Below are positions 1 to 64,000 of a DNA stretch of 64,000 bases, piece after piece (positions within the stretch are counted from its first letter, which is position 1; every line of letters begins with the position of its first letter). The translations under genes and the position numbers were made by a program. The notes under the pieces were generated by a model. That model did not search any database and was not told where the DNA came from. It was given only the letters and a program-made list of their open reading frames with translations. The DNA is from Psammoneis japonica (Eukaryota). Location of the stretch: positions 62,001-126,000 of the forward strand of contig QPGO01000106.1 in NCBI GenBank assembly GCA_008632985.1, in the 5' to 3' direction.

Positions 1-3000
1 TGGGCACAGGCAGAATCCCACAGGTTGTTGCAGTCAGCACTTCATTGTGAATTGCTGATGACTCCATTTGACAAAACATTCAAAATGGCCCTTTGTGTCT
101 TGTCATTCCATTGCCTGGCCATGCGCGCACCTGCCACGCAAAGACTTTGAGGATTTTATGATGCCTTCTTTTTGCTGCAGCACAACAACGCTTCATGTTT
201 GTGCCCTTTGCACAAGCCCTTGCAATGACTGAAGGCGCGGTTCCAATTGCAACATTGTCACACCACTGCAGCCGCATCTCTGCTGCAGCAGATGGAAAGC
301 AGTCGCACAGCACAGCACAGCACAGCAGTTGGTTGTGAGTGCCTGCCGCAGCCCCGTTTGTTGTCCAACGGTCATCCAAAAATCGACATCCACCAACACC
401 CATCACCTCACAATTTCGAATTTGAGTCAGATCGAACTATCCATTTGTTTTGGTTTGAACGAACAATGAAGCTCTCCTCTTTCAAGACTCTGTTTGACGG
501 GCTCCAGTCCTGGGCGGGACTTTTTGTGACATTGGGCCCGCAGAATTCTACGTGCGAGCTCCGCATTGCGGGAATTTAACCAATGGATGTTTTTGTCTTC
601 AACATCAAACAAACGACCAAGTTTGTGGTGCAATTGTGACCATTGCCACTTGGTGTTTTTGCAAACACGCCTGCCCTGCGCCATTCTTAAGACATTTGCG
701 AATGGCGCAGAAGAAAAAAATGTCAAAAGTTGTTGGACGGATCGCTCAACAAGTGTGCCACAAAATGATGCAAAATTTCACAAAAGTCATGTGCCTTTCT
801 GCGTGCGCAACATGCGGTGCGATCCAAAAAACTGTCGATGTTGCAGTTCAGCAGCACGAGGTCCCACCCAGAGCTGGAACGCGTCATTCACCTTGCTCAG
901 TGCGGTTGCTTTCGCACAGGCCAATGGTGAGCAGACTTCTTTTGATCCCTTGTGCGCGTTCCCAACCCATGGCTGCGGCAGCCACGGTGACTTGTGATGA
1001 CCCATCATGTGGCTCATGCACTTGTGTGGATTCTTTCTTGCATGCCATGGAGATCCTGATGAGTGCTCCAGTGGTCCAAGATGCCCCATTGCCCGCGGCA
1101 ACTCCTGCAGGCGCGGCAGCTCCTGCAGAGGCAGTGGAAGCTCCTCCGGAGGCCGTGGAATGTCAGACGGCAGGCACCAAAGTCATGAGCGCTGGTGGCG
1201 GCAGCCCAGAAGGGATTGAGGAAGGAGCAGGAAAAACAAAGGGTGCTCGGGACAAGCCAGCCAAAAAGGCGGAAAAGAAGGGCGGCAAAGAGGAGAGAAA
1301 AAAGAAGAAGGCCGTCAAGAAAACCATCAAGAAGGCAGTCAAGAAGGCTGTCGCAAAGGTTGCCAAAGTGGCACCCACCACAACAGATGCTGCTGCCAAG
1401 AGGACAGAATGAAAGGAGCATCGCAAAGAACGCAGGAAGTGCAAAAGGTTGGGCTGCACCAAAGCAAGCACCGACGAGGCTTGCATTGCATGCAATCTCA
1501 AATGCTTGAACCGCCAGCTGTCTGTGTTCACAGAGAACAGCGTCTCTAAAAGCACAAAGCTGTGAAAATCTTGTCACAATGAAGTGTGATGAGTGGACTC
1601 ACTCCTGCACCAGCTGGAGCATCAACTCCAGCCTTTCCTTTGTAACTCGAGATGTTCAAGACATGCAGAGGAAAACTGCGGTCTCTCACACAGTTCAGCT
1701 GGACAATTTCAATGATTGCTGCGAGGCAGGCTCGAATTGCCAGTTCGCTGCGGTGACTGCACTCCTTCGAGTTGAGATCAATTGTGTTCTCTTCTCTCGA
1801 AACTGGGGCTGCGGCAGTGGGCTCGACTGCACTTGCTGCTGGGAGGAGCTGAGGCAGCATTTTGTTTGCTGCCCTGTTCAGTTGCACATGTCATCCCTGC
1901 TGACGCTGCGTGCCCAATGGAAACAACTTTGCACGTTGGGAACAACATTGCATTGTGCTCTTCTGTGGCGAACTCTCCACACAAACAAATCGCACGGTGC
2001 GGTCCGTTGTTGAGACAGGTTGCGGTGTTGGACGCTTTCATGTCAAGCGCTGCTTGTTTTGACAGCTCACCACAATGCAAATGAATGGTCAATGACAATG
2101 TTGCTGATTCTTCTTTTTGGCTTCAATTTTGCAGAACCGCTCAAGGTTTGCGGCCACTCAGCCCCCCCCCCCCCATGACTTGCTGTCCCCGGCTTTGTCG
2201 ACCCACCAAAGCCGGCAACCTGGTTGGTTCCCATTGTCATCAAGCACAGCACAATGGTTCCTTCTTGAATGGGAAAGGCCCCACCAATGCTTTGGATGCT
2301 GTTGTGGCTCTGACTCACATGAAACTGTCACTCGGAAAATGCAAAGGAATCCTTTTCCAAAATGCACATGCGATCAATGAGAGAAGTCGTTGGAAGGTTG
2401 TCAATGCAAAAGTTGTTCCATGAAAACTGTTCTTCGAGTGACTTTGGTTTGTTTTTTGGACAATCAAGCAGCCCCTGGCAAAAAGATGAAGCATTCAACT
2501 TTAGAAGTTTGGCCAGCTCCATCTTGTGGCGCAGTGCCCTGGAGGGTTCAAAGGACTTGTTCTTGGCACGGGCACAGGGTGAAATTCCATCCAGCCCTTT
2601 GCGGCGACAGCTCACATGTCGATTGAGCAAAACATTGCACGAGCACTCTTCCATGCCTTTGGGGCTTGTGTTGCCACTGGCCTTGAGAGCCGCAAATGCG
2701 TCAATCTCGTCTCGTGACAAGTTGAGATCAGCACCTGGAGCGGCGTTTAGACACAATTCAGTCATGTCTTTGGCGTGCGGCTCCAGCCTTGACTTTTTAA
2801 ACTCCTTGAGCAATGCTTGCATGATGGATCCAAACAACATTGGGGTTGGATCAATTTGCTTCTTGTCAGATGATGACACGAACGAGTCATGAAAGTCTTG
2901 AATCGGCTCCTTGACAAGGCAGGCAAATCGAGCGCCAAATCTCGGTTCTGTCGAATGTTTGCCGCACAATCTCGCCGTCGCGGACCTTTTGGATTTCCTT

Positions 3001-3230
3001 GTTGGCAAAGCCCACCAATTTTAGAAGAGCTTTTGCCCGAGAAATTGTTGATGTCCCAACAGCACCCTTGTTGCGGGCGCGACGATGATTGCCTTGGTGT
3101 TTTTGTGGGTTGCTGCTGTTTGGTGACCGGGTTGTTGTTTCACCAGCCACTTGAGCATTGTTTGTTGTGCATCTTCACAAGAAGACTCTACATGCTGTCT
3201 TTGATGATGCCAGAATTGTCAACAATCCTG
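1..3230. other. TpA-depleted, hypermutated domain with unidentifiable decayed coding remnants (e.g. 2328..3008 minus; Lys/Ala-rich stretch 1200..1410 plus)
   Basis: TA dinucleotides are rare, and ORFs in all frames are Cys/His-rich and almost Tyr-free. Normal composition returns at about 3230-3330. Confidence 0.75.
496..885. mobile_element. MITE family A (GACGCGTTCCAG-type TIR), eroded copy
   Basis: Reverse-complement homologue of 46210..46598 over its whole length. Ends are GACGGGCTCCAG...CTGGAACGCGTC. Flanks GTTT/ATTC fit an ATTT target duplication after TA editing. Confidence 0.85.
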
Positions 3231-3506
3231 AGATGCTAGTTGTTGACACAGAGTGCATTGGATTCTGCCTCAAATCTGAGCGTCGAAGATGGAAGATGCT
3301 GTGGATCGTTTAGATAGATCATCGGATCATGAATAAATATTTATATTTAAAATTTGCCGCCAACACGAACGCGCGAGCCATGATCAAATTTTCAATTTGA
3401 GACGCGCGTTCAGTGTATTTTCAATTTATTACATTCGGGTATTGGAAGAGTTGTTTGTTGACGGCTTTAGTTGAAGAGATCTGACCAACAAAAAGGGGGA
3501 AATGCC

Positions 3507-4782
3507 ATGTTGGGTTGTCGTGCATCGTCGTCGATAAACAGATGTAGACTTGTGGGAAGAAAGTTAGCAACACAAACAGCAGTACGATGCTTTTCGCAAA
3601 AGAAAACAACAACCTTATCTCTGACATCGTCCAAACGTCACGGCCACTTGATTACCATGGTGACGGCGTATGATTTTCCATCGGCTGTTCACGTTGCACG
3701 AGCGGGCATTGATATGATTTTGGTGGGTGATTCACTGGGCATGGTGGAGTTGGGCTACGAAACGACCCAACCCGTCACGTTGGAAGCCATGCTCCATCAT
3801 TGTGCCGCCGTCAAACGAGGAGTCGAGTATGGAAGCAGTACAGCCAAGAAACAATACAGTGTTCCACTGTTGGTGGGTGATATGCCGTATGGGACGTATG
3901 AATACAGTGATACCGATGTGGCTTTACGAAATGCGTATCGATTCATCAAGGAAGCAGGCATGGATGCTGTGAAACTAGAGGTGAGATGGTTTAGTGTGTG
4001 CAGTAGTTGCCAACAAGTGAAAAGATCGAGAAAGGCATCCGTTCATTTTTTTCTTTTTGGTGACCTACTTGCAGGGAGGAAGTGAGGCACGGTCGAATAC
4101 GGTAAAGAAGCTAGTTGAAGGCGGAGGTAAGTCTGACACTGGAAACTGATCTTCGTTCATGCACAATCGGTTCATTCTATTTTTAAATTTTCGCCCATTG
4201 TGAATACTAGTTGCTGTCATGGGTCACGTCGGCTTGACACCACAGGCCATTAGTGTCATTGGGGGATTCCGTGCTCAGGGTCGGACTGCCACTCGCGCTC
4301 GAGAGCTCCTGGATGAAGCCCTCCGGCTACAGGATGCCGGTGTCTTTTCTCTGGTATTGGAATGCGTTCCCGCTCATGTAGCCACCGCCATTTCGAAAGC
4401 TTTGGAAATTCCAACCATTGGTATCGGTGCCGGTGGTGGCACGTCGGGACAAGTGTTGGTCTATCACGATTTGTTGGGCATGTTGTCGCACCCACACCAC
4501 GAGGAGTTTGTTCCTAAATTTTGCAAACGCTACGCTCATGTTGGGCACGAAATACAAGACGGTCTGCTGGATTTCAAACATCAAGTACAAAGTGGAGAAT
4601 TTCCGGGCGACGAGTATTCGCCGTATCGCATGACGGAAAAGGAACAAGCTATATTTGATGAATTGCTCGCCGAGGATGCGGTAGATATTGAACGAAAGCA
4701 CCAGGAAGCGTCGTTGAAACTCACGCAGGCGGATGAATACGAACAACTTAGTCTTTATGGGACAGTCAATGACGACACTTAG
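3507..4782 (+). CDS. panB: 3-methyl-2-oxobutanoate hydroxymethyltransferase (ketopantoate hydroxymethyltransferase), probable mitochondrial presequence; exons 3507-3980, 4075-4126, 4211-4782
   Basis: Motifs [40 protein letters not shown] and [12 protein letters not shown] introns 3981-4074 and 4127-4210 restore the frame. Confidence 0.95.
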
Positions 4783-5002
4783 AAGACGAGAACAAAATGG
4801 CAAACTATAGTGGAAGTAGCTTTCTCTCTCTAGATAATTAATTGTAATTGCCAGGGGAACAGCTACGAATGGATATCGAAGGATTCAGCATAGCTCTGAT
4901 ATTCTGTTCCCGGACAAAGAAACGCCAGTTCATTCTCAGTGTCATGGTGCAACTTTCTCAGTTCACGTTTCATTGTAAGCTCTAGCAAAACAGAAAAAAA
5001 CT

Positions 5003-6845
5003 TCAAGCTGTTTCAGCAGCTTCACCCTTGAGCACTTTCCATACACCCGTTTTGCTCTTGTAGCGCAAAACTCCGGTAACGACTTGTGTCCCCATAAAAG
5101 CCGCCAAGGCCCACCATATTTTGCCCAAACTCATGATTCCTCGGTTGGAAAATGCCCGGATCAATAGTACGCATGCAAAATTTGCCAACCACATGGCACC
5201 CATGGTGAATTTCCAATCGAGGCCGCCCATGATTATGCCATTCACGGGATAGGCGAGACCTTTCAACATAGTAGAGGCAAGGCCAGCATTATAAAAATGT
5301 GAGAATGAATCAATCCAACATCAACAAAAACCACTCAAAACATTCTCTATTGTACCTTGTGTGACCAATACAACAGGAAAAATGGATGCCGCCGCCTCTC
5401 GTATATCAAGATTGGTCGTCAAACCTCGCAAGACGGAATCGCGTTGCAAATACGTTGTGAGCGACAGACACGTTGCGACACCACCTCCCACCAAGATGGA
5501 AAAGTCGATTAAATGTTGAACCGACTGGGCCCGTACCGATGGGGAATGTGATTTGGTGTCGGCAATTTCTCGACTATAGCAAAAGAAAACGCAATGTGAA
5601 ATATGAGTCGAAAGTCTTTTTGACAACAAACACATCCATCGACAAAAAAAACATCCGTAGTACTCACGCCAAGAGTGTCTGGACGGCAACAGCCACGGCT
5701 TCACAAATTTGCGTTGTTGCAAATCCCAATTGAAATGTCAAATTGTACGCTGCCGCCGCCACAGACCCCAACAACGCCGCTTCTCGGGCACAAACACTAT
5801 ACGCCAAGACTTTGCCAAAGGTTCGAAACAGCACATATCCACCGGCTTCCAGATAAGCCTTGAGAGATTTACCCAAATCTTTGAGTTGTCCCAATATATC
5901 AATGTGTACCTTGCGATTCAAGGCCGCCAAGAGTGGAACAAGAGCCACGTATTGTGCCAATGCCGTTCCCGCCGCAGCTCCCGAAGCACCAAAATGCAAT
6001 TTGAAAATAAAAATGGGATCGAGAATGGCATTGAGACCCGTAAAAAAGAGTGAATAAATAAGTGGTGTACGAGTATCACCGAGTCCACGAAAGACACCAT
6101 TGGTCACGAGCCACAGGGTCGCGGCGGGCGTTCCCAAGGCTCGGACGCGAAGATAGGATACGGCCGAGTACCACATGGACGATGTCGCTTGGACTCCCAT
6201 TCCTCGAATAATACCAGTAGCAAGCAGAGAATAAATTACCAATTGAACAATCCCGACAATGGCAGCCAACAAGAGCGCGGAAGACACTGCCACGGACAAT
6301 TCCTTTTTAGCATCCGCTTCATCCATGTCGTTATTGCTTCCTCGTGCTTTGCCATCTTGCGACGCCACGAGCGAAATGCTCGTTCGCAACAGGGGATCAT
6401 TGTAAAGTTTGGACACGGCGTATTGTGCCGAAATGGCAACACCGGCACCTCCCAAGACTTCGGGTCCGAGTCGTCCCAAATACGCCGTGTCGACGAGGGA
6501 TGCCAACGGCTCGGCTGCCAACTGAACAAAGGCAGGAACGCCAATGGAAAGGAATTCTCTGCTGAGTTTCTTTTTCAATTGCTTGACTTTTTTCTTTTCG
6601 TCATTATTATCTTTGTCGTCATTGTTTGCACTGCGCAATGTAGCTGGTGGCTGTGAGATTTTGTTTTGCCTTGTCAAAGTAGCACGTCGTGCAGGTGATG
6701 CCGTTCTCGTCAAAAAGGCCGCGTGAGGGTTGCGATTGATTCGAGTTGCTGTCGTTCGTGGAGATTGCAAAAAGCCGTTCGTAACAATGAATAACTCACA
6801 AAGAGCAAATGTACAAGCACAAATGATGCTGCCAAGTCTTCTCAT
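5003..6845 (-). CDS. MATE (DinF/DTX-type) efflux transporter, probably plastid-targeted; two introns near 5574-5667 and ~5270-5355
   Basis: AEPLASLVDTAYLGRLG, GVFRGLGDTRTP, LNAILDPIFIF..GASGAAAGT. N-terminal signal peptide followed by GF and a transit-like region. Confidence 0.9.
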
Positions 6846-7196
6846 ACTTCTTTTTGTTCGTTGTAGCAAAAGCAATTAGGCTAAAAGTTTATCACAGAAG
6901 CGGTGTGTGATGGTGCGAGCGGTGCAGTTGTTATGAGGATCGGAATGTGAGACGCATGAAAACCGCACGAACCACGTATGTGCTCGAAACCCGGAAAAGC
7001 GCGACCACGAACCACGACTGATACTCATTACTGGCTTTTCGGCATTTTGGATTTTGCAACACATTATTATTTTGGATTTCTTTCACTGTATACTTCGCGT
7101 ATCCTGCGCAAAAGATATAATAGCATCTGTCATTCTTTGGAAGAACCGCAAGAGCTGCAATTCGAAGCCAACTAAAAATCGTCTTTCCTCACCAGC

Positions 7197-7796
7197 ATGA
7201 AATTCATTAGATTCGTTGACATTCTTGCTCTGCTTGTCGCTTCTCTATCTTGGGCTTCAGCCTCAACGGCGAACCTTTGGTTACATGACGACAAGCCGGC
7301 CGACGACAATGTAGCAGCTCCTGAAACAACGACGGAAGTAGTTCATGTCGAAAGCGCTGTAAATCAGCAGCAGCAGGTATGTTTCTCTCTCTCTCTCTTT
7401 TAATAGTGTTGTAAAAAGCATCAGTTCTATACACGCATTCGCCATCTTGTTATTGCTGACCCGTTTCCCTCGTTTGGTGATGCTCAGCGCGAGTTAGGAG
7501 GAGGAGGACGCGGTCGTGGTGGCCGTGGTCGTGGTCGTGGTGGAAGGGGCCGAGGTCTACGAGAGAGGCAGCTTCGCAGTCAGGCAGTAGGCGACCGAGA
7601 CGAGTTAAGCGGGCGCGGTCGCGGTGGTCGTGGTCGTGGACGTGGTCGTGGTCGTGGTGGACGCGGTGGAAGGGGCGGAGGAGGAGAGAGGCAGCTTCGT
7701 GGTGGCAGCATCATGGGATACGAGGACGTTGTGGTTGTGGAGACCGAGGCGGTCCCCGGGAAGGACGTGGATGCTTCCATTAATGCTTTTAGTTAG
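7197..7796 (+). CDS. Secreted Gly/Arg-rich repeat protein with RXL motifs; exons 7197-7376, 7488-7796
   Basis: Signal peptide MKFIRFVDILALLVASLSWASA. GT-AG intron 7377-7487. Exon 2 reads REL-GGGGRGRGGRGRGRGGRGRGLRE-RQL-RSQAVGDRDEL-SGRGRGG...GGGGE-RQL-RGGSIMGYEDV...AFS*. Confidence 0.75.
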
Positions 7797-8508
7797 TAGC
7801 TTTGTCCTGTTCCGTTCGCAAGTAAACTCTAGTCAAACAAGTTAAGTGGCAGCTTACACGAATACCCTCGAAAATAGCATTTCTCCAAAAATGGTCAGCG
7901 TCGTTCCCAGCCGGCCGCTATTCGACGATCACAGTCGATCAGCGCAACAACAAGAATCGGGGAACTGTTACGGTCCCTCCCTGCAAATCTGCTTTCGTTG
8001 CCAGAGCCGAGTCCCGAAAGTATCCCTTTCCAGCCCAAGACCCATGCTCCAGTTGTTCGCCTGTGACGCTCGTCATGTTATTGGTATAACGGTGCGACAC
8101 AGTCACCGCACTACAACCTCGTATATTTTCTACTTTGTGCTGCAAGCGTTTTTAAGCTATTGGCTTTGATGCCATTCGCTACTGGGTATACTGATGCTCT
8201 GAGTAGCGCATCGGTGGGGCTATTGATAGTGGCGGGAGTTTTTCAAAAAATCTTGTTTTAGAAGAACATTTATAGATATTTTGTTTACAGACATCATCAG
8301 AGGTTACAAACACAATGCAGCATGGTTTTTCACTAGGGAGACTTTCTAGCGCGTCACATTAGAATGTGTGAGTGGTGCCTCTTGCATCTTGCATCACCTG
8401 TCTGTCTCTGACTTGGCCGAGAGGATTCCCACTAATCCCCAAGACCGTGAATTGCCCTCACGCCTCACTAAGAAACTCAGTCGCTGTAAAATTACGCCAC
8501 AAGCATAT

Positions 8509-9759
8509 TTATTGCAAAAACAAAAATGATAGAAATGCTGCGCTCAATGGCACACTCCAATTGTCATCCGCCACTGGAACCAATTCAACGGCGGTACACG
8601 CCGCCATGATTCCCGCAATAGTACCAATTGGCACTGCCATTTCTATACTCCCACACGCTTGTAACCACGACAGTAATCCAACCGCACATATTGTGGATGC
8701 CACGAAAAACGCAAACGACCCCGCCATGGATTTGTCCGACGCAAACGGCCACTTGTTGGATTTACCAAACCGTCTCCCCACCAAGTCCGCCATGCCGTCA
8801 CCTGCCGCCATGGCGGATAACGCCATGATGCCGACGGGAGAGTCTCTCCAAAAGGCAATGAGACAACCAAAGAGAATCACGACATAGATAAAGGGTCCAC
8901 CCAAGGCCTCCTTGGTATCGCCACTTCTCGACACGGCATTTGCCAATTCCGATTCATCTAATATTGTGTTGTTATTGTTGAAAAATCGTGAAAGACGAGA
9001 CCAAAAATAGCACCATTTCATCCATTTCTTGTGACTCACCTCCACCAATACCGCTGCTTCCCGCAATGTACAGTCGTATACCATTCATGAGTGGGACAAT
9101 GGCTGCAAAATACCGTGCTCCGTCCAAGGACGAAAAGACGGGCCAAAACAATATAAAGAGAGGTGCCGACAGGGTATGAATGATTTTACGTGAATCACGA
9201 GGTTGCAATATATTTTGGGAGGCTAGATACGTGCACGCCTTGACAAAGGCGCGCCCAAGGCACCCGTTAAGAAAAAGCAACCGACATCGCGCAAAATCAA
9301 AGAATCCGTATAATCCCATCCAAACACATTGAATTTGGCCGCAACGGATACTCCCGTCAGTACTCCGAGTCCTGTGATTAACGCAAGTGATTTGGAACTT
9401 TTTCGATTTGACAACGACTGTTCTTCTTCTTGTTCGAATGCCTCTGCCTTTTGTGTCACGCTTGACGAGGTGGATGACTGATTTCGTTCTTGCAATGAAA
9501 CTATTCCATTTTTACGTTCCACAACACCCAGTTCTGAGGATGAGGATGATGAGTTTGGCTCTCGCTCAAGAACAGCACGGTTGATGATTCTTCCCTTGGT
9601 TTTTCGGTAGTGGACGGGAGACCGTATGGGCAAAGAAGAAGAAGAAGCATCGGGTGAAATCAAAAACGCATCCGCCAAAAGATGTATTTTTTCATCATGA
9701 TGATAATTCAGTGATGTCACAAAAAGGATTGTGAGTTGGGCCAGTTTATAGCATAACAT
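8509..9759 (-). CDS. Phytol/farnesol kinase family (VTE5-like), with an intron (~8959-9038) and one apparent frameshift near 9250
   Basis: SRKIIHTLSAPLF, ELANAVSRSGD..EALGGPFIY, AAGDGMADLVGRRFG, KSMAGS, DDNWSVP. Confidence 0.88.
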
Positions 9760-10029
9760 ATTGCTGTGTTATTATTTCAACCACGAGTAGATAAGCAACC
9801 AACTTTTAGCAGCAACAGCAACAACCGACAACAAGAAGCGAGAGGAGTCGTTATTTTGTGGACGTTCAACGTGATGGCCGTGATGGATGGCTGACGCGGT
9901 CATTCGGCGGCAAGTTTGCGCGCGAAAAAATGTGTCAAAAATCTGACGTCACTGCCAGATCGGCCGTGTCAAGTTTTTTGGTCGCGGATGATCTTTTGTG
10001 TCGTGCTTCAACTATGGAAAGCCCGCTTG

Positions 10030-11760
10030 TTGTACAGTGAGATGTTTGCTCCTCGTTGAAAACTGCCACTTGTCTCTTTTTTCAATGGCCACTCAACTTT
10101 CAAGAATAATCATGCTGCACATCATGTTCTCATAAAATGTGCTCTTTGCTGATTTGTTGCCCAACTTCTTCTTCCGTTTTCTTCAGTGCTGGGGCTTTTG
10201 TGCGCACCTGCCAGCCAGCGCCCAACTTGTGCGAGAGCACCGGCACAAATCCACATGAGAGCCTGTTGCAGTGCATGGCAAAGATGGGACAAACTCAGGA
10301 GCACCATTTTTAAAGCTTCAAGCAGGGCAGGGCTTGAAGAGGGGGGCAAGCAAGATGTGAGAGAGATGAGGGAGCACAGGAACTTTTGCCAATGGAGAAC
10401 AAAAAAAAAACACTTTGTCAAAAAGAGCACTCTTGCAAGGTGGTCATCAAGATCACAGTTTGGCAACCTTGGTGGTGCATGCTGTCCTGCTGTGCTGTGG
10501 TCTGGGCACTGGAGCAAGAGCAGAGCAGTGTGCCTCTCCAAAAAAACACACTCAAATGTGTGTGCAGGCTCCTCCATCACACACCCCATGGTTGGCTGAC
10601 ACTGAAGAACATTTTTTCCAGTGACTGGCCTCTTGGCAATGTGCAATGTGACACTTGAATGGAACAATGATGACTCTCTCAGAGCTGCACAAAACATTGC
10701 GTTTGTGCTGGAGCATCTTTGATGATTGAGTGCTCAGAACGTTTTGTCTTTTCTCTTGGGCGCTCAATTGAAAAAGTCAACTGACACAACAACAACAACA
10801 ACAACAACAACCTGCCAGCAGGCCATCCTCCACAACTGTTTTGCTCTCACGTTCTTTTGCCATGCTTGCCAACCGATGAGACGCTGCCGTTGAATGCTCC
10901 GTGCTTGTGCCCCTCGACAGTTGATGGACAATTGGTGGTTTGTTGTTTGTTTGTTGCACATGTTCTCTTCTGTCAAACTTTTCTCTCCTCTCTTCATGCC
11001 TCTTTGACATGTTTTTTTTTGTTGGCAACTGGAGACTGCTCACTGGGGGGGGGGGGGGGTGACAGCCGACCGAGTTGTGAGTCACGAGTCATGCGCACCT
11101 GTGACGTGGTTCACAGCTGCACACCCAGAAGACAGACATTGGAACAAATGGGTTGCAGAGGATCTCATTGGATCTCTCTTCCACTCACTTTCTTTCTGAC
11201 TGGCACTGTGTTGTCATCACTGTCCCAGCACGTGTCAGATTGTGCAGGCAAACCCTCTGTCTGTCACTTGGAGGAGGAGACGAGACGAGCACACAAGCAA
11301 AACAACAAGGGCAGCAAGTGGTGTGGCAGCAGAAAACTCCATCCAGGACCTTTCATCTTTGGGCATGTGTCAATGGAAAATGAAAAAAAAGCTGGTCCTC
11401 AAAATCAGTTTGGCAAAACCTTGGCATGCTGCCCTGCTGCTTTGCAAAGTGCGGTGCTTGAGGAGCAAGAGAGCCCCCCTCCCAAAAAAAAAAAAAACAC
11501 TCAAAAACGTGTGCAGGCGTTGCAAGGGCTGGCTCTTTTGTTCATGTTGGAGTTTCCTGCATCGCATGTTGTCACAAAAAAACACACTCAAACATGTGCA
11601 GGCGTTGCAAGGGCTGGCTCTTTTGTTCATGTTAGAGTTTCCTGCATCGCATGTTGTCACGGTTGGTTCACACTGAAGAACATTGTCTGTTCTCCTTGGC
11701 ATCAATCTCGGCAATGCGCCACGCGAAACTCGAACGGAACGTCATTGTGTGCAGGTGCTG
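10030..11760. repeat. TpA-depleted repetitive block with an internal duplication (~10330-10700 vs ~11290-11760) and a ~85-bp tandem pair (11490-11660)
   Basis: Shared strings GGTTGG(C/T)T(G/C)ACACTGAAGAACATT and AAAACAC(AC)TCAAA. GTGCAGGCGTTGCAAGGGCTGGCTCTTTTGTTCATGTT occurs twice in tandem. Confidence 0.7.
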
Positions 11761-12169
11761 TAGAATGTCTCTAACAATTTTGATTGTTCGGAGCAGTTTG
11801 TCTCATGCCTTGGATGCTTAATTGAAAAGTCTTGTGACATTTGTCAATGCTGCAATGACCTGCTGGTGGGTCATCCCCCACAATTTCAATTGTTTTCTCT
11901 GCTCTCACACATTGTTTCGCATTTTGCGCTTCGCATTTGCACCAACAATCAAGAATGCAATGGTTGGAGGCGACACACAAAAAACAAAACGATTGAGCAT
12001 GCTCTTTTTTAAAGATCGAAAACTCTTGCTTGGTGTGGTCCTGTCCACGTCATTTTCTCAGGGCCATGTTTTTCGAGGAAATGGCGCAAGTCCAAAAAAC
12101 GAGGGTGGTGTCCACAACATAGATGCAAACGCTGCCCGCAACGTCTTGTCGCGAAAAACAGAGCTCACA

Positions 12170-12536
12170 TGCACTGTGCTCGAAGAACGAGTGTAAACGA
12201 AAGTAGAACAGTGTACGAAAAGTGGAAATTATGAGATTAAATTTTGCTCTGTGATTTTTGGTTTCTCCGAACGAGTTCTCAATGGCCCAAAGCTTCTGTG
12301 CTGCTTCTACAGACAAAAGGCCTTTCGGAGAATATGTTCGTGACAACAGATTGTCCGGATGCGATTGCCATTGACACGCAAGATGTCAACATCGTCAATC
12401 GATCGTATTTGCAATTCTCGACATCCGATCAACTCTGTGTGATCGTTCTGTCCTTTGTGCGCATCCACGACTGTGGTGCGATTGACGTGCAAACAATGTG
12501 CAATCACAAACATGTGTGCAACAGTCGCACACTGCA
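12170..12536 (-). repeat. 3' LTR of the Gypsy element
   Basis: Direct repeat of 16494-16860, TGCAC...CTGCA, adjacent to the PPT. Confidence 0.95.
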
Positions 12537-15500
12537 TTTGCCTCCCTAATTGCACATTAGAGTCATTTGCAAGTGGATTGTTCGACGGACATCGACAGTG
12601 TCAACAATGTCTCCACTTTCACTGCATTGTGCCATTGGCAATGACTGTTGTTGTTTTGTACAGGCAACATGGGGCCGCTCCAATTTCCGAATGTCTTTTG
12701 AGAGTGACATTGTTTGTTTCTCACTTAATGTGCACATGTGCAGTGTTGCGTCGAGCATTCTCATTGACGTTCTTGTTGACATGAACACAAGGACTAATTG
12801 TCCTGGAGCAAGTGTTTTTCCTGACATCGATTGCACATGGCATCGTGCCCAGTGCTTAATGTGCGCTCTTAATTGTGGCGTTCACTTGCTTGCTTGTGGA
12901 TTTCATGTGGTTTGGCGGGCTTGCTTTGTGTGCCATGTTGCTCTGCTGCACTGCCACGTTTCACAAGCAACAACAAACGATGGTCAAAGACATTGTGACC
13001 ATTTCGTCTTGATGGTCAATCCTGTGATGGTTATGAATTCCATCATGGATTTTTTTTGTACTTCAACCATCTATCAGTTGGATTTTAATCGTCATTTGGA
13101 CGTTTCTTTCTGACATGCCGGTGTCATTTTGTCATTCCGAAGGCACTGGTTTCGTGCACCAAGTGGACAAATGTCCATTTTTCTTTTCTTTTTCTAGATC
13201 TTTGGCACATCTCGTGTGTCGACATGATGCACATTTTAATGTCTTGCCTCGTACATTGTACAATGCAACCGTACGGGTGTTGTGAGATTGTCTTTTGCCA
13301 GTGTGAAGTGGATGCGTATAATGTACACCAATCTGTCACTGTTTTTTCCTAAATCGTCCTTTAAAAAAAGGCGATTTTATCCTTGTGACATGAGCGTTCG
13401 TATGATATGTCGCGTCCGACAATTTGGAGGGAATGTCTTTATCCCGTTTTAACGGTAGGACATTGTCGTAGGATTCAATTTTCTATAGTAAGTCGGCTGA
13501 TCGCGTCTATCGCGACGATGTTCGCCTTGCCCTCGTTGTATTCTAATTTGGGACTGAAGTTGTCAACGTATGACTTTGTCCGTTGTGTCTTATGATCCGT
13601 ATATGTATAAATCTGTTGGCCAAACAGTATATTTCGGAATTTTATAAGTGTTTTCACTATGGACAGAAGTTCTTTTTTCCGTTGTAACGTATAATATTGA
13701 AATCCGTGTATGATAACAATATAGTTTTTGATTTGATACGCTCCATATTTTCGGAGACTTTTCGTTCCGTACTTGTACTTTTGCCGTTTGACCTTTATTG
13801 AGGTGAATTTGGCTAGTATTGTACAGGAGATCGTTGAGACTACATGTCTCGATAATAGTAACGTATGACAACGAGATGTCGTAGTGTTCTTTACGTTTTT
13901 CTCGTGTTGCGATTGCTTGAATCGCCTCCATTTTCTTTGTAATCGATTGCATGTCGTTACGTATGGAAGTCTTGATAGTTTATTTCAAGTTAAATAGTGA
14001 AGGACTTTTGTTGTTAACCTTCTAAGCGACTGTTCTAGTCGTTTGAATGCCGTATTAAGCTGTTACTTGTACAGGTGATATTTTGAAGTTACTTTTGTCA
14101 GGCACAAACGATCACATATAGTCGTTCTGACAACTTCAAACCTGTTATGAGTTCACTCAAGTGTTGTATAAAAATATCTGGGGCTCTATAGATTCTCATT
14201 GGAAGTCCATAGTACTCATTTTCTCCCCACGGCATGATTTTCGTGTGAGCACGACGTGTGCTTTTTTTATTTGACATGGTGGCATTCCATGTTTGAATCA
14301 AATAGATTACATATATGAAACGTTCTTGCTTCAATGGTATTTCCTGAATATTGGGTAAAGGACACACCACCTGTATGAACCTTATACTAAGCTTCTGAGT
14401 GTCGGATGCGGTCGAACTCGACCTGTTTTCTTTAGACAATGAGTCTCAGAGCGACTTGTTCAGAGTAATTTCATTCTTAAGACTTCAATCTTTCATAATA
14501 GGTCAAACTCCTTTTGATTGGACGCCTCCAAAGACCATGATAGGAGAAGGTTCTCACGCGTTGTGGAATCGCGTCAGATTTTCCACGATGAGATCCACTG
14601 ATGCTTCCCACACATTCGTCTGAGGAACTTTTCAAAACGATTTCAACCTCTTAAGAAGAAGATTGAGTTGGTTGTGTTCATTTGGGTTAGATGCATCGCC
14701 GTAGTTGTCACTTGATTAAGATCGATGGCGTGATGATGTGAGTCGAGGACCATTGGTTCCGTCATTAAACTCTATTCACGGCGTCATGTTTTTCAATGTG
14801 ATCGGTTTTCAGCTTGAAAACATCGGCATCGAAGAGTGTATGAACATTCTTCATAAGGTAATTGCTTCTTCCCATTAGATTTCTGCATTTGCGTAGTCCA
14901 ATGTGACTTGCAGGACTGGACATTAAGTCGCGTCCCATGATCATGTCATTTGAACCTGAAGAAAATTTGGTGTTTTCAACATGTGCTGTTTGAATGTCAG
15001 CATGCCTTAAATTTCGCATGGTGAGAACTGAATTCGGTGTTTACTGTCAGTCGTAAAGAGCTCACCCTTGGTTTCCCAAGTTTTTGGTGGCGGATTCTTG
15101 TGTTCTCAACTTTCGCACGAATTTGCGCAAAATTGTGGTTGACGATGTTCCGTTGTCGACAGGAACACGCAGATGCTTTTTTCTCTCCTTTCCCAAGGAA
15201 GTGTTCACATAAATGATGACTCCTGGACTGGTGTGAATCATTTCTGCCTTTTTTCTAGGCTTCCTAACATCCAGCAAAGCAAATGATTCGTGAATGGACC
15301 CAAATTGTTCTTCGGATTCACTCTGGATCATCCGATCAAATTGGCAGTTTTCTTCACTGAGGGTGTCAGAATCTGTTTCTTTGCCCTCACGCTCTTTTTC
15401 TTTGTTCGAGGAACTCGCTTTGAGCATTTTTTGAACCGCCTGATCAACCATGACGTTCATCTCTTTTTTTGCGAGCGGCATTTTCGTCATCGCGACGCGA

Positions 15501-16493
15501 CCGCGTGCGATTGCCATTTGAACGGCGCATTTTTGGGTCTCTTTCAGAGTCACCCTTGCACTCTTTTGCCAGTTCATTTTTAGAATGGCTTCAATCCGTG
15601 ATGTGGGTGTTCTTTTTTCAAAGATGAGACCTTGCACTCACTTTGGATTGTTCTGGCACCATGTGGGAGACCATTTTTGGAACCAAATTTGGAACCTTTT
15701 TTATTTTGGAACCAACTGCGCTGTCAGAGCCTGAGTTGATGTGTTTTTTCGTCACGGACGTCATGAACGACCTTTGGATGACTCAAAACTTAATCAGCTC
15801 ATCAAGGATGAGTTGCAACAGTTGATTGTTTTGGACAGTAGACTGATGCTGCCATCCTTGCGGTGCGAGTGACAGCTGATAAATCAGCGCTCGGTTTCCC
15901 GCTAGATTCGACTTAGAATCCATCTGAGGGTTGCATGGACTCTCATCATTGACCTCTTGGGTCTAACAGAGGCTTTCTTGCTGTCAAGCAGCTCTGGTTT
16001 CTTCAGATCGTCTTGAAAATAACAACTCTGTTTCTGAAGTGCAATTCTTGGAAAGACATGAGACATGAGACTCTTGAGGCACTTTCCAACGGTTCCATCT
16101 TGCTCTTGGACTCGAGGCTCGTTGATTCGGTCTCCAAAAACTCTCCAACAGTCTCTCCTTGCATGCCAGACGCATTTCTCGGACCTGATCGACTCGGAAC
16201 TTGCATTCTCTGCAACCATGACTTGGTGTAGATTTTTTGACAATGCGGTGCACTTGAGAGCCCTTGATCCTTGGGTGCTTGGAATGGACCGCATTAAAGC
16301 GAATCCTCTTGTCTGGCAGACGAAAAACAGCGTTCCATCTTGAGGCACTGCTCGGCTTGAGCTTCTTCCGCTCGGAAATCGATTCCAGCAGAACTGATGC
16401 GATTCGTTCCTGTTTATAGAAGAATTTGCAAAGGCACATTAGTTAAAATTTTCATTTTCCGTGCTTTTTACCTTCTGTGGTGTGCACACACAA

Positions 16494-16860
16494 TGCACTG
16501 TGCTCGAAGAACGAGTGCAAACGAAAGTAGAACAGTGTGCGAAAAGTGGAAATTATGAGATTAAATTTTGCTCTGTGATTTTTGGTTTCTCCGAACGAGT
16601 TCTCAATGGCCCAAAGCTTCTGCACTGCTTCTACAGACAAAAGGCCTTTCGGAGAACACATTCGTGACAACAGATTGTCCGGATGCGATTGCTGTTGACA
16701 CGTGAGATGTCAACATCGTCAATCGATCGCATTTGCAATTCTCGACATCCGATCAACTCTGTGTGATCGTTCTGTCCTTTGCACGCATCCACGACTGTGG
16801 TGCGATTGACACACAAATAACATGTAATCATAAATGTGTGTGTGACAGTCGCGTGCTGCA
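16494..16860 (-). repeat. 5' LTR of the Gypsy element
   Basis: Direct repeat of 12170-12536. Confidence 0.95.
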
Positions 16861-17776
16861 CACAATGCCTCATCAGAAAGGTCATCGGGCCTTGGCTGAG
16901 GTTGATGATTGGACCCAAATGGGAGAGAACCTTGCTCAAGGAAAACACGTGTCCCTTTCAAGAAATGGTGACACCGTGGCGGTTGGTTCAGACACAATGG
17001 TTCATGTTTGTCAGTGGCATGATGCGTCATGGCATCAACTGGGAAATGCCTTTGGAACGAACGCAGTTTCCATGGCAATGTCGAATGATGGGAGGCGGGT
17101 TGCGACAGGCACCAGCTGCGACACGGTCAGAATTTTTGAGTGGACGGGAAGGAAATGGAGAAGGATGGGAGGCAAAATCAAAGGCGTTGGTAAATTTGAT
17201 GATTTTGGGAAATATGTTGGCTTGTCAGAAACTGGCCATCGTGTTGCGATCGGTGCACCATGGGCTTCCGGAGCCAACGATGGCAACCGGGCGGGACAAG
17301 CCAGCGTTTGTGAGTGGAATGGATCTTCGTGGGTTCAACTGGGCGAGTTTGTTGATGGAGAAAGTGACTATGACGAATCTGGAGCACTGTCCATTTCAGC
17401 AGATGGTCACATTGTTGCCATTGGAGCAAGTCGTGCGGATGGAGAGGAAGAAGAAGATGTTGACGTGGGCCACGTCCGTGTTTGTGAATGGGATGGGTCA
17501 GAATGGAAACAAAGAGGAAGGGATGTCGATGGTTTTAAAGCAACAGACGAGAAGTACGGCTTTGATGCAAGCACCGGATTCGGTGACGCTGTGGCCTTGT
17601 CTGGCGACGGTCAACGACTTGCTGTCGGACTTCGAGACCGTCCCCGGCAAAGATGTGATGTTTTGTACGACAGTGTTGGTCAATTCAACGTCTATGAGTG
17701 GGATGGGACCGACTGGCAAAGAACTAGCACAGTTCCATTCCCCGAAATAGAAGAAGACGTTTACTTTGGCACATCT

Positions 17777-18084
17777 AAGACTGGCCACATAAAAAGGTGC
17801 TAACGGAGCTCGAAATAGCTCGAATGGTCGATTTTCAGGTATGGACACCGATCGAAAGCTCTCGTCGAGTTCTTTTTATCCATGTATTCGATGTTTATCA
17901 ATTCCTATTTCCTAATGAATGGAGGCCGGTAAAACATTTCAACGGTCAAAATAATTTGTTATAAAATATATATGTACATTAAGAATAATTATTTATCATA
18001 CGATTGCGTTCTGCGCGCTTTTTCTCAATAAATATTTTGGGAGCTCGAGAGCGCCCGTTAGCACCTTTTTATGTGGCCAGTCTT
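17777..18084. mobile_element. MITE family B, 308 bp, AT-rich and un-eroded
   Basis: ~30-bp TIR AAGACTGGCCACATAAAAAGGTGCTAACGG / CCGTTAGCACCTTTTTATGTGGCCAGTCTT flanked by an ATCT direct repeat. Interrupts the propeller ORF. Confidence 0.92.
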
Positions 18085-18723
18085 ATCTTTGTGTCGACGT
18101 CTTATGACGGGCAGAAAGTTGCAGCTGGGTCTATAGAAAAGGATCGATATGGTGGATCTTATGGACACGTTTTCGTGTACGACGTACGAAATAGAGACGA
18201 AACTCCAATCGGAAGTGTTATTGATGGTGAAGCTCCCAAGGACAACTCATATTACCAATCGCTGTCTGGAAATGGCAATGTACTTGCGGTTGGTGGTGAT
18301 GGATCGGTTCGTGTGTTTACCTTTGGGAGAGAATATGAAGTGTCGAATGAGCCATTTATTGATGTCCTACCATGGAAGAAGGTCAACAATATCAAGGTTG
18401 CCAAGAAGAAGAAAGTAGATGTTGCCATTCTTGGGAGCTTTGCGTTCCACACGCGAGACATTGACGTGAAATCGATTCGTTTTGGTCCTGGTAAAGCTTC
18501 GACAATTCGAGGTCGGCGTTTCAGGGATCCTAATTCCGATGGATACAAGGACATGCTTCTCCAGTTCAATATGACTGAATCTGGTCTTGGACCAACAGAC
18601 AAAGAGGCATGCCTTACTTTCCAGACGTATGCTGGTAAAACATTCAGCCGATGCGATTCCGTTCTGATCTCCGAGTAACATGGCTTTTGTTCAGCACAGT
18701 GCTACATTAACATTAAACACAAT

Positions 18724-20613
18724 CTATTCCATATCTCGCAACAAATCATCCAAATTGTTGGCATAGGACGTACAGAAATGATCACGAACCATGGTGGTGG
18801 TCAACTCGACCATGCGCAACCGTTTCATGGACCCGTCTGCAACAACGGCACCTACGGCAGCCTCGAGTCCCTGTTCTTTACGAATCTCGCGTCCCTCTCC
18901 ACGTTCAAACATGGCCACGACACGACCGGGAACATACAAGTCGTGGTCGTCGTACAAGGAATCTGAATCGTGAATGCTTTGAAACAAATCATTGTATTCA
19001 TCAATTGACATGAGCGTTTCATCATCCAGTCTGGTAATGTCTCGGGCATACCGATAAAACTTTCGAAAACTATTGGGACTCAAGCCTCGCTCATCCAAAC
19101 GACGATTGATTTCCAGTAATCCTTGATTCATGGTCAACAGATTGGATACCGACAAGCGAGGGACCATGTCGGAATTGTTGACAACCGATGTAGTAAATGG
19201 AGCACACGCAACGCACGCTGTGTAATTCAACACGGCCGGAGTCGCAAAGGCAATCACTTCCAAGGGCAACTCACGACGATTTTTGTGGGGATTTTGAAGA
19301 TGTGGAATGCGGGATCGCAACAAGAGTCCCAACAAGCAAGCCGTTCCGGCTCCAAGACTGTGGCCAATACAGACGATACGATATCCCTGCGGAATTACCA
19401 TTTGTTCCAAAAACTGTTGCAAGTCATCCGCCACGACACTGGCAGCTGTAAAGATTCCCTCGTGACATATAATATTGCACGAATCGCCTTGAGCAAACGG
19501 AGCGTCCAGCTCTTGCGGAACAATGGTACCGACAATGTCGGTCAATAAATCGGAAAATGTAGATGTTCCCTTGAGTCCAATCATGCAAATACGGTCCTTG
19601 TGATTCAAGGCAATAAAGTGTCCCACTTGTCCCGGTTCCGTGGCTCGGTCGTGACGAAGCAATTGGTATCCACGCGACGCCAAATTCTCCAACAACTCAT
19701 TGTACTCCGACAGATAGGCCCAATCGGCAAAATCCAGCATGCCTCGGAGATACTCGATTTCACTTCGGGGTAAACTCGGACCACTGCGTTCATACTGCAA
19801 ATCACGATGTCGTGGATGATTTCTTCGAATCTCGGCACTCAAATGAAACATGCTGAAAAAGCATGCATTCAACTTGTACCATGGCAAATCGACACGAATT
19901 TCTTGATTCTTACTCGCCACAAGTGCTTGCAATTCATTGAGTTTCCGTACAATAGCAAAGGGATCCGCCAAATCGTCGTTTCGACGACGGTGTTTGCGCT
20001 TTTTCTTGACAAAGGATACCCAATGAGGAATGTTGTTGTATGTGGAGTAGATAATGTAGACCCACATGAGCATGCGATGATTGATTTTACTGTGCACCCA
20101 AAGCCAACTCCAAATGGACAAGCCAATACTGGAAAAGAGAAACAAAATCACCAAGGCATAAAAGCCATACAACAAAACATAACCCGTCCAGGACGAATCA
20201 TCCTGAACTAGAGGAGGAGCCGTAGCGACATGTGCTGGAGGAATAAAAAAGGCACTCTTGGGAGAAACCGTGATTTTGTCATCTCCAAGTGGCGTTGCAT
20301 TTGTTGAATCGAACGTTTCGTTCGTTTGTGGCGGTAAAGTTGGGGGTGCTGGAAGAGGAGCAGTCGGCAACTGGGACGAAGCGGTATTGCGTTGACTGCT
20401 ACGCGTTTCTCTGGTAGTTTGAGTTGGCGACGCGCTTCTGGCAGTCGCTCTTGTTTCTCGACTGGTTGATTTTTGCGCCACAGTTTTACGAATGCTGTTT
20501 TTGGAGGACGTCTTTTTCTCGCGTTTCTTCTTGCTTGGCGTTGTCTGAAGCGAAGCAGCATCGACCTTGCGCTTATTTTGACGACTACTCTGGCGTGTTT
20601 TTGGAGGAGGCAT
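18724..20613 (-). CDS. Class 3 lipase (diacylglycerol lipase-like) with N-terminal transmembrane segments
   Basis: GLKGTST..DLLTD, CHEGI, IGHSLGAG nucleophile motif, AFATP, VNNSDMVPRL, C-terminal DH. Probable start MPPPKT at 20613. Confidence 0.9.
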   Translation of the reverse strand: MPPPKTRQSSRQNKRKVDAASLQTTPSKKKREKKTSSKNSIRKTVAQKSTSRETRATARSASPTQTTRETRSSQRNTASSQLPTAPLPAPPTLPPQTNETFDSTNATPLGDDKITVSPKSAFFIPPAHVATAPPLVQDDSSWTGYVLLYGFYALVILFLFSSIGLSIWSWLWVHSKINHRMLMWVYIIYSTYNNIPHWVSFVKKKRKHRRRNDDLADPFAIVRKLNELQALVASKNQEIRVDLPWYKLNACFFSMFHLSAEIRRNHPRHRDLQYERSGPSLPRSEIEYLRGMLDFADWAYLSEYNELLENLASRGYQLLRHDRATEPGQVGHFIALNHKDRICMIGLKGTSTFSDLLTDIVGTIVPQELDAPFAQGDSCNIICHEGIFTAASVVADDLQQFLEQMVIPQGYRIVCIGHSLGAGTACLLGLLLRSRIPHLQNPHKNRRELPLEVIAFATPAVLNYTACVACAPFTTSVVNNSDMVPRLSVSNLLTMNQGLLEINRRLDERGLSPNSFRKFYRYARDITRLDDETLMSIDEYNDLFQSIHDSDSLYDDHDLYVPGRVVAMFERGEGREIRKEQGLEAAVGAVVADGSMKRLRMVELTTTMVRDHFCTSYANNLDDLLRDME

Positions 20614-20946
20614 AATTTTCACCGCGATTGTTTTTAAATGAGGCCACGTTGGACTCTCTGAAAAGACTGCTTGAGGCAACAACAGGGCTATAATGCACCA
20701 ACGACGACGATCATAGGACGACGAGTGCGACTGTGATGAGTGCACACATGTGTTTTGGAGAAGGCCCAAGCCCATCATCAAACACGCATCATCGCCAACT
20801 AGTATTCGATCATTAATTTTTATCCGTGCCCGAAGGAAAATCATACTGATGTGTTGGAGGGAGTTCGCACTTGCCGTCCGTCCGCACACCCTTCACCCCG
20901 ATTCTACGAGCATCCTCCGTCCTCCTGATGTCTCGGATCAGCTGTG

Positions 20947-22500
20947 AGTCCAGCCGACGATCTACACAAGGGTGCCGAGTGCAGTGTACCGTCAATGAGA
21001 GGAGAAAGCAACAAGAAGAATGGCGGTGAATGATGATGAGGCCGCTGGCAACAAGGCCAATGAACGTTTCCCCGGCGTGCGTTGAACTGGAGACTTGGTC
21101 CGGAGGAGAGCCGCAGCGATTTCTCTGTCGAGGTTGTTTGTGAGAACGCGGATGATGGAGAAGAAACGAGTGACCCACACCACGTCCATAAGATCATTTT
21201 GGAGTTTGGGGAGAAAAGCAGCGGATGTTTTGAAGGTCTCTTTGCAAGCGCTGCTGCGGAAGCGCCAAGCAACAAGGTCCAAGATTCGATTTCATCCTTT
21301 GGCAGCCAAGGCCTTTTCCCTGCTCCTGGATCACATCCACAATTTAGATGAACCTGAGTTGATGCCCAGAAACTCCACTGCACACTGTCATCTGGCAGAC
21401 TGTCTTGAAGTTGACAGTCTCTGGTCAAAAGCGCTTGAGTTCTGGGAGCGGATCCACTTGTGGCCGACGTCGAAGATTTGGCAACATGCTGTGACAACAT
21501 TGAACATCTTCCCACTGACTCTCCTTTGTTGGAAGGCTGGGACATGCAGTTCTGGGTCAACGTTCAATCCCACATGAAGAAAAGCACTGTTGGGGCTCAT
21601 CGTTGCCATCACTCATTGATTGCCGAGCTCTGCATGAGACACAAGAATGAACTGGACACTGAGACATTCTCAAAACTGGTTGAATCTGTTGGCAGTTGCT
21701 TGTGGCTGCAGTTTCATGCTTCCCTGAAGTTGCTCAAGGTCAAAAAGGCTGTCTTGCCAGTGGCAGTGATGGGACAGTCCCATCAACCAGACTGCATGAA
21801 TGCTGCATCAAGTCCTTGGCTCTGAAATGGAAACGTTTGATGGACTCAGCTGCCGCGCAAGAATCTCTCAAGAATCTGAGCCCACTTCTCCTCTCAGAAG
21901 TCCTGAAAGCATCACTCCCCCCTCACAGGAGCTGGAATTTCTTCTGTCAATGGCGTTTGTGTGTGCGCTGATGTCTTCTGTGAGAATGATCCCACACATT
22001 GCATGGATGGTGAATGGAATCATGTTTGAACAAAATTTGCGATTGCCGAGTTTTCTGGGGGTCATGCGCACAATGGATGTGATGACTGGTGTGTTGCAAT
22101 TGTCAAAAATGAAGAAGACTTTGATGAAACTGACTTCTGCCAAGCTTCCCCATTCATCATTGAAGCTGTTTCTGGGGTTCCCTGGAAAACCGGCTGGCAT
22201 GCAGTTGGGAATGGGATTGATCCAGCTCCAACTCTTTCCCTCAATTTTGAGGGGAACAATGAAAATTGAGCTTTTTCCATTGGATTGTTCCAAGTCACTT
22301 GTTTCACCACCATCTCATTGGGAAATGAATGGCAAAGTTTCTCTTTTTGGGAATGACCAAGGGAAGTGCGCGCAACAATCTGTTTGTTTGGTTTGACACT
22401 TTAAACCAGTCCACTCAGCAGGAGTCCATGATGGGGAGTTTGACTCTCTTGTTCACTGGATTAGAAGCACTCTCTAGAACACACAGACTCCAAAGAAAAA
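20947..22500 (+). pseudogene. Hypermutated inverted duplicate of the BTB gene at 28285-29670, including flanks
   Basis: Collinear homology (LNWRL.PEESRSDFS.EVVCEN, HVHKIILEFGEKSSG, FHPLAAKAF) with frameshifts and Tyr->Cys/His changes. Confidence 0.92.
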
Positions 22501-23860
22501 ATCTCACCAGATTGTGTGGTGTTGGTTGTGAGCAATTGTTTGATGGATTGTGCTTGTTTGGTTGTTCAACACCATGCCGCAGCAGCAGAGCTTTTGCCAG
22601 CTAGAGAGTTTCTGACACAGCTGCTCCCACATCACTCGCGCCATGCTCATTGTGTCACCTCTCATCTTGAACTTCATTCTGACCAAGCTCACACTCATGA
22701 ACATTCTCCTGTGCTTCTTCTGATGCAACAACTGTCTTTGGTGGCTTGCCCTGCTGGCAGAGTGTTTTGCATGCAGTTGTCAACAGCTGGTCTGTGAGGG
22801 ATCACATGCACTGTCAAACACATCTGCGCTCATTGCAACACACAGAAAGGCATGATCAAAGCAGCCTGCAATGGCAAACAAGTGTTGAACAAAACATTCT
22901 GCTCAAGTGACCATGTCCTGCCAAGATCCAATGACTTCAACCTTCTGAGAACATCAGAAAACAAGTTGGAGAAAAGCAATCTCAAGCGGAAATCAGATGG
23001 GTCAAAGGCCATCAGCCAAGACAGCAAACTGGCCGAAACAAAAACCGGGCAGGTGAGCAAGACCAAACATTCAAATGGATGACTTGGTGAAAGCCAAATG
23101 GCAACAAGGAGTTGCCAGGTTGGCTCCTGCTCGATGGCAGTTCTCCAGCACAGAAGATGAAATGTGCGTGGCACGTGTGGGGGTGAGTGCAAAATCTCCA
23201 CCAAACTTCTTTCAGAGCACCTTCTCAAGAACCACACCTGCAGCACCAAACTGGCCCACCATTGGGTGCACCAAAAGCAATGATTCTCATGTGATGGCTT
23301 CCACAAAGTGGGCTGAGAAGTGACAGACAAGGCGGTGGATCAACCAGGACCTGAGCAACACAGGTGGCTTGCCAAGCATGTGACAGGCATCTGCAGAGAG
23401 TGGGCGGGTGGCTCCAACACCACGGGAGACACAGGACCATTCACACTGCCCACACTGCAAGGAGGATGATGAGGATGCTCACCATGCACTGGTGTGCCCT
23501 GAAGCTGCCAGCCACAAAACAAACTGCTGCGCAAATGGGTCTCAGCAAGGCTGCCAGTCACGGAACCAACGACCACTGAGGTGACGATTTCCCATCTCAG
23601 CATCCACCACAGAGGATGAGACAAGCACACCTGAGGACTCTGCCTCCAACTCAAAACAGCTGTGCCAGATTTCAGGTTTTGGACAACCAAAGGCTTTGCT
23701 CGGCAGTGCAGCATCATCCCATGCGAGGGCCCCGCCACGGCAGGCGGACAACTGATGGCGATGCTCCTCGACTCCATGTTGAGTTTGCCTTGTTCAAACA
23801 AATTTCCCTTTTCGGCGCCGGTCTGGAGCATCCTCTCCGGAGTCTTGCACCCAGCCGGCT
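22500..23860. other. TpA-depleted block of unidentified origin
   Basis: Composition only; no recognisable motif. Confidence 0.6.
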
Positions 23861-24027
23861 AAAAGCCCGTAGAGGGCGCAGGCACTTACTAATGATCGTT
23901 GAGTTGATTGATTGTAGTTGGCGTCGTCAGAGAGCACCCAGTTCTACAGCACTTACTTTCATACACACACACACTAATTCTTTTTTCCATGCTACTACAA
24001 AAAGTAATCTCCTACTTAAACTTCTTA

Positions 24028-24755
24028 TTATGACGACTCTTCCTTCTTCTCTTCCTTTTTATCAAAGACACCAAAAATGCCTTCATCTTCTTGCAATTCC
24101 TTTTGTTTTTGTAAATTTTCTTGTCTCAGTAATTCTTGTTCCTCCATGTACTCCTCCGAAAACCACGGCGCCGTCCCCGCCTCGTCCTTGTCGACACCCA
24201 ATCTTTTGGCTTGCCATTGTCCCAAGACACTGGCGGGTGAAATGGGAGACCATCCCCTCACGGTGCCTTGCAGATAGTAATAATCATCAATGGTTCCCGC
24301 CCATATTTTCTTTCCAAACCAACCACCCCACGAATCCTTGGAAATGCAAAAAAATTGCGAGGCGACATCGACACTCCACTTGCCCTCTCTTCGCTCATCA
24401 CCCCACACCGCCACGTTTTGACCGCGTTCATTCACCAACAAACGAACCCATGTTTCTTTAATTTGATTCGGAGACGAATCCCAATTGGTACCAATCAGCC
24501 ATTCACTGCCAATAAAGTCTTGTTCCGTCAATTCATCCATTTCTTCATATTCCCATTCATCATCGTCTTTATCTGTAGCAGTTTCTGTAGAAGTTGCAAC
24601 GCTATTTTCCTCCGTGGTGCTAAACAGACGTGATGACGGATAAGCATCGGCTGCTACTGCGGCATGCGGCAATTGTTGTTGTTGTTGTTGTTGAGACCCA
24701 AGCATTCGTTGCAACAACAACACAAGAGCAACAACAAGGATACAATTCTCATCAT
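24028..24755 (-). CDS. Hypothetical protein, probably plastid-targeted; 5' end frame uncertain
   Basis: Trp-rich globular core (EWLIGTNW..ETWVRL..GKWSVD..WGGWFGKKIWAG..LQGTVRGWSP). Signal/transit-like N-terminus is spread over several frames. Confidence 0.7.
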
Positions 24756-25091
24756 GAATGACATGATTATTGTAATAAAAATCAACGACAAGGTGCTTTA
24801 TGTGTTGTTTTCTCACAATAACATGGTCGCATGCATGTTTTGCTCTTCTGTGTCGTGTGCTTCAACGTGGCGGGAAAAAAGAGGTCATGAGTTGTCCTAC
24901 GTGAAGTTGTGGTAGGTTTCTACTTACGTGCTTGTACATGGAGATTGAGTCGAACTAATCACAGTCTCGTCACGATCGCGCACACATCAACACAACGAGT
25001 CGCGGACAACATGACAACAACAAGCGCAGCAGAGAAAGACACCGCAATGAACTTCTGTTGGTTGTCCAATCACAATCAACTACCTATAACC

Positions 25092-27565
25092 ATGACACGC
25101 CCACAGCAGCAGCAACTCAAAAAGAAAAAGAAGAAAATTACCATCAAACCCTTTTCCAAACCACCGCAATTGCCCGATAATTTTATGTCGAAACGAGTCA
25201 AGAGCTGTTGCAAGCCACCACGCGCATCTATGCGGATGATGCTGCTTCCTCCAAGAAATTAGAATCACCCCAGAATTCCTACACGTCCGTGATTGATTTA
25301 GTCAATCATCAATATGGACCACGTCTTTACAGTGATTTGGTACAGGGTATGAAACAAGCGGCTGAGTGTATTATTACTGTTTCGAAACAACAACACAACA
25401 GCCATAATATCCTACCCCACGTTTATGCACAATATCAACAATACGTGGAATACGTCTTGGTGTGTCGTCATGTCTTTATGGATTTGGATCGAACGCACGT
25501 GTGGTTATCGTCTCAACAAGTAGCTGTCAAGCGAACGACGACTAATCAAAATCAAAACTCCCAGCAGAACAAAAGAATACTACGCAATCGCTATGGCAGG
25601 TTGGATTGGAACAATTCAAGAATCGTTACAAGAATTGGAATTGGATGTGCCGTGGAGAAAGAATTTTGGATGACACTCTGGAACGACTATACGTCATCGT
25701 CGTCGTCTCCTCAAGAACAACAGCAACACAATACCACGTCGCATGATGATTTGTTGCTTCTTTCCCAAATTATAGGCATGTGGCAAGAATTACAGTTACT
25801 GGGAGACGTTTTGAATTCCTTGGGCATTCAACTTCAAAACGCCTTATCGCGTGAATGCATGGATTGGAAAAATAACGGACAGTACTACAATGCCCATGCC
25901 TTTATTCAGCACGTCCATTCCAAATGGATGCGCGTCAGTCAGCAATGGACCTTTTTGCCACGCACGTGGCTCCGGACCTTGCTCGAAGTCAAGCTGCTCG
26001 AACCGCACTTGAATTCCGAGTATTTACTCAAACCACAACACTTTGATGTGTTGCCCCAAGAATCTATAGTCACCTTATGGATGTTGGCGGGACGTCTCGA
26101 CAAGGCCAAACTTGTTGCCAAGGCTATTTGTCTCTCGTACAAGAGCAAGGGATTGGCCATGTGTCAAAATAACAACAACAACAATGCCAACAACAACAAC
26201 ATGATTGCTTCGTTATTAAAACTCCACGCTTCTCAAGTGGAATTGGTTTCCAAACTCCACCACTCCACGTCGGATTTGACACTTGCCTTGAAACAAGTTT
26301 GGGACGAAGTCATGAATACCAGTCCGACCGTGGCGGAACAATTGGCCAAATTTGTCGATGTCTCGTTTCGTCATTATGCCAAATCCAGCATGGATCCCAA
26401 CAAAATTTTACAACTCTTTTGTCACTTACAAGCCAAGGATGTCTTTGAAGCCTTTTACAAGCGTGATTTGGCCAAGCGCCTCTTGTCAAGCAAGGTTACC
26501 AGTATGGATGCCGAAAAAAGCATGGTGACTCTATTAAAGGCAGAATGTGGTGCGGGATATACCTCCAAAATGGAAGGCATGTTTCAAGACGTCGAATGGA
26601 GTCGGGAAACCATGAATCGATACAAGGGGACCTTGCAAGATAAAAAGGCACCAAACTCCTCCAATAATATTGATATGGAAGTACAAGTCTTGACGACGGG
26701 ATAGTGAGTACCATATTATTAAGAGGCTTCTGGAGTATTGCAATTGTATTGTTGTTTTGTACCGTGTCACTCACTCATGTTCCATTTTTCCTTTTGCTCT
26801 CTTTCTACAATATTATACACACAGTTGGCCAGTCTATCCGCAGCATCCCAACTTGGTTTTGCCCCCCGAGCTCAAAGAGTTGCAAGAACACTTTCACGAG
26901 TATTACAAGAATACCTATCAGGGCCGTCGCATGACGTGGCAGTATGCCCTGGGCAATGTCGTACTCAAGGCCAATCTCAACAAGAAGCGATACGATCTGG
27001 TGGTGAGTCTCTTGCAAGCTTTGGTGTTGCTTTGTTTAATTCTGCTGAAGAGAAGGAAAAGTGGACTCTACCGGAAATTCAAAAAGCAATTGGAGTCGAA
27101 GACCGTGGTGATGTCGAGCGTTTGCTTCAATCGCTGTGCATGGGCAAGGACGGCACTCGCGTGTTGCGCAAACACGATTACCAGGAACCGGGTACCAACC
27201 CCTCCAAGAAGAAGATTCGTCAAGCCGTCTTTGATCAAGATGGCTTTTCTTTGAATGAAAGCTTTGAATCGCCTTTACGGCGCATCAAGATTAACAATAT
27301 CGTCTTTAAGGAAACCAAACAAGAACGCGAAAAAGTCGTGCAGGCCGTTTCGAGGGATCGTCTCTACTTGATTGACGCCGTCTTGGTACGCATCCTCAAG
27401 GCACGCAAGACACTCTTACACCAAGAACTCATTCCCCAAGTCTTGGAACAAATCAAGGTTCCTGCGCAACCGTCCGACATTAAGAAGCGAATTGAGAGTC
27501 TGATTGAACGCGAGTATATGGAGCGAGACAAGAATGATCGGAATCGATACAATTATTTGGCGTAA
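25092..27565 (+). CDS. Cullin (CUL4-like), intron 26704-26824, apparent frameshifts near 25190, 25600 and 27030
   Basis: KDVFEAFYKRDLAKRLL, LKAECGAGYTSKMEGMFQD, VLTTGYWP across the intron, IDAVLVRILKARK, DIKKRIESLIEREYMERD...YNYLA. Confidence 0.92.
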
Positions 27566-28284
27566 AAAGGATTGGGGGGAATGTAGTTTGGAGCCATCGA
27601 GTGTGTGCGTGTGTCTTGATTTGCGGCGCAACAATGTTGAATCTTTACTCGGTCGATAGTTAGGTTAGAATGTATTTAGTCGTAATTTATTTTAGGAAGA
27701 ATCGTTTTTTGTTGATGGATCAACTCTTACTGTTATCTTTTATCAATCCACGCATTCACGTTTTGTTTTAAACTGAAACCCGCAAGCATAGGAGACTGTG
27801 ATGAGCTTAGCCGAGATGATGAAGTTCAAGACGAGAGGCGGCACTACGAGAGCATTGTACGCCGCAGCACTACAGCTTGTCAGAAATTCTAGCTAGCTAG
27901 CTAGAGCTCTACCGGTAAGCGGCATCGAACGACCAATCAAACACAATCCATCATCAAAGTATTGCTCAAAACCAAAGAATCACTTCAATCCAGTGAGCAT
28001 TATTTCATTGAAGTCTGGACATTCTCTAGAGAGAGTTATGTATGCTTCTAATCTAGCGAGCATTCTGATCACATGAGCAAAAGAGTCAAAGTCCCCATGC
28101 ACTCCGGAGGCGAAATTCGGAGCCTCCTGATGGAGTCCTGAGTAGACTAGTTTGAAGCGTCGAACTCAACAAATATAATGTTACGGGCGTTTCCCTTAGT
28201 TGTTCCCGAAAAGAGCAAGTTCGTCATTCATTTGCCAACGAGATGGTGGTGAAACAGCGATTTGGGATAATCCGATGGAAACGC

Positions 28285-29670
28285 TTAATTTTCATTGTTC
28301 CCCTCAAAATTGAAGGAAAGAGTTGGAGCTGGCTCAGCCCCATCCCGAACTACATGCCAACCGGTTTTCCGGGGGACCCCACAAACAGCTTCATTGAAGA
28401 ATGGTGAAGCTCGGTAGAAGTCAGTTTCATCATAACCAACTTCAGAATCGACAATCGTAATACACCAGTCAAAATGTCCTTCAAACCCCTGGTGAAACCG
28501 GGCAAGTGCAAATTTTGTTCGATAATGATTCCATTCGCCGCACATACAGTACACAGGATCATCCTCATCGAAGTGATCATCACGCGTATAAACACCATTG
28601 ACAGAAGAAATTCCAGCTCCTGCAACGGTGATGCTGGTCGGCAGAGTTGGTTTCATAACTCCGAAGGCCTCATTCTCTTCGAGGGCCTCTTGGAGTGACA
28701 CGTTCAGGACTTCTGAGAGGAGAGGCGGGCTCAAATTTTTGAGAGATTCTTGTGCGGCTGAATCTCCCTTCAAACATTTCCATTCCAAAGCCAAGGACTT
28801 CACGCAGCATTCGTGCAGTCGGGTTGATGGCACTGTCCCATCACTCGCCGCCGGTAGGACGGCTTTTTCGACCTCGAGTAACTTCAGGGAAGCATCAAAC
28901 TGCAGCCGCAAGCAACTGTCGACGGATTCAACTAGTTTTGAGAACGTTTCAATGTCCAGTTGATTCTTGTGTCTCATGCAGAACTCGGCAATCAACGTGT
29001 AATAGCGTTGATGAACCCCGGAACTGCTCTTCTTCATATGGGATTGAACGTCGAGCCAGAACTGCACGTCCGAACCTTCCATCAAAGGAGAGTCTATGGC
29101 AATGTGTTCAACATAACCACAGCATTTCTTCACAACCATTTCTCGCAGTTCCTTGATGCGAAAGGTTGCTGCGTGCTCCAAGCATGTCACCAACTCCTCA
29201 TCGGTGACATCATAGATCCGCTCCCAGAACTTGAGCACTTTCGAGCGGAGACTGTCTACTTCAAGATAGTCTGCCAGATGATAGAGTGCAGCGGAGTTCC
29301 CGGGCATCAACTCAGGTTCATCTAAATCGTAGATGTGATCCAGGAGCAGGGGAAAGGCCTTGGCTGCCAAAGGATGAAATTGAATCTTAGACTTGTTGCT
29401 CAGCGCTTCCGCAGTGGCGCTCGCAAAGAGCCCGTCAAAATACCCGCTGCTCTTCTCCCCAAACTCTAAAATGATCTTATGGACGTGGCACGTGTCACTC
29501 ATCGTTTCCTCTCCATTCGCGTTCTCGCAAACAACCTCAATGGAGAAATCACTGCGGCTCTCCTCCGGATCAAGTCGCCAGTTCAGCGCACGCCGGACGC
29601 GTTTGTTGTTGGCCTTGCTGCCAGCGGCCTCATCATCACCGCCATTCTTCTTGTTGCTTTCTCCTCTCAT
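28285..29670 (-). CDS. BTB/POZ domain protein with a C-terminal ITVAGAG..VNGVY domain
   Basis: SDFSIEV..HVHKIIL..SGYFDGLF..AFPLLLDHIY..LYHLADYLEV is a BTB core. Intact ORF. Confidence 0.88.
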   Translation of the reverse strand: MRGESNKKNGGDDEAAGSKANNKRVRRALNWRLDPEESRSDFSIEVVCENANGEETMSDTCHVHKIILEFGEKSSGYFDGLFASATAEALSNKSKIQFHPLAAKAFPLLLDHIYDLDEPELMPGNSAALYHLADYLEVDSLRSKVLKFWERIYDVTDEELVTCLEHAATFRIKELREMVVKKCCGYVEHIAIDSPLMEGSDVQFWLDVQSHMKKSSSGVHQRYYTLIAEFCMRHKNQLDIETFSKLVESVDSCLRLQFDASLKLLEVEKAVLPAASDGTVPSTRLHECCVKSLALEWKCLKGDSAAQESLKNLSPPLLSEVLNVSLQEALEENEAFGVMKPTLPTSITVAGAGISSVNGVYTRDDHFDEDDPVYCMCGEWNHYRTKFALARFHQGFEGHFDWCITIVDSEVGYDETDFYRASPFFNEAVCGVPRKTGWHVVRDGAEPAPTLSFNFEGNNEN

Positions 29671-29699
29671 TGATGGTGCACTGCGTACACCGCACCCTT

Positions 29700-31650
29700 G
29701 TGTAGATCGTCGGCTGGACTCTCTCTTCAAACAAGCCTTGTTGGCTTTATTTGTTGACAAGGCATGCACAACGGTCAATGGCACACAACATTAGGGCCCT
29801 GCATCATGCATCATGCTGTAAGACACCCAAGACACAAGCATCAGTGATCAGTCCCGCCTGCTTCAAACACTCGGGACTCAACCAGGGTTTCGCTTGGCGC
29901 CGCACACAACTGGTGTTTGCGCTTGTTTGACATGCAGGTGGTGCACTTTGTTCATCACCACATGCCGCCAACATTTGACTGAGTGGCACCACCACCAAAG
30001 CAATGATGGTGCATGATGAACAAAGCACAAGAGCTGGTGCACAAAAGCCACCAACCACCTTGCATCTCATTGGACAAGTGCCAAATCATTCTGTCCTCTC
30101 TGAGGCAGGTGCGCTTCAAAAAAAAATGCAGCACATGTTTCTCTCTAAAGCAACAAATCATGTGTTCTCTGTGCGATGCTATGAGAGATGGAGTTGGTTG
30201 CTTCACACTGCGTGCCATGGCATTTGCCGTTGCCAACCTCCTGTCAACATCACTGCTTGTGTGATTTTTTTGGGTGCTTGTTGGTTTGACCCACAATCTG
30301 CTTGACCAAGGCAGCTCAAGAACCTGAGTGCTCCCTTTTTTGTGCAGCAGGTGCAAGCACAAGCTGGTGAGCTGACAGCTCTGTCACACCAAAAAAAAAA
30401 GAGCTCTGCTGTCTTGCAGCAGCATGTGTTGTTCTCTCTTTCTGCAAGGCAAGATCCAGCGCAAGCAAATTGGGGAGCCAGACATTTGTGCACCTGTCTA
30501 AGTCAAGAGTGCTGGCACAAATGCAGCACAAAATCATGTGTCCCACAATGAGCAAAACATGTGTTTGTGGAGCAAAAGCACACTGCCAGACAGATGTTCA
30601 CAAGGGTCGTGACATCAGCCTCACGGCTGCATCTCAAATCAGCTTGGCTCATTCACAGATGAAAACAACTCTCACCATCAAAAGACAGTGCAAGTGCATG
30701 GTCAATTGTTGACATCATCATTGGCACAATTTTTAGGGTGCTTGCTTTTGTGACAAAGGAAACCCAATTGCTTCAAAATCAGGCAGAAGCAAAGGCAGGA
30801 AATTGCCAGCCATTGTCATCCACTGGGGGGCGGCAACACACTGGTCAAGAACCTCCACACATGAGCAACAAAGATGACCATGACAAAGAAATTGAGCAAG
30901 GCAATGAAACAAAAGCTCAGCACAGCTCGATTGTGACAGAGAGGAGTGGGGGCAGCAAGTGTGAGCATCAAATTATGCTGCATGACAGCGAAGGCTGGTT
31001 GAAGGCATTTGCACTCAACAGGGGTGGCACCTGCTGGCACAAACTTGCATTCCAGCCCTGGATGGGGCTGTGTGTGACATGTTGGCAGGCCTGCCAAGGA
31101 ATTCTGCATGTGAGCTCCACAGCAAAATTTTGGCCAATGAAAAGATTGTGTGTTCCAGCTCCAGGCAGGACCTTGTTGCACTGATGTGGACATTTGTGAT
31201 GATTTGTTGTTGCCCATCCCCTCAAATCATTGGCCCCATGACAACCACAAGGTTTTGTTTCTTTTGCAACCACTGCAACAACACGAGCTCTCTTGACCCT
31301 AAACTGACCTGAAAGGGCATCAACAATGCACCACAGATTTGTTGTGCATTTCCTTGTGTGTCTTCCAGCACTCAGATTCACAACTTTGGCCACAGCAGCC
31401 CAGTTGCAAGAACAATGACCATTGGCCCAACCCATCTTACCCCCCATTTTTGTCATGGCATGGTCAAACCCAGAAAGACTCTTGCGACCACAGTGTTGCA
31501 AATCGTGTGATTGTCAAAACCTCTTCTTGCCAATGGCGAGGCGCGCGGCTGAAAACACAAGCGCTGCCAGCTGGAGAGATTCATTCAATGTTTCATGTCA
31601 AGGTCGAATGGAAAAAAGACGTTGCCAACAAACGAGCGAACGAGTTGAGA
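29700..31650. other. TpA-depleted block of unidentified origin
   Basis: Composition only. Confidence 0.6.
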
Positions 31651-31721
31651 TCTTCTTGCTCTAACTAACTTGGTGGCTCCGAGCGTCATCCAGTGCGACT
31701 CCGGAACAAAGACAGGAACAG

Positions 31722-33065
31722 TTAATGGACACTAGAGTCATTGCAAAAGAATTCAGCTACACCCGCTTTTGAATTCGCGACAGGGATGCCAATGTGCTCT
31801 CCCTTCTTGCCCAGCTTACAGTCTTTCTTGTGCTTGCTCCAGTAAGACTTTACATGGTCCTGGCAACAAAATGCGACCTGGCGACACCCCGCACAAAACT
31901 TGAGGTTCTCATTAGACCCGCACACTGGGCATGAGCAATGACGCTTGTGCTGCTGCCAATGAACGCATTGATGTCGCGGTGAGCAACATGCCACCTTTCC
32001 ACAGGAACAGAGCCTCAGATTTTTGTCCGAGAAACAAACAGGACATGTTGTGCCTCTGCTTGTTGCTTTCCTCTGGATTGACGCTACTCTAGAAACAATG
32101 GACCAAATCTCATCATCCGCAATCTCGTTTTGCAATTTTGTGATTGTGAGTGGCAAGGCATTTTGCCATGACGCAACTTGTTCCATCGCTTCCATACCTT
32201 TTGCCTCAAACAGTTCAGTCTGCTGCTGTAAGATGATGCTTCGTCAAGGAGAGTGGTAGCTGCTGCGGTTTTAGGGCTTGGCATCTCCACAAAAAACGTG
32301 GTCCCTTCTGAGCTTTTTATGCCAGCAAGTTCCAGCTCTGTACACCTTCTGAAGGACTCGACAGCCATGTCTTTCTCTTCCAACAGGCTAGCTGAATTGT
32401 ATCTCTGTATGTGATAACGGCATTCTCTCAGGCGGAACCTCTTCTTTTGCTCTTGATCAATCTTGAAAAGAGGATTCTGAAAGACCAAGACTCGGTAGCA
32501 CTCCATCACATCGGAAAGTAGGTTCGATACTGCCAAGCACTTTTCGCTTTTTCTTTTTAGAAAGTAGTGTTCAGCGAGTGAAGTGAGAGCAATCACTGCT
32601 CTCTCCACATTGGACGGGTTCTTATCGGCCTCGAGTGGATGAAAAATTTCCTCAAACCAAAAGTCACGATGCTCTTCGATATCACAACGAAGACGACGAC
32701 ATGCATCTATCTTTCTTTTGTATTGTGGTGGATATATCCCAGTAGTAGATCCTCCGGCTCCATAGGCCTCGTTCAAGTAGGGCAAGTCTATCTGTCCTTA
32801 GCCCTAGTTCCTCCCAATCTGCGGGTGTCATGTTCTCCCAATCGTACTCAAATGTGCGACGCACTCTTGTTCTTTTTGCTACATTACTGCCGGCACCTGC
32901 TGCTAAAGATTCTTTACATGGAGAAAAAGGGCTGGTTGGAGCAACAACATTAGTGCCGCTCTTCTTTGGTGCTGGCTTGGACGGCTGGGTATTATCATTT
33001 TTCTCCTCTCCGGAAGAGTCGTCGTAATCGAGCTTATTTGACTTTGAACAGTCAATTCCACTCAT
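31722..33065 (-). CDS. Protein with two C-terminal MYND zinc fingers; frameshifts near 32770 and 32200 (gene or young pseudogene)
   Basis: CPVC..LRLCSCGKVACCS..HQ..HW..HKRHC and CPVC..KFCAGCRQVAFCCQDH...W..HKKDC. Three overlapping ORFs. Confidence 0.75.
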
Positions 33066-33999
33066 TTCTTTTAACGCTTGTAGCAGTTAGGAAACTCAAT
33101 GCTTGGAGGACAGAGAACAAGCAATGACAAAGCACAGCGAGAGTCAATGAACACTCTGTGTGGAGCTTGTGGAATGGACGCAACATGGGGCAAGGACGAA
33201 GGACGGAACGGTGCGCTGCGACAATGAGTGCGTGCGTGCGGCGAAGTCTGGGAGCACAGTGAACTGAAGACGGTTGACTCTCAGCACACTCACAAGCGAC
33301 TGACAACTCGACTGCTCATGTTGAATGTGTTGGCTGACTCACACTGCATGTCTTAAAGGAGCTCTTGACCGTGCAGCAATGTGCAATTTTGGAATTGTTC
33401 ACAAAGTGTGGACACAACAGGAGCGCCAAGTGACCGCGGCTGATCTTGTTTTGCCAGCAGTCTTTTGTTGGTGTGGCAGTTTTTGTTCACTCCTTGCTGG
33501 AGCAAGGAGTGGCTCAGCTGCCAGAGCTGGTTGCTCAAGCACACTGGGAGAGCTGAGCAGCTTGCCATTGGTGACCAACCTTTTGCCGTGGTCCACACAC
33601 ATTGGTTGCGTGGAATCAGCTGCAGCTCCTGGGTGTGGGGGCAGTTTCCTTCAAGATGTCAGCACCCCTCTCCTCATGCACTTTGAGCCCAAGTGGCTGT
33701 TTGCTCCATGGCCTGCTCCTTTCTTCACAGGGTCAAAGGCCAGGCACTTTTGTTGGACAACTTGGGGTCTTCTTGCTTTTTCAATGAGATGAGATGACTG
33801 CTGGCAAATTGTCGATGCCATGTGTCAGATCATCCGTGTGCATCTGTGCTCCTTTTGGATTTGACATGTGTTCCCAGTGCAAGGCAGTTGAGTGACCTTG
33901 GTTTGATTGCAGAGACAGCCCCTCACCTTCTCTGATGATGCCCTTCCCATCAATGTTGGTCAGCCTGGTGGGAGCTTGGTGACAGAAATTGAAGATGAC

Positions 34000-36154
34000 T
34001 GGGTGAAGAAAACAATCACTCCTCACTGCTGTCTAAACAGCAGATGAGTCTCCATGCAGAGACTGTCACAGGAGCCAAAAGACTGTTGTTGTTGACATCG
34101 GCACTGCTGTTGTTGTTCTTGTGAGCCGGTGGCTTGAAAGCAAACTGCATCGCACGTCGTGCACGGAACTGAGAGCACACACAATTGTGTGTGACAAACT
34201 AAAATCTTGTTCAAATCCTGTCACTCCCCAGTTTGCTTGAGGGGTCAACAGCAACAGATTCAAGGTCAGATTGGTTGAAAGCCTTGGGATTGAAGTTCCA
34301 AAACATCAGAGGACAAAGAAGTTCCAGACTTGGGAGTGATCCCAATGCTTGCTGAGGATGTCAGCTGGGTTGCGGGAGCAATCGATGAAATGAAACTCAA
34401 GGAAACCGGAGGCAACCGCCTCACGCACATGATGGAATGAGAGGGCAGCATGTTGCTTGTGTAACTTGGAGTGTGGGATGGCAGCACTGTCCACAACTGA
34501 CTTGTTGTTCCCGACTGTGCAACATGTTTCATGCCTGGGGACGCCAAGGCAATGCAAAGTGATGCGCAGATCAATGATCTGCTCAATGCATGCCCTTGCA
34601 GCAACAAACTTGGATCCATGCGTGGCAGTCTCAGCTGTTGCTTGTTTCTTGGAGAACCAATCAGCCAGGAACTTGTTGAGGAAATGGTGGATGCCAGTGA
34701 CAGAGCGTCCAGTGAGCATGCAATGGAACAAGTTCTTGTCAACGCAGTGTGTCAGACGTGTTCCAGCTGCACGTGAACCAAATCGTGCACAAAAATGACA
34801 TTTGCACGATTTTTGCATGGTCCCCAACTTGCGATTGATCTTTCACCACCAAAAGCATGGATTTGTGCAAACACAAATGTTTTGCAACACCAACAAGACT
34901 CGTGTGAGTGTTGCAATGTCATTGTCATTGTGCACCATCTGTGTTTTTCATTGCGTTAAAAGATTCGTAACACAACGGATGATTTTCAGCAAAAATGTTG
35001 CCGTCATTTGGATGTCACTCAAATGTGTCTTTCTGCAATGCCACTTGGCAGGTTTTCCACCCACAAAGAAATTTCAGCACAAATCTGCTGATGCACAATC
35101 AGCGCCAAGTCCACTGAGGAAGTTTGTGATGTGTGTCCCATGAGGACTTGAGTGCCCCTCAAAAAGCTGTCCAAATGTTCACACTCTAGAGAAGCCCACA
35201 AAAGTCAATCCATCCAAGTGTTTTTTGTGAAAATGCCACACACACTAAAAGACACATAAATTGCACTCAAAATTGATTGTCGTTTTGTGCGTCACCTGGG
35301 GCTGGAGCACGTCGTCATGGTGATGAACTTGCCAAGTGGCTTGGGCACATCTTGTGGGAGCAGCTCTTCTGCCTCCCCACACACAGATTGGGCCCAGTCA
35401 CAAATGGGCTTGGGAAGGTCCGAACAGCTGGGCTTCTCCGTGTGCACTTGGAGGGTGCCATGATGCATCTTGGAGAGGAATCCGCAGATTCATTTGGCAC
35501 GGTCTAGGTGGCCTCACTTGGCGGGGTGCTGTGTGGAAGCCAGACTGGGACATGACAGCCGCAGCAATGTCAATGCAACCAAAAGATGCAGCCCATTGCA
35601 GGGAACCAATCAAGGATTGAAATTGGTGGATGCCCTCTGGTTTGAGCAATTCGGAGGTGTCGAGCTCAGGGTCGTCTCCCTTGTCAAGGGGTGAAAGCAC
35701 ATCAGTGTGCGGGGCTTCTCCCCAAAGAGGCATGCGCAGTTGTCAGCCATGCGCTCAATGCACTTTTGCAAGGAGCAAGGCACAGGGTGCCATCTGGATC
35801 ATGGGTGAAGTTGCAACCAAGATCAAATTCCAATGGTCCAGCGCCCTTGAGCTTGAACTTGCATTTCTCCATGAGAGTGTCTGCAAAAGCCTGGGGGTCC
35901 TTCACTGCACAGGAATGGTGACCACCATTGGGTGGAAGAAAACAATGACTCCTTGCTGCTGTCTGAGTGGCAGATGAGTCTCCGTGCAGAGACCATCACA
36001 GGAGCTGAAAGACTGGTGTCATTGATGTCGGTGCTGCTGTTGTTTTGTTCTTGTGAGCCGGTGGCTTGAAAGCAAGCTGCATCACACATTGTGCATGGAA
36101 CTGAGAGCACACAAAATTGTGTGTGACAAACTAAAATCTTGTTCAAATCCTGTC
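34000..36154 (-). mobile_element. Internally deleted, hypermutated Ty1/Copia (diatom CoDi-like) element
   Basis: RT remnants (FKLKGAGPLEFDLGCNF, PLDKGDDPELDTSE..QSLIGSLQW) and RNase H (TGRSVTG..DWFSKKQATAETATHGSKFVAAR..NPADILSKHW). ~220-bp LTR-like direct repeats at ~34000-34224 and ~35930-36154. Confidence 0.88.
34755..35313. mobile_element. MITE related to family A (same TIR, different interior), eroded, nested in the copia
   Basis: GACGTGTTCCAG...CTGGAGCACGTC flanked by a GTCA direct repeat. Removal restores the copia frame KFITMTHCVDKNL. Confidence 0.82.
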
Positions 36155-36633
36155 ACTTGGGAAAGCCTGGTGGAAACTTTGGAGGAACACAACACCAACA
36201 TGTGCAAGGGGCGCAATGTAGAGACACAAGAAAGTCAGCTCAAAGTGCCAACAAGAAGAAGTGGAGAGCTCATGACTGCTGCACACAACAAACATCAGGG
36301 CCGCTTTTGGCAAAGGACAGGCACTTGCTTGTGCACTCATTTGAGAAATGCCAGCCCTGCTCTGTTGCAAGGAGGCAGAGGCTGGCATCAATTGCAGGTG
36401 CTGGTGGCCAGAATTGTGTGGGCTGGCCCACACCAACCCAGAAGCTGGAGGGCAGTTGTGCAGATCAACACTTTGAAATCAGATTTGTGTTTTTTTTTTG
36501 CCCCAGTTGACAATGTGGCTGTGTGAAAACCTTTTTCACTCACATTTGGCAAGGAAGCGCATGACCTTTTCCACCAACTCAGAAAGATGGCAGGCCACGC
36601 AGCTCTTTTGAGTGCAACACTGTGGTGACAGCA

Positions 36634-36930
36634 TTTTTGACTGATTTGAAAAGGTTCTGACAATGTTTTTGATTCACTTGAAGAGGCTCTGACAATGTTT
36701 TTGACTTGTTTGAAAAAGTTGTGACAACCCTTTTGACTCATTTGAAAAAGTTATGACAACTTTTTGACTTGTTTGAAAAAGTTGTGACAACCTTTTTGAC
36801 TCATTTGAAAACTTTGTGGCAACCTTTTTGACTCGTTTGAAAAAGTTGTGACAACCTTTTTTGCTCATTTGAAAAAGTTGTGGCAACCTTTTTGACTCAC
36901 TTCAAAAGGTTGCAACAACCTTTTTGGTTC
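36634..36930. repeat. Tandem minisatellite, ~32-33-bp unit TTTGAAAAAGTTGTGACAACCTTTTTGACTC
   Basis: About 8-9 head-to-tail degenerate units, each with an internal dyad AAAAAGTTG/CAACCTTTTT. Confidence 0.9.
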
Positions 36931-36939
36931 TCAACCTTT

Positions 36940-37500
36940 TTGAGTGTGTGTTTTGATGGCTGGGGAGCTGCCTGGTGGTGCGCGCACATGAGGAGCTCAT
37001 GTGCAATGTCACCCAGTGGCACAGGGGGAAGGGCAGACATGGAGCAATGGCAGAACTGAGTCATGCAGGTGGGAAAGGCGATGGATTTTGAGTTGGGGCC
37101 AGAGAGCTGGGGTTGGAGTTCAGTGGAGTGGCGAGTCAATTTGCCAGCGATTGATTTGGTGATTGCCAGGCTGAGGCTTTGAAGGCCCCATTGTGATGGA
37201 GTGGAGGTGTGGTGGGACAAGCCGAATCGTTTGGCTGTGATGTTTTGCCAAGCGGTGGCGGCAGTGGGGAGGATGGCCGATGGTGATGATTGGGCGCAGG
37301 TGTGTGCGGCATGGGCGGCGGGGTGTTGGAAGGAGGTTTCAGTGGTCCAGGGTGGTGGTGGTGGGGCAGGGATCGGGTGCTCTTGGTTGGCGCCGAAAAG
37401 AAGGCGGTGAGCGAAGTAGCCAGGGGTGCCTAGATGGTCAATGGTGAATGGAATGAGGTAGATGCCCGGCGTCGTTGAGGGCAGATGTAAGAGTGGCTTC
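36940..37500 (-). mobile_element. Possible 3' fragment of a non-LTR retrotransposon ORF
   Basis: LIPFTIDHLG..G.FAHRLLFG...WGLQSLSLAI resembles the end of restriction-like-endonuclease non-LTR ORFs. Recognition is from memory only. Confidence 0.35.
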
Positions 37501-37699
37501 GTGTTGGGTTTCGCGTGTACCGTTGAACTTCCGTTTGGTCCTGCGTGCTGTTTTTGCTTGTTTGATCGTGCTGAAGCAACCCCACGTAGAAAGAGTACCA
37601 TCGCCTACGAAAAAGATCTGTCTCAACGCACTATCATCGCTTCGTCGCAGATTCGATGCAACTCGCATCCTTCTTATTACAGTCTTATTCTCTTTGGTC

Positions 37700-39588
37700 A
37701 TGTCATCTCCACCTTCTCCTACAAATAGATCTCGTCAATCCAAGAAAAACAAGAAAAAGCCAAACAACGCATCTGACTGATTAATTTTCGATATGCAGCA
37801 ACAACAACAAGCAGCAGCGCACCGCCGCTGAGAAACTACTACCACCGGAAAAACAGCAAAACAAATACTCGTCCCCACAAGCCACTTCTTCAAGACTTTC
37901 CATTATACACATCGTGTTTGTACAGTTTTCTATTGGATCCAGAGTATGCTATACCACCCTCGACTCCCATTCATTCAACAAGACCACCGTGTGATTGGAG
38001 TAATCACGTTTGGATGGTTTCCGTGTTTCATCATGCTGATGGTCAGGAGGATACTGAGTTATCATGTCCCATTTGTTTACAAAGTACCTTTTGTGCCATG
38101 CGCATGACGAAATGTGGACACTTGTATTGTTTACCGTGTTTGTTACGACACGCATCCTATTCCGATATTTGTCCCTGTTGTACAATGTCGATTCAAAATC
38201 AAGAGGAATGGAAACCCGTCTTGCTACAAACGGTACAACCACCAAAAGTGGGAAATGCCATGGAATTTGTAAAGTTGCATTGTCGAAAAAGCAACAACAA
38301 CAGTGTGGTGACAAATCCATATCGACCTGGAGACAATAACAACAACGATGGCAACTTGATCTTTACCAGATTCCGTTCGGCTACCGTCGAACAATACCAA
38401 CAAGAACTCTTAACAAGTTTGGAACAACTGGAACGGACGCAAACGGAACTGGAACAAGAAGCAAAGGACATGCCTGCAGCTAGCAGCAGCGATGCTCAAA
38501 TTGAACTATCCTTTGTGGAAATGGCCATGCGTCATATTCAATTTTTTGAAATGACCAAACTGACAAACCATAGCAGCAACAACAACACCAAGGCTGTTGT
38601 TGAGTCGCCTCTGCCAGTGCCAAAAAGCAGCAACGTCAACAACAGCTTTTTACCACTGGACGAGAATCAGTTTTATCAGTCTGCCGATGGTCAAGTGTGT
38701 TTCTTATCATCCTTTAATCTAAAGTGCCTGACAACCGAGTTTTCGACTCATGATCCGAACTACAAGAGGCACTACAGCAGGATATTACATCGCCGCCGCA
38801 CCTTGTGGAGGACTCCGCAGCAGCAGCACGACAAGAAAAAGAAAGATACGAGGCGCAACAATAACAACAAACAAAAGCCACTCCCCGACAAACTCCATGG
38901 CCGTATTTTGGAAATCAAGCATTTGCAAGTTTCGTCCCAACACGTCTTTCTCAAACATTTACCCCTCTACACGGATGTGACCATTGTCGAATTGGATTTG
39001 AATCATGTCTTGTCGCATGAAACGCGTGAAAAATTCAAGAGGGAATTTCAAGCCAAAAAGGCATCCCGACAACGAACCAAACGTGCCGAAAAACAAATCA
39101 ACAAGCAATTGAAACAACGACAAGAAGAAATGGAATGGACGAGACGACGACAACAGCAGACGAGTGGCGGATTTTTATCGTCGGAATCTTGGAACCAAAC
39201 GACGCTGGAGGAACAAGTGGAGAGTGGTGCCTTTCCGAGTATAGATGGGAATCAAGCGACGACAGCAATAGAGAATAATAACGACGACGACGACACAGCA
39301 CCAGCAGCAGCCTTGTGTTTTCAGTTCAGTCAAGTGTGTGCCACCAATGGTGTTTGGCCGGAATTGAATACTACGGATCAAGAAACGACGCTACTAGCGA
39401 CAAGTCCACCTCGACATGGCGGCGGAGTTTGGGGACAGCAGCAGCAGCAATCCAAAAAGAACAATACTGCAACTGTTTCTCCAGCTACACCGGAATCATC
39501 CTCTCCCAACGTTGGCAAGAAGAAGAAAAAGAAAAACAAAATTGTCCTATTCTCGACCGGGGGAGGCGGTGGAGCAAGAGCTTGGTAA
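37700..39588 (+). CDS. RNF10/Mag2-like RING-HC E3 ligase; 5' frameshifts near 37775-37920
   Basis: CPICL..MTKCGHLYCLPCL..CPCC, FYQSADGQVCFLSSFNLKCL, FLKHLPL...VELDL, terminal KKKNKIVLFSTGG. Confidence 0.85.
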
Positions 39589-40025
39589 CGCTGTCGTAGA
39601 GAGAGAGAGTTGGACGACGATGGATAGTCTACCTCCTGTACAGTAGATACGATTCGACATTTACATCTAGCTCTACTACTAGCTCTACTACTGCTCTACT
39701 CTAGAGAGTAGCATTGAGTAAAGGATCATGCTCATTTTACTTCTATTCATGATGTTGTTTGCCGTGGTTGTTGCCGTCGGGGTCTCCGATGAGCTATGGT
39801 TAGGTGTGCTATTCTAGTTTTCGGGACCACTCATATGGATGTACTCATGAATGAATAGAGTATTGAAGATCGTATCCTGTTGCGACGGACGCCATGACGA
39901 TGATCCTTCAAAGCCACAACGCTGACTGCGCTTTTTAGAGTGAACGGTGTTGGCGACCGTCAGATATCTCCTAATAGGAGCGACTGACAAGAAGAAGTAT
40001 AGGAGTATACCGTATATCAAGTAAT

Positions 40026-40877
40026 ATGCCGGCGTTCAACCAAGATTTCGACAAGAAAGATCGAGAATTTCTTTTGGAATGTGTTCAGGATGGAATTGGT
40101 TGCTTTGCTTGCGGCAAGAAAGAACCGAAAAAGACGTGTTCCAAATGCAAGATCGCCAGGTACTGCAACGTCGATTGTCAAAAGTTGGACTGGAAGGGGA
40201 TCAAAGGAGGACGACATGTTGCATCACACAAGGAAGTTTGTGCTCTCTGCTGTGACAACCGGACCAAAGCGTGCACGCAAATTGCGTTGCGGAGCGTTGA
40301 ATTCATCGACGATGAACTCTATGATAAAGCCATGGAAAGGCGCCAAGACTTGTGGATTGATGAACTCGAGCGATCCTGTTCAGACGTTCTTCTTGGATGC
40401 CAAACAGCAGCGATCTTTGATCTTCATCGGGTGCGCCTCAACGTGGCAGCTGCCTTTGCTGATGCCGACTTCAATCGAGTGACTGTCAACCACGTCATGA
40501 CCGAGGCTATTGATGACGGTGAGGATGCTAGGAAACGTCTCCATCCTCTGAGGGGCTCGGGAAAGCTCTCCGAGGCTGCCAAAGAAAAGGTTTTGACTCA
40601 CTGGGTCTACTTTGCAGCCCTGTTGCATGAAAGCGACATTCACGTAGCATCCGCATGCTTTGGTCGTGGACTCATGTACATTGCAGACGACAAGGACTTT
40701 CAACGCCAAGTCGAACAGGCCAACGGGGGACGCCGCATCATGTGGATGCCAGACATGGGGCATGCTGCAAGTGATTGTGAGGCCGCTCTGATGAATGCGG
40801 CGTTTCCACAACAATTGTCCTGGCATGTTTTTTGTTTGGAAAACTGCTGCCGGGGCACTCCTCTGTTCATCGTTTGA
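40026..40877 (+). CDS. MYND zinc finger protein (3' end partly eroded)
   Basis: CFACGK..CSKCKIARYCNVDCQKLDW...HKEVC. Confidence 0.8.
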   Translation: MPAFNQDFDKKDREFLLECVQDGIGCFACGKKEPKKTCSKCKIARYCNVDCQKLDWKGIKGGRHVASHKEVCALCCDNRTKACTQIALRSVEFIDDELYDKAMERRQDLWIDELERSCSDVLLGCQTAAIFDLHRVRLNVAAAFADADFNRVTVNHVMTEAIDDGEDARKRLHPLRGSGKLSEAAKEKVLTHWVYFAALLHESDIHVASACFGRGLMYIADDKDFQRQVEQANGGRRIMWMPDMGHAASDCEAALMNAAFPQQLSWHVFCLENCCRGTPLFIV

Positions 40878-42169
40878 AGTTGTGAGGTGGCCGCCCTGAG
40901 TCGTCCGCTGTGTGTCTCATTTCTTTGGCGAATCTCACATCATTGCAAATGCAATGTTTTTCAATCGTTCAATGGACTCATAAAGGCGCGTCTGCATTCA
41001 ACTCTCTTGTCTTCTACCTGACTGGTGCGGGCCAAAGAACACCCATGGATCGAAGGAGAATTGACACAAAAGCAGCAACAATGTAAACACTGCGAGCAAA
41101 AGGATCAAATGCCGTCAAAAGCATCCCCCCAAAATGACAAAAAGATGGCTCAATTCACTGCTCCAAACACAAACACTGCAGCACCCCCGCGGAGCAGCAC
41201 CCGAAAAGTTTGGTGGATGAGCAGTGGATGTGTGGGACCAGGGATCCATTGATGTTGAAAGGAGACATTGCGATTTCAATGTGACTTGCTCTCAATGTTG
41301 CCATGCACTCAGAATGGCACACAATTGGCAGTGGCAAGAGGCCTTGATGACTGCACAGCAGTTGTGCGCTGGCTGTGGAGAACAAAATGTGCCTTGCTCA
41401 ACTGTCAGTGCTGGCAAGGTGTTGCCACTTGAGCCATTGTTTTCAGTGCCATCAGAGCAGATGCCAAGGTGGCAGACTGCTTGTGGACTGTGCCAGCTGT
41501 GCCATCCATCATTGTTGTCCACTGGCTTTGAAACCACCTGTGGGTTTGTGGGGTGGAAGGAGAGAAAGCAGCTGAGAGGCAGCATGTTTGGTCAAAGCAA
41601 ATTTGACATGAGCAGAAAAAAATGGTTGGCCTGTCTCAAAGGCATTTTTGTCTGGCCTTGCTTGAGAAAGCAGAGCTGTGCACATGTGGCATCAAGCACA
41701 GACATTCAGCTGAGTGCCAGGCTGCTTCAAACTTGCTCTCTTCTCAGAGCTCTTGATGTGAAGAAACAAATTGCTGGCCTGATCACAGTGCAGGTTGCAA
41801 TCTGGCTGCAATCAAATCAACTGCATCTGGGCCAATGTCTGCTGGCTGGCTGGGTGCAGATTGCAGGTCTGGACAAGACCAATGAAATGGTGCAATTGCC
41901 CGCCAACTGTGCAGCCTTGAGGGGGCAAGTCAGAGGGCTGGCAGTGACTGCAAAATTGAGGAGTGAGCTGTTTTGTTTGCAGGGGCCCAAGTTGTTGGCA
42001 TCTTCCATTGCCCTGTTGAGGAGCAAAGTGTGGCAAGAGGCTCTCACCTCTCCCTGCCTCTGGCTCTCTGCCACCCAGCTTGGGAGCAGGCAAGAGCACT
42101 TGCCACCACCACCACCAGCATGTGGCAGTCTCCAACCCAGTTGAAGTTTGGAAAGTCTCTTGCTGGTTG

Positions 42170-43600
42170 CAAGCCAACAAATGGAATGGACAAGACAACA
42201 ACAAGAGCAGACGAGTGGTTTTTTGTTGTTGACGATGATGGACTCTTTGAGTCAAAACGTGGCTGCACACTGGAGGAACAAGCCCAGAGAGTGGCGGGGG
42301 TCCAAAGATGAGGGTGGGGTGATGACAAGGCATGTTGCAGGCAAAGAGAATGACAACAATGACGTGAAACCACCAGCAATGTTGTGCTTTCAATTTAGCC
42401 AAACATGTGCCACCAATGGTGTTTGGCATGAGTTGAATGATCAAAAATGATGCAACACACCCCAGCGACACCCAAGCTTGCCTCAGCATGGAGGACTGTG
42501 CTCAGAGGCAATGGAGGAGTTTGGGTGCAGCGGCAATCCAAGAAGAAGAGTGCTGAAAATGCTTTCAACAGCCACACAGGAATTTTCTCCAAACACAAGC
42601 AAGAAGAAGAAAAACAGAAAGAAGAACAAGACTGCCCTGTTCTTGACCAGCAGAGGTGCTGGAGCAAAAGATCTTGGCAGCCCCTGCAGCTGGAGAGGAA
42701 GTTTGTTTGAGGCCCTGACGGGTTGTGTTTTCTGAGTGTCAGTCAAACCAAAACAGCAGCACACATCCTGCACAGCAGACATTTGCTTCCAAAGTGCCTG
42801 GCTGGAGAAGAGAGACCACATGTGCGCCATGCTTTCCCCCCTGTTTTGTGGATCATGCTTTTGTGCACGTAGATGCATCATGCACAACGCAGATTTGTGA
42901 ATGTTCTCAAACAGGCCAATGGGAGATGCCGCATCATGTGGATGCCAGGCATGGGGCACATGATGTGGTGAGTGATTGTGCTGCTGCTGCAACGAATGCG
43001 GCATTTCCGCAACTGTCCTGAGGGCTTTGGTGCTTTTGGCAGTGCCGCAGCTGTGAAAGAGCTGTGGCAGCACGTCTCCTCTGTGCATGTGCAGTTTGAA
43101 GCAAGAGTCAGCCACACTGATTCATCCTGTGTGTCTCATTCCTTTCATGAATCTAACATCATTGCAAATGTCTTTCTTGTTTTTCACTTGTTCAAGCACT
43201 CATGAATTCACGCTCACTTGCCAGGCACTCTCTGGTCTTCTGCCTGACTGGTGTTGTGCACCAAAGAACATCATCCATGGACAGAATGAGAATCAATGTA
43301 AAAGCAGCATGAAGAATGAAGACTTGGCAAGCAAGGGATCAGGTGCCAATTCAGCAGCACAGCAAGCAGTCAAGAGCACCCTCAAAATTCAGCACACTGC
43401 AGCCCCCCACCAAGGAGCACCCAAAACGTTTGGCAGCATGGGCAGGACCAGGGATCCTTCAGTGCTGAGAGGAGGTGTTGCAATTTCAGTGTGGCCTGCT
43501 GTTCTGTTGCCACATGCTCAGAATGACATGCAAGCTGCACTGGCTTTGGAAGAAATGTGCCTTCTCTGCCAGCAAGCAAGGTCTTCTTTGAACCATCATC
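42170..43600 (+). pseudogene. Hypermutated, internally deleted duplicate of ~39110-41400 (RNF10-like 3' end, MYND 3' end and downstream DNA)
   Basis: MEWTR..EQTSG, LCFQFSQ.CATNGVW.ELN and GCCGCATCATGTGGATGCCAG shared in the same order with the intact region. Confidence 0.85.
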
Positions 43601-44398
43601 ATCGGCATGGTCAATGCAAGCATCCAGGCACCAGCAGACTTCTCATGGATTGCATCAGTCACCAAAATTGCTGCTGTGTTTGCAAAACAGAGGGAGAAAG
43701 CACTGGTCAAAGCCCACCCTGGGGGTGAGAAGCAAATTCATGGGTGCCCAAAAGGTGGGGGGCGCATGCACGGGGAATGAAAACCAACAAAAAATGTTCT
43801 CAATTAAATCCCCTGGCAAAGATTGGGCCAGAGGTGGCAGAGATGGATGAAAGTGCAAAACATGCGCAGAAGCCATCGCACAGACAGGCTGCCATTGCGA
43901 CTCTCCTTGCAGCCATCGACCCCCAAATCACATGAGCCCTGAAAACGCCTGCGTGCAATTTCGTGCGCGCTGTGTTCGGTCTTTGTTGAGTCGCCAAAAT
44001 TGCGCAAAATCACTCGCTCCATGACACGGCGGCCGCAGGAGAAACATTTGCCACTCCTCCGACTCCTCTCTTTTCTTTCTTGCAATTCATCCCATGCAAC
44101 ACATTGAAAGCACCCTCCATTGCGGGCTCATTGTCTCCTCCAAAGGTCTGACATCAAAAGTGCATTTCTACAACCAACAAAGGCAGGTCCATTCTTGGGT
44201 TTTGCGTCAAAAACAATTTCTGCTGTCACCGCTGCCATCTCGTTGCCTCCTGTGATTGTGCCTCCTCAGTGTGTGCTCAACTTGTGGTTTGTTTGTGGCA
44301 CTGGTCAGTGGCCAAATCACCACTGCAGAGACAGCGCTCTCTTTTTTTTTTTTGGAAAGGTGACTTGAATTTCTGTCCCATTTGCTGCACAACAATGC

Positions 44399-46783
44399 AT
44401 GGGGCCGAAGCAATTTTGGGGCCCTGCCCTGGGGCTTTTTCAGAATGAGCCACATGAACGAGCTGACAAGTTCAAGGGAAAGCGCACTGGTGTTGATGTT
44501 TCCATTCTTCTGAACAAATGCAACAGCAGAGAAGAGACTCAGCTCGCCACCACTTGCATCCCGTGCCACCCCTCTCCTGAAACACTTGCAGAAATTCAGC
44601 AGACACATGGGCCATTGGAAAAAGCTGGCATCACACCCGTGTGCATTTTTGATGGTGTCGCCCCACCAGTTGAGAAAGAAGAAAAAGACAAACGTCTGCA
44701 TGACCGGGAGAAACACAAACAAATGTACGATGAAGCCGTTCAAGATTGCAAGGCTGCTGGATTTGTGTCGGACACCGAGTTTGAAGACGCTGTGAAAGCA
44801 CGCAAGAATTCAGCACATCCAACAGTGCTTGACCATGCGGCGGCAATAAAATGGATGAAGGACAGCAACATTGAATGCCATGGGTCTCCTTTTGAAGCAG
44901 ATTGCCAGCTGGTGAAACTTGAAAAGGATGGCATTGTGGACGGAATTGCGACAGAAGACGGCGATCTCGTTGTGCTGGAAGGCCGCCCTGTCCCATCCAA
45001 GCTGTCTCTCAAGGATGACAGTCCAAAGTTTAGAGTTTTTCTGAGAGATGAGTTCATCAGTGGACAAGATCCGCACCATTCGAAGCTTTCTGAATGTCCA
45101 GGATTGATGCTGGAGACATCCAATTTCCTCGGAAACGATTGCATGTCCAGAGTCTCCGGCAATGGCCCAGTCACTGCACTGGAGGATAAAGATCACCAGA
45201 AGCAGAAAAATGATGGCTCAATTGATGACTGTGCCAAAGCTCAGAACAAGTTTCAGTGGCTTGAGAACTGTGAGAAAGAGAAGAAAGATGAAATTCCGGA
45301 TGGTTGGGCGAAAAGGTTTGCAATGACGGCACGATTCCTGTGACACCCCCCTGCATTTGAAAAGTGCAAGGCTGCTGGACTTGTGTCTCTAGCTCCTCTG
45401 CATCCATTGCCAGCAGGTGTGTCAGATTGGGCAGAGCACATTGGTTTCAATCCGAGCGAACTTGCCGTTGTCGATGCAGGCGAGTGCAGCAAGCTCTACA
45501 ATCTCGAACTGTTGCCACTGAGTGGAAAACCACTGTCTGACTGCAAAGGGCCACATCACACACTCGCTGAAAATGGTGATGTTGCATCCGACTTTGTCTC
45601 ACCCACTTTTGCCAAATTGGATCTCCAAGCCGTCCCTGTCAGCACGCAGCCGACACGTTGCTTGAAGATGTGGCTGCCAAGTGGACATGTCATTCCAAGG
45701 GAGTCGGACGTTTGAGTTTGTTTGGCAATCAGGAAGCCTGTTGCTCCGCCAGGGATGCAGATCAAGCGTGGAAAATGCAACAGTTTCGAGGCACTGAATT
45801 GTCGACAAGCAGGGAATGAGTGTGACAACTGGAGTCGGAACCACATGAAGATTGCCAAGAGAGTTCGCAAAATTGCAGACGACATGTTGAACGAAAAACT
45901 GGGGTGCACTCTAAAAGGTACGACACGGCATGCATTGCGGCTGTTGAAGGACGGCAATTTAAATCCCAAGTCCATGAAGTGCCTGAACGTCCAATCGAAG
46001 TTGAATGGGGATTGGTGCGTCACACTGAGGTGCGACACGCGCAGCTCAGAACGAGGTGTCGTCCACTTGACAAGTGCTGTCTTTGAGGATGAACCAAATG
46101 GCGACTTCATTCTTGCTCCACTTTCTACCTGCAGCTGTGAGGACGGCAGTCTCTTCTGTTCACACCTGTTGGGACTGCTGTGTTTGATTGGTTTGGCGCA
46201 GTTAGAGCAGACGCGTTCCAGGTCTAGGTGGGACCTCGCACTGCTGAACTGTGACATCGATAGTTTTTTGAGTCTCGTCGTATGTCGCGCACGTAGATTT
46301 CTACGTGATTTTTTCGATATTTTGTGTCATTTTACGGTACACTTATTGAGCGATCCGTCCAACAACTTTTGACATTTTTTGTTACAGCGCGATTCTACAA
46401 TGTCTTAAGAATCGCGTAGGGCAGGCGAAGTTGCAAAACGTCGAGTGGTAAGAGGCATAATTGTACCACAAACTTGGCCGTTTATTTGATGTTGAAGACA
46501 AACATGTCCATTAATTAAATTCTCGTACTACGGAGCTCGCACGTAGAATTCTACGGGCCCAATGTCACACGGAGTCCCACCTAGGGCTGGAACGCGTCAG
46601 CAGTCTCAAGATGAGTTTGAGTTGTGTCACCCCATGTCGCCAGAGCCAGTCCAAGCTGTTCCAATGCTGATTGAGAATCTGGTTGTGAAGGACAGCTTCA
46701 AGAGAGCAATGGGCCAGAAAAGGCGACGAGGCGACGACGTTGCTAAAAAGGCAGCGAAACCAAATGAGGCGCAGACCAAGTGA
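44399..46783 (+). pseudogene. XPG/FEN1/Exo1-type nuclease fused to a SWIM zinc finger; two in-frame TGA stops and a MITE insertion
   Basis: MG...GVDVS, PVCIFDG, SPFEADCQL, TEDGDL, GNDC.SRVSGNGPVTA, then CSCEDGSLFCSHLLGLL. ORFs at 44399, 45383 and 45722 share one frame. Confidence 0.85.
46210..46598. mobile_element. MITE family A, un-eroded copy
   Basis: TIR GACGCGTTCCAG..CTAGGTGGGAC / GTCCCACCTAG..CTGGAACGCGTC, AGCA duplication. Removal restores the frame LEQSQDE. Confidence 0.92.
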
Positions 46784-46841
46784 CGAACTGTTGCACCTTG
46801 ACGTCTGCCGGAGCAGACCTTGCAATGAGCTGCATTGCATC

Positions 46842-49242
46842 TTAGTGTCTGCCATAGTTTTTCTTGTTTTGCCAGCAGCTGTCAGTGACGACAGACTCTC
46901 CGCCTGGCTTCCGGAATGGCAAATCAAGATTTGCAGCCACGTGTGCCCACGCATGAGCATGCGGTAAAATTGGCACCACACAACAAGGGACGACAGCTTT
47001 TACAATGTCCTCATCAGTGCATCGACTAAATGCAGTCTCCGCTGGAAACCTTGCATTGAACAGTGGGCGGTCTCGAGAAATGTGTTGCGCAGTTTTCCTG
47101 CAGCCTTTCGATTCACTGAGCTTTTCTGGAGTGTTGACGTCATTGAAGCAGGGATGGTCTCGCTCTGTTCCAGCAAACCCCTTGTCACCGATCACAGGAG
47201 TGCCATTTGAAATCTCAGCCAGTCGCAGCAGGATCTTTGGGACATTTTCCAATTTTGGCTTTTGCGGCAGACCGTCCATGCCACTGCCAAGCCACGCCAA
47301 AAGCTTTTGTCGTTCATTCGCCGTCACTAAAAGACAGTGCAAAAGCAAGCACTTTCTCAGCCTGCAAGCTTCGTATGATCGATGAAGCCGCTCTTGTCGT
47401 TCAAGCTGGATCAATTTCCGTTTTCCACTGTTGTTCACTCCTCCACGCAGGACTTTGTCGTTTTGCTCCTCCAAGTGCTCCGGTGTTGTCATGGGTTGTT
47501 TCTTTCGCCCCCCGGTCACCTTCTCCGCTTGTTTGAGCAGCTTGTGTTCTCTCCACCAATCAAGAGCTTCTGACATCAAGCCAGATTCAGTTTCCTCCTC
47601 CAGTGCCTCCTCCACAGGGGCCTTGTTGTCGCTCACCACTTCCTCAAGTCCCGATGCTGTGGCTGTGACTAGCGCATCATCAAAACCGCGTCTTCCCCGC
47701 CCAGCAGATTTTGGTCGATCATCTCCTCAAATTCTGATGCTGTGATGATGTCATCGAGGGCCGTGCAGAAATTTGGAGCCCCTCCTGGGTCGTCATCTTT
47801 GTTGGCAGCATCTTCCCACTCGGACACAGGTGCGTGTGCAATGCCAAGCGATCCCCACAATCGCAGCATGCTCTTCTCTGACGCTCTGGCTCCAAACAGC
47901 GGAGTGTGCTCAAATGTAGTCCCGCACAGCGTGGACCACATTGGGCAGCGCCCGCAGTCGCAATCATTCTTTGGGCTGCACTGCATTTGGTTGGCGGTTC
48001 CATCCTTTCGCTTGGACTCCATGTTTGCATCTCGACCATCAACGAGAATCGATGGCCCAACTCGTACACCGCCTGCATCCAAGTCAGGATGTTCTCGTCT
48101 GACAAAGCCCCCCCAGGTGATGTCAAGAATTGACAAATCTTCTCCAGCCTCTCCCCATCTTGGAGCCCACTCATGAAGCATTTGTCCCACTCGAACACGA
48201 TGTCGATTTATCGTGAGGCCTGTCACACCTTCGACCTCCTGATGGTGAAAAAACAGTCGACAAATCAAGCATTTCTCTAGCTCTGATGTCGGGGGCATGT
48301 CAATGACTCCGCCAACTTCAATTGGAGCCACGGGGCAAGGCACATCATCAGCATTGATCTCAGGAAAAAGGTCTTGAACATGCTGCTTCGTTTCCTCCCA
48401 TGAAACAAAACCATGCAACAAAGACGCCGCATTTGGATGGTTCGAATGCCACTCATCATCGAAAACAGTGAGACGAGACAACCCTCCAGAGCTTGCTAGA
48501 AAATCCTCAACTTGGTCCCAGGTCAAGTGGTGGTCTTTACGCTGTAAATCTTGAGAGCTTTCTTCCAACGACTTGTGCTTTTTTGACAAACGAGCATTCC
48601 TCTCCGTCAATGCCTTGTTCTTTCTCTTGAAGCTGTCAATTGCATCTTGACGATGCTGAGCTTCACGCCTTTGGACAGCTGACTTTCATCCCTGTCATGA
48701 ACCACATGCTGCAACTCTTCTTCACGTGGAGAGCCTTGTTGATGTTGATGAAGCTTGCTTGGCATGTCAGGTCGAGCAGACGTCAGCAAGTCGCACAACG
48801 ACCCAACTGTGCTCTTGTCAACATTCGGGGCATTCACGCACATGACAGGATTTTCAATCCGCCACCGCAAAGGCCTGGGTTTCCCCAGATCAGGGTTGTG
48901 TCTCATTTTTTTGTCGTTCTTGCACTCGCCATGCAAGCAATTCCACTTTTCTGCAACATCAGGAGCGATGGGTGTGGACCAGTTTTCATTGGCATGGTCA
49001 AGCATCTCGTGCATCTCTTTTTTCCAGTGATGTCTTGCCACCTGCAATCGAGTGCACCTGGCATCACCGGCAGGTGATGTTCTCCCACGTTTGCCACCTT
49101 TTTTCCTGTCGGAGTAACACTCTCTGATTGTCTCTCGGTCGCTCTTTGACACGTGAAGGTTGAGGAAGACGGCCTCAAGAAGATTGACTGCGTTGCAAGA
49201 ATCTTCATTGCAAGCCAGCCTCACAAAGTCACCCCCAAGCAT
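46842..49242 (-). pseudogene. DDE transposase of the PIF/Harbinger/ISL2EU (DDE_Tnp_4-like) group, fragmented
   Basis: ILVDG...CSPKN...TPLFGARASE...VIGDKGF...NTP...R.PAETAFSR follows the DG / YSxK / GGRxSD / DKGF / R..VE order of that family. Confidence 0.7.
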
Positions 49243-50545
49243 GTGATTGATTGATGTAAAATGTTTTCGACATTTGTCACACTCTTCCCAATTGCAGAGA
49301 CACCTGTCATTCCAAGTGACTCGAGGTTGTCACTTGATGAATCACGACTTGATGCAACGACGGGACTGATGCTTTTCGACCGTTCCATGACAACAACGCA
49401 AATTCTTGCACACCCAATCCTCCTGCAAGGTGTGCACATGGGCCAAGCAACACAATGGGCAAATGAGAGAAGGCAGCGAGTTAGCAGAAGCAACAGCAGA
49501 AATTGTTGTTGACCGGATGCCCAACAATGGACCCACCTGCTTGTGTCAGCGAAATGCACTTTGGGTGACAGACCGTGGATGGAGAGAAATGGTTGACAGT
49601 GCACAACACTCGTAAGGGTTTTCATGCATGAGACATGGGAAGGGGTTGCGCCGACCTGGTAGACACATGCACAGTTGTCAATGAACGGTTGCTCAAGCAA
49701 TCGGCCATTTTGGGATGATTTTCGAGATCCGACCCAGACCGAACATGGCGCGCACGATTTTTCTGCGGGGGTTTTGTGCTGGGTTTTCACCACTCATGGT
49801 TGCCAAGCCACTGGTGGCTTGATCACAACATGGTCTGCAGCCAAGGGCTGCAATAAAAAAACTGTGGCTGGGCAATTGTTTGGTTTGACATCTGGGTGCA
49901 GATTTGTGCTGGCCTGGGCAGCTGCTGGGCCAAAAAGAAAGACAGTGTGGCCAACAGCGACACCCGGCCAACTGTGTGGGGGCCATGAGGAGGCAGGTCA
50001 GAGGAGCTGTCAATGCAAGCTGTTGGTGCTCCCTCCCTCTGGCTCTGGCACCTTTGCTCATCCTGTTGAAGAGCAAAGCAACAAGCCAAGAAACAGACAC
50101 ACCAGCAAGAAGCGCTCCCGCCTCTTTCTCCTCTCCCTGTCTCTGCCCTGCCCCCGCCCCAGCAGCAGGGAGCATGTCTCAGCATGTGCATTTGGCCACT
50201 TGTTCCAGTCTAACACCCAATTAAAGCCCAGAGTCTCTTGCTCCAGCTAAAAACCGGCATTAGTTTCAAGGGCAATGCCACCAGGCCACATCGTTGCAGG
50301 TGCGATCATGTCGAGCTCTAAATGGGCGCTTTTTGTGCTGCTAAAAAACAGAGTCCAAAGTTACCAAGTTGTTGTGGTTGGCGATTTCGATTGGCGCTTG
50401 GTACACAGCGATGGGGGGTTGCACTTCCAAACTTCCAAAACAGAAAAGAGCGGAGCTTGTTTGATTGAATGCCTACAAGAGAAAGTCGGCGACGCCTGTT
50501 TGACTTGTGCTTTAGATCAAAGCGAACGTTAGAGGCAAGAACATT

Positions 50546-51082
50546 ATGCGCTCAAAGAATCATGCAACTTCTCAGTCTCGAAAGGGTTTGGCTGCATTTG
50601 CTGCGCGACAAGTACATGCTCCACTTGCTCATGCTTGGCAATGTCTTGTAGATGTCGATTCGTACCCATCCATGTGTTCCACTTGTACTGCGGTAGAGCG
50701 TCTGGATCGACATGATGCCATCAAGGTTGGATCACAGTGGCGAGAAACTCGACATTATGGACGACGGCTCTACAAAATTGTCGTGACGGCGACAGCTGTA
50801 CTGGAAGAACCAAGTGAGTCGGCGCTTGTCGTGACCACCACCGTCATGGGAGCCACCAGTACATCCACACAAACGGTACAAGCAATCGATGACCATACGT
50901 GCATGGTTACGTTATCCTATGCCATGGTGGCTAATCATGTTTGGTCCAAGATGTGGACCATGCTCTTTGGTTGGCAAATACGTCGACAGGCATCCGACGC
51001 TCTCGAGACGGAGCTCAACGACCTTGCCAAGGCAGTAGAAGACGCTTATGAAAGCGAGCTTCAAACTGATAATGGCGAGTAA
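50546..51082 (+). CDS. SRPBCC/START-like (polyketide cyclase-type) protein
   Basis: V.AP...AWQCLVDVDSYP..VGSQWRETR. Paralogue at 55884. Confidence 0.75.
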   Translation: MRSKNHATSQSRKGLAAFAARQVHAPLAHAWQCLVDVDSYPSMCSTCTAVERLDRHDAIKVGSQWRETRHYGRRLYKIVVTATAVLEEPSESALVVTTTVMGATSTSTQTVQAIDDHTCMVTLSYAMVANHVWSKMWTMLFGWQIRRQASDALETELNDLAKAVEDAYESELQTDNGE

Positions 51083-51188
51083 CAACAACAAAAAAGAGAA
51101 GTCCTATCATTTTATATACAAAATCAGAAAAAATACAAAATTCGAGCAATCATCGAGTATGAAGCAACAACGCAATACGGAACAAGAG

Positions 51189-53934
51189 TCAATTTTCATT
51201 TCCATTCATGCCCATGATCTCCTGAAACTCGGTCCAATCAACACCTCCATCGCGATTAACATCCAAGGAAGCTACAATTCTCGAAATCACGTCCTCCGGT
51301 TCGCCTGCCGAACGCAAAACGACTCGGATTTCATGGGGGTCCAACACACCATTTCCTTCCAGGTCAATGGCATTGAAAATCTCGCGAAGCTTGCCCTTGT
51401 CCGATGTCGCTGTGCGGTGACTATCAAAGCGATTCAAAATGTGAGATTTGAATCGATTACGAAGGTAACTGTCTTGTAGGCCCAATCCGCTGTTGCTGCT
51501 CTCGCCACGTTTGCTCATCATGAGGGCTCGGAATTCATCCCAACGAATCACACCGGTACCATCCAGGTCGGCGCATTCAAATATCTGACCAATATGCTTG
51601 TCAGAAATACCCATGTCTCCAAGTACCGTTGTGACCTCTTCCAGGTCCAGTACACCGTTTTGTTTGAGATCCAACGCACGAAACATGGCCTCCAACTCGT
51701 GTTCTGTAGTAGTATCACTGCTTGTGGTGGAAAACTTTTTCAAAATTTCGGCACGAAACTTGTGTTGCCAATAGGCTTGTAATTCTGCATGGGTCTTGGA
51801 CATGGTTTTCCACGACGCCGTCAATCCTTGTACCCATGGGTGTCGTCGAAAATCGTCCGACGTCATGCGCTTGTGGGGATCGGGATGCATTAATTGTTTC
51901 ATTAAATCAATGCACGAATCACTCAAACCGTCAATGCGTTCGTCAAAGACCAACTGGTCCATGAGAGAATTGGCCTTTTGTTGTGGTTCTACTTCTTCGC
52001 CATTGTCCTTGCTTTCGATGCTGCTCTTTAACTTCATTAAATCGTGAGCAATATCCTCGTCAGGTTTATCTGCGTACTTGTCAAACGGGTGACTATGTAC
52101 GAGTACAGTATACAGAAAGGAGAAGCGTCGTAAGTTAGGCATACGCCATGAGCTCAAGCACTAATGAAATCAGAATTGGGACACAAATGCTACTTACGAG
52201 CCAGTCAGCAAAAGATACACAATCACTCCTGCTGCCCACATGTCTGCAGCGGGCGTCGGCTTGGCGCCCTTGGCAAAGAGTTCTGGTGCCCAATAGGCAA
52301 TGGTCCCCGAGGCGTTTTCGTCTTCCACTCTTTGTTTGAGAATCGATTCACCATACACTTTGAGTTTCGGAGGAACGTTAACATCGCCACGTTTGGATGC
52401 TCCGTAGTCTTTCAACAACTTGATTATTGCCGCCGAGTTCTTTTTGGCACTCTTGGCATCGTCCAGTGGGCGATTCCCCCACCGGTCTTCTACATTGACA
52501 TTGGCTCCCGCCTCGCAGAGTAGCTTGACAACCGCCAATCGCCCTTCGCCCGCCGCAAGATGACATGCTGTTCGTCGATCATAATCGCCTTGATTTATAT
52601 CAATGTTTCCAAATTGCAACAAGGCTTGAACTACCTTGACATCTCCCAGAGACGCGGCATTGATGAATTTTTCAATCGCCAAGGCATCATTACCAAATGT
52701 GGCACCGTGTTGACCGAGAAATTCAAGCACGTCGGCATGTCCGTGTCGGTGTGCATCATCCAACGGACTGCCACCCCATCGATCGACGCGGTTAATGCGA
52801 GCACCGCGTTGTACGAGAAATCGACAAATGTCCAAATGCTACATGTAAACGAGTTTGTATGGATAGAGCGAAAAAAGTGTGAATAGCGCGAATCGTGAGT
52901 CTTCTAAAGCTCGCACAAAACACACGGACAAGGCCGCAAACTCGACCAATCCACAATATACTACGTACACCTTCCGATGCTGCGATGTGAAGAGGAGTCC
53001 GCTTGTCATAGTCCCTAAAGTTGACTAAATTCGGTCGTTCCTGCAAGATGCGTTGCAATTCAAACTGATTTCCCAGAGCCACCTGATGAAGAACACTACA
53101 ACCCATGGCAAATTCTTGAGCCGGCAAGTGCAAATCCTTTTTTGCCAAATCGTGTGTACACGCACATCCGAAATCCACCACCTTTAATGCCATGCTATTG
53201 TTATTGTTGTTTTCGTCCATACCGGATGATGATGCAAACGATGTGGCCAGCATTAAGTTTTCAGGCTTGAGGTCTGCATGAATGTATCCGGACGAATGAA
53301 CAAAGCAAAGAGCTTCGGCAAACTGCCGCATAAAGGATGCCGCGACTGCCTCCGAGTAGGGTCCATTTTGAATCAAATGTTCCAATAGCTCCCCACCTTG
53401 TACAAGTTCCATGGCGAGATAGTAATTCTTGTCGTCACGATGCAAATCATACAACTTGACAACATGATTGTGTGGACCCGACGGTGGTTTGGAAAGTAGT
53501 TGGAGTGCCGCCACTTCCCGTTCAAAGTCCGTCTGACCGGTATACTCGCGGGGCATAGTTTTCAAGGCTACCGCAAGACCATCGTTCTTGCGACGGGCTT
53601 GATAGACCATGCCGTACGCGCCTTCACCCAACACTTGTTCAATGTCGTACACATCCTTGAGTTGAAACCGTTTGGGAGGTGATGATTCGCAGAGACAGGA
53701 ATTGCTGTAATGGAGGGGAGCTATCGAGTGTTTGTTTTCTTCAAAGGCCTTGTAGGCCACAGAAGCAGCACAGGCTCCACCCACGGCCGCCACGAGTCTG
53801 ACAGTATTACTCTTGTTCCTTGTGATGCATGTACTTGCAAGGCGACGACCACTCGAAGAAAAAGTCGCTTGTGCTCGGCTGATTTGCCGACCAAGAGGGA
53901 CAACACGAGAACACCAGCCTGTTTGTTGAAACAT
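51189..53934 (-). CDS. Ca2+-dependent (CDPK-like) Ser/Thr kinase with an ankyrin-repeat insertion and four EF-hands; introns ~52845-52968 and ~52095-52197
   Basis: LGEGAYG, VALK, HADLKPEN, DFG, then ankyrin repeats (DYDKRTPLHIAASEG, DRWG..PLDDA), then GTIAYWAPE, DMWAAGVI. EF-hands DLKQNGVLD, DLDGTGVI, DLEGNGVLD, DVNRDGGVD. Confidence 0.9.
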
Positions 53935-54466
53935 TTTCGCACTGTCGTTTGTTGATTGATTTTTCTCTCTCTTTTGATTCACGACGACGTCGCCATTGTC
54001 ATGTTGTTAGAATATCTTTCTCGTTGAACATGTGAGAAAATCGACGCGAATCTTTCTTCCGACTTTTCAGGTGGAAGCAAGTTTTGCATCATTGAAAAGG
54101 CTACAGATCTGTATAGTTCATAATCGCGCAAAACCGAACGCGCGGGGTGTCACCAGCTGACTGAAATGTGTCATCGAACCTGCAGTTTCGTCCTTTTTGG
54201 CTTGATTGCTCTCTACTCTAGCTAGTTGGGAGTGGTAGTAGAGCAATTTTGAACTAACTAAAGAAACTAGCGTACAAAGAACGAATTGTAAGGAAAAGAA
54301 TAGTCCATGACATCAGCCTTCCACTCTTTACAGCTTGGGTCCTGTGATCCTCAAGGCGCTGCCAGCGGATCTTTCCCAATCCAAATAACCTGCTGCAATG
54401 ACGGAAAATCTTGCTCACAAAGGAATCCTGTGGTGGCTTTGAAAACTAACATTTTGTCCAATCCCA

Positions 54467-55460
54467 TCAACCACCATTCTTTGCGTCAGATGATGCAGTA
54501 TCTCGATTGTACCATCCGACAACAACAATCCGTTCCTTGTTGGTATCCAGAACTTCATGAGCAATCAAGTCCGACTTGAAGAGTACAAGTGTTCCACCCG
54601 TAGGCAGTACATCCTCATAGCCTCCTCGTGCACTAATTTATCAATAGAAACAAACGAATCAATAAACGTTTCAATTGGTTCATGACAAGAACAAAAAGTA
54701 ACCAAGAATATACTTACCCATATAAACGGAGTTGGCCTCCATCTGTCACTCTCCATTTGTCTTGATTGACATAGAGCAAGAGAGAATAACATCGAAGCAC
54801 GGATGTATCCAAAGCGCTACTACTACTACTACCGCCAGTATCCACATGACGCCGATAATATCCTCCCTTTGGATAGTAGGCATATAGCAAGTCGTCTTTG
54901 TTGCCATCCAGTGCTGGCGTCTTTTTGGTGACGGTGGTATCCGACTTGAGGATTGGACTCTTGTCAAGTTGCTCTCGTATCATGGACAGCAAATTACACA
55001 GCTTGGATCGAACTGTAGATTCTTCCAATTGCACAATGCCTCGGCGGACAATGGAACAACTTTCAGCCACTCGAACTTCCGCATCTAGGGCGGATATTTT
55101 GTTGGTGCTATTTCCCTCTTGTTGTCCAATGGGTGACACTCGAAACTTGCCTTGGTCACGGAGTAACTCGATATCGTGAGAAATGTCACTCGAAAGCAAA
55201 TCAGTAAAATTGGAAGAATTGGAAAGAAAATTAGGAACCACCGTGTACCCAACGGTTGCGAGTCTCTGCAAATGATCCAACGACAATACGGTTGGAGGAT
55301 GTCCTGAAAGAACACTTTGTGACGACTCGTCAATGGGTTTTGTCAGATGTAGCCGAGAACGACATGAAGGATGTACAAGTCGAGATTGAGGATATCCAAG
55401 GCCGTTTGCCAGCAAAAAACATGAATAAATCCCACACAACATCACCAAGCACAACATCAT
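54467..55460 (-). CDS. 2OG-Fe(II) oxygenase (prolyl-hydroxylase-like), probable organelle targeting, intron starting ~54717; 3' end approximate
   Basis: YYPKGGYYRRHVD, YSLLLYVN..W...DGGQLRL, and downstream exon PTGGTLVLFKSD...HEV...R.VVVGW. Confidence 0.82.
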
Positions 55461-55883
55461 CCTGCGGCCACCCACACTGCGTTGACATCTTCTTGGAATC
55501 ATAAAAACACTCGTTCTCGCCAGTAGAAACCAAATTACGACAACATCAATGCATGGAAACATCTTTGAGTCCTGATAAAGTCGCCAAGTATCAACGAAAC
55601 AGCAAAAGAACAAAAGGAACTGCCATTGTTGACGCCTCAAGGCAAACAGCAAAACCCAAAACACGCGTCACAATGTGGATGGGTCGCCAATCACGACTGA
55701 AATTGAAAGTTTCATCACGACTGACGTCATGCTCGTTTTCAGCCGTCATCCTCATTTTTTTTCTCTTCCTGGCTCTAGAGAAGATGGCCGCCAAGCCGCT
55801 GCCATGTTGCATCCTGCCCAAAGTCTGAAGTTGCACCTGTGAAACAATCACTACGTCGACAGGAAAATAAAAGAAAAAACGAA

Positions 55884-56390
55884 ATGCCCTTGGATGCCAC
55901 AACTACTTCTCAATCTCGAAAGGGACTGGCCGCGTGTGCGACTCGAGAAATCAACGCTCCCGTGTCAAGAGTGTGGCAATTCCTTGTTGATATTGATTCT
56001 TACCCCACGACGTTTTCTACCACATGCAAGGCAGTCGACCGACTCGGTAATGACAAGGAAAAGCCAATAACTGTCGGCTCTCAGTGGCGACAAAGGGGCT
56101 CGTATGGATTAAGGAGCTACGATGCTGTTCTCCAGCTTACCTCGCTTGAAACAAACTCGACCATGGTTTTGACTGCAACCATGGATGGAGCGACGAGAAC
56201 TTCCACACAATCGCTTGAGGCTGCGGGTGACAATAGATGTTTTGTCACCTCATCCTACGCTGTGGTTCCGAATAACCTTTGGTCCAAATGCTGGATAACA
56301 ATGTTTGGTCGGCTGATATGCAGACATGCCGCAGCTGCGCAAAGAGTAGATCTTGCTGACTTGGCCGTGGCTGTTGAGAAGGCATCATGA
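55884..56390 (+). CDS. SRPBCC/START-like protein, paralogue of 50546-51082
   Basis: TSQSRKGLAA..R.INAP...WQFLVDIDSYP..VGSQWR. Confidence 0.75.
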   Translation: MPLDATTTSQSRKGLAACATREINAPVSRVWQFLVDIDSYPTTFSTTCKAVDRLGNDKEKPITVGSQWRQRGSYGLRSYDAVLQLTSLETNSTMVLTATMDGATRTSTQSLEAAGDNRCFVTSSYAVVPNNLWSKCWITMFGRLICRHAAAAQRVDLADLAVAVEKAS

Positions 56391-56900
56391 TTCATGATAT
56401 CTAACATAGGAGTACTAGCTTCCGCAGTGAACGAATGTGGAATAGTATTACAATCGAAGAGTGATAGTGATGTCCTTGAAGCCTCAAATACCGTACAGAA
56501 GGTCTGTCCAAGAGCAACAACAGTAACGTCCAAAGGAATCCCTCCACGAGTCTAAAACGCCTCAAACTCGCAACGGCGACCTACGGATATGGTAAGAGAC
56601 GCTCTAGAAAAGATAATCATGAAGTCTCAGTGTTGTGAAATATCAGCAATCATGGCATGGCGAGCAGCTTGATTTTGCGAGACAAATAAGCTTGACATGG
56701 CAGAAGAGTATCGTCTTGGGCGCCAATTGTATCGAAGAAATGAAGAGCAAATGTCTCCCGGAGTAACAGTGAAGTACCGCGTCGCAAGTGAACATGATGT
56801 TCCAACTAGCGATCGTTTTCTCTTAAACTCTGTGTTTCGATAGATATCACGTGCACACATATTAACGTCATGCGTGCAACGCTTTCATTCGATACTGCAC

Positions 56901-57788
56901 TCAAGCTTCTTCAGTTTCTGTATTGTTGGATGGATGACTGACAAGCAAGTAATTTCGCCGACAGCACGGGCAGTTTTCACTCTTTATGAGCCAATCCACA
57001 ATGCACTCCTTGTGATACACATGAACGCAATCGTCGTTGGGTGACCAACAAACATCTTCCCCAATTTCGTATTCCATGAGACAAATGTCACACGTTGTAG
57101 GATTGTCCCACGCCGTTGATGATCGTAGCGATGTCGATATTGCACGAGCGACAATGTTGCATTTCCGCCGACTGCTTGTGAGACTACCAGATTCAACCGT
57201 ACCAGTAGTAGCAGCCGGTCCTATTTCTTCCATTTTTTCTTCTTGGGGCGAATCGAGACCTTGCTCCTCGTCCTTTCTTCTGTCCCCAGTAATCAATTGC
57301 GATTGACTGGCAGCTTTCTTGGGCTCCTCATCGCTAAGAGAATGTTGAATTCTTAAATTTGGAACGCTTGCAGACCGACCTGTTGGTTCCGAAAACTGAA
57401 TGGATCTATTCGACTTGCCCATTTTCGAGAAGGCTGCAAGATACGACGAATAGGTTCGCCCACCACTTCCCAAATCATCCATGATTTTTCCCAGCCTTGA
57501 TGTCGACGATGATGTATCCTCAGCAGCTACAACTTTGCGTATAATGACAGTCTCTTCAATCATGGCTCTCCGTTCTTCTGGTGTCATTTCTTCTTCTTCT
57601 TGTTCATCCTGTGATGTAGTAGTAGCAAGCCAGTTCATGTTGTTGTTGCCCGTGGTGCTTACACCTTCTCTTCGACAACAATAAAATGCAACAAACACGG
57701 CAATTCCCAAGGCGACAAAAAATGTAACAAAAAAATCATCCGAAGGCGCAACAGCGCTCCCATCGTCTCGGCCATTATCGGTATCCAT
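56901..57788 (-). CDS. Membrane-anchored RING-H2 E3 ligase
   Basis: N-terminal TM helix. CDICLMEY..C.HVYHKECIVDWL....CPCCR. Confidence 0.88.
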   Translation of the reverse strand: MDTDNGRDDGSAVAPSDDFFVTFFVALGIAVFVAFYCCRREGVSTTGNNNMNWLATTTSQDEQEEEEMTPEERRAMIEETVIIRKVVAAEDTSSSTSRLGKIMDDLGSGGRTYSSYLAAFSKMGKSNRSIQFSEPTGRSASVPNLRIQHSLSDEEPKKAASQSQLITGDRRKDEEQGLDSPQEEKMEEIGPAATTGTVESGSLTSSRRKCNIVARAISTSLRSSTAWDNPTTCDICLMEYEIGEDVCWSPNDDCVHVYHKECIVDWLIKSENCPCCRRNYLLVSHPSNNTETEEA

Positions 57789-58909
57789 TTTTTATTTTAT
57801 TTTTCAAAAAGAAAAAAAGGTCAGGTGTGTAAGGAACAAAATGTTGCAAGGTGGTTGTCACTGCAAACGCTCAAGCGCGATTTGCGTAGCAATATCAAAC
57901 CGTTCAAGCCATGCCAATCCGAAAACAAGGACGATGCGAAATGCGAAAGGAACGCGTGATCAGCGCTTGCGCAAGAAAAAATGAGTAGGCGCAGAGAAGC
58001 AACCATTAAGTATTACATGTCTGTATATTTTAGATTCATTTTCCCGCCTTTTTTTGTCCGACGCACCGACCCGCAGCACATCACTTTTTGGCGCAATGGG
58101 CAAGAGCGGAGGAGCTGCGCCGCACAAGGAAGGAACTGCATTGCAGCACATACCTGTACAAACGACTCCTACACTACACACTACCGTAGCAGCGTTGCTA
58201 ACGTAGAAGACAGTACTAGCAATAGCATGATATGATGACAAAAAAAAATCATTCAACACATGGAGACGGCTACAAATAAATCGGTGTGGTTTACGTTTTA
58301 GATGGCGTGTCAGTAGACTATCAAAAACACTACCAGATACAAAAGTATATTTTGTTCATCTCCCCGTTTGCCGCGAACCGCTCTCCCTTTGTCAACAAGA
58401 GAGGCTATCAGCACGATTGGAGATAGATTTGATTTCAGCAAAAAGTGAAACTTGCGAGGACGAATTCGACCATTTTGTCCGCTTTCCTCTTTTGTGACAA
58501 AATTGGAAGTTTTACAATATGTCATCTTAACAATTATTATTACCCTAAGACAAACTTAGTTAGGTATTTCTCAATAATTGTTTGCAATTAAAGAATAGGG
58601 CTTAACCATAAGTATGGCTATACTTATTGATTCCCTAAATGAACTCATTCAACTCTGATTGATCTCAATTGTCCGAAATGTCGGGAGGCAACAATAAGTG
58701 TTGGAGGTGAATGACCGAATTGATGTGAATCCCCGCGCTTTACTGATCACTGATCACAACAACCCGAATCGTAATCAAGCAATTGCATTGCCTATTCTTT
58801 TCTCAACTTGTTGTTGTCCTTGATATTTCATAGTCAGGTTTAGTTTCTATCAGTGAATGACAGAGGTATCTAGAATGATGCGAGACGCTTCACACGGAAA
58901 GCGTTTCAA

Positions 58910-61017
58910 ATGCGAAAGAGTGGAAAGCGGCGGAGATTCTTCCATCATGGGAACGTTGCTAGACATGAACAACGTTGCCTCGTGGTACTTTCAAAAGGGG
59001 ACTACGGCAACGCCTCTACCTTGCTAGATGAGGCGTGCTTGATGGATAAGGACTTTCTTCCTGACGTATCATCTGTGTCTGGTCCTCAACATCACGCCGA
59101 GAGGGAACGAATGCTGCTCAACCTTGCATTCCCTCAGATTGACATGTCCACGTCACAGCAACCGCTTTCCAATGAAAGCCATCTCGACTACTTTGACGAG
59201 GGCTTTCGTTGTTTTCAGACCACAGAAGTGATCTTGGTGACAGACACGTATCAAACTGCACTGGCTACGCTTTGGTACAACGCTGGACAAGCCAAACAGC
59301 AACTGCATAACACTTCGGCGGCGTTGCAGTGCTTCAAACGTGCAATATCTCTCCTACAATTCGATCCCTTCTTCGACTCCCAAAACTCCCGAATTCTCAT
59401 TCCTACATTGATTAATATTGCAAAAGTCTGGTACAGAGAAAGCCGACTTGATCAAGCCATTGCATGTCTCGAGGTTGCCAGGAACCATGCTCGAACATTC
59501 CAAGGGGGCGAGAGTTTAACATTGGGCATGACACTCAACTGCTTAGGGGTCGCCTACTTTCACAAGTCACTACCAAGCAACGACGCACTTTTGAACTCTT
59601 CGCTCGATTGTCTCTATCAGTCCTTCAACATGTTGTCGAGACTCCTGGGGACTACCCATGCAAGTGTCGCAACCGTGCTCAACAATTTGGGACGAGTCTT
59701 GGTGCAACGCGACGAGTATCGTGAGGCCCTCGAGTGCTACCAACAGGCTCTCATGATTCGGCAGCAACAGCTGGGTACAAGCTCACTTGACTACGGTGCC
59801 ACAGCGTACAACATTGGTCAGTGCCTGTATAAACTAGGCAAGCTCGACGAAGCCATGGCCATGTACCAAGAGTTCCTCAAGATTGCAAGAAAACAAATCT
59901 CGGGTGGCAACTCTCGGGACGTTTCGGTTGTCTTGGGTGGAATGGCTCAAATATGTGAAGACAAGAAGGATCTCGGTAGAGCTCTAGAACTGTACCAAGA
60001 AGCTTTGAAGGTTGGACGCGAGACAATGGGAGAGGTGCACGCCGAGCTTGCCTCCCTCTGGAACCGGATTGGCAATCTTCATTACCGACGACGAGACATG
60101 GACGCAGCCTTGACGTGCTATCGAGAAGGGCTGGCTATCGATACTCAGCTGTTGAGTGACGAGACCCATCCGAATGTTGCAATCACTCTCAGCAACATTG
60201 CCGAAGTCTACCGGCAGACCCACAAGTACGAGGATGCCATTCGTGTCTACAACGAAGTGCTCGTCTATCACCAACGCAAGCACCCAGCCAATGAACCTCA
60301 AGAAGACGTTGCGGGGACTCTGAGTTCGCTCGGACTCATTTATGACCAACAAGGAGACTTCAAGACGTCTCAACGATTCCTTCAGAGAGCACTTGAAATG
60401 AAGATTTCGCTGTTTGGCGAAGAACATTTGAGCGTGGCAACGTCACTCATGCACGTGGGGTGCATTCTCTACAAGCGCAACAGGGCCACAAGAGCAATGC
60501 CGCACTTTTTTCGCGCCGCCAGGATCCGAAAGAAGCTGCTCGGAGGCAACCATCGGGATGTCGCATTCTCCCTTTACAATCTGGGATTGTGCCACATGGT
60601 CCACTCCAACTACACGGATGCAATAACTTGTTTCTGCGAGACAGTCCGAATCGAGCGACTCGTCCTGGACATGATCACCAAGATGTCGCCATGACACTCT
60701 ACAAGTTGGGTCAAGCCTACTACGCCAATGGCGACATGGACGATGCCCTCGTGAATCTTCAAGAGGCCTTTCGAATATCCGAGGGGTTGGAGGATGAAGT
60801 CTTTGAGCCCGTCACGGTGGCTCGCACGCTGAATCAAATTGGGAGCATCCATCTGGTTCGTGGGGAAACGAGAGAAATGATGGAAGCACTCAACGAAGCT
60901 GCCCGCATCCTCCGACGAGAAGGCTTTAATCCACAAAATGTGCAAGTCACATCGCAAATGCACTTTTCGCTACAAGACAATTCTGGTTCTGTCGTAGTCG
61001 CCGCACCTGCGGCTTGA
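58910..61017 (+). CDS. TPR-repeat (kinesin-light-chain-like) protein; frameshift near 60670, start uncertain
   Basis: Tandem ~42-aa repeats such as HASVATVLNNLGRV, HPNVAITLSNIAEVY and HRDVAFSLYNLG. Continues as HQDVAMTLYKLG in the next frame. Confidence 0.85.
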
Positions 61018-61198
61018 GCATAAAATAATAGCTTTGATTGGGGAGGAGCCCTTGGAGGACTCACTATCTATAATCATTCAAGCAATGTAGAAGCTAACGA
61101 TAGATGCAGTCTTACTGGAGAGTGCGATTATGTGGCGCTTGCACTACTGTACTCTAGAGAGAAAGCCAAGACGTCATGTACCCAGAAAATCACAAAAG

Positions 61199-61565
61199 CT
61201 AGGGTAGAGAATGGGTTAGTCTACTCTCTAGCTAGAGTAGAGGCGCACTGACAACATTAACAATGAAGTGTACTTGCAATCGCGCGGGGCTTTCTTACCA
61301 CGAAGATTAACTCTTTAGCATAACGCTCAGACGCAGCCAGGTTCGTTGACGATCATAACAATCACGTGTACAAATTGCCTCACTACTCTAGGGTAGGAAG
61401 AGAATGGAGCAGTCTAGTGGAGGTGCTTTGACGACCATCACAATGAAGTGTACTTACAATCGCACAAGAGTTTCATACCTCGAAGATAAACCAATTATGT
61501 CTCAGACGCAACAGCCAGGTTCGCTGACGACCATACCAATCACGTGTACATACTGCTCTACTACT
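61199..61565. repeat. Diverged tandem duplication of ~180 bp
   Basis: ACAATGAAGTGTACTT.CAATCGC and CAGCCAGGTTCG.TGACGA.CATA.CAATCACGTGTACA each occur twice. Confidence 0.85.
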
Positions 61566-61621
61566 ATTAACATTATGCATTTACACGAGACTTTCAAGCC
61601 ATTATCCTTCTCTTTTTCTTT

Positions 61622-63109
61622 TTATCCTCCAATTAATGTCATGGGCCGATTCATACTGGAATGCTTGGCAAGTTTAATGGCATCTCCGTGTCCTCCCAAT
61701 GAAAACGTCTTTTGTTGAACGGCATAATGAATGAGCTTGTTGAGTTGATCGGGTGACCATCCGTCCCGTAGAGCGTCTCGTAACGAAATCTCACTCGTTC
61801 CAAACAAGCAAACCTTGATATTGCCATTGGCGGTCAGTCGTAATCGATTGCAAGTGGAACAAAAATGCTCCGACATGGATGTGATAAAGCCAATGCGCCC
61901 TGTATCGGGATGTAGCTGATACCATTTGGTAGTGTCGTTGGGACCGTCCGAAATGCGTTGCAACTCGATTCCATCTCGTTTCAACTGTTGTAACATTTCC
62001 TGATAGGACAAAAACTTTTCGGTATCCCAACCATTGTCGGAAAAGGGCATCCATTCAATAAAGCGAACATCCAAATTGGGCAACCTTTCGGTAAGCAAAC
62101 AAAAATCTTTGAGTTCCTCATGGTTAATACCCTTCATGACGACCATGTTGAGCTTGACACGACCCTTTGGAAAGATTTGACAAGCACGCTCTATGGATCG
62201 CCAAACCTTGTCAAAGGCGTTTCGTCGTGTCAATTCTTGAAATTTGGTCCGATCCAACGTGTCCAAGGAAATGTTAATGTGCGTCAAGCCGGCATCCAAG
62301 AGTTGCTGCAATTGGTCGGAAGAGGTGGAAAGCGTCACACCGTTGGTCGTAATTCCAATCTGTTCCAGAGTCGGAAACTTGGACAACTCGCTTACAATCT
62401 CCACCAAGTCTTTGCGCAACAGTGGTTCGCCTCCCGTCAAACGAATCTTGGTGACGCCGGCCTTTATAAACATGCGTGTCAACGTCAGCAATTCAACCGT
62501 TGACAGCAATTCGTTGGATGGTGACAGCGGCACACCCTCGGGTGGCATGCAATATTGACAACGCAAATTGCACTTTTCCACCAAGGACAAACGCAAATAG
62601 GAATGATGACGTTGAAATTTGTCCGTCAAGATTTGTTCGTTTGGTAATACGGGTGGGAGCTCGTCCATGCGTTGTCGTAGTTCTTCCAGCGATAATAATG
62701 TAGTGTCCTTTTCTGGTTTATTCTTTTTTGTTGTTTCTGTAGTGGATGGTGATTTGTTCCATATTTTTACAATTGCGTCTTGTGCTTGATCTAGTTCTAA
62801 TTGTTCCTGAAGTGCCTTGAGTCTCGGGCGACTGCTTTTCTTGCGGGTGGTACTCACAGTACCTGTTCTCGTTGTTGTTGTTCTTGAAGCTCTTATTTTC
62901 TTCTGAGATGTACTATCCAAGGATATGGATGAAAAATTAGATACAGGACTCCATCTTGTTGTTTGTGAATAATGGGATGGCAGCAACAGTCCGTTTTCAG
63001 CAATTGTTTCTCGCACTAAAGAAGAAAATTGAGGTATGTTTGATAGTTGTTGTTGTTTTCTGAAACGCAAAGAGCGGGTCAACAAAGACCCTCGCGCAAG
63101 ATGAACCAT
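61622..63109 (-). CDS. moaA: GTP 3',8-cyclase (molybdenum cofactor biosynthesis MoaA/CNX2/MOCS1A), probable mitochondrial presequence
   Basis: YLRLSL..CNLRCQYCMP radical SAM motif, RLTGGEP, FIEWMP, FCSTCNRLRLT..G..KVCL, terminal MTLIGG. Confidence 0.95.
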   Translation of the reverse strand: MVHLARGSLLTRSLRFRKQQQLSNIPQFSSLVRETIAENGLLLPSHYSQTTRWSPVSNFSSISLDSTSQKKIRASRTTTTRTGTVSTTRKKSSRPRLKALQEQLELDQAQDAIVKIWNKSPSTTETTKKNKPEKDTTLLSLEELRQRMDELPPVLPNEQILTDKFQRHHSYLRLSLVEKCNLRCQYCMPPEGVPLSPSNELLSTVELLTLTRMFIKAGVTKIRLTGGEPLLRKDLVEIVSELSKFPTLEQIGITTNGVTLSTSSDQLQQLLDAGLTHINISLDTLDRTKFQELTRRNAFDKVWRSIERACQIFPKGRVKLNMVVMKGINHEELKDFCLLTERLPNLDVRFIEWMPFSDNGWDTEKFLSYQEMLQQLKRDGIELQRISDGPNDTTKWYQLHPDTGRIGFITSMSEHFCSTCNRLRLTANGNIKVCLFGTSEISLRDALRDGWSPDQLNKLIHYAVQQKTFSLGGHGDAIKLAKHSSMNRPMTLIGG

Positions 63110-63399
63110 TATAATATATGCTAGAGACAAGCCTGGCTTTTTCTATTGCAACAAGAATTGCAAGACCTCTGAGAAACAACAACAACAACACAACGCCAAC
63201 AACGAACAAAGTTCCAGTCGAAAAAAAAAAGTGAGAAACAACGCGAGAGCGAGCGACGTGGGACGTGGCGTCTGCGTAGACTGTCGTAGAAAACATACTG
63301 CAAGCAAAACTACCGGCAGTGGGGGCGGGGGATGGCATGCAAGACACTATCGTATCGGACCATGGCAGACGACATCAAAAAAGCGCGCGATCGCGATCG

Positions 63400-64000
63400 A
63401 AGCGGGTGAAGGAAAGCGCAGCTGCATGCAACGCGCCAACTGGGAAAAGAAGGAGAGGAAGAACATGCAAGCCCCTACAAAAAAGGCTTGCCCAACAAGT
63501 GCTCCTCATGCAAGAACAAGAGAGTGGTGATGGAGGAAGACCCAAGAGATGAGAGGAGAGGGCCATCTGTGCACAGCAGCAGTGCCGACAAAACGAAAGC
63601 AAACGTGTGCCTTCATCACTCAGGCAAGAAATGTGCACACTGCTGAGGTCAGACGTTGCAGCTGTCCTTCTTCTGCATGCCACTGGTGTGCATTTTGTGT
63701 GAGGAGACCTTGAGATGCTTGCTCTTGCTTGGCAACATCTGACCTTTTTCTGCCAACACTGTGCATTTTGTGTGAGAGGAAACCTCCTTTGTGCTTGGCT
63801 GCTCTTGCTTGGTGGAGAGCATGCTGCTGGTGGGAGACAAAACAACAACAACAAAATTTCCACAAGAGAGGTGATTTTTGGCAAGAAAATGATGGCACAA
63901 TGCATGCACTGTTGTTTTTCAGGTGCGCTTGATGGCCTGTTTTGCTGTTTCTTTCACTGGATCTTCACTTGTTTGAAAGAGTGTCCTCTTCATTGTGTGG
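63400..64000. other. Start of another TpA-depleted block
   Basis: TA almost absent from ~63480 to the window end. Confidence 0.65.

Follow-up and report, generated by a model that had tools for sequence, protein, structure and literature searches.

Features and composition of the locus

The window, ie the whole 64-kb stretch of DNA analysed, has observed/expected ratios (o/e) of 0.37 for TA, 1.40 for TG, 1.39 for CA and 0.77 for CG. Nine TpA-depleted domains, D1 to D9 (Table 1), account for 27.4 kb or 43% of it, with a TpA o/e of 0.03-0.21 and TG and CA o/e values of 1.32-1.89. The five gene-bearing stretches between them give 0.52-0.60 for TA and 0.95-1.16 for CG. Expressed as counts, there are 151 TA dinucleotides in the 27,431 bp of the nine domains versus 1,196 in 29,890 bp of normal stretches; the GC content is 0.46-0.51 in the former and 0.45-0.48 in the latter. 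The longest runs free of TA are 1,322 bp (10311-11633), 1,312 bp (41084-42396) and 1,258 bp (22602-23860), and the edges of the domains can be placed to within tens of bases, TA reappearing every 10-20 bp beyond the last of these runs. The near-absence of TA and the excess of TG and CA described in the initial annotation are borne out by the ratios for each domain, with two corrections. The block at 40700-50220 is depleted but not continuous, as a TA-normal island splits it, and in the domain at 14500-17500 the depletion is only partial and CpG is retained.

Table 1. Features of the window, with o/e values for TA and CG where given
Feature	Position	Strand	Remarks
D1, TpA-depleted domain	1-3230		TA 0.06, CG 0.61
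Segment of D1, mutated paralogue of 46210-46599	495-885		TA count 3 (depleted copy) vs 24 (normal copy)
ThrE-like pseudogene fragment in D1	1166-1573	-	
D2, TpA-depleted domain	10030-13250		TA 0.14, CG 0.57; 1,322-bp TA-free run
300-nt direct repeat, left copy (in D2)	12169-12468		
D3, partly depleted domain	14500-17500		TA 0.21, CG 0.87
300-nt direct repeat, right copy (in D3)	16493-16792		
WD40-like ORF in D3	16706-17800	+	
D4	20946-23860	+	dead BTB paralogue (20946-22716), then 1.1 kb more
D4, part used for composition	21050-23860		TA 0.03, CG 0.37
Intact BTB/POZ gene	28285-29790	-	501-aa open frame, normal TA
D5, TpA-depleted domain	29700-31650		TA 0.09, CG 0.29
Intermediate tract	31744-32720		TA 0.36; TA<->TG/CA differences vs X1 contig
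D6	33150-37400	-	high-copy Ty1/copia retrotransposon remnant; TA 0.05, CG 0.35
LTR-like direct repeats of D6	34005-34225 and 35935-36157		
RNase H-like ORF of D6 copia remnant	34309-34842	-	
32-nt tandem array in D6	36625-36926		
D7, TpA-depleted domain	40700-45900		TA 0.05, CG 0.38
Mutated duplicates in D7	42176-43544		of normal genes at 39125-41335
EXO1/XPG-like nuclease pseudogene in D7	44369-45340	+	
TA-normal island within depleted block	45912-47027		contains 46210-46599, unmutated partner of 495-885
D8	47030-50220	-	TA 0.09, CG 0.61; degenerate gene, conserved family without Pfam model
ORF in D8	47672-48685	-	0 Tyr in 338 aa
D9, TpA-depleted domain	63400-64000		TA 0.03, CG 0.26; extends past window end

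The depleted blocks are non-functional DNA: a copia remnant, dead copies paralogous to genes nearby, and unidentifiable sequence. The targeted host-gene paralogues include a BTB gene, a RING/MYND pair and an EXO1-like gene. Over the copia remnant (D6) the summed k-mer depth in read set X1 is 1.1e3-4.5e4, versus about 55. No homologues were found for the 329-aa ORF of D2. Among the element types originally proposed, the copia remnant and the gene duplicates were recovered but DNA transposons were not, there being no transposase family among the 125 ORFs of the window. No viral family was found among those ORFs, and no effector gene lies within the 64 kb.

The process had also been described as repeat-targeted, and this could not be upheld. 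One copy was left unmutated in three of the five paralogue pairs, two depleted domains are at single-copy k-mer depth, and the BTB duplication is almost unmutated over its initial ~110 bp, which adjoin the 5' end of an active lipase gene. Repetition in itself is therefore not what directs the process, and functional neighbours and functional paralogues are spared. The process erases Tyr codons and AT-rich signals; TAA and TAG stops are also erased, and therefore all six frames remain open.

Direction and sequence context of the substitutions

The direction of change is from TA to TG or CA. The direct evidence for this comes from four paralogue pairs and two protein families; for D2, D5 and D9 the direction is extrapolated. 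Of the 89 TpA sites in the normal copies of the four pairs, 59 have become TG or CA in the partner and 8 are still TA, as the initial annotation had claimed for paired copies. For D4 the intact BTB/POZ gene was used as the reference copy. All 13 of its Tyr codons are lost in the dead paralogue, where they now specify Cys (5), His (5), Asn (1), Val (1) and Phe (1), and the products TG and CA each occur 17 times, ie both strands were hit equally. In the copia RNase H, the five columns with a Tyr consensus among 120 homologues all read Cys or His (Y>C 3, Y>H 2), and the 178-aa ORF has no Tyr compared to 4.1% in those homologues. Of the lost tyrosines singled out at the start, LAD(Y>C)LE in BTB and ETAT(Y>H)GS in copia were confirmed; for XPG, the site of GND(Y>C) lies beyond the end of the PDB alignment. 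Independent copies mutate independently: among differing dinucleotides, double differences with TG in one copy and CA in the other number 7 in the LTR-like repeats and 10 in the copies of a 368-bp repeat.

These comparisons bear on whether TA was simply never common in the blocks, as in DNA of foreign origin or under selection, and no mutation took place in situ. In favour of this, D2, D5 and D9 have yielded no relatives from which an ancestral state could be read. However, wherever an ancestral proxy exists TA was present and then lost, which contradicts such an origin for D1, D4, D6 and D7. The depletion also occurs regardless of reading frame and strand, and sites polymorphic for TA and TG or CA (see below) represent change in progress. 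We consider an intrinsic composition of this kind highly improbable.

In the paralogue pairs the per-strand A>G value was 0.35 at TA, 0.11 at AA, 0.15 at CA and 0.08 at GA. Transversions amounted to 23/187 at TA (12%) versus 41/504 at AA (8%), and only transitions are in excess. The A:T to G:C transitions at TpA on both strands that the initial annotation proposed are therefore real features of the comparison, restricted to degenerate DNA and leaving the neighbouring genes free. Its suggestion of Pol-eta-type repair, which prefers WA, is contradicted by the value at AA (0.107), which is at background, and by transversions that are not raised.

The base 3' to the adenine has a clear effect, with A>G values of 0.53 for TAC, 0.44 for TAT, 0.28 for TAG and 0.15 for TAA, ie 44/90 for TAY versus 22/96 for TAR (Fisher p = 2e-4). 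The products differ accordingly, RTAR giving CA 15 times and TG 6 times, and YTAY giving TG 11 times and CA twice (p = 0.004). Tetranucleotide survival in depleted relative to normal DNA, a ratio which assumes a similar starting tetranucleotide content, is 0.03 for RTAY, 0.15 for RTAR, 0.09 for YTAY and 0.44 for YTAR, and fits the product of two independent strands (0.18^2, 0.18 x 0.66 and 0.66^2). On the basis of these ratios and 186 strand-sites, each strand is hit independently, and A>G favours 5'-TAY-3', equivalent to T>C in 5'-RTA-3' on the other strand. It is for this reason that RTAY is almost extinct and YTAR survives best. Because of the per-strand 5'-TAY-3' rule, Pol-eta (WA), ADAR (UAG) and RIP do not fit.

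To our knowledge ADARs are restricted to animals, and it is scarcely credible that the changes arose in transposon transcripts through ADAR-like A-to-I editing and reached the genome by reverse transcription and reinsertion. One target is indeed a retrotransposon (copia), and ADAR resembles the present process in the U preferred 5' of the edited A, as given in the part of PMC10661471 that lists motifs. However, the strands are hit equally in both the BTB pair and the copia ORF, the preferred 3' base is Y and not G, and among the sequences hit are tandem gene duplicates still in place, as well as intergenic DNA, with edges that are locally sharp.

Recent change, base identity and CpG decay

In the intermediate tract (977 bp) the window and an X1 contig disagree at 11 of the 31 TpA sites, versus at most 1 of 915 other positions (p = 8e-17; odds ratio about 500). 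Twelve differences are recorded and eleven listed, and all of those eleven are TA<->TG/CA transitions. Six sites are mutated in the window and five in X1, in separate tracts (2/462 arrangements). Nine of the 11 differences obey the TAY/RTA rule, nine are T>C on the + strand, and none is a CpG change. In the normal stretch 24496-27608, TpA-type changes make up only 2 of the 13 differences. The concentration of differences at TpA sites means that the process is recent, and the tract carries the traces of hypermutation that is both recent and specific to a haplotype or strain. Hypermutation of the blocks is probably still ongoing.

A modified base at heterochromatic TpA that is read as G or C, the DNA being truly TA, would give the same calls. 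The platforms of the assembly and of run X1 are not recorded, and X1 may be the source sample. An X1 contig covering 29644-31742 (D5) has no base differences from the window, although as possibly the sample of origin X1 is weak as an independent check of base identity. The X1 contigs nevertheless reproduce the TG and CA calls at full k-mer depth and, because they differ from the window elsewhere, constitute a separate consensus; in the polymorphic tract the TA and the CA/TG allelic states are each at full depth. The same loss is seen in a metagenome contig (L040) and in database proteins from other sources (eg P0122, with 0 Tyr), and the same domains show ordinary pseudogene decay, with indels and transversions. 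De novo mutations of the same type in Bigelowiella natans were, according to the preprint text, called from Illumina reads (Mettrop et al., bioRxiv 10.64898/2026.01.13.699255). A sequencing or base-calling artefact is thus most unlikely.

CpG is depleted along with TpA in eight of the nine domains (Spearman 0.74 for TA versus CG in 500-bp windows), and of the 166 CpG sites in the normal copies, 90 have become TG or CA in their depleted counterparts. The CG>TG/CA change of methyl-CpG decay is therefore present, for the CpG component only. The initial annotation gave this co-occurring decay too little weight, but was right that neither RIP nor methyl-CpG decay can explain the loss of TA. The CpG decay, a 5mC footprint, co-occurs with TpA loss but is separable from it, as seen in D3 and in the related copia loci of metagenomes. 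Just one of 80 such loci is TpA-depleted (L040, 3 TA in 2,766 bp), and many have a CG o/e of 0.12-0.5 with normal TA. 5mC is given as a repressive mark in diatoms in the text of PMC12344493.

The correlation of the two losses would suit a scheme in which T:G mismatches from methyl-CpG deamination enter a non-canonical mismatch repair, during which a Pol-eta-type polymerase mutates nearby A:T pairs. Such a by-product of 5mC is, however, very doubtful. A>G is far lower at AA than at TA and transversions are not raised; D3 has lost TpA and kept CpG; extreme TpA loss is confined to one of the copia loci, many of which are strongly CpG-depleted; in the BTB pair the conversion of TpA outpaced that of CpG; and CpG is absent from the recent changes in the polymorphic tract.

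Candidate chemistry and comparison with known systems

Taken together, the window very probably records genuine TpA hypermutation in situ, of the same kind as in B. natans, in sharply bounded blocks. The organism is a diatom-like stramenopile, diatoms accounting for 10 of the 11 MoaA hits that carry an organism name. As to the chemistry, the sequence pattern leads us to favour adenine deamination, tentatively. Adenine would be deaminated enzymatically to hypoxanthine and then read as G, the substrate would be transiently single-stranded DNA, and a TadA/ADAT2-like or other polynucleotide deaminase is the candidate enzyme. The activity would be directed to silenced chromatin, the silencing being deduced only from the pseudogene state and the CpG decay.

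Identical sequence predictions are made if thymine is the base modified. In that case T within 5'-RTA-3' in silent chromatin would be oxidised, by a TET/JBP-type dioxygenase or an enzyme like it, and the 5hmU/5fU-like product would mispair with G to give T>C. Oxidised thymines can mispair with G, and the data are symmetric, T>C in RTA reading as well as A>G in TAY; the predominance of T>C on the + strand in the polymorphic tract is in keeping with this. However, excision of the oxidised T should also produce transversions and indels, neither of which is in excess at TA, no TET/JBP-like enzyme is present within the window, and near-complete T>C conversion by such a route is without precedent. 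We regard thymine modification as unlikely.

If adenine deamination is retained, diatoms and chlorarachniophytes might conceivably share an active enzymatic genome defence, in which a DNA adenine deaminase guided by chromatin marks or small RNAs makes A>G changes at 5'-TAY-3' within silenced DNA, whichever the strand. Were this speculative reading of the sequences true, eukaryotes would have, in addition to RIP, a second defence by mutation, with the opposite compositional outcome, possibly ancestral in the SAR clade and acting on dead gene duplicates as well as mobile and viral DNA.

The A:T phase of immunoglobulin somatic hypermutation, due to Pol-eta, has a WA motif which includes AA, a TA hotspot and many transversions, and is secondary to a deamination event. 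It resembles the present process in affecting A:T pairs and in the TA hotspot, but differs in that the window shows only background values at AA and an excess of transitions alone. RIP, in ascomycete fungi, makes C>T changes, mainly CpA>TpA, which create TpA, AT-rich DNA and stop codons, and it mutates both copies of a repeat. In both processes duplicated or mobile DNA is irreversibly inactivated by mutation, the changes are transitions that depend on a dinucleotide, and they leave blocks of altered composition. Here, in contrast, TpA is destroyed rather than gained, GC is slightly raised, TAA and TAG stops are gone, and one copy is intact in three of five pairs; fungal RIP was rejected on the loss of TpA and the intact copies. 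Methyl-CpG decay, known from silenced transposons of diatoms and other eukaryotes, is represented by CG>TG/CA in the same blocks and in related metagenome copia loci, but does not remove TpA, and in most of those loci occurs without TpA loss.

In tRNA, the target of TadA/ADAT2, U33 precedes A34. We know of no natural TadA/ADAT2 that mutates chromosomal dsDNA domains at such a scale. Table 1 of PMC10661471 lists TadA/ADAT2 with the motif 5'ACG and the substrate 'RNA, DNA?'; its A>I change is read as G, and the C after the A matches the order TAC>TAT>TAG>TAA found here. For ADAR, which acts on dsRNA, the same source lists UAG. Both enzymes share with the present process a U/T directly 5' of the target A, but the ADAR motif has the opposite 3' preference to TAY.

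The initial annotation knew of no description of such a process, which is refuted by the 2026 bioRxiv preprint on B. natans (10.64898/2026.01.13.699255). In the literature consulted, the TpA-erasing signature has so far been reported only there, in an unrelated alga. According to the preprint text, integrated viral DNA is hypermutated de novo from TpA to TpG or CpA; in mutation-accumulation lines nearly every mutation was A>G / T>C, with TpA as the site in all cases. The changes in the window are likewise A>G/T>C transitions in a TpA context, yielding TpG or CpA according to strand. In both organisms they are confined to particular, discrete silent regions, where mutation proceeds at a rate that exceeds that in the rest of the genome by orders of magnitude, and the TpA depletion and CpA/TpG gain described in the preprint are similarly clustered by window, with enrichment in RT/DDE coding sequences. 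The host there is a rhizarian chlorarachniophyte and here a diatom-like stramenopile; viral DNA is targeted there, whereas dead host-gene paralogues and copia are targeted here and no viral genes were found in the window. The o/e in the NCLDV region of B. natans is 0.45, compared to a near-saturated 0.03-0.1 here. CpG decay co-occurs here, and CpG is not mentioned in the preprint text; nor do the words 'trinucleotide' and 'flanking' appear in that text, whereas the TAY rule and base-sharp edges are seen here. Activity was established there from mutation-accumulation lines and is deduced here from polymorphism between the window and X1. The present locus thus provides a second supergroup lineage for a barely known process, and adds detail of its motif, targets and boundaries.

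Composition and content of the depleted blocks

Over the whole 64 kb of the window the GC content is 47.5%, and the observed/expected (o/e) ratios are 0.37 for TpA, 1.40 for TpG and 1.39 for CpA. The TpA deficit is concentrated in nine blocks, numbered D1 to D9 in 5' to 3' order in the table below. Their TA o/e of 0.03-0.21, against 0.52-0.60 in the five gene-bearing stretches between them, confirms the depletion reported in the initial annotation. TG and CA stand at 1.32-1.89 in the blocks; the gene-bearing stretches have TG/CA at about 1.2 and CG at 0.95-1.16. There are 151 TA in the 27,431 bp of the nine blocks and 1,196 in 29,890 bp of normal DNA, and the longest TA-free runs are 1,322, 1,312 and 1,258 bp. 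The transition at block edges takes no more than tens of bases: 22602-23860 is without TA, and beyond it TA occurs every 10-20 bp. The domain originally drawn as 40700-50220 is indeed depleted but is not continuous, as a TA-normal island of about 1.1 kb (45912-47027) interrupts this largest depleted block. The island contains the unmutated partner of the copy in D1, and its ORFs have no Pfam family. A further stretch between two blocks, 13250-14500, is AT-rich (GC 0.37-0.40) with normal TpA (0.58-0.96) and CpG up to 1.82; it is enclosed by two direct repeats of 300 nt (12169-12468 and 16493-16792, 95% identical) and could represent either a recent insertion or a regulatory region that is protected.

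Coordinates of the TpA-depleted blocks and of degenerate copies found by self-comparison
Feature	Position	TA o/e	CG o/e	Partner
D1	1-3230	0.06	0.61	
D2	10030-13250	0.14	0.57	
D3	14500-17500	0.21	0.87	
D4	21050-23860	0.03	0.37	
D5	29700-31650	0.09	0.29	
D6	33150-37400	0.05	0.35	
D7	40700-45900	0.05	0.38	
D8	47030-50220	0.09	0.61	
D9	63400-64000	0.03	0.26	
Inverted BTB paralogue	20946-22716			BTB gene 28285-29790(-)
Copy of parts of RING-like and MYND genes	42176-43544			39125-41335
Copy in D1	495-885			46210-46599

Having lost TAA and TAG, the blocks are open in all six frames; they hold 179 ORFs of at least 80 aa and include ORFs of 200-365 aa that have no homologues. With no TAA or TAG stops and many spurious long ORFs, gene finders will over-call in such DNA. 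By self-comparison, several blocks prove to be degenerate copies of intact neighbour genes. In the 125 block ORFs that reach 95 aa or more, Pfam matches were confined to a ThrE-like fragment, a WD40-like ORF and an XPG_N/XPG_I ORF (44369-45340), which aligns with EXO1/RAD2 structures in the PDB, the alignment stopping at query residue 208 or 273, ahead of the initially proposed GND(Y>C) site. No reverse transcriptase, integrase or transposase was matched in these 125 ORFs. The gene duplicates and the copia element proposed initially stand, and the DNA transposons are unconfirmed since no transposase was found.

Block D6 is a Ty1/copia remnant bordered by LTR-like direct repeats. It was recognised solely through the 296 homologues of its ORF (34309-34842, minus strand), which include entries with the Cylindrotheca closterium labels 'Reverse transcriptase Ty1/copia-type' and 'Ty1/Copia family ribonuclease HI'; read-through translation of the region with X at stops matched no Pfam family. 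TpA erasure pushes mutated transposable-element proteins under Pfam thresholds. The summed k-mer depth in sequencing run X1 is 1.1e3-4.5e4 over 34008-36675 compared with about 55 in flanking DNA, and the TpA-erased copia family therefore has hundreds of copies of at least 90% likeness. A second run, X3 (0.16 million letters), gave only contigs of 31-59 nt, on both strands, lying exactly on the LTR-like repeats (34202-34247 and 35968-36013); these could represent small RNAs targeting the element, the kind of run being only guessed. The remnant is adjoined, within the depleted block, by a tandem array of 9.5 copies of a 32-nt unit (36625-36926).

D8 encodes a decayed member of a conserved family; of six homologues of its ORF that were tested, five had no Pfam family and one had a sub-threshold PHD match. 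A homologue search with the D2 ORF at 10785-11771 found none, and the same block carries a tandem duplication of 2 x 85 nt (11491-11660).

Outside the blocks, a calcium-dependent protein kinase gene of normal composition lies at 51189-54006 on the minus strand, in three open-frame pieces (kinase domain with an ankyrin-like part, and four EF hands). The MoaA-like ORF at 61622-63142(-) has 11 organism-named matches at identities of 48-58%, ten from diatoms (Nitzschia, Pseudo-nitzschia, Cylindrotheca, Eucampia, Thalassiosira-like, Bacillariaceae and a 'Staur...' entry) and one from a ciliate transcriptome. Just downstream, at 61236-61565, a unit of 54-76 nt is repeated three to four times, in diverged form, within TA-normal DNA. 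Rfam and tRNA scans of the 64-kb window gave no match in either case. A diatom-like stramenopile also fits the long exons, the 121-nt skip seen in one contig and the CoDi-like copia elements.

Direction, context and strands

Four pairs of normal and depleted copies were used to follow individual sites. Of 89 TpA sites in the normal copies, 59 were TG or CA in the depleted copy, 8 were still TA and 22 were something else; 90 of 166 CpG sites were likewise TG or CA. The 13 Tyr codons of the intact BTB gene have become Cys (5), His (5), Asn, Val and Phe (one each) in the dead copy, with none still Tyr. In the copia RNase H fragment all five columns with a Tyr consensus among 120 homologues are Cys (3) or His (2). 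No Tyr is present in the 178 residues of the copia ORF or the 338 of the D8 ORF, compared with 4.1% and 2.6% among their respective homologues, and the conserved Cys and His of the former are retained. Two or more Cys/His at Tyr columns were seen in 8 of the 120 copia protein homologues. The pair counts and the Tyr losses make TA ancestral and TG and CA derived, which supports the mutational reading of the TpA loss.

Substitution rates in the paralogue pairs were counted per strand. A>G stands at 0.35 for TA, 0.11 for AA, 0.15 for CA and 0.08 for GA, and the transversion frequency at TA (23/187) is close to that at AA (41/504). Error-prone repair of the Pol-eta type, which had been offered as a candidate, is disfavoured because AA is not hit and transversions are not in excess. 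The 3' base has an effect: A>G is 0.53 in TAC, 0.44 in TAT, 0.28 in TAG and 0.15 in TAA, ie 44/90 for TAY versus 22/96 for TAR (p = 2e-4). At RTAR, sensitive on the lower strand only, the product was CA in 15 cases and TG in 6, and at YTAY it was TG in 11 and CA in 2 (p = 0.004). TA survival relative to normal DNA is 0.03 for RTAY, 0.09 for YTAY, 0.15 for RTAR and 0.44 for YTAR, values which match two independent strands with survivals of about 0.18 (TAY) and 0.66 (TAR). A single rule, that A>G is favoured in 5'-TAY-3' (T>C in 5'-RTA-3' on the opposite strand), predicts both products and survivors. Outside TpA, A>G is somewhat raised at NAC, with GAC at 0.17, AAC at 0.16 and CAC at 0.28 (the last possibly confounded by unpolarised CpG changes), other contexts being 0.03-0.12; this hints that a 3' C contributes on its own.

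TG and CA arise equally often (17:17 in the BTB paralogues), and both strands are therefore targets. Double differences of TG versus CA are frequent between the LTR-like repeats and also between copies of a 368-bp repeat, ie repeat copies mutate independently. No strand-coordinated runs of TG or CA exceeding shuffles were found in the saturated domains. RNA editing by ADAR followed by retro-copying was rejected on three grounds: both strands are hit, the preference is for a 3' Y, and the targets are in place.

Recent activity, CpG decay and repeats

Logan contigs of run X1 were compared with the window over 20001-40000. They agree with it through the depleted blocks, with no base difference over 29644-31742. 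In the adjacent 31744-32720, where TA o/e is intermediate (0.36), the X1 contig has 12 differences, and each of the 11 listed sets a TA in one of the two sequences against TG or CA in its counterpart. The six sites mutated in the window all lie in 31947-32193 and the five mutated in X1 all lie in 32257-32680, a separation that only 2 of 462 arrangements give. The TAY/RTA rule is obeyed by 9 of the 11. Overall, 11 of 31 TpA sites differ, compared with at most one position among the 915 others (p = 8e-17, odds ratio about 500). Changes of this type account for just 2 of the 13 differences listed for the normal stretch 24496-27608. After the divergence of two haplotypes or strains, therefore, each has acquired TpA transitions in a tract of its own and no other changes, and the process is apparently still active. 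An artefact is very unlikely, as X1 is a separate consensus, the allelic states are at full depth, and both a metagenome contig and database proteins carry the footprint.

TpA loss and CpG loss are correlated (Spearman 0.74). D3, however, has lost TpA with CpG retained, and in the BTB paralogues TpA conversion is faster than CpG conversion. Among related copia loci from metagenomes (the best 80 of 515 confirmed relatives), many combine strong CpG depletion (o/e 0.12-0.5) with TpA in the normal range (0.33-1.06). TpA erasure is confined to one of these 80, L040, which has 3 TA in 2,766 bp, no Tyr and the same ETATHGS motif as in the window. Six others (L048, L039, L004, L021, L024 and L011) have CpG o/e of 0.12-0.22 and ordinary TpA, and are presumably methylated elements of other diatoms without the TpA process. 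CpG decay alone was rejected on the evidence of D3 and the CpG-poor copia loci; these, with the conversion rates, indicate a lineage-restricted process and not a by-product of 5mC. With 1 of 80 related loci bearing the signature its occurrence is patchy, so that comparison of genomes with and without the footprint could reveal the effector gene.

The initial annotation also called the process repeat-targeted, which is not supported. One copy is untouched in three of five paralogue pairs, D4 and D5 are at single-copy depth, and the BTB duplication retains TA, with hardly any mutation, over its first 110 bp or so, where it adjoins the 5' end of the lipase gene. The process is thus not repeat-induced in the sense of RIP, which was also rejected because its direction is opposite. 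What sets the block borders is probably not the repetition of sequence but some other feature, chromatin state being the most plausible candidate. Run X2, whose kind was guessed as DNA, covers only TA-normal genic parts and none of the depleted domains, with one 121-nt skip (26704-26824); this looks like the cover given by RNA, and its absence is no evidence of silence.

Candidate mechanisms and known systems

The process is TpA-specific, transition-only, two-stranded, TAY-biased, sharply localised and recent. Any mechanism must accommodate the per-strand TAY rule, the transition-only spectrum, independence from CpG decay and base-sharp edges. We tentatively favour adenine deamination, in which a polynucleotide deaminase would act on transiently single-stranded DNA, at slightly worse than an even chance. 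The order TAC>TAT>TAG>TAA resembles the TadA/ADAT2 context, unlike the UAG of ADAR. The target context of TadA/ADAT2 is U33-A34-C35. A review table lists the motif as 5'ACG and the substrate as 'RNA, DNA?' (PMC10661471). A modified thymine in RTA as the route to T>C would give the same sequence pattern, and we consider it unlikely. A natural DNA adenine deaminase, if found, would be of interest for base editing.

The process had been thought undescribed, but the same kind of hypermutation is reported, in a preprint, for mutation-accumulation lines of Bigelowiella natans (bioRxiv 10.64898/2026.01.13.699255). There, 231 of 302 nuclear mutations fell in two integrated viral regions, at a rate about 1000-fold over baseline; 230 of the 231 were A>G or T>C, all 230 on TpA. 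Coding sequences depleted in TpA and enriched in CpA+TpG were enriched in RT and DDE domains, and an ADAT2 homologue was proposed as effector. The text of the preprint makes no mention of CpG, trinucleotide context or diatoms. Our literature search found no other description of such hypermutation, and none for diatoms; PMC4504042 mentions TA only with regard to nucleosome positioning. A single 2026 preprint had been the only source for natural, targeted hypermutation of chromosomal DNA in the A:T->G:C direction, and the saturated, apparently still active signature in a diatom-like genome places it in a second eukaryotic lineage. New constraints come from the window in the form of the TAY rule, the separability of TpA loss from CpG decay, sharply drawn borders, polymorphic tracts and the presence of host pseudogenes among the targets. 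TpA erasure is also a route of gene killing distinct from RIP: RIP kills genes by creating stops, whereas the TpA process raises GC and removes Tyr codons and AT-rich signals.

Follow-up and report, generated by a model that had tools for sequence, protein, structure and literature searches.

Probable region-targeted A:T>G:C hypermutation at TpA in the two LTRs of a single retroelement insertion in a diatom-like genome

The two LTRs of one retroelement insertion were found to differ only at pyrimidine-purine (YR) steps, and region-targeted A:T>G:C hypermutation at TpA, acting on the pair since insertion, is the best explanation and probably the correct one. Within the window (the whole 64-kb stretch of DNA analysed) the changes follow one pattern and one direction, are restricted to particular regions and exceed the background. 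On this reading the pair comes from a single young insertion, in a diatom-like genome, of an LTR retroelement that is present in many copies and has lost its coding capacity; after insertion each LTR would have been mutated independently, where it stood and directly on the DNA. An A>G change on one strand would convert TpA to TpG, and on the other strand to CpA. LTRs mutated on opposite strands would then show TG against CA, and mutation of one LTR would leave TA against TG or CA. The features described are listed in Table 1.

Table 1. Coordinates of the element, its flanks and the TA-exhausted domains in the window
Feature	Position	Strand	Description
TA-exhausted domain	1..3236		12 TA vs 198 expected; CG 125 vs 206
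TA-exhausted domain adjoining element, older, CpG also depleted	10108..11771		4 TA vs 109 expected; CpG o/e 0.36
Left flank, TA-depleted without CpG depletion (young spill-over)	11772..12169		TpA o/e 0.13, CpG 0.83
Target-site duplication, left copy	12166..12169		4-bp word same as 16861-16864
LTR (3' LTR in element sense)	12170..12536	-	367 bp, TG...CA ends, gap-free vs 16494-16860
Internal region, degenerate LTR element	12537..16493	-	Stops throughout all frames
TA-rich core without hypermutation	13201..14400		TpA o/e 0.87, CpG 1.32, CA+TG 1.13
RT-RNase H remnant	13475..13984	-	PF17917, E 5.9e-5, 23.6 bits (cut-off 24.8); 20.9 bits in read-through translation
LTR (5' LTR in element sense)	16494..16860	-	367 bp; TpA o/e 0.25, CpG 1.19, CA+TG 1.57
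Right flank, 5' part of beta-propeller-repeat ORF, TA-depleted without CpG depletion	16861..17600		TpA o/e 0.11, CpG 0.83
Target-site duplication, right copy	16861..16864		4-bp word same as 12166-12169
TA-exhausted domain with BTB pseudogene copy	20988..23886		8 TA vs 181 expected
TA-exhausted domain	29820..31661		7 TA vs 122 expected
TA-exhausted domain, two adjoining segments	33082..37458		14 TA vs 272 expected
TA-exhausted domain with decayed duplicates of genes at 37777-40877	40678..45959		17 TA vs 328 expected
TA-exhausted domain, two adjoining segments	47028..50221		16 TA vs 187 expected
TA-exhausted domain running off window	63349..64000		2 TA vs 42 expected

The LTRs were aligned with MAFFT (367 columns, 0 gaps) and the differences were counted by script. 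The count gave 29 base differences in 19 YR steps, all 29 being transitions. The sequence-only reading had described 367-bp LTRs with 19 differing sites, all at YR steps and with no indels or transversions, and this was reproduced exactly. Its class counts were identical to those of the script: seven steps with TA against CA or TG, ten reciprocal steps with TG against CA, and two with CG against CA. Accordingly, 17 of the 19 steps were TA vs TG/CA or TG vs CA, and the other two were CA vs CG. YR-step positions make up 200 of the 367 in the LTR, and the probability that all differences fall there was 2e-8 (counted as 29 bases) or 1e-5 (counted as 19 events). On the plus strand the differences comprised 13 A>G and 16 T>C. 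Steps unchanged and common to both LTRs numbered 21 (CG), 4 (TA), 35 (TG) and 21 (CA), so that many CpGs are indeed intact in both copies, as had been claimed; the CpG o/e of both LTRs was 1.2-1.3. The LTR at 12170-12536 had a TpA o/e of 0.29, with CpG at 1.20 and CA+TG at 1.55, and was most strongly depleted at columns 159-367 (TpA 0.14). The differences were concentrated, with 11 of the 19 steps within the last 80 columns. Overall divergence of the pair was 7.9%, with 0 differences outside YR steps.

The ancestral state was read from other copies of the family, taken as contigs from a public run; 40 of the 962 difference rows were listed. Among the rows listed, the other copy had TA where the left LTR had CA or TG at 14 of 15 LTR sites, of which five were reciprocal and six had a derived state common to both LTRs. 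Reciprocal columns 200, 210, 328, 342 and 361 all carried TA in the other copy (five of the five visible, out of ten). No CG was present at any reciprocal site in other family copies among the rows listed. Sites with TA in the other copy and a change in both LTRs were reciprocal in five cases and the same in five (among the rows listed), which fits independent hits with random choice of strand. All 28 differences in the contigs of run X2 were transitions, 24 with C or G in the window against T or A in the copy and four the reverse. The call of an ancestral TA assumes that the partner base is unchanged wherever no difference row was listed; since X2 gave in total only one A>G and three T>C rows, at most four of the 15 LTR sites could be misread. 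Judged by the state in the other copy and in the other LTR, CpA>CpG gains (A>G) seem to account for the two CG-vs-CA sites better than CpG decay does; in that case, A:T>G:C is a possible reading of all 29 LTR differences. The earlier proposal, an ancestral TA resolved to TG in one of the LTRs and to CA in its partner, is thus supported by TA in the other copy at every visible reciprocal site, by the TA-poor composition and by the polarity of paralogs (described below).

No difference was found at the 167 non-YR positions, and at least 27 of the 42 TA site-copies (at least 64%) had changed. The rate ratio of TA to non-YR positions in the LTR pair was above ~115, a lower bound and a ratio of divergences, not a per-generation rate. 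A TpA process at least ~100-fold above background substitution is supported, as is the sequence-only claim of a rate far above background. Dating by LTR divergence, which that reading had called invalid here, is indeed invalid on the supported TpA reading.

The element has the termini of an LTR retrotransposon, with direct repeats of 367 bp, TG...CA ends and a 4-bp duplication; the matching 4-bp flanks and the TG...CA ends fit one insertion. In DNA this rich in CA/TG, a match of four letters carries little weight. Three-frame translation of the internal region gave 42-58 stops per frame, and the search for gag and pol Pfam domains in the element, by which membership of a Ty3/gypsy-like group was tested, gave the sub-threshold RT_RNaseH match as its sole hit. 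The k-mer depth of the element was ~10,000 against ~55 in the flanks, which corresponds to roughly 200 family members; by depth, the genome has ~450 LTR copies.

Hypermutation would be strongest in and beside the LTRs, would spill 0.4-0.7 kb into the host flanks and would not have reached the 1.2-kb middle of the element. When compared with other copies, the core differed by 0 letters over 13396-13548 and by 5 over 13725-14027, a third contig just past the core (14507-14701) differed by 2 letters, and the right part of the LTR had 20 differences per 242 bp. Beyond the right flank (17601-18700) the TpA o/e was 0.68 and the CpG o/e 1.18. In the beta-propeller ORF, three repeat units of the depleted part read V-C-[QE]-W, as against V-Y-E-W for the unit that lies in the normal part. 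Another haplotype or contig has TA at 17624 and 17655, where the window has TG; this polymorphism borders the depleted right flank and is the one hint of de novo or episodic activity. Because the unique host flanks are TA-depleted as well, and because of the polymorphism, mutation in place does occur at this locus. Targeting is not uniform, as is evident from the four TA steps kept in both LTRs, the untouched core and a density of hits that varies along the LTR.

TA-poor domains covered 23,146 nt (~1/3) of the 64-kb window and gene-bearing DNA 35,025 nt. The o/e values in the TA-poor domains were 0.06 (TpA), 0.44 (CpG), 1.65 (CA) and 1.68 (TG), against 0.54, 1.00, 1.22 and 1.23, respectively, in gene-bearing DNA; the remaining 12 dinucleotides shifted by at most 0.17 between the two. 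Affected DNA had a GC content of 0.48-0.52 and a TA/AT ratio of 0.04-0.3 (1-kb bins), and the edges of the domains were sharp (200-bp bins). Two direct repeats within the domain at 33082-37458 (34000-34225 and 35929-36157) differed by 20 YR transitions, 2 other transitions and 3 transversions. Tyr made up 0.1% of residues in ORFs of TA-poor DNA and 2.5% elsewhere. The TA-poor 23 kb held 47 ORFs of at least 130 aa; two had Pfam matches, both host-type (ThrE-like and XPG), and no viral gene was recognised in the window through the Pfam search of these 47 ORFs. The targets seen were the LTR family, gene duplicates including a host-gene pseudogene, and unannotatable DNA. TA-free DNA also occurred at single-copy depth (~55). 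Single-copy contigs from run X1 had 0 differences from the window over 9983-11059, and contigs at k-mer depth 30-64 had 7 over 21874-23831. Given time, essentially all TpA would be removed, and older silent stretches (pseudogenes, repeats and unannotatable DNA) would end TA-free.

The direction of change was also read from paralogs. The BTB pseudogene copy at 20983-22266 (+) was 48% identical over 481 aa (tblastn) to the BTB gene at 28285-29790 (-). The gene has 13 Tyr and the pseudogene none, with Cys or His in their place in six cases. As expected of an old pseudogene, the copy is also gapped, carries 14 stops and shows many transversions; Arg>Cys/Trp changes are present too. Over five paralog pairs, the polarity from TA in the normal copy to TG/CA in the TA-poor copy was 53:3, and that of CG lost to TG/CA in the TA-poor copy was 79:11. 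The CpG loss in the old domains is most simply ascribed to putative 5-methylcytosine deamination, a presumably slower process that would have converted over half of the CpG to TpG/CpA in the same silenced DNA.

Among the alternatives, one shares the targeted TpA>TpG/CpA change and places the chemistry on the thymine side, T being modified (for example hydroxylated) and then mispaired or misrepaired to C. T>C and A>G on a palindromic step give identical products that the sequence cannot separate, and the two strands are equally affected. We nevertheless regard this chemistry as unlikely: there is no evidence for such a T modification here, the CpA>CpG changes (two events only) are more easily explained by A>G following a pyrimidine, and adenine deamination is preferred, on indirect grounds, in the one description of such a process so far (bioRxiv 10.64898/2026.01.13.699255). 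The differences could also have been imported, the same TpA hypermutation acting in the family, with patches of the LTRs acquired, through ectopic gene conversion or recombination, from family members that had mutated separately, or with the element a recombinant of two insertions; the LTR pair would then carry no information on the rate since insertion. The number of LTR copies, the clustering of steps in the last 80 columns and the joints between LTR ends listed in other copies are compatible with such an origin. It is made improbable by the 4-bp flanks that match on both sides, by the TA depletion of the unique host flanks with TG/TA polymorphism at the edge, and by the lack of any non-YR difference, a kind that diverged donors would tend to introduce on conversion.

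A cytosine-side origin, with reciprocal sites that were once CpG and decayed by 5-methylcytosine deamination or RIP-like C>T, TA being secondary from CA/TG, is very improbable. CG is, like TA, one step from both TG and CA, and CpG>TpG/CpA is real in the old silent domains (79:11). However, the 21 CpG intact in both LTRs stand against only two CG-vs-CA steps, C>T would enrich TpA where affected DNA has a TpA o/e of 0.06-0.29, the other copy has TA, not CG, at the visible reciprocal sites (among the rows listed), and Tyr codons stand in the intact BTB gene where the pseudogene has Cys/His. We give just as little weight to an artefact in which modified TA/CG was misread in a strand-specific manner by a long-read base-caller, producing a random TG/CA consensus from LTRs that are truly identical. 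Reasoning alone indicates that such miscalls at palindromic modified sites would yield TG/CA; no sequencing platform is recorded for the assembly or for runs X1-X3, and the three runs represent one sample and may be the assembly's own reads, which makes them a check that is not fully independent. Against this, exact-31-mer contigs (depth 30-64) reproduced TA-free single-copy DNA, with no difference over the 9983-11059 interval, and the many short contigs at even depth resemble accurate short reads. The BTB pseudogene also carries stops, gaps and transversions, single sites are split between TA, CA and TG among the run's family copies, in shares of 6 to 65%, and the preprint describes the same signature arising de novo in Illumina-sequenced lines of Bigelowiella natans.

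In the mutation-accumulation lines of B. natans, the de novo mutations described are A>G/T>C with hardly an exception and all lie on TpA; in two integrated viral regions their rate is ~6e-7 per site per generation (Mettrop et al. 2026, bioRxiv 10.64898/2026.01.13.699255). According to the same source the genome contains TpA-depleted, CpA+TpG-enriched clusters of 1-kb windows, TpA-depleted CDS are enriched in reverse-transcriptase and DDE domains, activity is episodic, and an ADAT2-like protein is a candidate DNA adenine deaminase. As far as that account goes, the two cases share almost exclusive A>G/T>C change on TpA giving TpG or CpA by strand, restriction to particular regions at orders of magnitude above background, and a lasting footprint of TpA depletion with CpA/TpG enrichment. 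The extent is far greater here (TpA o/e 0.06 against the 0.45 given for the B. natans NCLDV region), and 19 of the 64 1-kb bins of the window pass that paper's 5% cut-offs. The targets here are the LTR family, gene duplicates and unannotatable DNA, whereas those described in B. natans are integrated viral DNA; CpG is depleted in the old domains here, which the B. natans process, as described, does not involve; and the present data are of divergence only, whereas a per-generation rate is given for B. natans. The profile around the LTRs and the spill-over into host flanks are visible here. B. natans is a chlorarachniophyte, whereas the present host is a diatom-like stramenopile; the best named relatives of two window genes are all diatoms (40-58% identity).

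RIP of ascomycete fungi is an irreversible mutational inactivation of repeated or mobile DNA that leaks into neighbouring unique DNA. It is described as a C:G>T:A change, mainly at CpA, that makes TpA-rich, GC-poor DNA (PMC2621366, PMC7296669). Dinucleotide-specific transitions on both strands, effects on multi-copy elements and gene duplicates, and leakage are common to both processes, but the direction is opposite, TpA being destroyed here and GC maintained. Fungal RIP was rejected as an assignment for the window, in whose affected DNA neither TpA enrichment nor lowered GC was found. With respect to the duplication trigger of RIP, the LTR family and duplicates are affected, yet DNA at single-copy depth is also TA-free. 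The old TA-free domains resemble CpG decay by 5-methylcytosine deamination in their loss of CpG to TpG/CpA. As a source of the LTR differences such decay was rejected, CpG being preserved in both copies (o/e 1.2); it cannot remove TpA. APOBEC editing of cDNA and ADAR editing of RNA likewise hypermutate retroelements by deamination with a neighbour-base preference. When it precedes integration, such editing leaves the LTRs alike and marks one strand. Here, in contrast, the LTRs differ, both strands are about equally affected, and host flanks and pseudogenes are affected too.

We infer that silenced or repeated DNA is the target of a defence carried out by an enzyme. By analogy with the proposal for B. 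natans, the chemistry may be deamination of adenine to inosine at TpA, to which we assign an about even probability; no deaminase domain was found among the scanned ORFs of the 64-kb window.

In practical terms, LTR-divergence dating fails in this genome (the divergence of the pair contains nothing outside YR steps), and RIP indices and CpG-decay models would misread its TA-poor regions. TA-free DNA without TAA/TAG stops produces long, spurious, Tyr-less ORFs on both strands, which may mislead gene callers. On the preprint's account (bioRxiv 10.64898/2026.01.13.699255), TpA-specific hypermutation has so far been reported only in one chlorarachniophyte. A second and much stronger case, in a diatom-like stramenopile, makes the process no single-species curiosity, with retrotransposons and pseudogenes as targets and with a spatial profile centred on LTRs and spilling into a neighbouring gene. 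A comparative search for the enzyme becomes feasible, among genes that both hosts possess and that relatives lacking TA-free domains do not; a converter of A:T to G:C at TpA in chromosomal DNA would also be of interest for base editing. More tentatively, diatoms, or this lineage, may possess a defence by DNA adenine editing that operates on the scale of the genome, is nucleated by chromatin or transposons, erases TpA from every silenced stretch (here ~1/3), starts at LTRs, spreads 0.4-2 kb, rewrites adjacent host Tyr codons to Cys/His and has a common origin with the process of the rhizarian Bigelowiella. If this were true, the defence would be an ancient one within the SAR group and would amount to a naturally occurring, TpA-specific adenine base editor of double-strand DNA.

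TpA-erasing hypermutation has cleared about a third of the window and is in progress on the young LTR retroelement at 12170-16860. As the sequence-only reading had described, the two LTRs of this insertion aligned over 367 columns without gaps, and a script count returned the same differences: all 29 differing bases were transitions within pyrimidine-purine (YR) steps, with no transversions, and the 19 differing steps comprised seven TA vs CA or TG, ten reciprocal steps (TG in one LTR, CA in the other) and two CG vs CA. The steps unchanged in both LTRs were 21 CG, four TA, 35 TG and 21 CA, so that many CpG had indeed been kept. YR steps occupy 200 of the 367 positions, and the probability that all differences fall in them is 2e-8 (1e-5 with the 19 steps treated as single events). 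Counts of TG vs CA runs along the LTRs (6 over 13 sites and 6 over 15) were close to expectation and lent no weight to strand coordination. The LTRs end in TG...CA and an identical 4-bp word stands on either side of the element, which fits one insertion, the 4-bp match being weak evidence in CA/TG-rich DNA. No further LTR copy was detected in the 64-kb window by self-BLAST, and a metagenome scan with an unchanged 25-nt LTR stretch returned 0 loci.

The ancestral state was read from contigs built from exact 31-mers of public sequencing runs of one sample (X1, X2 and X3). Forty of the 962 differences from the window were listed, and 15 of those listed fall in the left LTR, all carried by one X2 contig. 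In 14 of the 15, TA in the other copies corresponds to CA or TG in the window; the fifteenth is CG in the window and CA in the other copies. Taken together, the X2 contigs departed from the window in transitions only: 13 C>T, 11 G>A, 1 A>G and 3 T>C. Among the differences listed, five of the ten reciprocal sites (columns 200, 210, 328, 342 and 361) read TA in the X2 copy, in support of the ancestral TA proposed for them. This copy also has TA at columns 325, 332 and 338, where the right LTR keeps TA, and at columns 40, 192, 321, 330, 346 and 348, where both LTRs share the derived step; these states assume an unchanged partner base where no difference was listed, and the X2 totals permit at most four exceptions. 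Within the range of the contig, the sites that are TA in the X2 copy and altered in both LTRs were five reciprocal and five same, as predicted for independent hits with random strand choice. The seeming excess of reciprocal over single sites is due to uneven saturation along the LTR, the observed/expected ratio (o/e) of TpA being 0.14-0.20 in columns 159-367 and 0.31-0.45 in columns 1-158. Column 318 is A in the right LTR, in the X2 copy and in 58% of the depth, and column 360 is A in the left LTR and the X2 copy; both CG vs CA steps thus look like CpG gains. If so, all 29 LTR differences would be A:T>G:C changes, appearing on the plus strand as 13 A>G and 16 T>C.

No difference was present at the 167 non-YR positions, which limits the ordinary pairwise divergence to 0.018 or less (95% upper bound), and at least 27 of 42 TA site-copies had changed. 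The resulting rate ratio exceeds about 115, upholding the claim of a rate far above background; for this reason the 7.9% by which the LTRs differ is useless as a clock, and the warning against dating by LTR divergence was justified.

In the 3,957-bp interior, protein similarity was limited to an RT-RNase H match on the minus strand (13475-13984; 23.6 bits, below the cut-off of 24.8). When the element was read through with X at stops, the Pfam search gave one match, also below threshold (20.9 bits). With 42-58 stops in each of three frames, the insertion is read as a coding-dead LTR element on the minus strand. K-mer depth, taken from contigs of a public run whose organism is probably the source organism, was about 50-60 in the unique flanks, about 10,000 in the interior and about 24,000-27,000 in the LTRs, which puts the family at roughly 200 copies with over 400 LTRs. 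Named relatives of the MoaA and cullin ORFs of the window were all diatoms (40-58% identity), except for one ciliate-labelled transcriptome, taken as prey contamination; judged from these matches, the host is a diatom-like stramenopile.

TpA depletion was profiled along the element and over the window (see the table). Other copies differed from the window by 0, 5 and 2 positions in three contigs covering the core and the DNA just past it, vs 20 differences per 242 bp in the LTR. Together with the depletion profile, this places the process around the LTRs, with a reach into the host flanks. In this one element, the reach from each LTR seemed greater towards lower coordinates, the downstream direction of a minus-strand element, as a transcription-linked process could produce. 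Across the young zone CpG o/e was about 0.8-1.3, vs 0.36 at 10108-11771, an older TA-free block. In the right flank, a beta-propeller-type ORF has V-C-[QE]-W in its first three repeat units; the unit in normal DNA has V-Y-E-W. At 17624 and 17655, on the outer edge of the depleted right flank, the window has TG and an X1 contig TA; these may be alleles separated by recent hypermutation. An 85-nt tandem duplication (11491-11660, 94% alike) lies in the old TA-free flank, with a CG vs CA step among the differences between its units.

Observed/expected dinucleotide ratios of the TA-poor and gene-bearing DNA and along the retroelement
Region	Position	Length (nt)	TpA	CpG	CA	TG
TA-poor segments, pooled		23,146	0.06	0.44	1.65	1.68
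Gene-bearing remainder		35,025	0.54	1.00	1.22	1.23
Left flank	11772-12169		0.13
Left LTR	12170-12536		0.29
Interior A	12537-13200		0.25
Core	13201-14400		0.87
Interior C	14401-15000		0.36
Interior D	15001-16493		0.21
Right LTR	16494-16860		0.25
Right flank	16861-17600		0.11
Beyond right flank	17601-18700		0.68

In 1-kb bins the window is bimodal for TpA. Ten TA-poor segments, covering 23 of the 64 kb, held 2-17 TA each vs 42-328 expected. Their deficit of TA and CG about equals their surplus of CA and TG, and the remaining twelve dinucleotides differ from the gene-bearing remainder by at most 0.17 o/e. Segment edges were sharp within 200-400 bp, and their distance from the ends of ORFs well matched in Pfam (lipase, BTB, MoaA and others) ranged from tens of bases to a few hundred. 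The genes of the TA-normal parts (kinase/EF-hand, MoaA, cullin, lipase, MatE and TPR_12) mark these as ordinary gene-dense DNA; the consecutive protein kinase and EF-hand ORFs at 51189-54006 (-) are probably one intron-split calcium-dependent kinase-like gene, and 7490-7700, in normal DNA, holds repeated Gly/Arg-rich coding-like units (CGTGGT-type).

Since TAA and TAG are gone from TA-poor DNA, long ORFs overlap there on both strands, as in 1-3236, 10108-11771, 40678-45959 and other segments; one example, at 10785-11771 (+), has 329 aa, 0 Tyr and 26 Cys. Such ORFs could be mistaken for genes by a gene caller. Pfam matches were obtained for 2 of 47 of them; Tyr made up 0.1% of their residues vs 2.5% elsewhere, and Cys was about twofold higher. 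An EXO1/XPG-like ORF (XPG_N, XPG_I) with a single Tyr lies at 44369-45340 (+) in a TA-free domain, and its alignment with solved EXO1/FEN1 chains was too distant for a Tyr>His/Cys comparison; it may be a surviving functional gene or a copy in decay. Also in TA-free domains are a weak ThrE-like (threonine/serine exporter) remnant at 1166-1573 (-), in the first of them, and a tandem array of 32-nt units at 36590-36956 (seven overlapping 144-nt copies, 63-78% alike). Direct repeats at 34000-34225 and 35929-36157 (1.93 kb apart, 88% alike, in a TA-free domain) have the spectrum of the LTR pair: they differ by 20 YR transitions, including seven reciprocal TG/CA steps, two other transitions and three transversions. 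They could represent the LTRs of a small, older element.

The direction of change was counted over five paralog pairs with one copy in TA-poor and the other in normal DNA. TA in the normal copy stood against TG or CA in the poor copy at 53 sites, vs 3 in reverse; for CG the counts were 79 and 11. When 19 ORFs of the window were searched against it by tblastn, paralogs were found only for BTB, 37777, 39978 and 45556. The lipase gene had no decayed copy in this search, and a larger inverted duplication was dropped. The intact BTB-domain gene (28285-29790, -) has an inverted, decayed duplicate at 20983-22266 (+) with 14 stops. Tyrosine is encoded by TAY only. All 13 Tyr of the gene are lost in the copy (three to Cys, three to His, the rest in poorly aligned parts), and Arg is replaced by Cys or Trp; the copy thus records TA>TG/CA together with CG>TG/CA. 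In the initial ~500 bp of this duplication (20946-21454 vs 29721-29215), mutation was about symmetric between the two copies.

The process acts on DNA, in place and within restricted regions; it turns TpA into TpG or CpA on both strands about equally, much faster than background, and CpG is lost more slowly once the TA-depleted domains are old. CpG decay or another C>T process as the source of the LTR differences is contradicted: CpG o/e was 1.2 with 21 CpG intact in both LTRs, and a RIP-like C>T reading predicts TA-rich products, against the TA-poor products found and the TA of the other LTR copy, the paralog pairs and the pseudogene. GC-biased gene conversion does not fit a change specific to TpA with CpG moving the opposite way, and was rejected; so was selection against TA, which could not separate two LTRs of one young insertion. 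An artefact of base calling or assembly at modified bases is unlikely: exact-k-mer contigs at depth 30-64 match TA-free single-copy DNA, with 0 differences over 9983-11059 and seven over 21874-23831, and the TA-free pseudogene shows ordinary decay too; the matching run, of unrecorded platform, may however have supplied the reads for the assembly. That the LTR differences were imported by gene conversion among copies is improbable, and would weaken only the rate estimate, leaving the nature of the process unaffected.

Inferred from these patterns, the process would be an enzymatic defence aimed at silenced or repeated DNA. By analogy, its chemistry would be adenine deamination to inosine at TpA; thymine-side chemistry at TpA would leave the same sequence and is considered unlikely. 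Cytosine methylation in these domains would explain the CpG loss.

A 2026 preprint describes this signature in Bigelowiella natans (bioRxiv 10.64898/2026.01.13.699255). Its 15 lines gave 302 de novo single-nucleotide mutations, 231 of them in one integrated giant-virus region and one virophage region; nearly all were A>G or T>C, every such change being on TpA, at ~6e-7 per site per generation, ~1000-fold over the rest of the genome. The B. natans genome has 124 TpA-depleted, CpA- and TpG-enriched clusters, and the authors put forward an ADAT2-like deaminase as candidate enzyme (bioRxiv 10.64898/2026.01.13.699255). The sequence-level features of that process recur here. Compared with B. natans, the present case differs in host lineage, in its targets (pseudogenes, unannotatable DNA and an LTR family; no viral gene was recognised in the window), in extent, 19 of 64 1-kb bins passing the 5% cut-offs of the preprint, in the accompanying CpG loss and in a visible LTR-centred profile with spill-over. 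Fungal RIP is alike in purpose and leakage, but the present case lacks its defining chemistry. No report of TpA hypermutation in diatoms was found in the literature searched, outside which lay most subscription journals and bioRxiv supplements. This kind of process is known from one very recent preprint, and the present case is another member; its practical bearing is on LTR dating and annotation, and also on finding the enzyme.

Follow-up and report, generated by a model that had tools for sequence, protein, structure and literature searches.

A probable two-gene DNA transposon of Psammoneis japonica combining a PHIS-type transposase core with an EXO1-like nuclease

Two-gene DNA transposons of the IS5/PIF-Harbinger/ISL2EU kind ('PHIS') encode a DDE transposase and a partner protein, and in the available portions of the two relevant papers the partners are only of the Myb/SANT and YqaJ types (PMC4482050, PMC4122938). 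According to the same portions, ISL2EU has two genes, an IS5/Harbinger-kind DDE transposase with an HTH ahead of the DDE core and a 5'-3' exonuclease as second ORF, and terminal inverted repeats (TIRs) of variable length (PMC4482050, PMC4122938). Among eukaryotic DNA transposons, AcademX also encodes a nuclease, which the accessible part of a third paper links to the length of the target site duplication (TSD) (PMC10045372). PIF/Harbinger also has two ORFs, and its second protein, a Myb/SANT DNA-binding protein without nuclease, is described in the sources at hand as being thought necessary for transposition. In AcademX the nuclease is of the XPG type and is fused to the transposase rather than encoded by a separate convergent gene. 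The element described here differs from all three systems. Instead of YqaJ, its partner is an EXO1-like protein of the XPG/Rad2 fold that carries a SWIM-like finger, and Myb/SANT is absent; in comparison to AcademX, which belongs to another transposase superfamily, the nuclease has a gene of its own and the transposase aligns with DDE_Tnp_4. Full-text literature searches gave no paper on the pairing of a Harbinger/ISL2EU-type transposase with an XPG/EXO1-like nuclease, which appears to be undescribed in print.

The stretch of P. japonica DNA analyzed here, referred to as the window, comprises 64,000 nucleotides. Within it, a 5,868-bp element extends from 43931 to 49798, bordered by inverted repeats that are degenerate and about 330 bp long, with two convergent genes inside them, each reading inward from one arm. 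We consider it likely that this damaged element is one copy of a cut-and-paste DNA transposon of the autonomous type, with two genes that encode a transposase with a PHIS-type core and an EXO1-like nuclease. The left arm (43931-44262, + strand) is 65-78% complementary to the right arm (49458-49798, - strand); they double as the 5' regions of the nuclease and the transposase gene, respectively. The longer arm pair (44131-44257 and 49462-49588) covers 127 nt with 72% and the shorter one (43961-44000 and 49718-49757) 40 nt with 78%; the arms were also recovered by a blastn search of the window against itself (134 nt at 73%, E = 1e-13). Both arms have the outer motif CATGAG, located at 43931 and 49798, and these positions are the candidate termini. 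The first-pass annotation had placed inverted repeats around two convergent genes at 43935-49780, which is in good agreement with these borders and with the shared CATGAG at the outer edges. It had also described the two arms as differing by TG versus CA. Five such columns were indeed present, but the rest of the 107 mismatches in 309 aligned columns were of other kinds, with 48 transitions and 59 transversions overall.

The + strand gene begins with an ATG at 44399. Its main part (44399-46208) encodes a nuclease core reaching to about 45400 and a CxCx6CxH finger at 46130-46165. The 3' end of the gene is interrupted by a nested MITE of 391 bp (46209-46599), which has TIRs of 26-28 nt and GC/GC flanks and is 81% identical to positions 495-885 of the window. 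Past the MITE, the gene continues at 46602-46783 (+ strand) with a conserved ..MLIEN.. motif, a basic tail and the stop codon TGA (46781-46783), and a tblastn HSP at 46604-46738 lies in the same frame as 44399-46165. Read-derived contigs connect 46205 to 46599 and omit 393 nt, indicating that a copy lacking the MITE exists. The + strand frame 44369-46372 is open apart from in-frame TGA codons at 45341-45343 and 45713-45715, the first of which is also contained in a read-derived contig showing 0 differences. The window copy is no longer able to produce the nuclease. The reconstructable ORF of about 660 codons proposed earlier corresponds to this frame, which is open save for the two TGA codons, but the nested MITE had been missed.

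The nuclease encoded in the window exceeded the Pfam cut-offs for both XPG domains (XPG_I, 34 bits against 24.9; XPG_N, 28.9 bits against 22), and the acidic residues of the motifs GVDVS, IFDG, PFEADCQ, TEDGD, and LGNDC are complete. In the H3TH segment, the tyrosine of GNDY is replaced by cysteine and the other conserved residues are kept. In these points the first-pass annotation was borne out: it had recognized the XPG-N/I acidic motifs and an H3TH-like GNDx..GNG segment, which aligns to the GcDY..GiG segment of EXO1. Its SWIM finger was a less clear case. The C-x-C-x6-C-x-H motif is invariant or nearly so across the nuclease family, but the window protein reached only 15.3 bits with the Pfam SWIM model (PF04434, cut-off 19.6). 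SWIM was matched by 5 of 14 family members (best E = 9.6e-4), none of which was shown to exceed the Pfam threshold, whereas XPG_I was matched by all 14 and XPG_N by 13.

A search of the whole library returned 590 relatives of the nuclease at E ≤ 1e-3, of which 34 reached E ≤ 1e-30, and full-length members have 637-813 aa. Among solved structures, the family profile matched EXO1 best (E = 1.4e-33, profile positions 4-345), compared with 1e-31 to 1e-26 for Rad2 and FEN1, and the D/D/E/D/D/D/D columns line up. In the alignment with EXO1 (PDB 3qea, 5uzv), the acidic columns and GxDY..G.G are in register, all acidic residues align, and the match passes from the nuclease core into the ..F..A...F....VF....L.PLN stretch of EXO1. 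As judged by sequence comparison, the + strand gene encodes a predicted XPG/Rad2 5' nuclease, whose nearest solved relative is human EXO1. The earlier designation as XPG/FEN1 nuclease was right about the family, but EXO1 is nearer than either XPG or FEN1. Two features distinguish the protein from EXO1, namely the location of its gene within inverted repeats and a family-specific C-terminal half (about 330 aa) that contains the CxC..CxH finger and the basic tail. For this half (residues 320-681 of P0002), the protein atlas contained no usable match.

The - strand gene extends from a candidate ATG at 49388 to the stop codon at 46842-46844, which is separated by 58 bp from the stop codon of the nuclease gene. 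It is split over three frames (49323-48778, 48682-47687, and 47681-46848) with breaks near 49328, 48686, and 47682. Read-derived contigs have a 1-nt insertion at each of these breaks, and when the three insertions were applied, the gene became a single open frame of 984 codons. The encoded protein of about 850 aa contains an N-terminal CxCx4C..H motif (49279-49302), an HTH-like stretch (48248-48283), and the catalytic motifs D1 (LVDGRD, 48029-48046), D2 (GDKGF, 47175-47192), and R(3)E (47028-47051), all on the - strand. At the Pfam thresholds, none of the three window pieces matched any transposase family, including DDE_Tnp_4 (PF13359).

A search for the transposase family yielded 20 members, one of them from Thalassiosira oceanica; the intact relative P0153 (775 aa) was related with E = 3e-63 and gave no match to Pfam DDE_Tnp_4 at E ≤ 10. 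One of 16 relatives matched DDE_Tnp_4 (E = 5.4e-4), and the transposase of metagenome locus L003 obtained 13.3 bits with this model (cut-off 24.8). For the 16 transposases, NCBIfam returned nothing but coiled-coil noise, and the THAP domain, a feature of ISL2EU, was not among the best 25 of 71 families. A comparison of the family profile with PDB sequences gave nothing better than E = 0.068, and no relatives were found in contigs of prokaryote genomes.

The relationship to DDE_Tnp_4 became visible at the level of the family. When the transposase alignment was compared by hhalign with 18 bacterial ORFs passing PF13359, the complete alignment gave E = 1.3e-3. With the columns of a conserved insertion of 234-327 aa that interrupts the core cut out, E was 3.5e-6 (probability 87.6%, 217 columns), a value that refers to bacterial references only and depends on insertion borders chosen by us. 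The two halves of the core gave 2e-4 and 5e-4 separately and were collinear, and the collinearity spanned the HTH, D1, K, the acidic residue, D2, and R(3)E. Among 21 controls (the reversed alignment and 20 column-shuffled ones), the best E was 0.19. For membership in PHIS, e < 1e-4 across the catalytic region is given in the available part of PMC4482050; our comparison lies below this value with the insertion removed and above it without removal. The ten best named clusters of the protein atlas all carried DDE_Tnp_4 or HTH_Tnp_4 (score 0.93, 193 shared features), and the neighbors included 'ALP1-like' proteins, in line with a core related to that of PIF/Harbinger. These comparisons support a grouping of the transposase core with DDE_Tnp_4. 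The same assignment in the first-pass annotation holds for the family by virtue of the hhalign and atlas results, but not for any window piece in Pfam.

The order of the residues D-K-E-D-P-R(3)E is conserved, with gaps of 22, 30, 234-327, 10, 32-36, and 3. All seven were present in 15 of 17 sequences; of the remaining two, one is truncated and the other shows A in place of P. In comparison to the PHIS signature D(19-29)K(29)D(18-40)D(11-19)P(18-28)R(3)E, as given in the available part of PMC4122938, the third residue is E instead of D and three of the six gaps are beyond the published ranges, whereas the D-to-K and R(3)E gaps are within the signature. The insertion in the core also sets the family apart from ISL2EU.

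The convergent pair is not confined to the window. Five metagenome loci were available in all, two of which have no usable flank. In each of the three loci with flank past the 3' end of the transposase gene (L002, L003, and L004), the same pair was present in convergent orientation with a spacing of 39-123 bp. L003 (ORF lengths 1249 and 675 aa) and L004 (885 and 732 aa) have both genes intact, and in L002 the C-terminal tail of the nuclease is visible at the contig end. The window proteins share 25-42% identity with those of the further loci, and each of the two window genes is closer to L003 than to L004. Since the pair was retained at this level of protein identity, the linkage is conserved. 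In the window, L003, and L004, the second gene is a nuclease with XPG_N and XPG_I, there are just two long ORFs between the repeats, and no Myb match was found there. The first-pass annotation had stated that its reading would fall if the two ORFs never co-occurred elsewhere; they do so in all three loci. Its proposal of a distinct lineage with a 5' flap/exonuclease as accessory nuclease is strengthened by this co-occurrence, by the homology to DDE_Tnp_4 and by a partner that differs from Myb/SANT and YqaJ.

With respect to the ends of the element, the flanks of 43931 and 49798 were compared at several offsets and no direct repeat was legible. The best flank match, CCAAATCA / CCAAGCCA, was doubtful, with an offset of 4 nt, and was rejected as a TSD of the window copy. 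Upstream regions of L001 and L002 have a short motif, CATGCG..CTGAG..CCCGCC, in common with the window arms in a noisy alignment that does not fix the termini. The ends of the L003 contig form a perfect inverted repeat of 2,159 nt, which was rejected as a pair of 2-kb TIRs; it contains an ERG4/ERG24 gene and was read as an assembler fold-back through identical TIRs. In L004, an imperfect 36-nt TIR pair adjoins a 7-bp direct repeat, GGATACC. A matching 7-mer is expected by chance between two random 15-mers in about 0.75% of cases, and GGATACC occurs six times within the 21-kb locus. PHIS-type TSDs are absent or consist of 2 bp (AT) or 3 bp (TWA, ANT, CWG, TNA); neither the AT dinucleotide of ISL2EU nor the TWA of PIF/Harbinger was seen here. 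The candidate of L004, from one locus, exceeds the TSD length of 0-4 bp that the available part of PMC10045372 gives for PHIS.

The 7-bp repeat beside both ends of L004 is one reason to consider that the element is a two-gene transposon outside PHIS, which would have only the ancient IS5-type fold in common with it and would form a superfamily of its own with a TSD of about 7 bp. The absence of a Pfam-level match for the transposase, the insertion in its core, the P-to-R gap of 32-36 against the published 18-28, and a partner that is neither Myb/SANT nor YqaJ would fit this explanation. We nevertheless regard it as rather unlikely, given the hhalign collinearity from the HTH to R(3)E, the agreement of the D-to-K and R(3)E gaps with the signature, and atlas neighbors that are all DDE_Tnp_4; moreover, the 7-bp repeat comes from one locus without empty site, and its sequence is frequent there.

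Nucleases of the XPG family are ordinary cellular genes, and one source labels a relative '5'-3' exonuclease', as would be expected if the genes were an immobile host or domesticated pair, or a host EXO1 paralogue beside a transposase. We consider this improbable, as the same convergent order recurs at 25-42% identity beside different neighbors, namely ERG4/ERG24 in L003, ORFs for a PC-esterase and a glycosyltransferase in L004, and kinase genes in the window. Inverted repeats on either side, the broken state of the window copy, and an internally deleted relative among the reads also argue against it. This relative, with about 91-93% identity, has an internal deletion of 1,209 nt in the reads of one sample. 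The summed depth of read contigs, which in this one sample does not represent copy number, was raised solely in the bins from 43771 to 49938 and was at the level of the flanks outside. The reads of the source organism hold more than one copy, as seen in contigs of one sample. It is very improbable that the pair is part of a larger mobile or viral element, such as a giant-virus insert or a Polinton-like element: going by paper titles, large DNA viruses often carry nucleases of the XPG/FEN and YqaJ types, and the window copy sits in a repeat-rich block (~40 to 50 kb), but neither family had a relative in 2.9 million viral contigs, the inverted repeats surround the two genes alone, and the depth returns to the flank level beyond 43771 to 49938.

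In the two-gene transposon with a PHIS-type core, the two proteins would divide the tasks. The transposase, composed of the N-terminal Cys/His motif, a coiled coil, the HTH, and the DDE_Tnp_4 (PHIS) core with its insertion, would bind the repeat ends, make the DDE strand cuts and catalyze strand transfer. The nuclease, a predicted EXO1-like enzyme with 5'-3' exonuclease or 5'-flap endonuclease activity, whose middle region is family-specific and which carries a SWIM-like zinc finger, might serve as a dedicated co-factor. Its substrates could be the 5' (non-transferred) strands, which it would cut or resect at the ends of the transposon, or else the flaps and gaps left at the donor or target site, which it would process. 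In ISL2EU, such a role is presumed for the 5'-3' exonuclease YqaJ, which is unrelated. Through its zinc finger, the nuclease might be anchored to DNA or to its partner transposase.

To our knowledge, it is not settled how Harbinger/ISL2EU-type transposases handle the second strand, and the role of their obligatory partners is only partly understood. In the EXO1-like family, this partner is swapped for a well-understood type of enzyme, a 5' flap / 5'-3' exonuclease. The presence of such a partner here and of an unrelated enzyme of the same polarity in ISL2EU points to processing of 5' strands. In the bacterial transposon Tn7, the DDE enzyme TnsB makes the 3' cuts and an unrelated nuclease with a restriction-enzyme-like fold, TnsA, the 5' cuts, and the element exits by double-strand breaks. 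Tentatively, DDE transposase and EXO1-like nuclease might form an obligate two-nuclease machine as a eukaryotic counterpart of TnsA/TnsB, in which the 3' ends are released by the DDE enzyme and the structure-specific nuclease acts on the 5' strands by cutting or resection; the analogy concerns the division of labor, and no homology is claimed. If this were true, ISL2EU with YqaJ, AcademX, and the EXO1-like family would represent independent recruitments of a nuclease, which would suggest that such transposition generally requires a private 5' nuclease. The family may be mis-annotated as 'exonuclease' host genes and could be widespread in marine protists.

The base composition of the window affects how its frames are read. 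TpA is nearly absent (observed/expected 0.16), which makes open frames cheap, and 108 frames of at least 50 aa were present in 9 kb. Here, homology and not length marks the true frames. The decay of the window copy follows the host-specific loss of CpG and TpA to TpG/CpA.

Self-comparison of the window from 42.5 to 51.5 kb revealed two pairs of inverted repeats, an inner one at 44131-44257 and 49462-49588 (127 nt, 72%) and an outer one at 43961-44000 and 49718-49757 (40 nt, 78%). Both pairs bracket a two-gene region with a nuclease gene on the forward strand and a transposase gene on the reverse strand. Together with a blastn match of 134 nt between the arms (73%, E 1e-13), this confirmed the proposal of the first-pass annotation that inverted repeats enclose two convergent genes. 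In a gapped alignment, both arms shared the outer sequence CATGAG..TGAAAAC, starting at 43931 and 49798, and the element was therefore delimited to 43931-49798 (5,868 bp). The likeness between the arms was only 65-78%, and no legible direct repeat was found at their outer edges.

The nuclease frame at 44369-46372 (+) contains only two in-frame stop codons, both TGA (45341-43 and 45713-15). Beyond a nested MITE, the homology resumes at 46604-46738 in the same frame, followed by a stop codon at 46781-83. The domains XPG_I (34 bits, cut-off 24.9) and XPG_N (28.9 bits, cut-off 22) were detected in agreement with the first-pass annotation, whereas the SWIM finger it had also named stayed below the Pfam cut-off (15.3 versus 19.6 bits). 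A search of 1.84 billion representative proteins yielded 590 relatives at E<=1e-3, of which 34 reached E<=1e-30. P0002 (681 aa, 38% identity, E 3.5e-110), the top match, starts at the position of MGPKQFW in the window (ATG at 44399), and full-length members of the family range from 637 to 813 aa. Among 14 members, XPG_I was found in all, XPG_N in 13 and SWIM in five (best E 9.6e-4), and a C-x-C-x6-C-x-H motif was invariant or nearly so. Human EXO1 was the best match of the family profile (E 1.4e-33, profile positions 4-345), followed by Rad2, XPG and FEN1 (E 1e-31 to 1e-26). In the EXO1 alignment, which extends past the nuclease core into the following stretch of EXO1, all acidic active-site positions and the GxDY..G.G segment fell into aligned columns.

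The transposase homology is split over three frames on the reverse strand (49323-48778, 48682-47687 and 47681-46848). The first-pass annotation had described this gene as DDE_Tnp_4-like; a Pfam scan of the three pieces gave no match to any transposase family, and the assignment was recovered only at the level of the protein family. The middle piece matched P0153, an intact relative of 775 aa (E 3e-63, 40% identity), and a search with P0153 led to 20 proteins, one of them THAOC_25893 of Thalassiosira oceanica; 16 of the 20 (590-1086 aa) were aligned. Invariant in this alignment were VDGxD, K, an acidic residue, GDKGF, P and R(3)E. Single-sequence Pfam scans of the 16 proteins were weak, with HTH_Tnp_4 in seven (best E 4e-4) and DDE_Tnp_4 in one (E 5.4e-4). 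In the protein atlas, the best ten named clusters all carried DDE_Tnp_4 or HTH_Tnp_4 (score 0.93, 193 shared features). As a reference for DDE_Tnp_4 (PF13359), genuine ORFs were taken from Actinomycetota, where 14 of 301 genomes had matches; 18 of the 29 extracted ORFs were aligned, the other 11 being short, startless or near-duplicates. With hhalign, the transposase family matched this reference with E 1.3e-3 over 128 columns when a conserved insertion was kept, and with E 3.5e-6 (probability 87.6%) over 217 columns, with D1, D2 and E aligned, when it was removed (residues 431-639 of P0153). The two halves of the core alone gave E 2e-4 and 5e-4 at collinear template positions, and the controls (one reversed alignment and 20 with shuffled columns) reached at best E 0.19. 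The insertion, of some 200-290 residues, separates the first catalytic Asp from the second. Set against the PHIS signature published in PMC4122938, D(19-29)K(29)D(18-40)D(11-19)P(18-28)R(3)E, the family reads D(22)K(30)E(234-327)D(10)P(32-36)R(3)E. Of 17 sequences, 15 have all seven residues; of the other two, one carries A in place of P and one is truncated. Judged by these alignments, the transposase core is homologous to the DDE_Tnp_4 type, yet unusual. Nearly all family members also possess an N-terminal CxCx4-5C..H motif, to which Pfam gave no match. The Cys/His-rich C-termini of the relatives P0157, P0164, P0166 and P0167 resemble a PHD finger, and Pfam detected PHD in three of the 16 aligned members (best E 3.3e-4).

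With the transposase alignment as query, JGI metagenomes yielded five loci. L001 stops within the transposase and L005 about 50 nt past its end, and in the other three a nuclease gene lies convergent and close to the transposase gene, which contradicts the case that the two ORFs never occur together elsewhere. L003 has ORFs of 1249 and 675 aa with stop codons 39 bp apart, L004 has ORFs of 885 and 732 aa with stop codons 123 bp apart, and in L002 the contig breaks off within the nuclease gene, of which the C-terminal tail is present (37 aa, 59% identity, E 7.5e-7). The corresponding gap in the window element is 58 bp. Compared to the window, the nucleases were 25.8-34.7% and the transposases 28-42% identical, and by both genes the window is closer to L003 than to L004. 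The genes neighboring the element are not alike from locus to locus. In L004, an imperfect pair of terminal inverted repeats (TIRs) at 9597 and 14982 encloses an intact element, with the 7-bp direct repeat GGATACC immediately outside (9590-9596 and 14983-14989). If this is a target-site duplication, it exceeds every length reported for PHIS. The ends of L003 (1-2159 and 8031-10190) form a 100% identical inverted duplicate of 2,159 nt with an ERG4/ERG24 sterol reductase gene inside. The simplest explanation is an assembler fold-back through identical TIRs, and such perfect TIRs would imply a young, possibly active element.

In AcademX elements, an XPG-type nuclease is fused to the transposase. 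That these elements encode a nuclease has been published (PMC10045372), and no report of XPG in Academ transposons was found in the full-text literature. Among the PHIS groups described in PMC4482050 and PMC4122938, Harbinger and NuwaI carry a Myb/SANT partner, ISL2EU carries a YqaJ partner and Spy has none. For Thalassiosira pseudonana, Harbinger-like elements are reported with no mention of an XPG-type partner (PMC2806351). A search confined to full-text papers, outside Repbase, found neither an XPG-type nuclease with an ISL2EU or Harbinger transposase nor the combination of XPG, SWIM and transposase.

The analysis established the two homologies, their linkage, the inverted repeats and the presence of at least two copies among the source reads. 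During transposition, the HTH of the transposase, perhaps together with its N-terminal Cys/His motif, would bind the repeat ends and the transposase would carry out the DDE chemistry. The EXO1-like nuclease might act on 5' strands, or on flaps, either at the ends or at the target, with its finger and middle region supplying specificity and its basic tail possibly serving as nuclear import signal. A role of the nuclease in transposition is suggested by an active site retained in 14 members with 21-58% identity to the first, by the fixed gene order, and by the unrelated 5'-3' exonuclease in the same place in ISL2EU (PMC4482050).

The state of this copy was judged from read-derived contigs of the only sample containing the locus, with 3,308 records on a 7.7-kb stretch around the element. 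A contig covering 44849-45709 had no differences from the window, showing that the first nuclease TGA is real; the second falls between the listed contig pieces. The nuclease gene of this copy is truly broken. One extra base was present at or beside each of the three transposase frame breaks, in the full depth of 63.3 at 49328, in the full 78.2 at 47682 (C in 50.8, T in 27.4) and in 36.8 of 100 at 48686. When the three insertions were applied, the gene read through as one frame of 984 codons, which makes it probable that at least two of the breaks are window assembly errors or copy differences. The organism may possess an intact or nearly intact transposase. Further single extra bases occurred at 47616 and 48961, and at two of all these places the entire depth carried the extra base. 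The window assembly probably carries 1-nt deletions, and frameshifts in other genes of the same assembly should therefore be treated with care. Contigs joining 44808 to 46018 represent a relative of about 91-93% identity that lacks both the MITE and 1,209 nt from the interior of the nuclease gene, owing to an internal deletion; it is probably a non-autonomous derivative. Some of its contigs had about half of the flank depth. Summed depth exceeded the flank level only in bins 43771 to 49938.

The MITE interrupting the nuclease gene (46209-46599, 391 bp, TIRs of 26-28 nt), missed in the first-pass annotation, is 81% identical to window positions 495-885. Members of this family are about 391 bp long with TIRs starting TGACGCGTTCCAG, and their ends are unlike those of the host element. 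The two window copies are flanked by 2-bp duplications (GC and TT). The MITE is very abundant, since its bins had a summed contig depth of 136,000-230,000 compared to about 60 in unique flanks. Contigs joining 46205 to 46599 represent a copy without it.

The element is strongly depleted in TpA (observed/expected 0.16; CpG 0.70, TpG and CpA 1.46-1.51), whereas its relatives have TpA values of 0.46-0.84, similar to their own flanks. The repeat-like blocks of the window (1-2000, 10001-12000, 22001-24000, 30001-32000, 34001-36000 and 40001-50000) showed TpA values of 0.04-0.14, CpG of 0.26-0.61 and TpG/CpA of 1.45-1.87, and the window genes TpA values of 0.5-0.65 and CpG of about 1. Of 36 conserved positions where the window differs from the relatives, 23 could be polarised: nine changes from TpA to TpG/CpA (four of them Tyr-to-Cys), five from CpG to TpG/CpA, five other transitions and four transversions. 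Between the two MITE copies, 18 differing columns were TA/(TG or CA) and eight CG/(TG or CA), so that the initially advised back-correction of TG/CA sites would be wrong at many of them if made to CG. The pattern resembles a process that is directed at repeats, turns A:T into G:C at TpA and adds to CpG decay, opposite in direction to fungal RIP. To our knowledge, such a process has not been described. TAA and TAG are almost absent from the TpA-poor blocks, which leads to long open frames, and ORF length is therefore no evidence for genes there. Window positions 42500-51500 contain 108 open frames of at least 50 aa in 9 kb, spread over all six frames, and a frame of 256 aa runs antisense to the nuclease gene at 45556-46326 (-).
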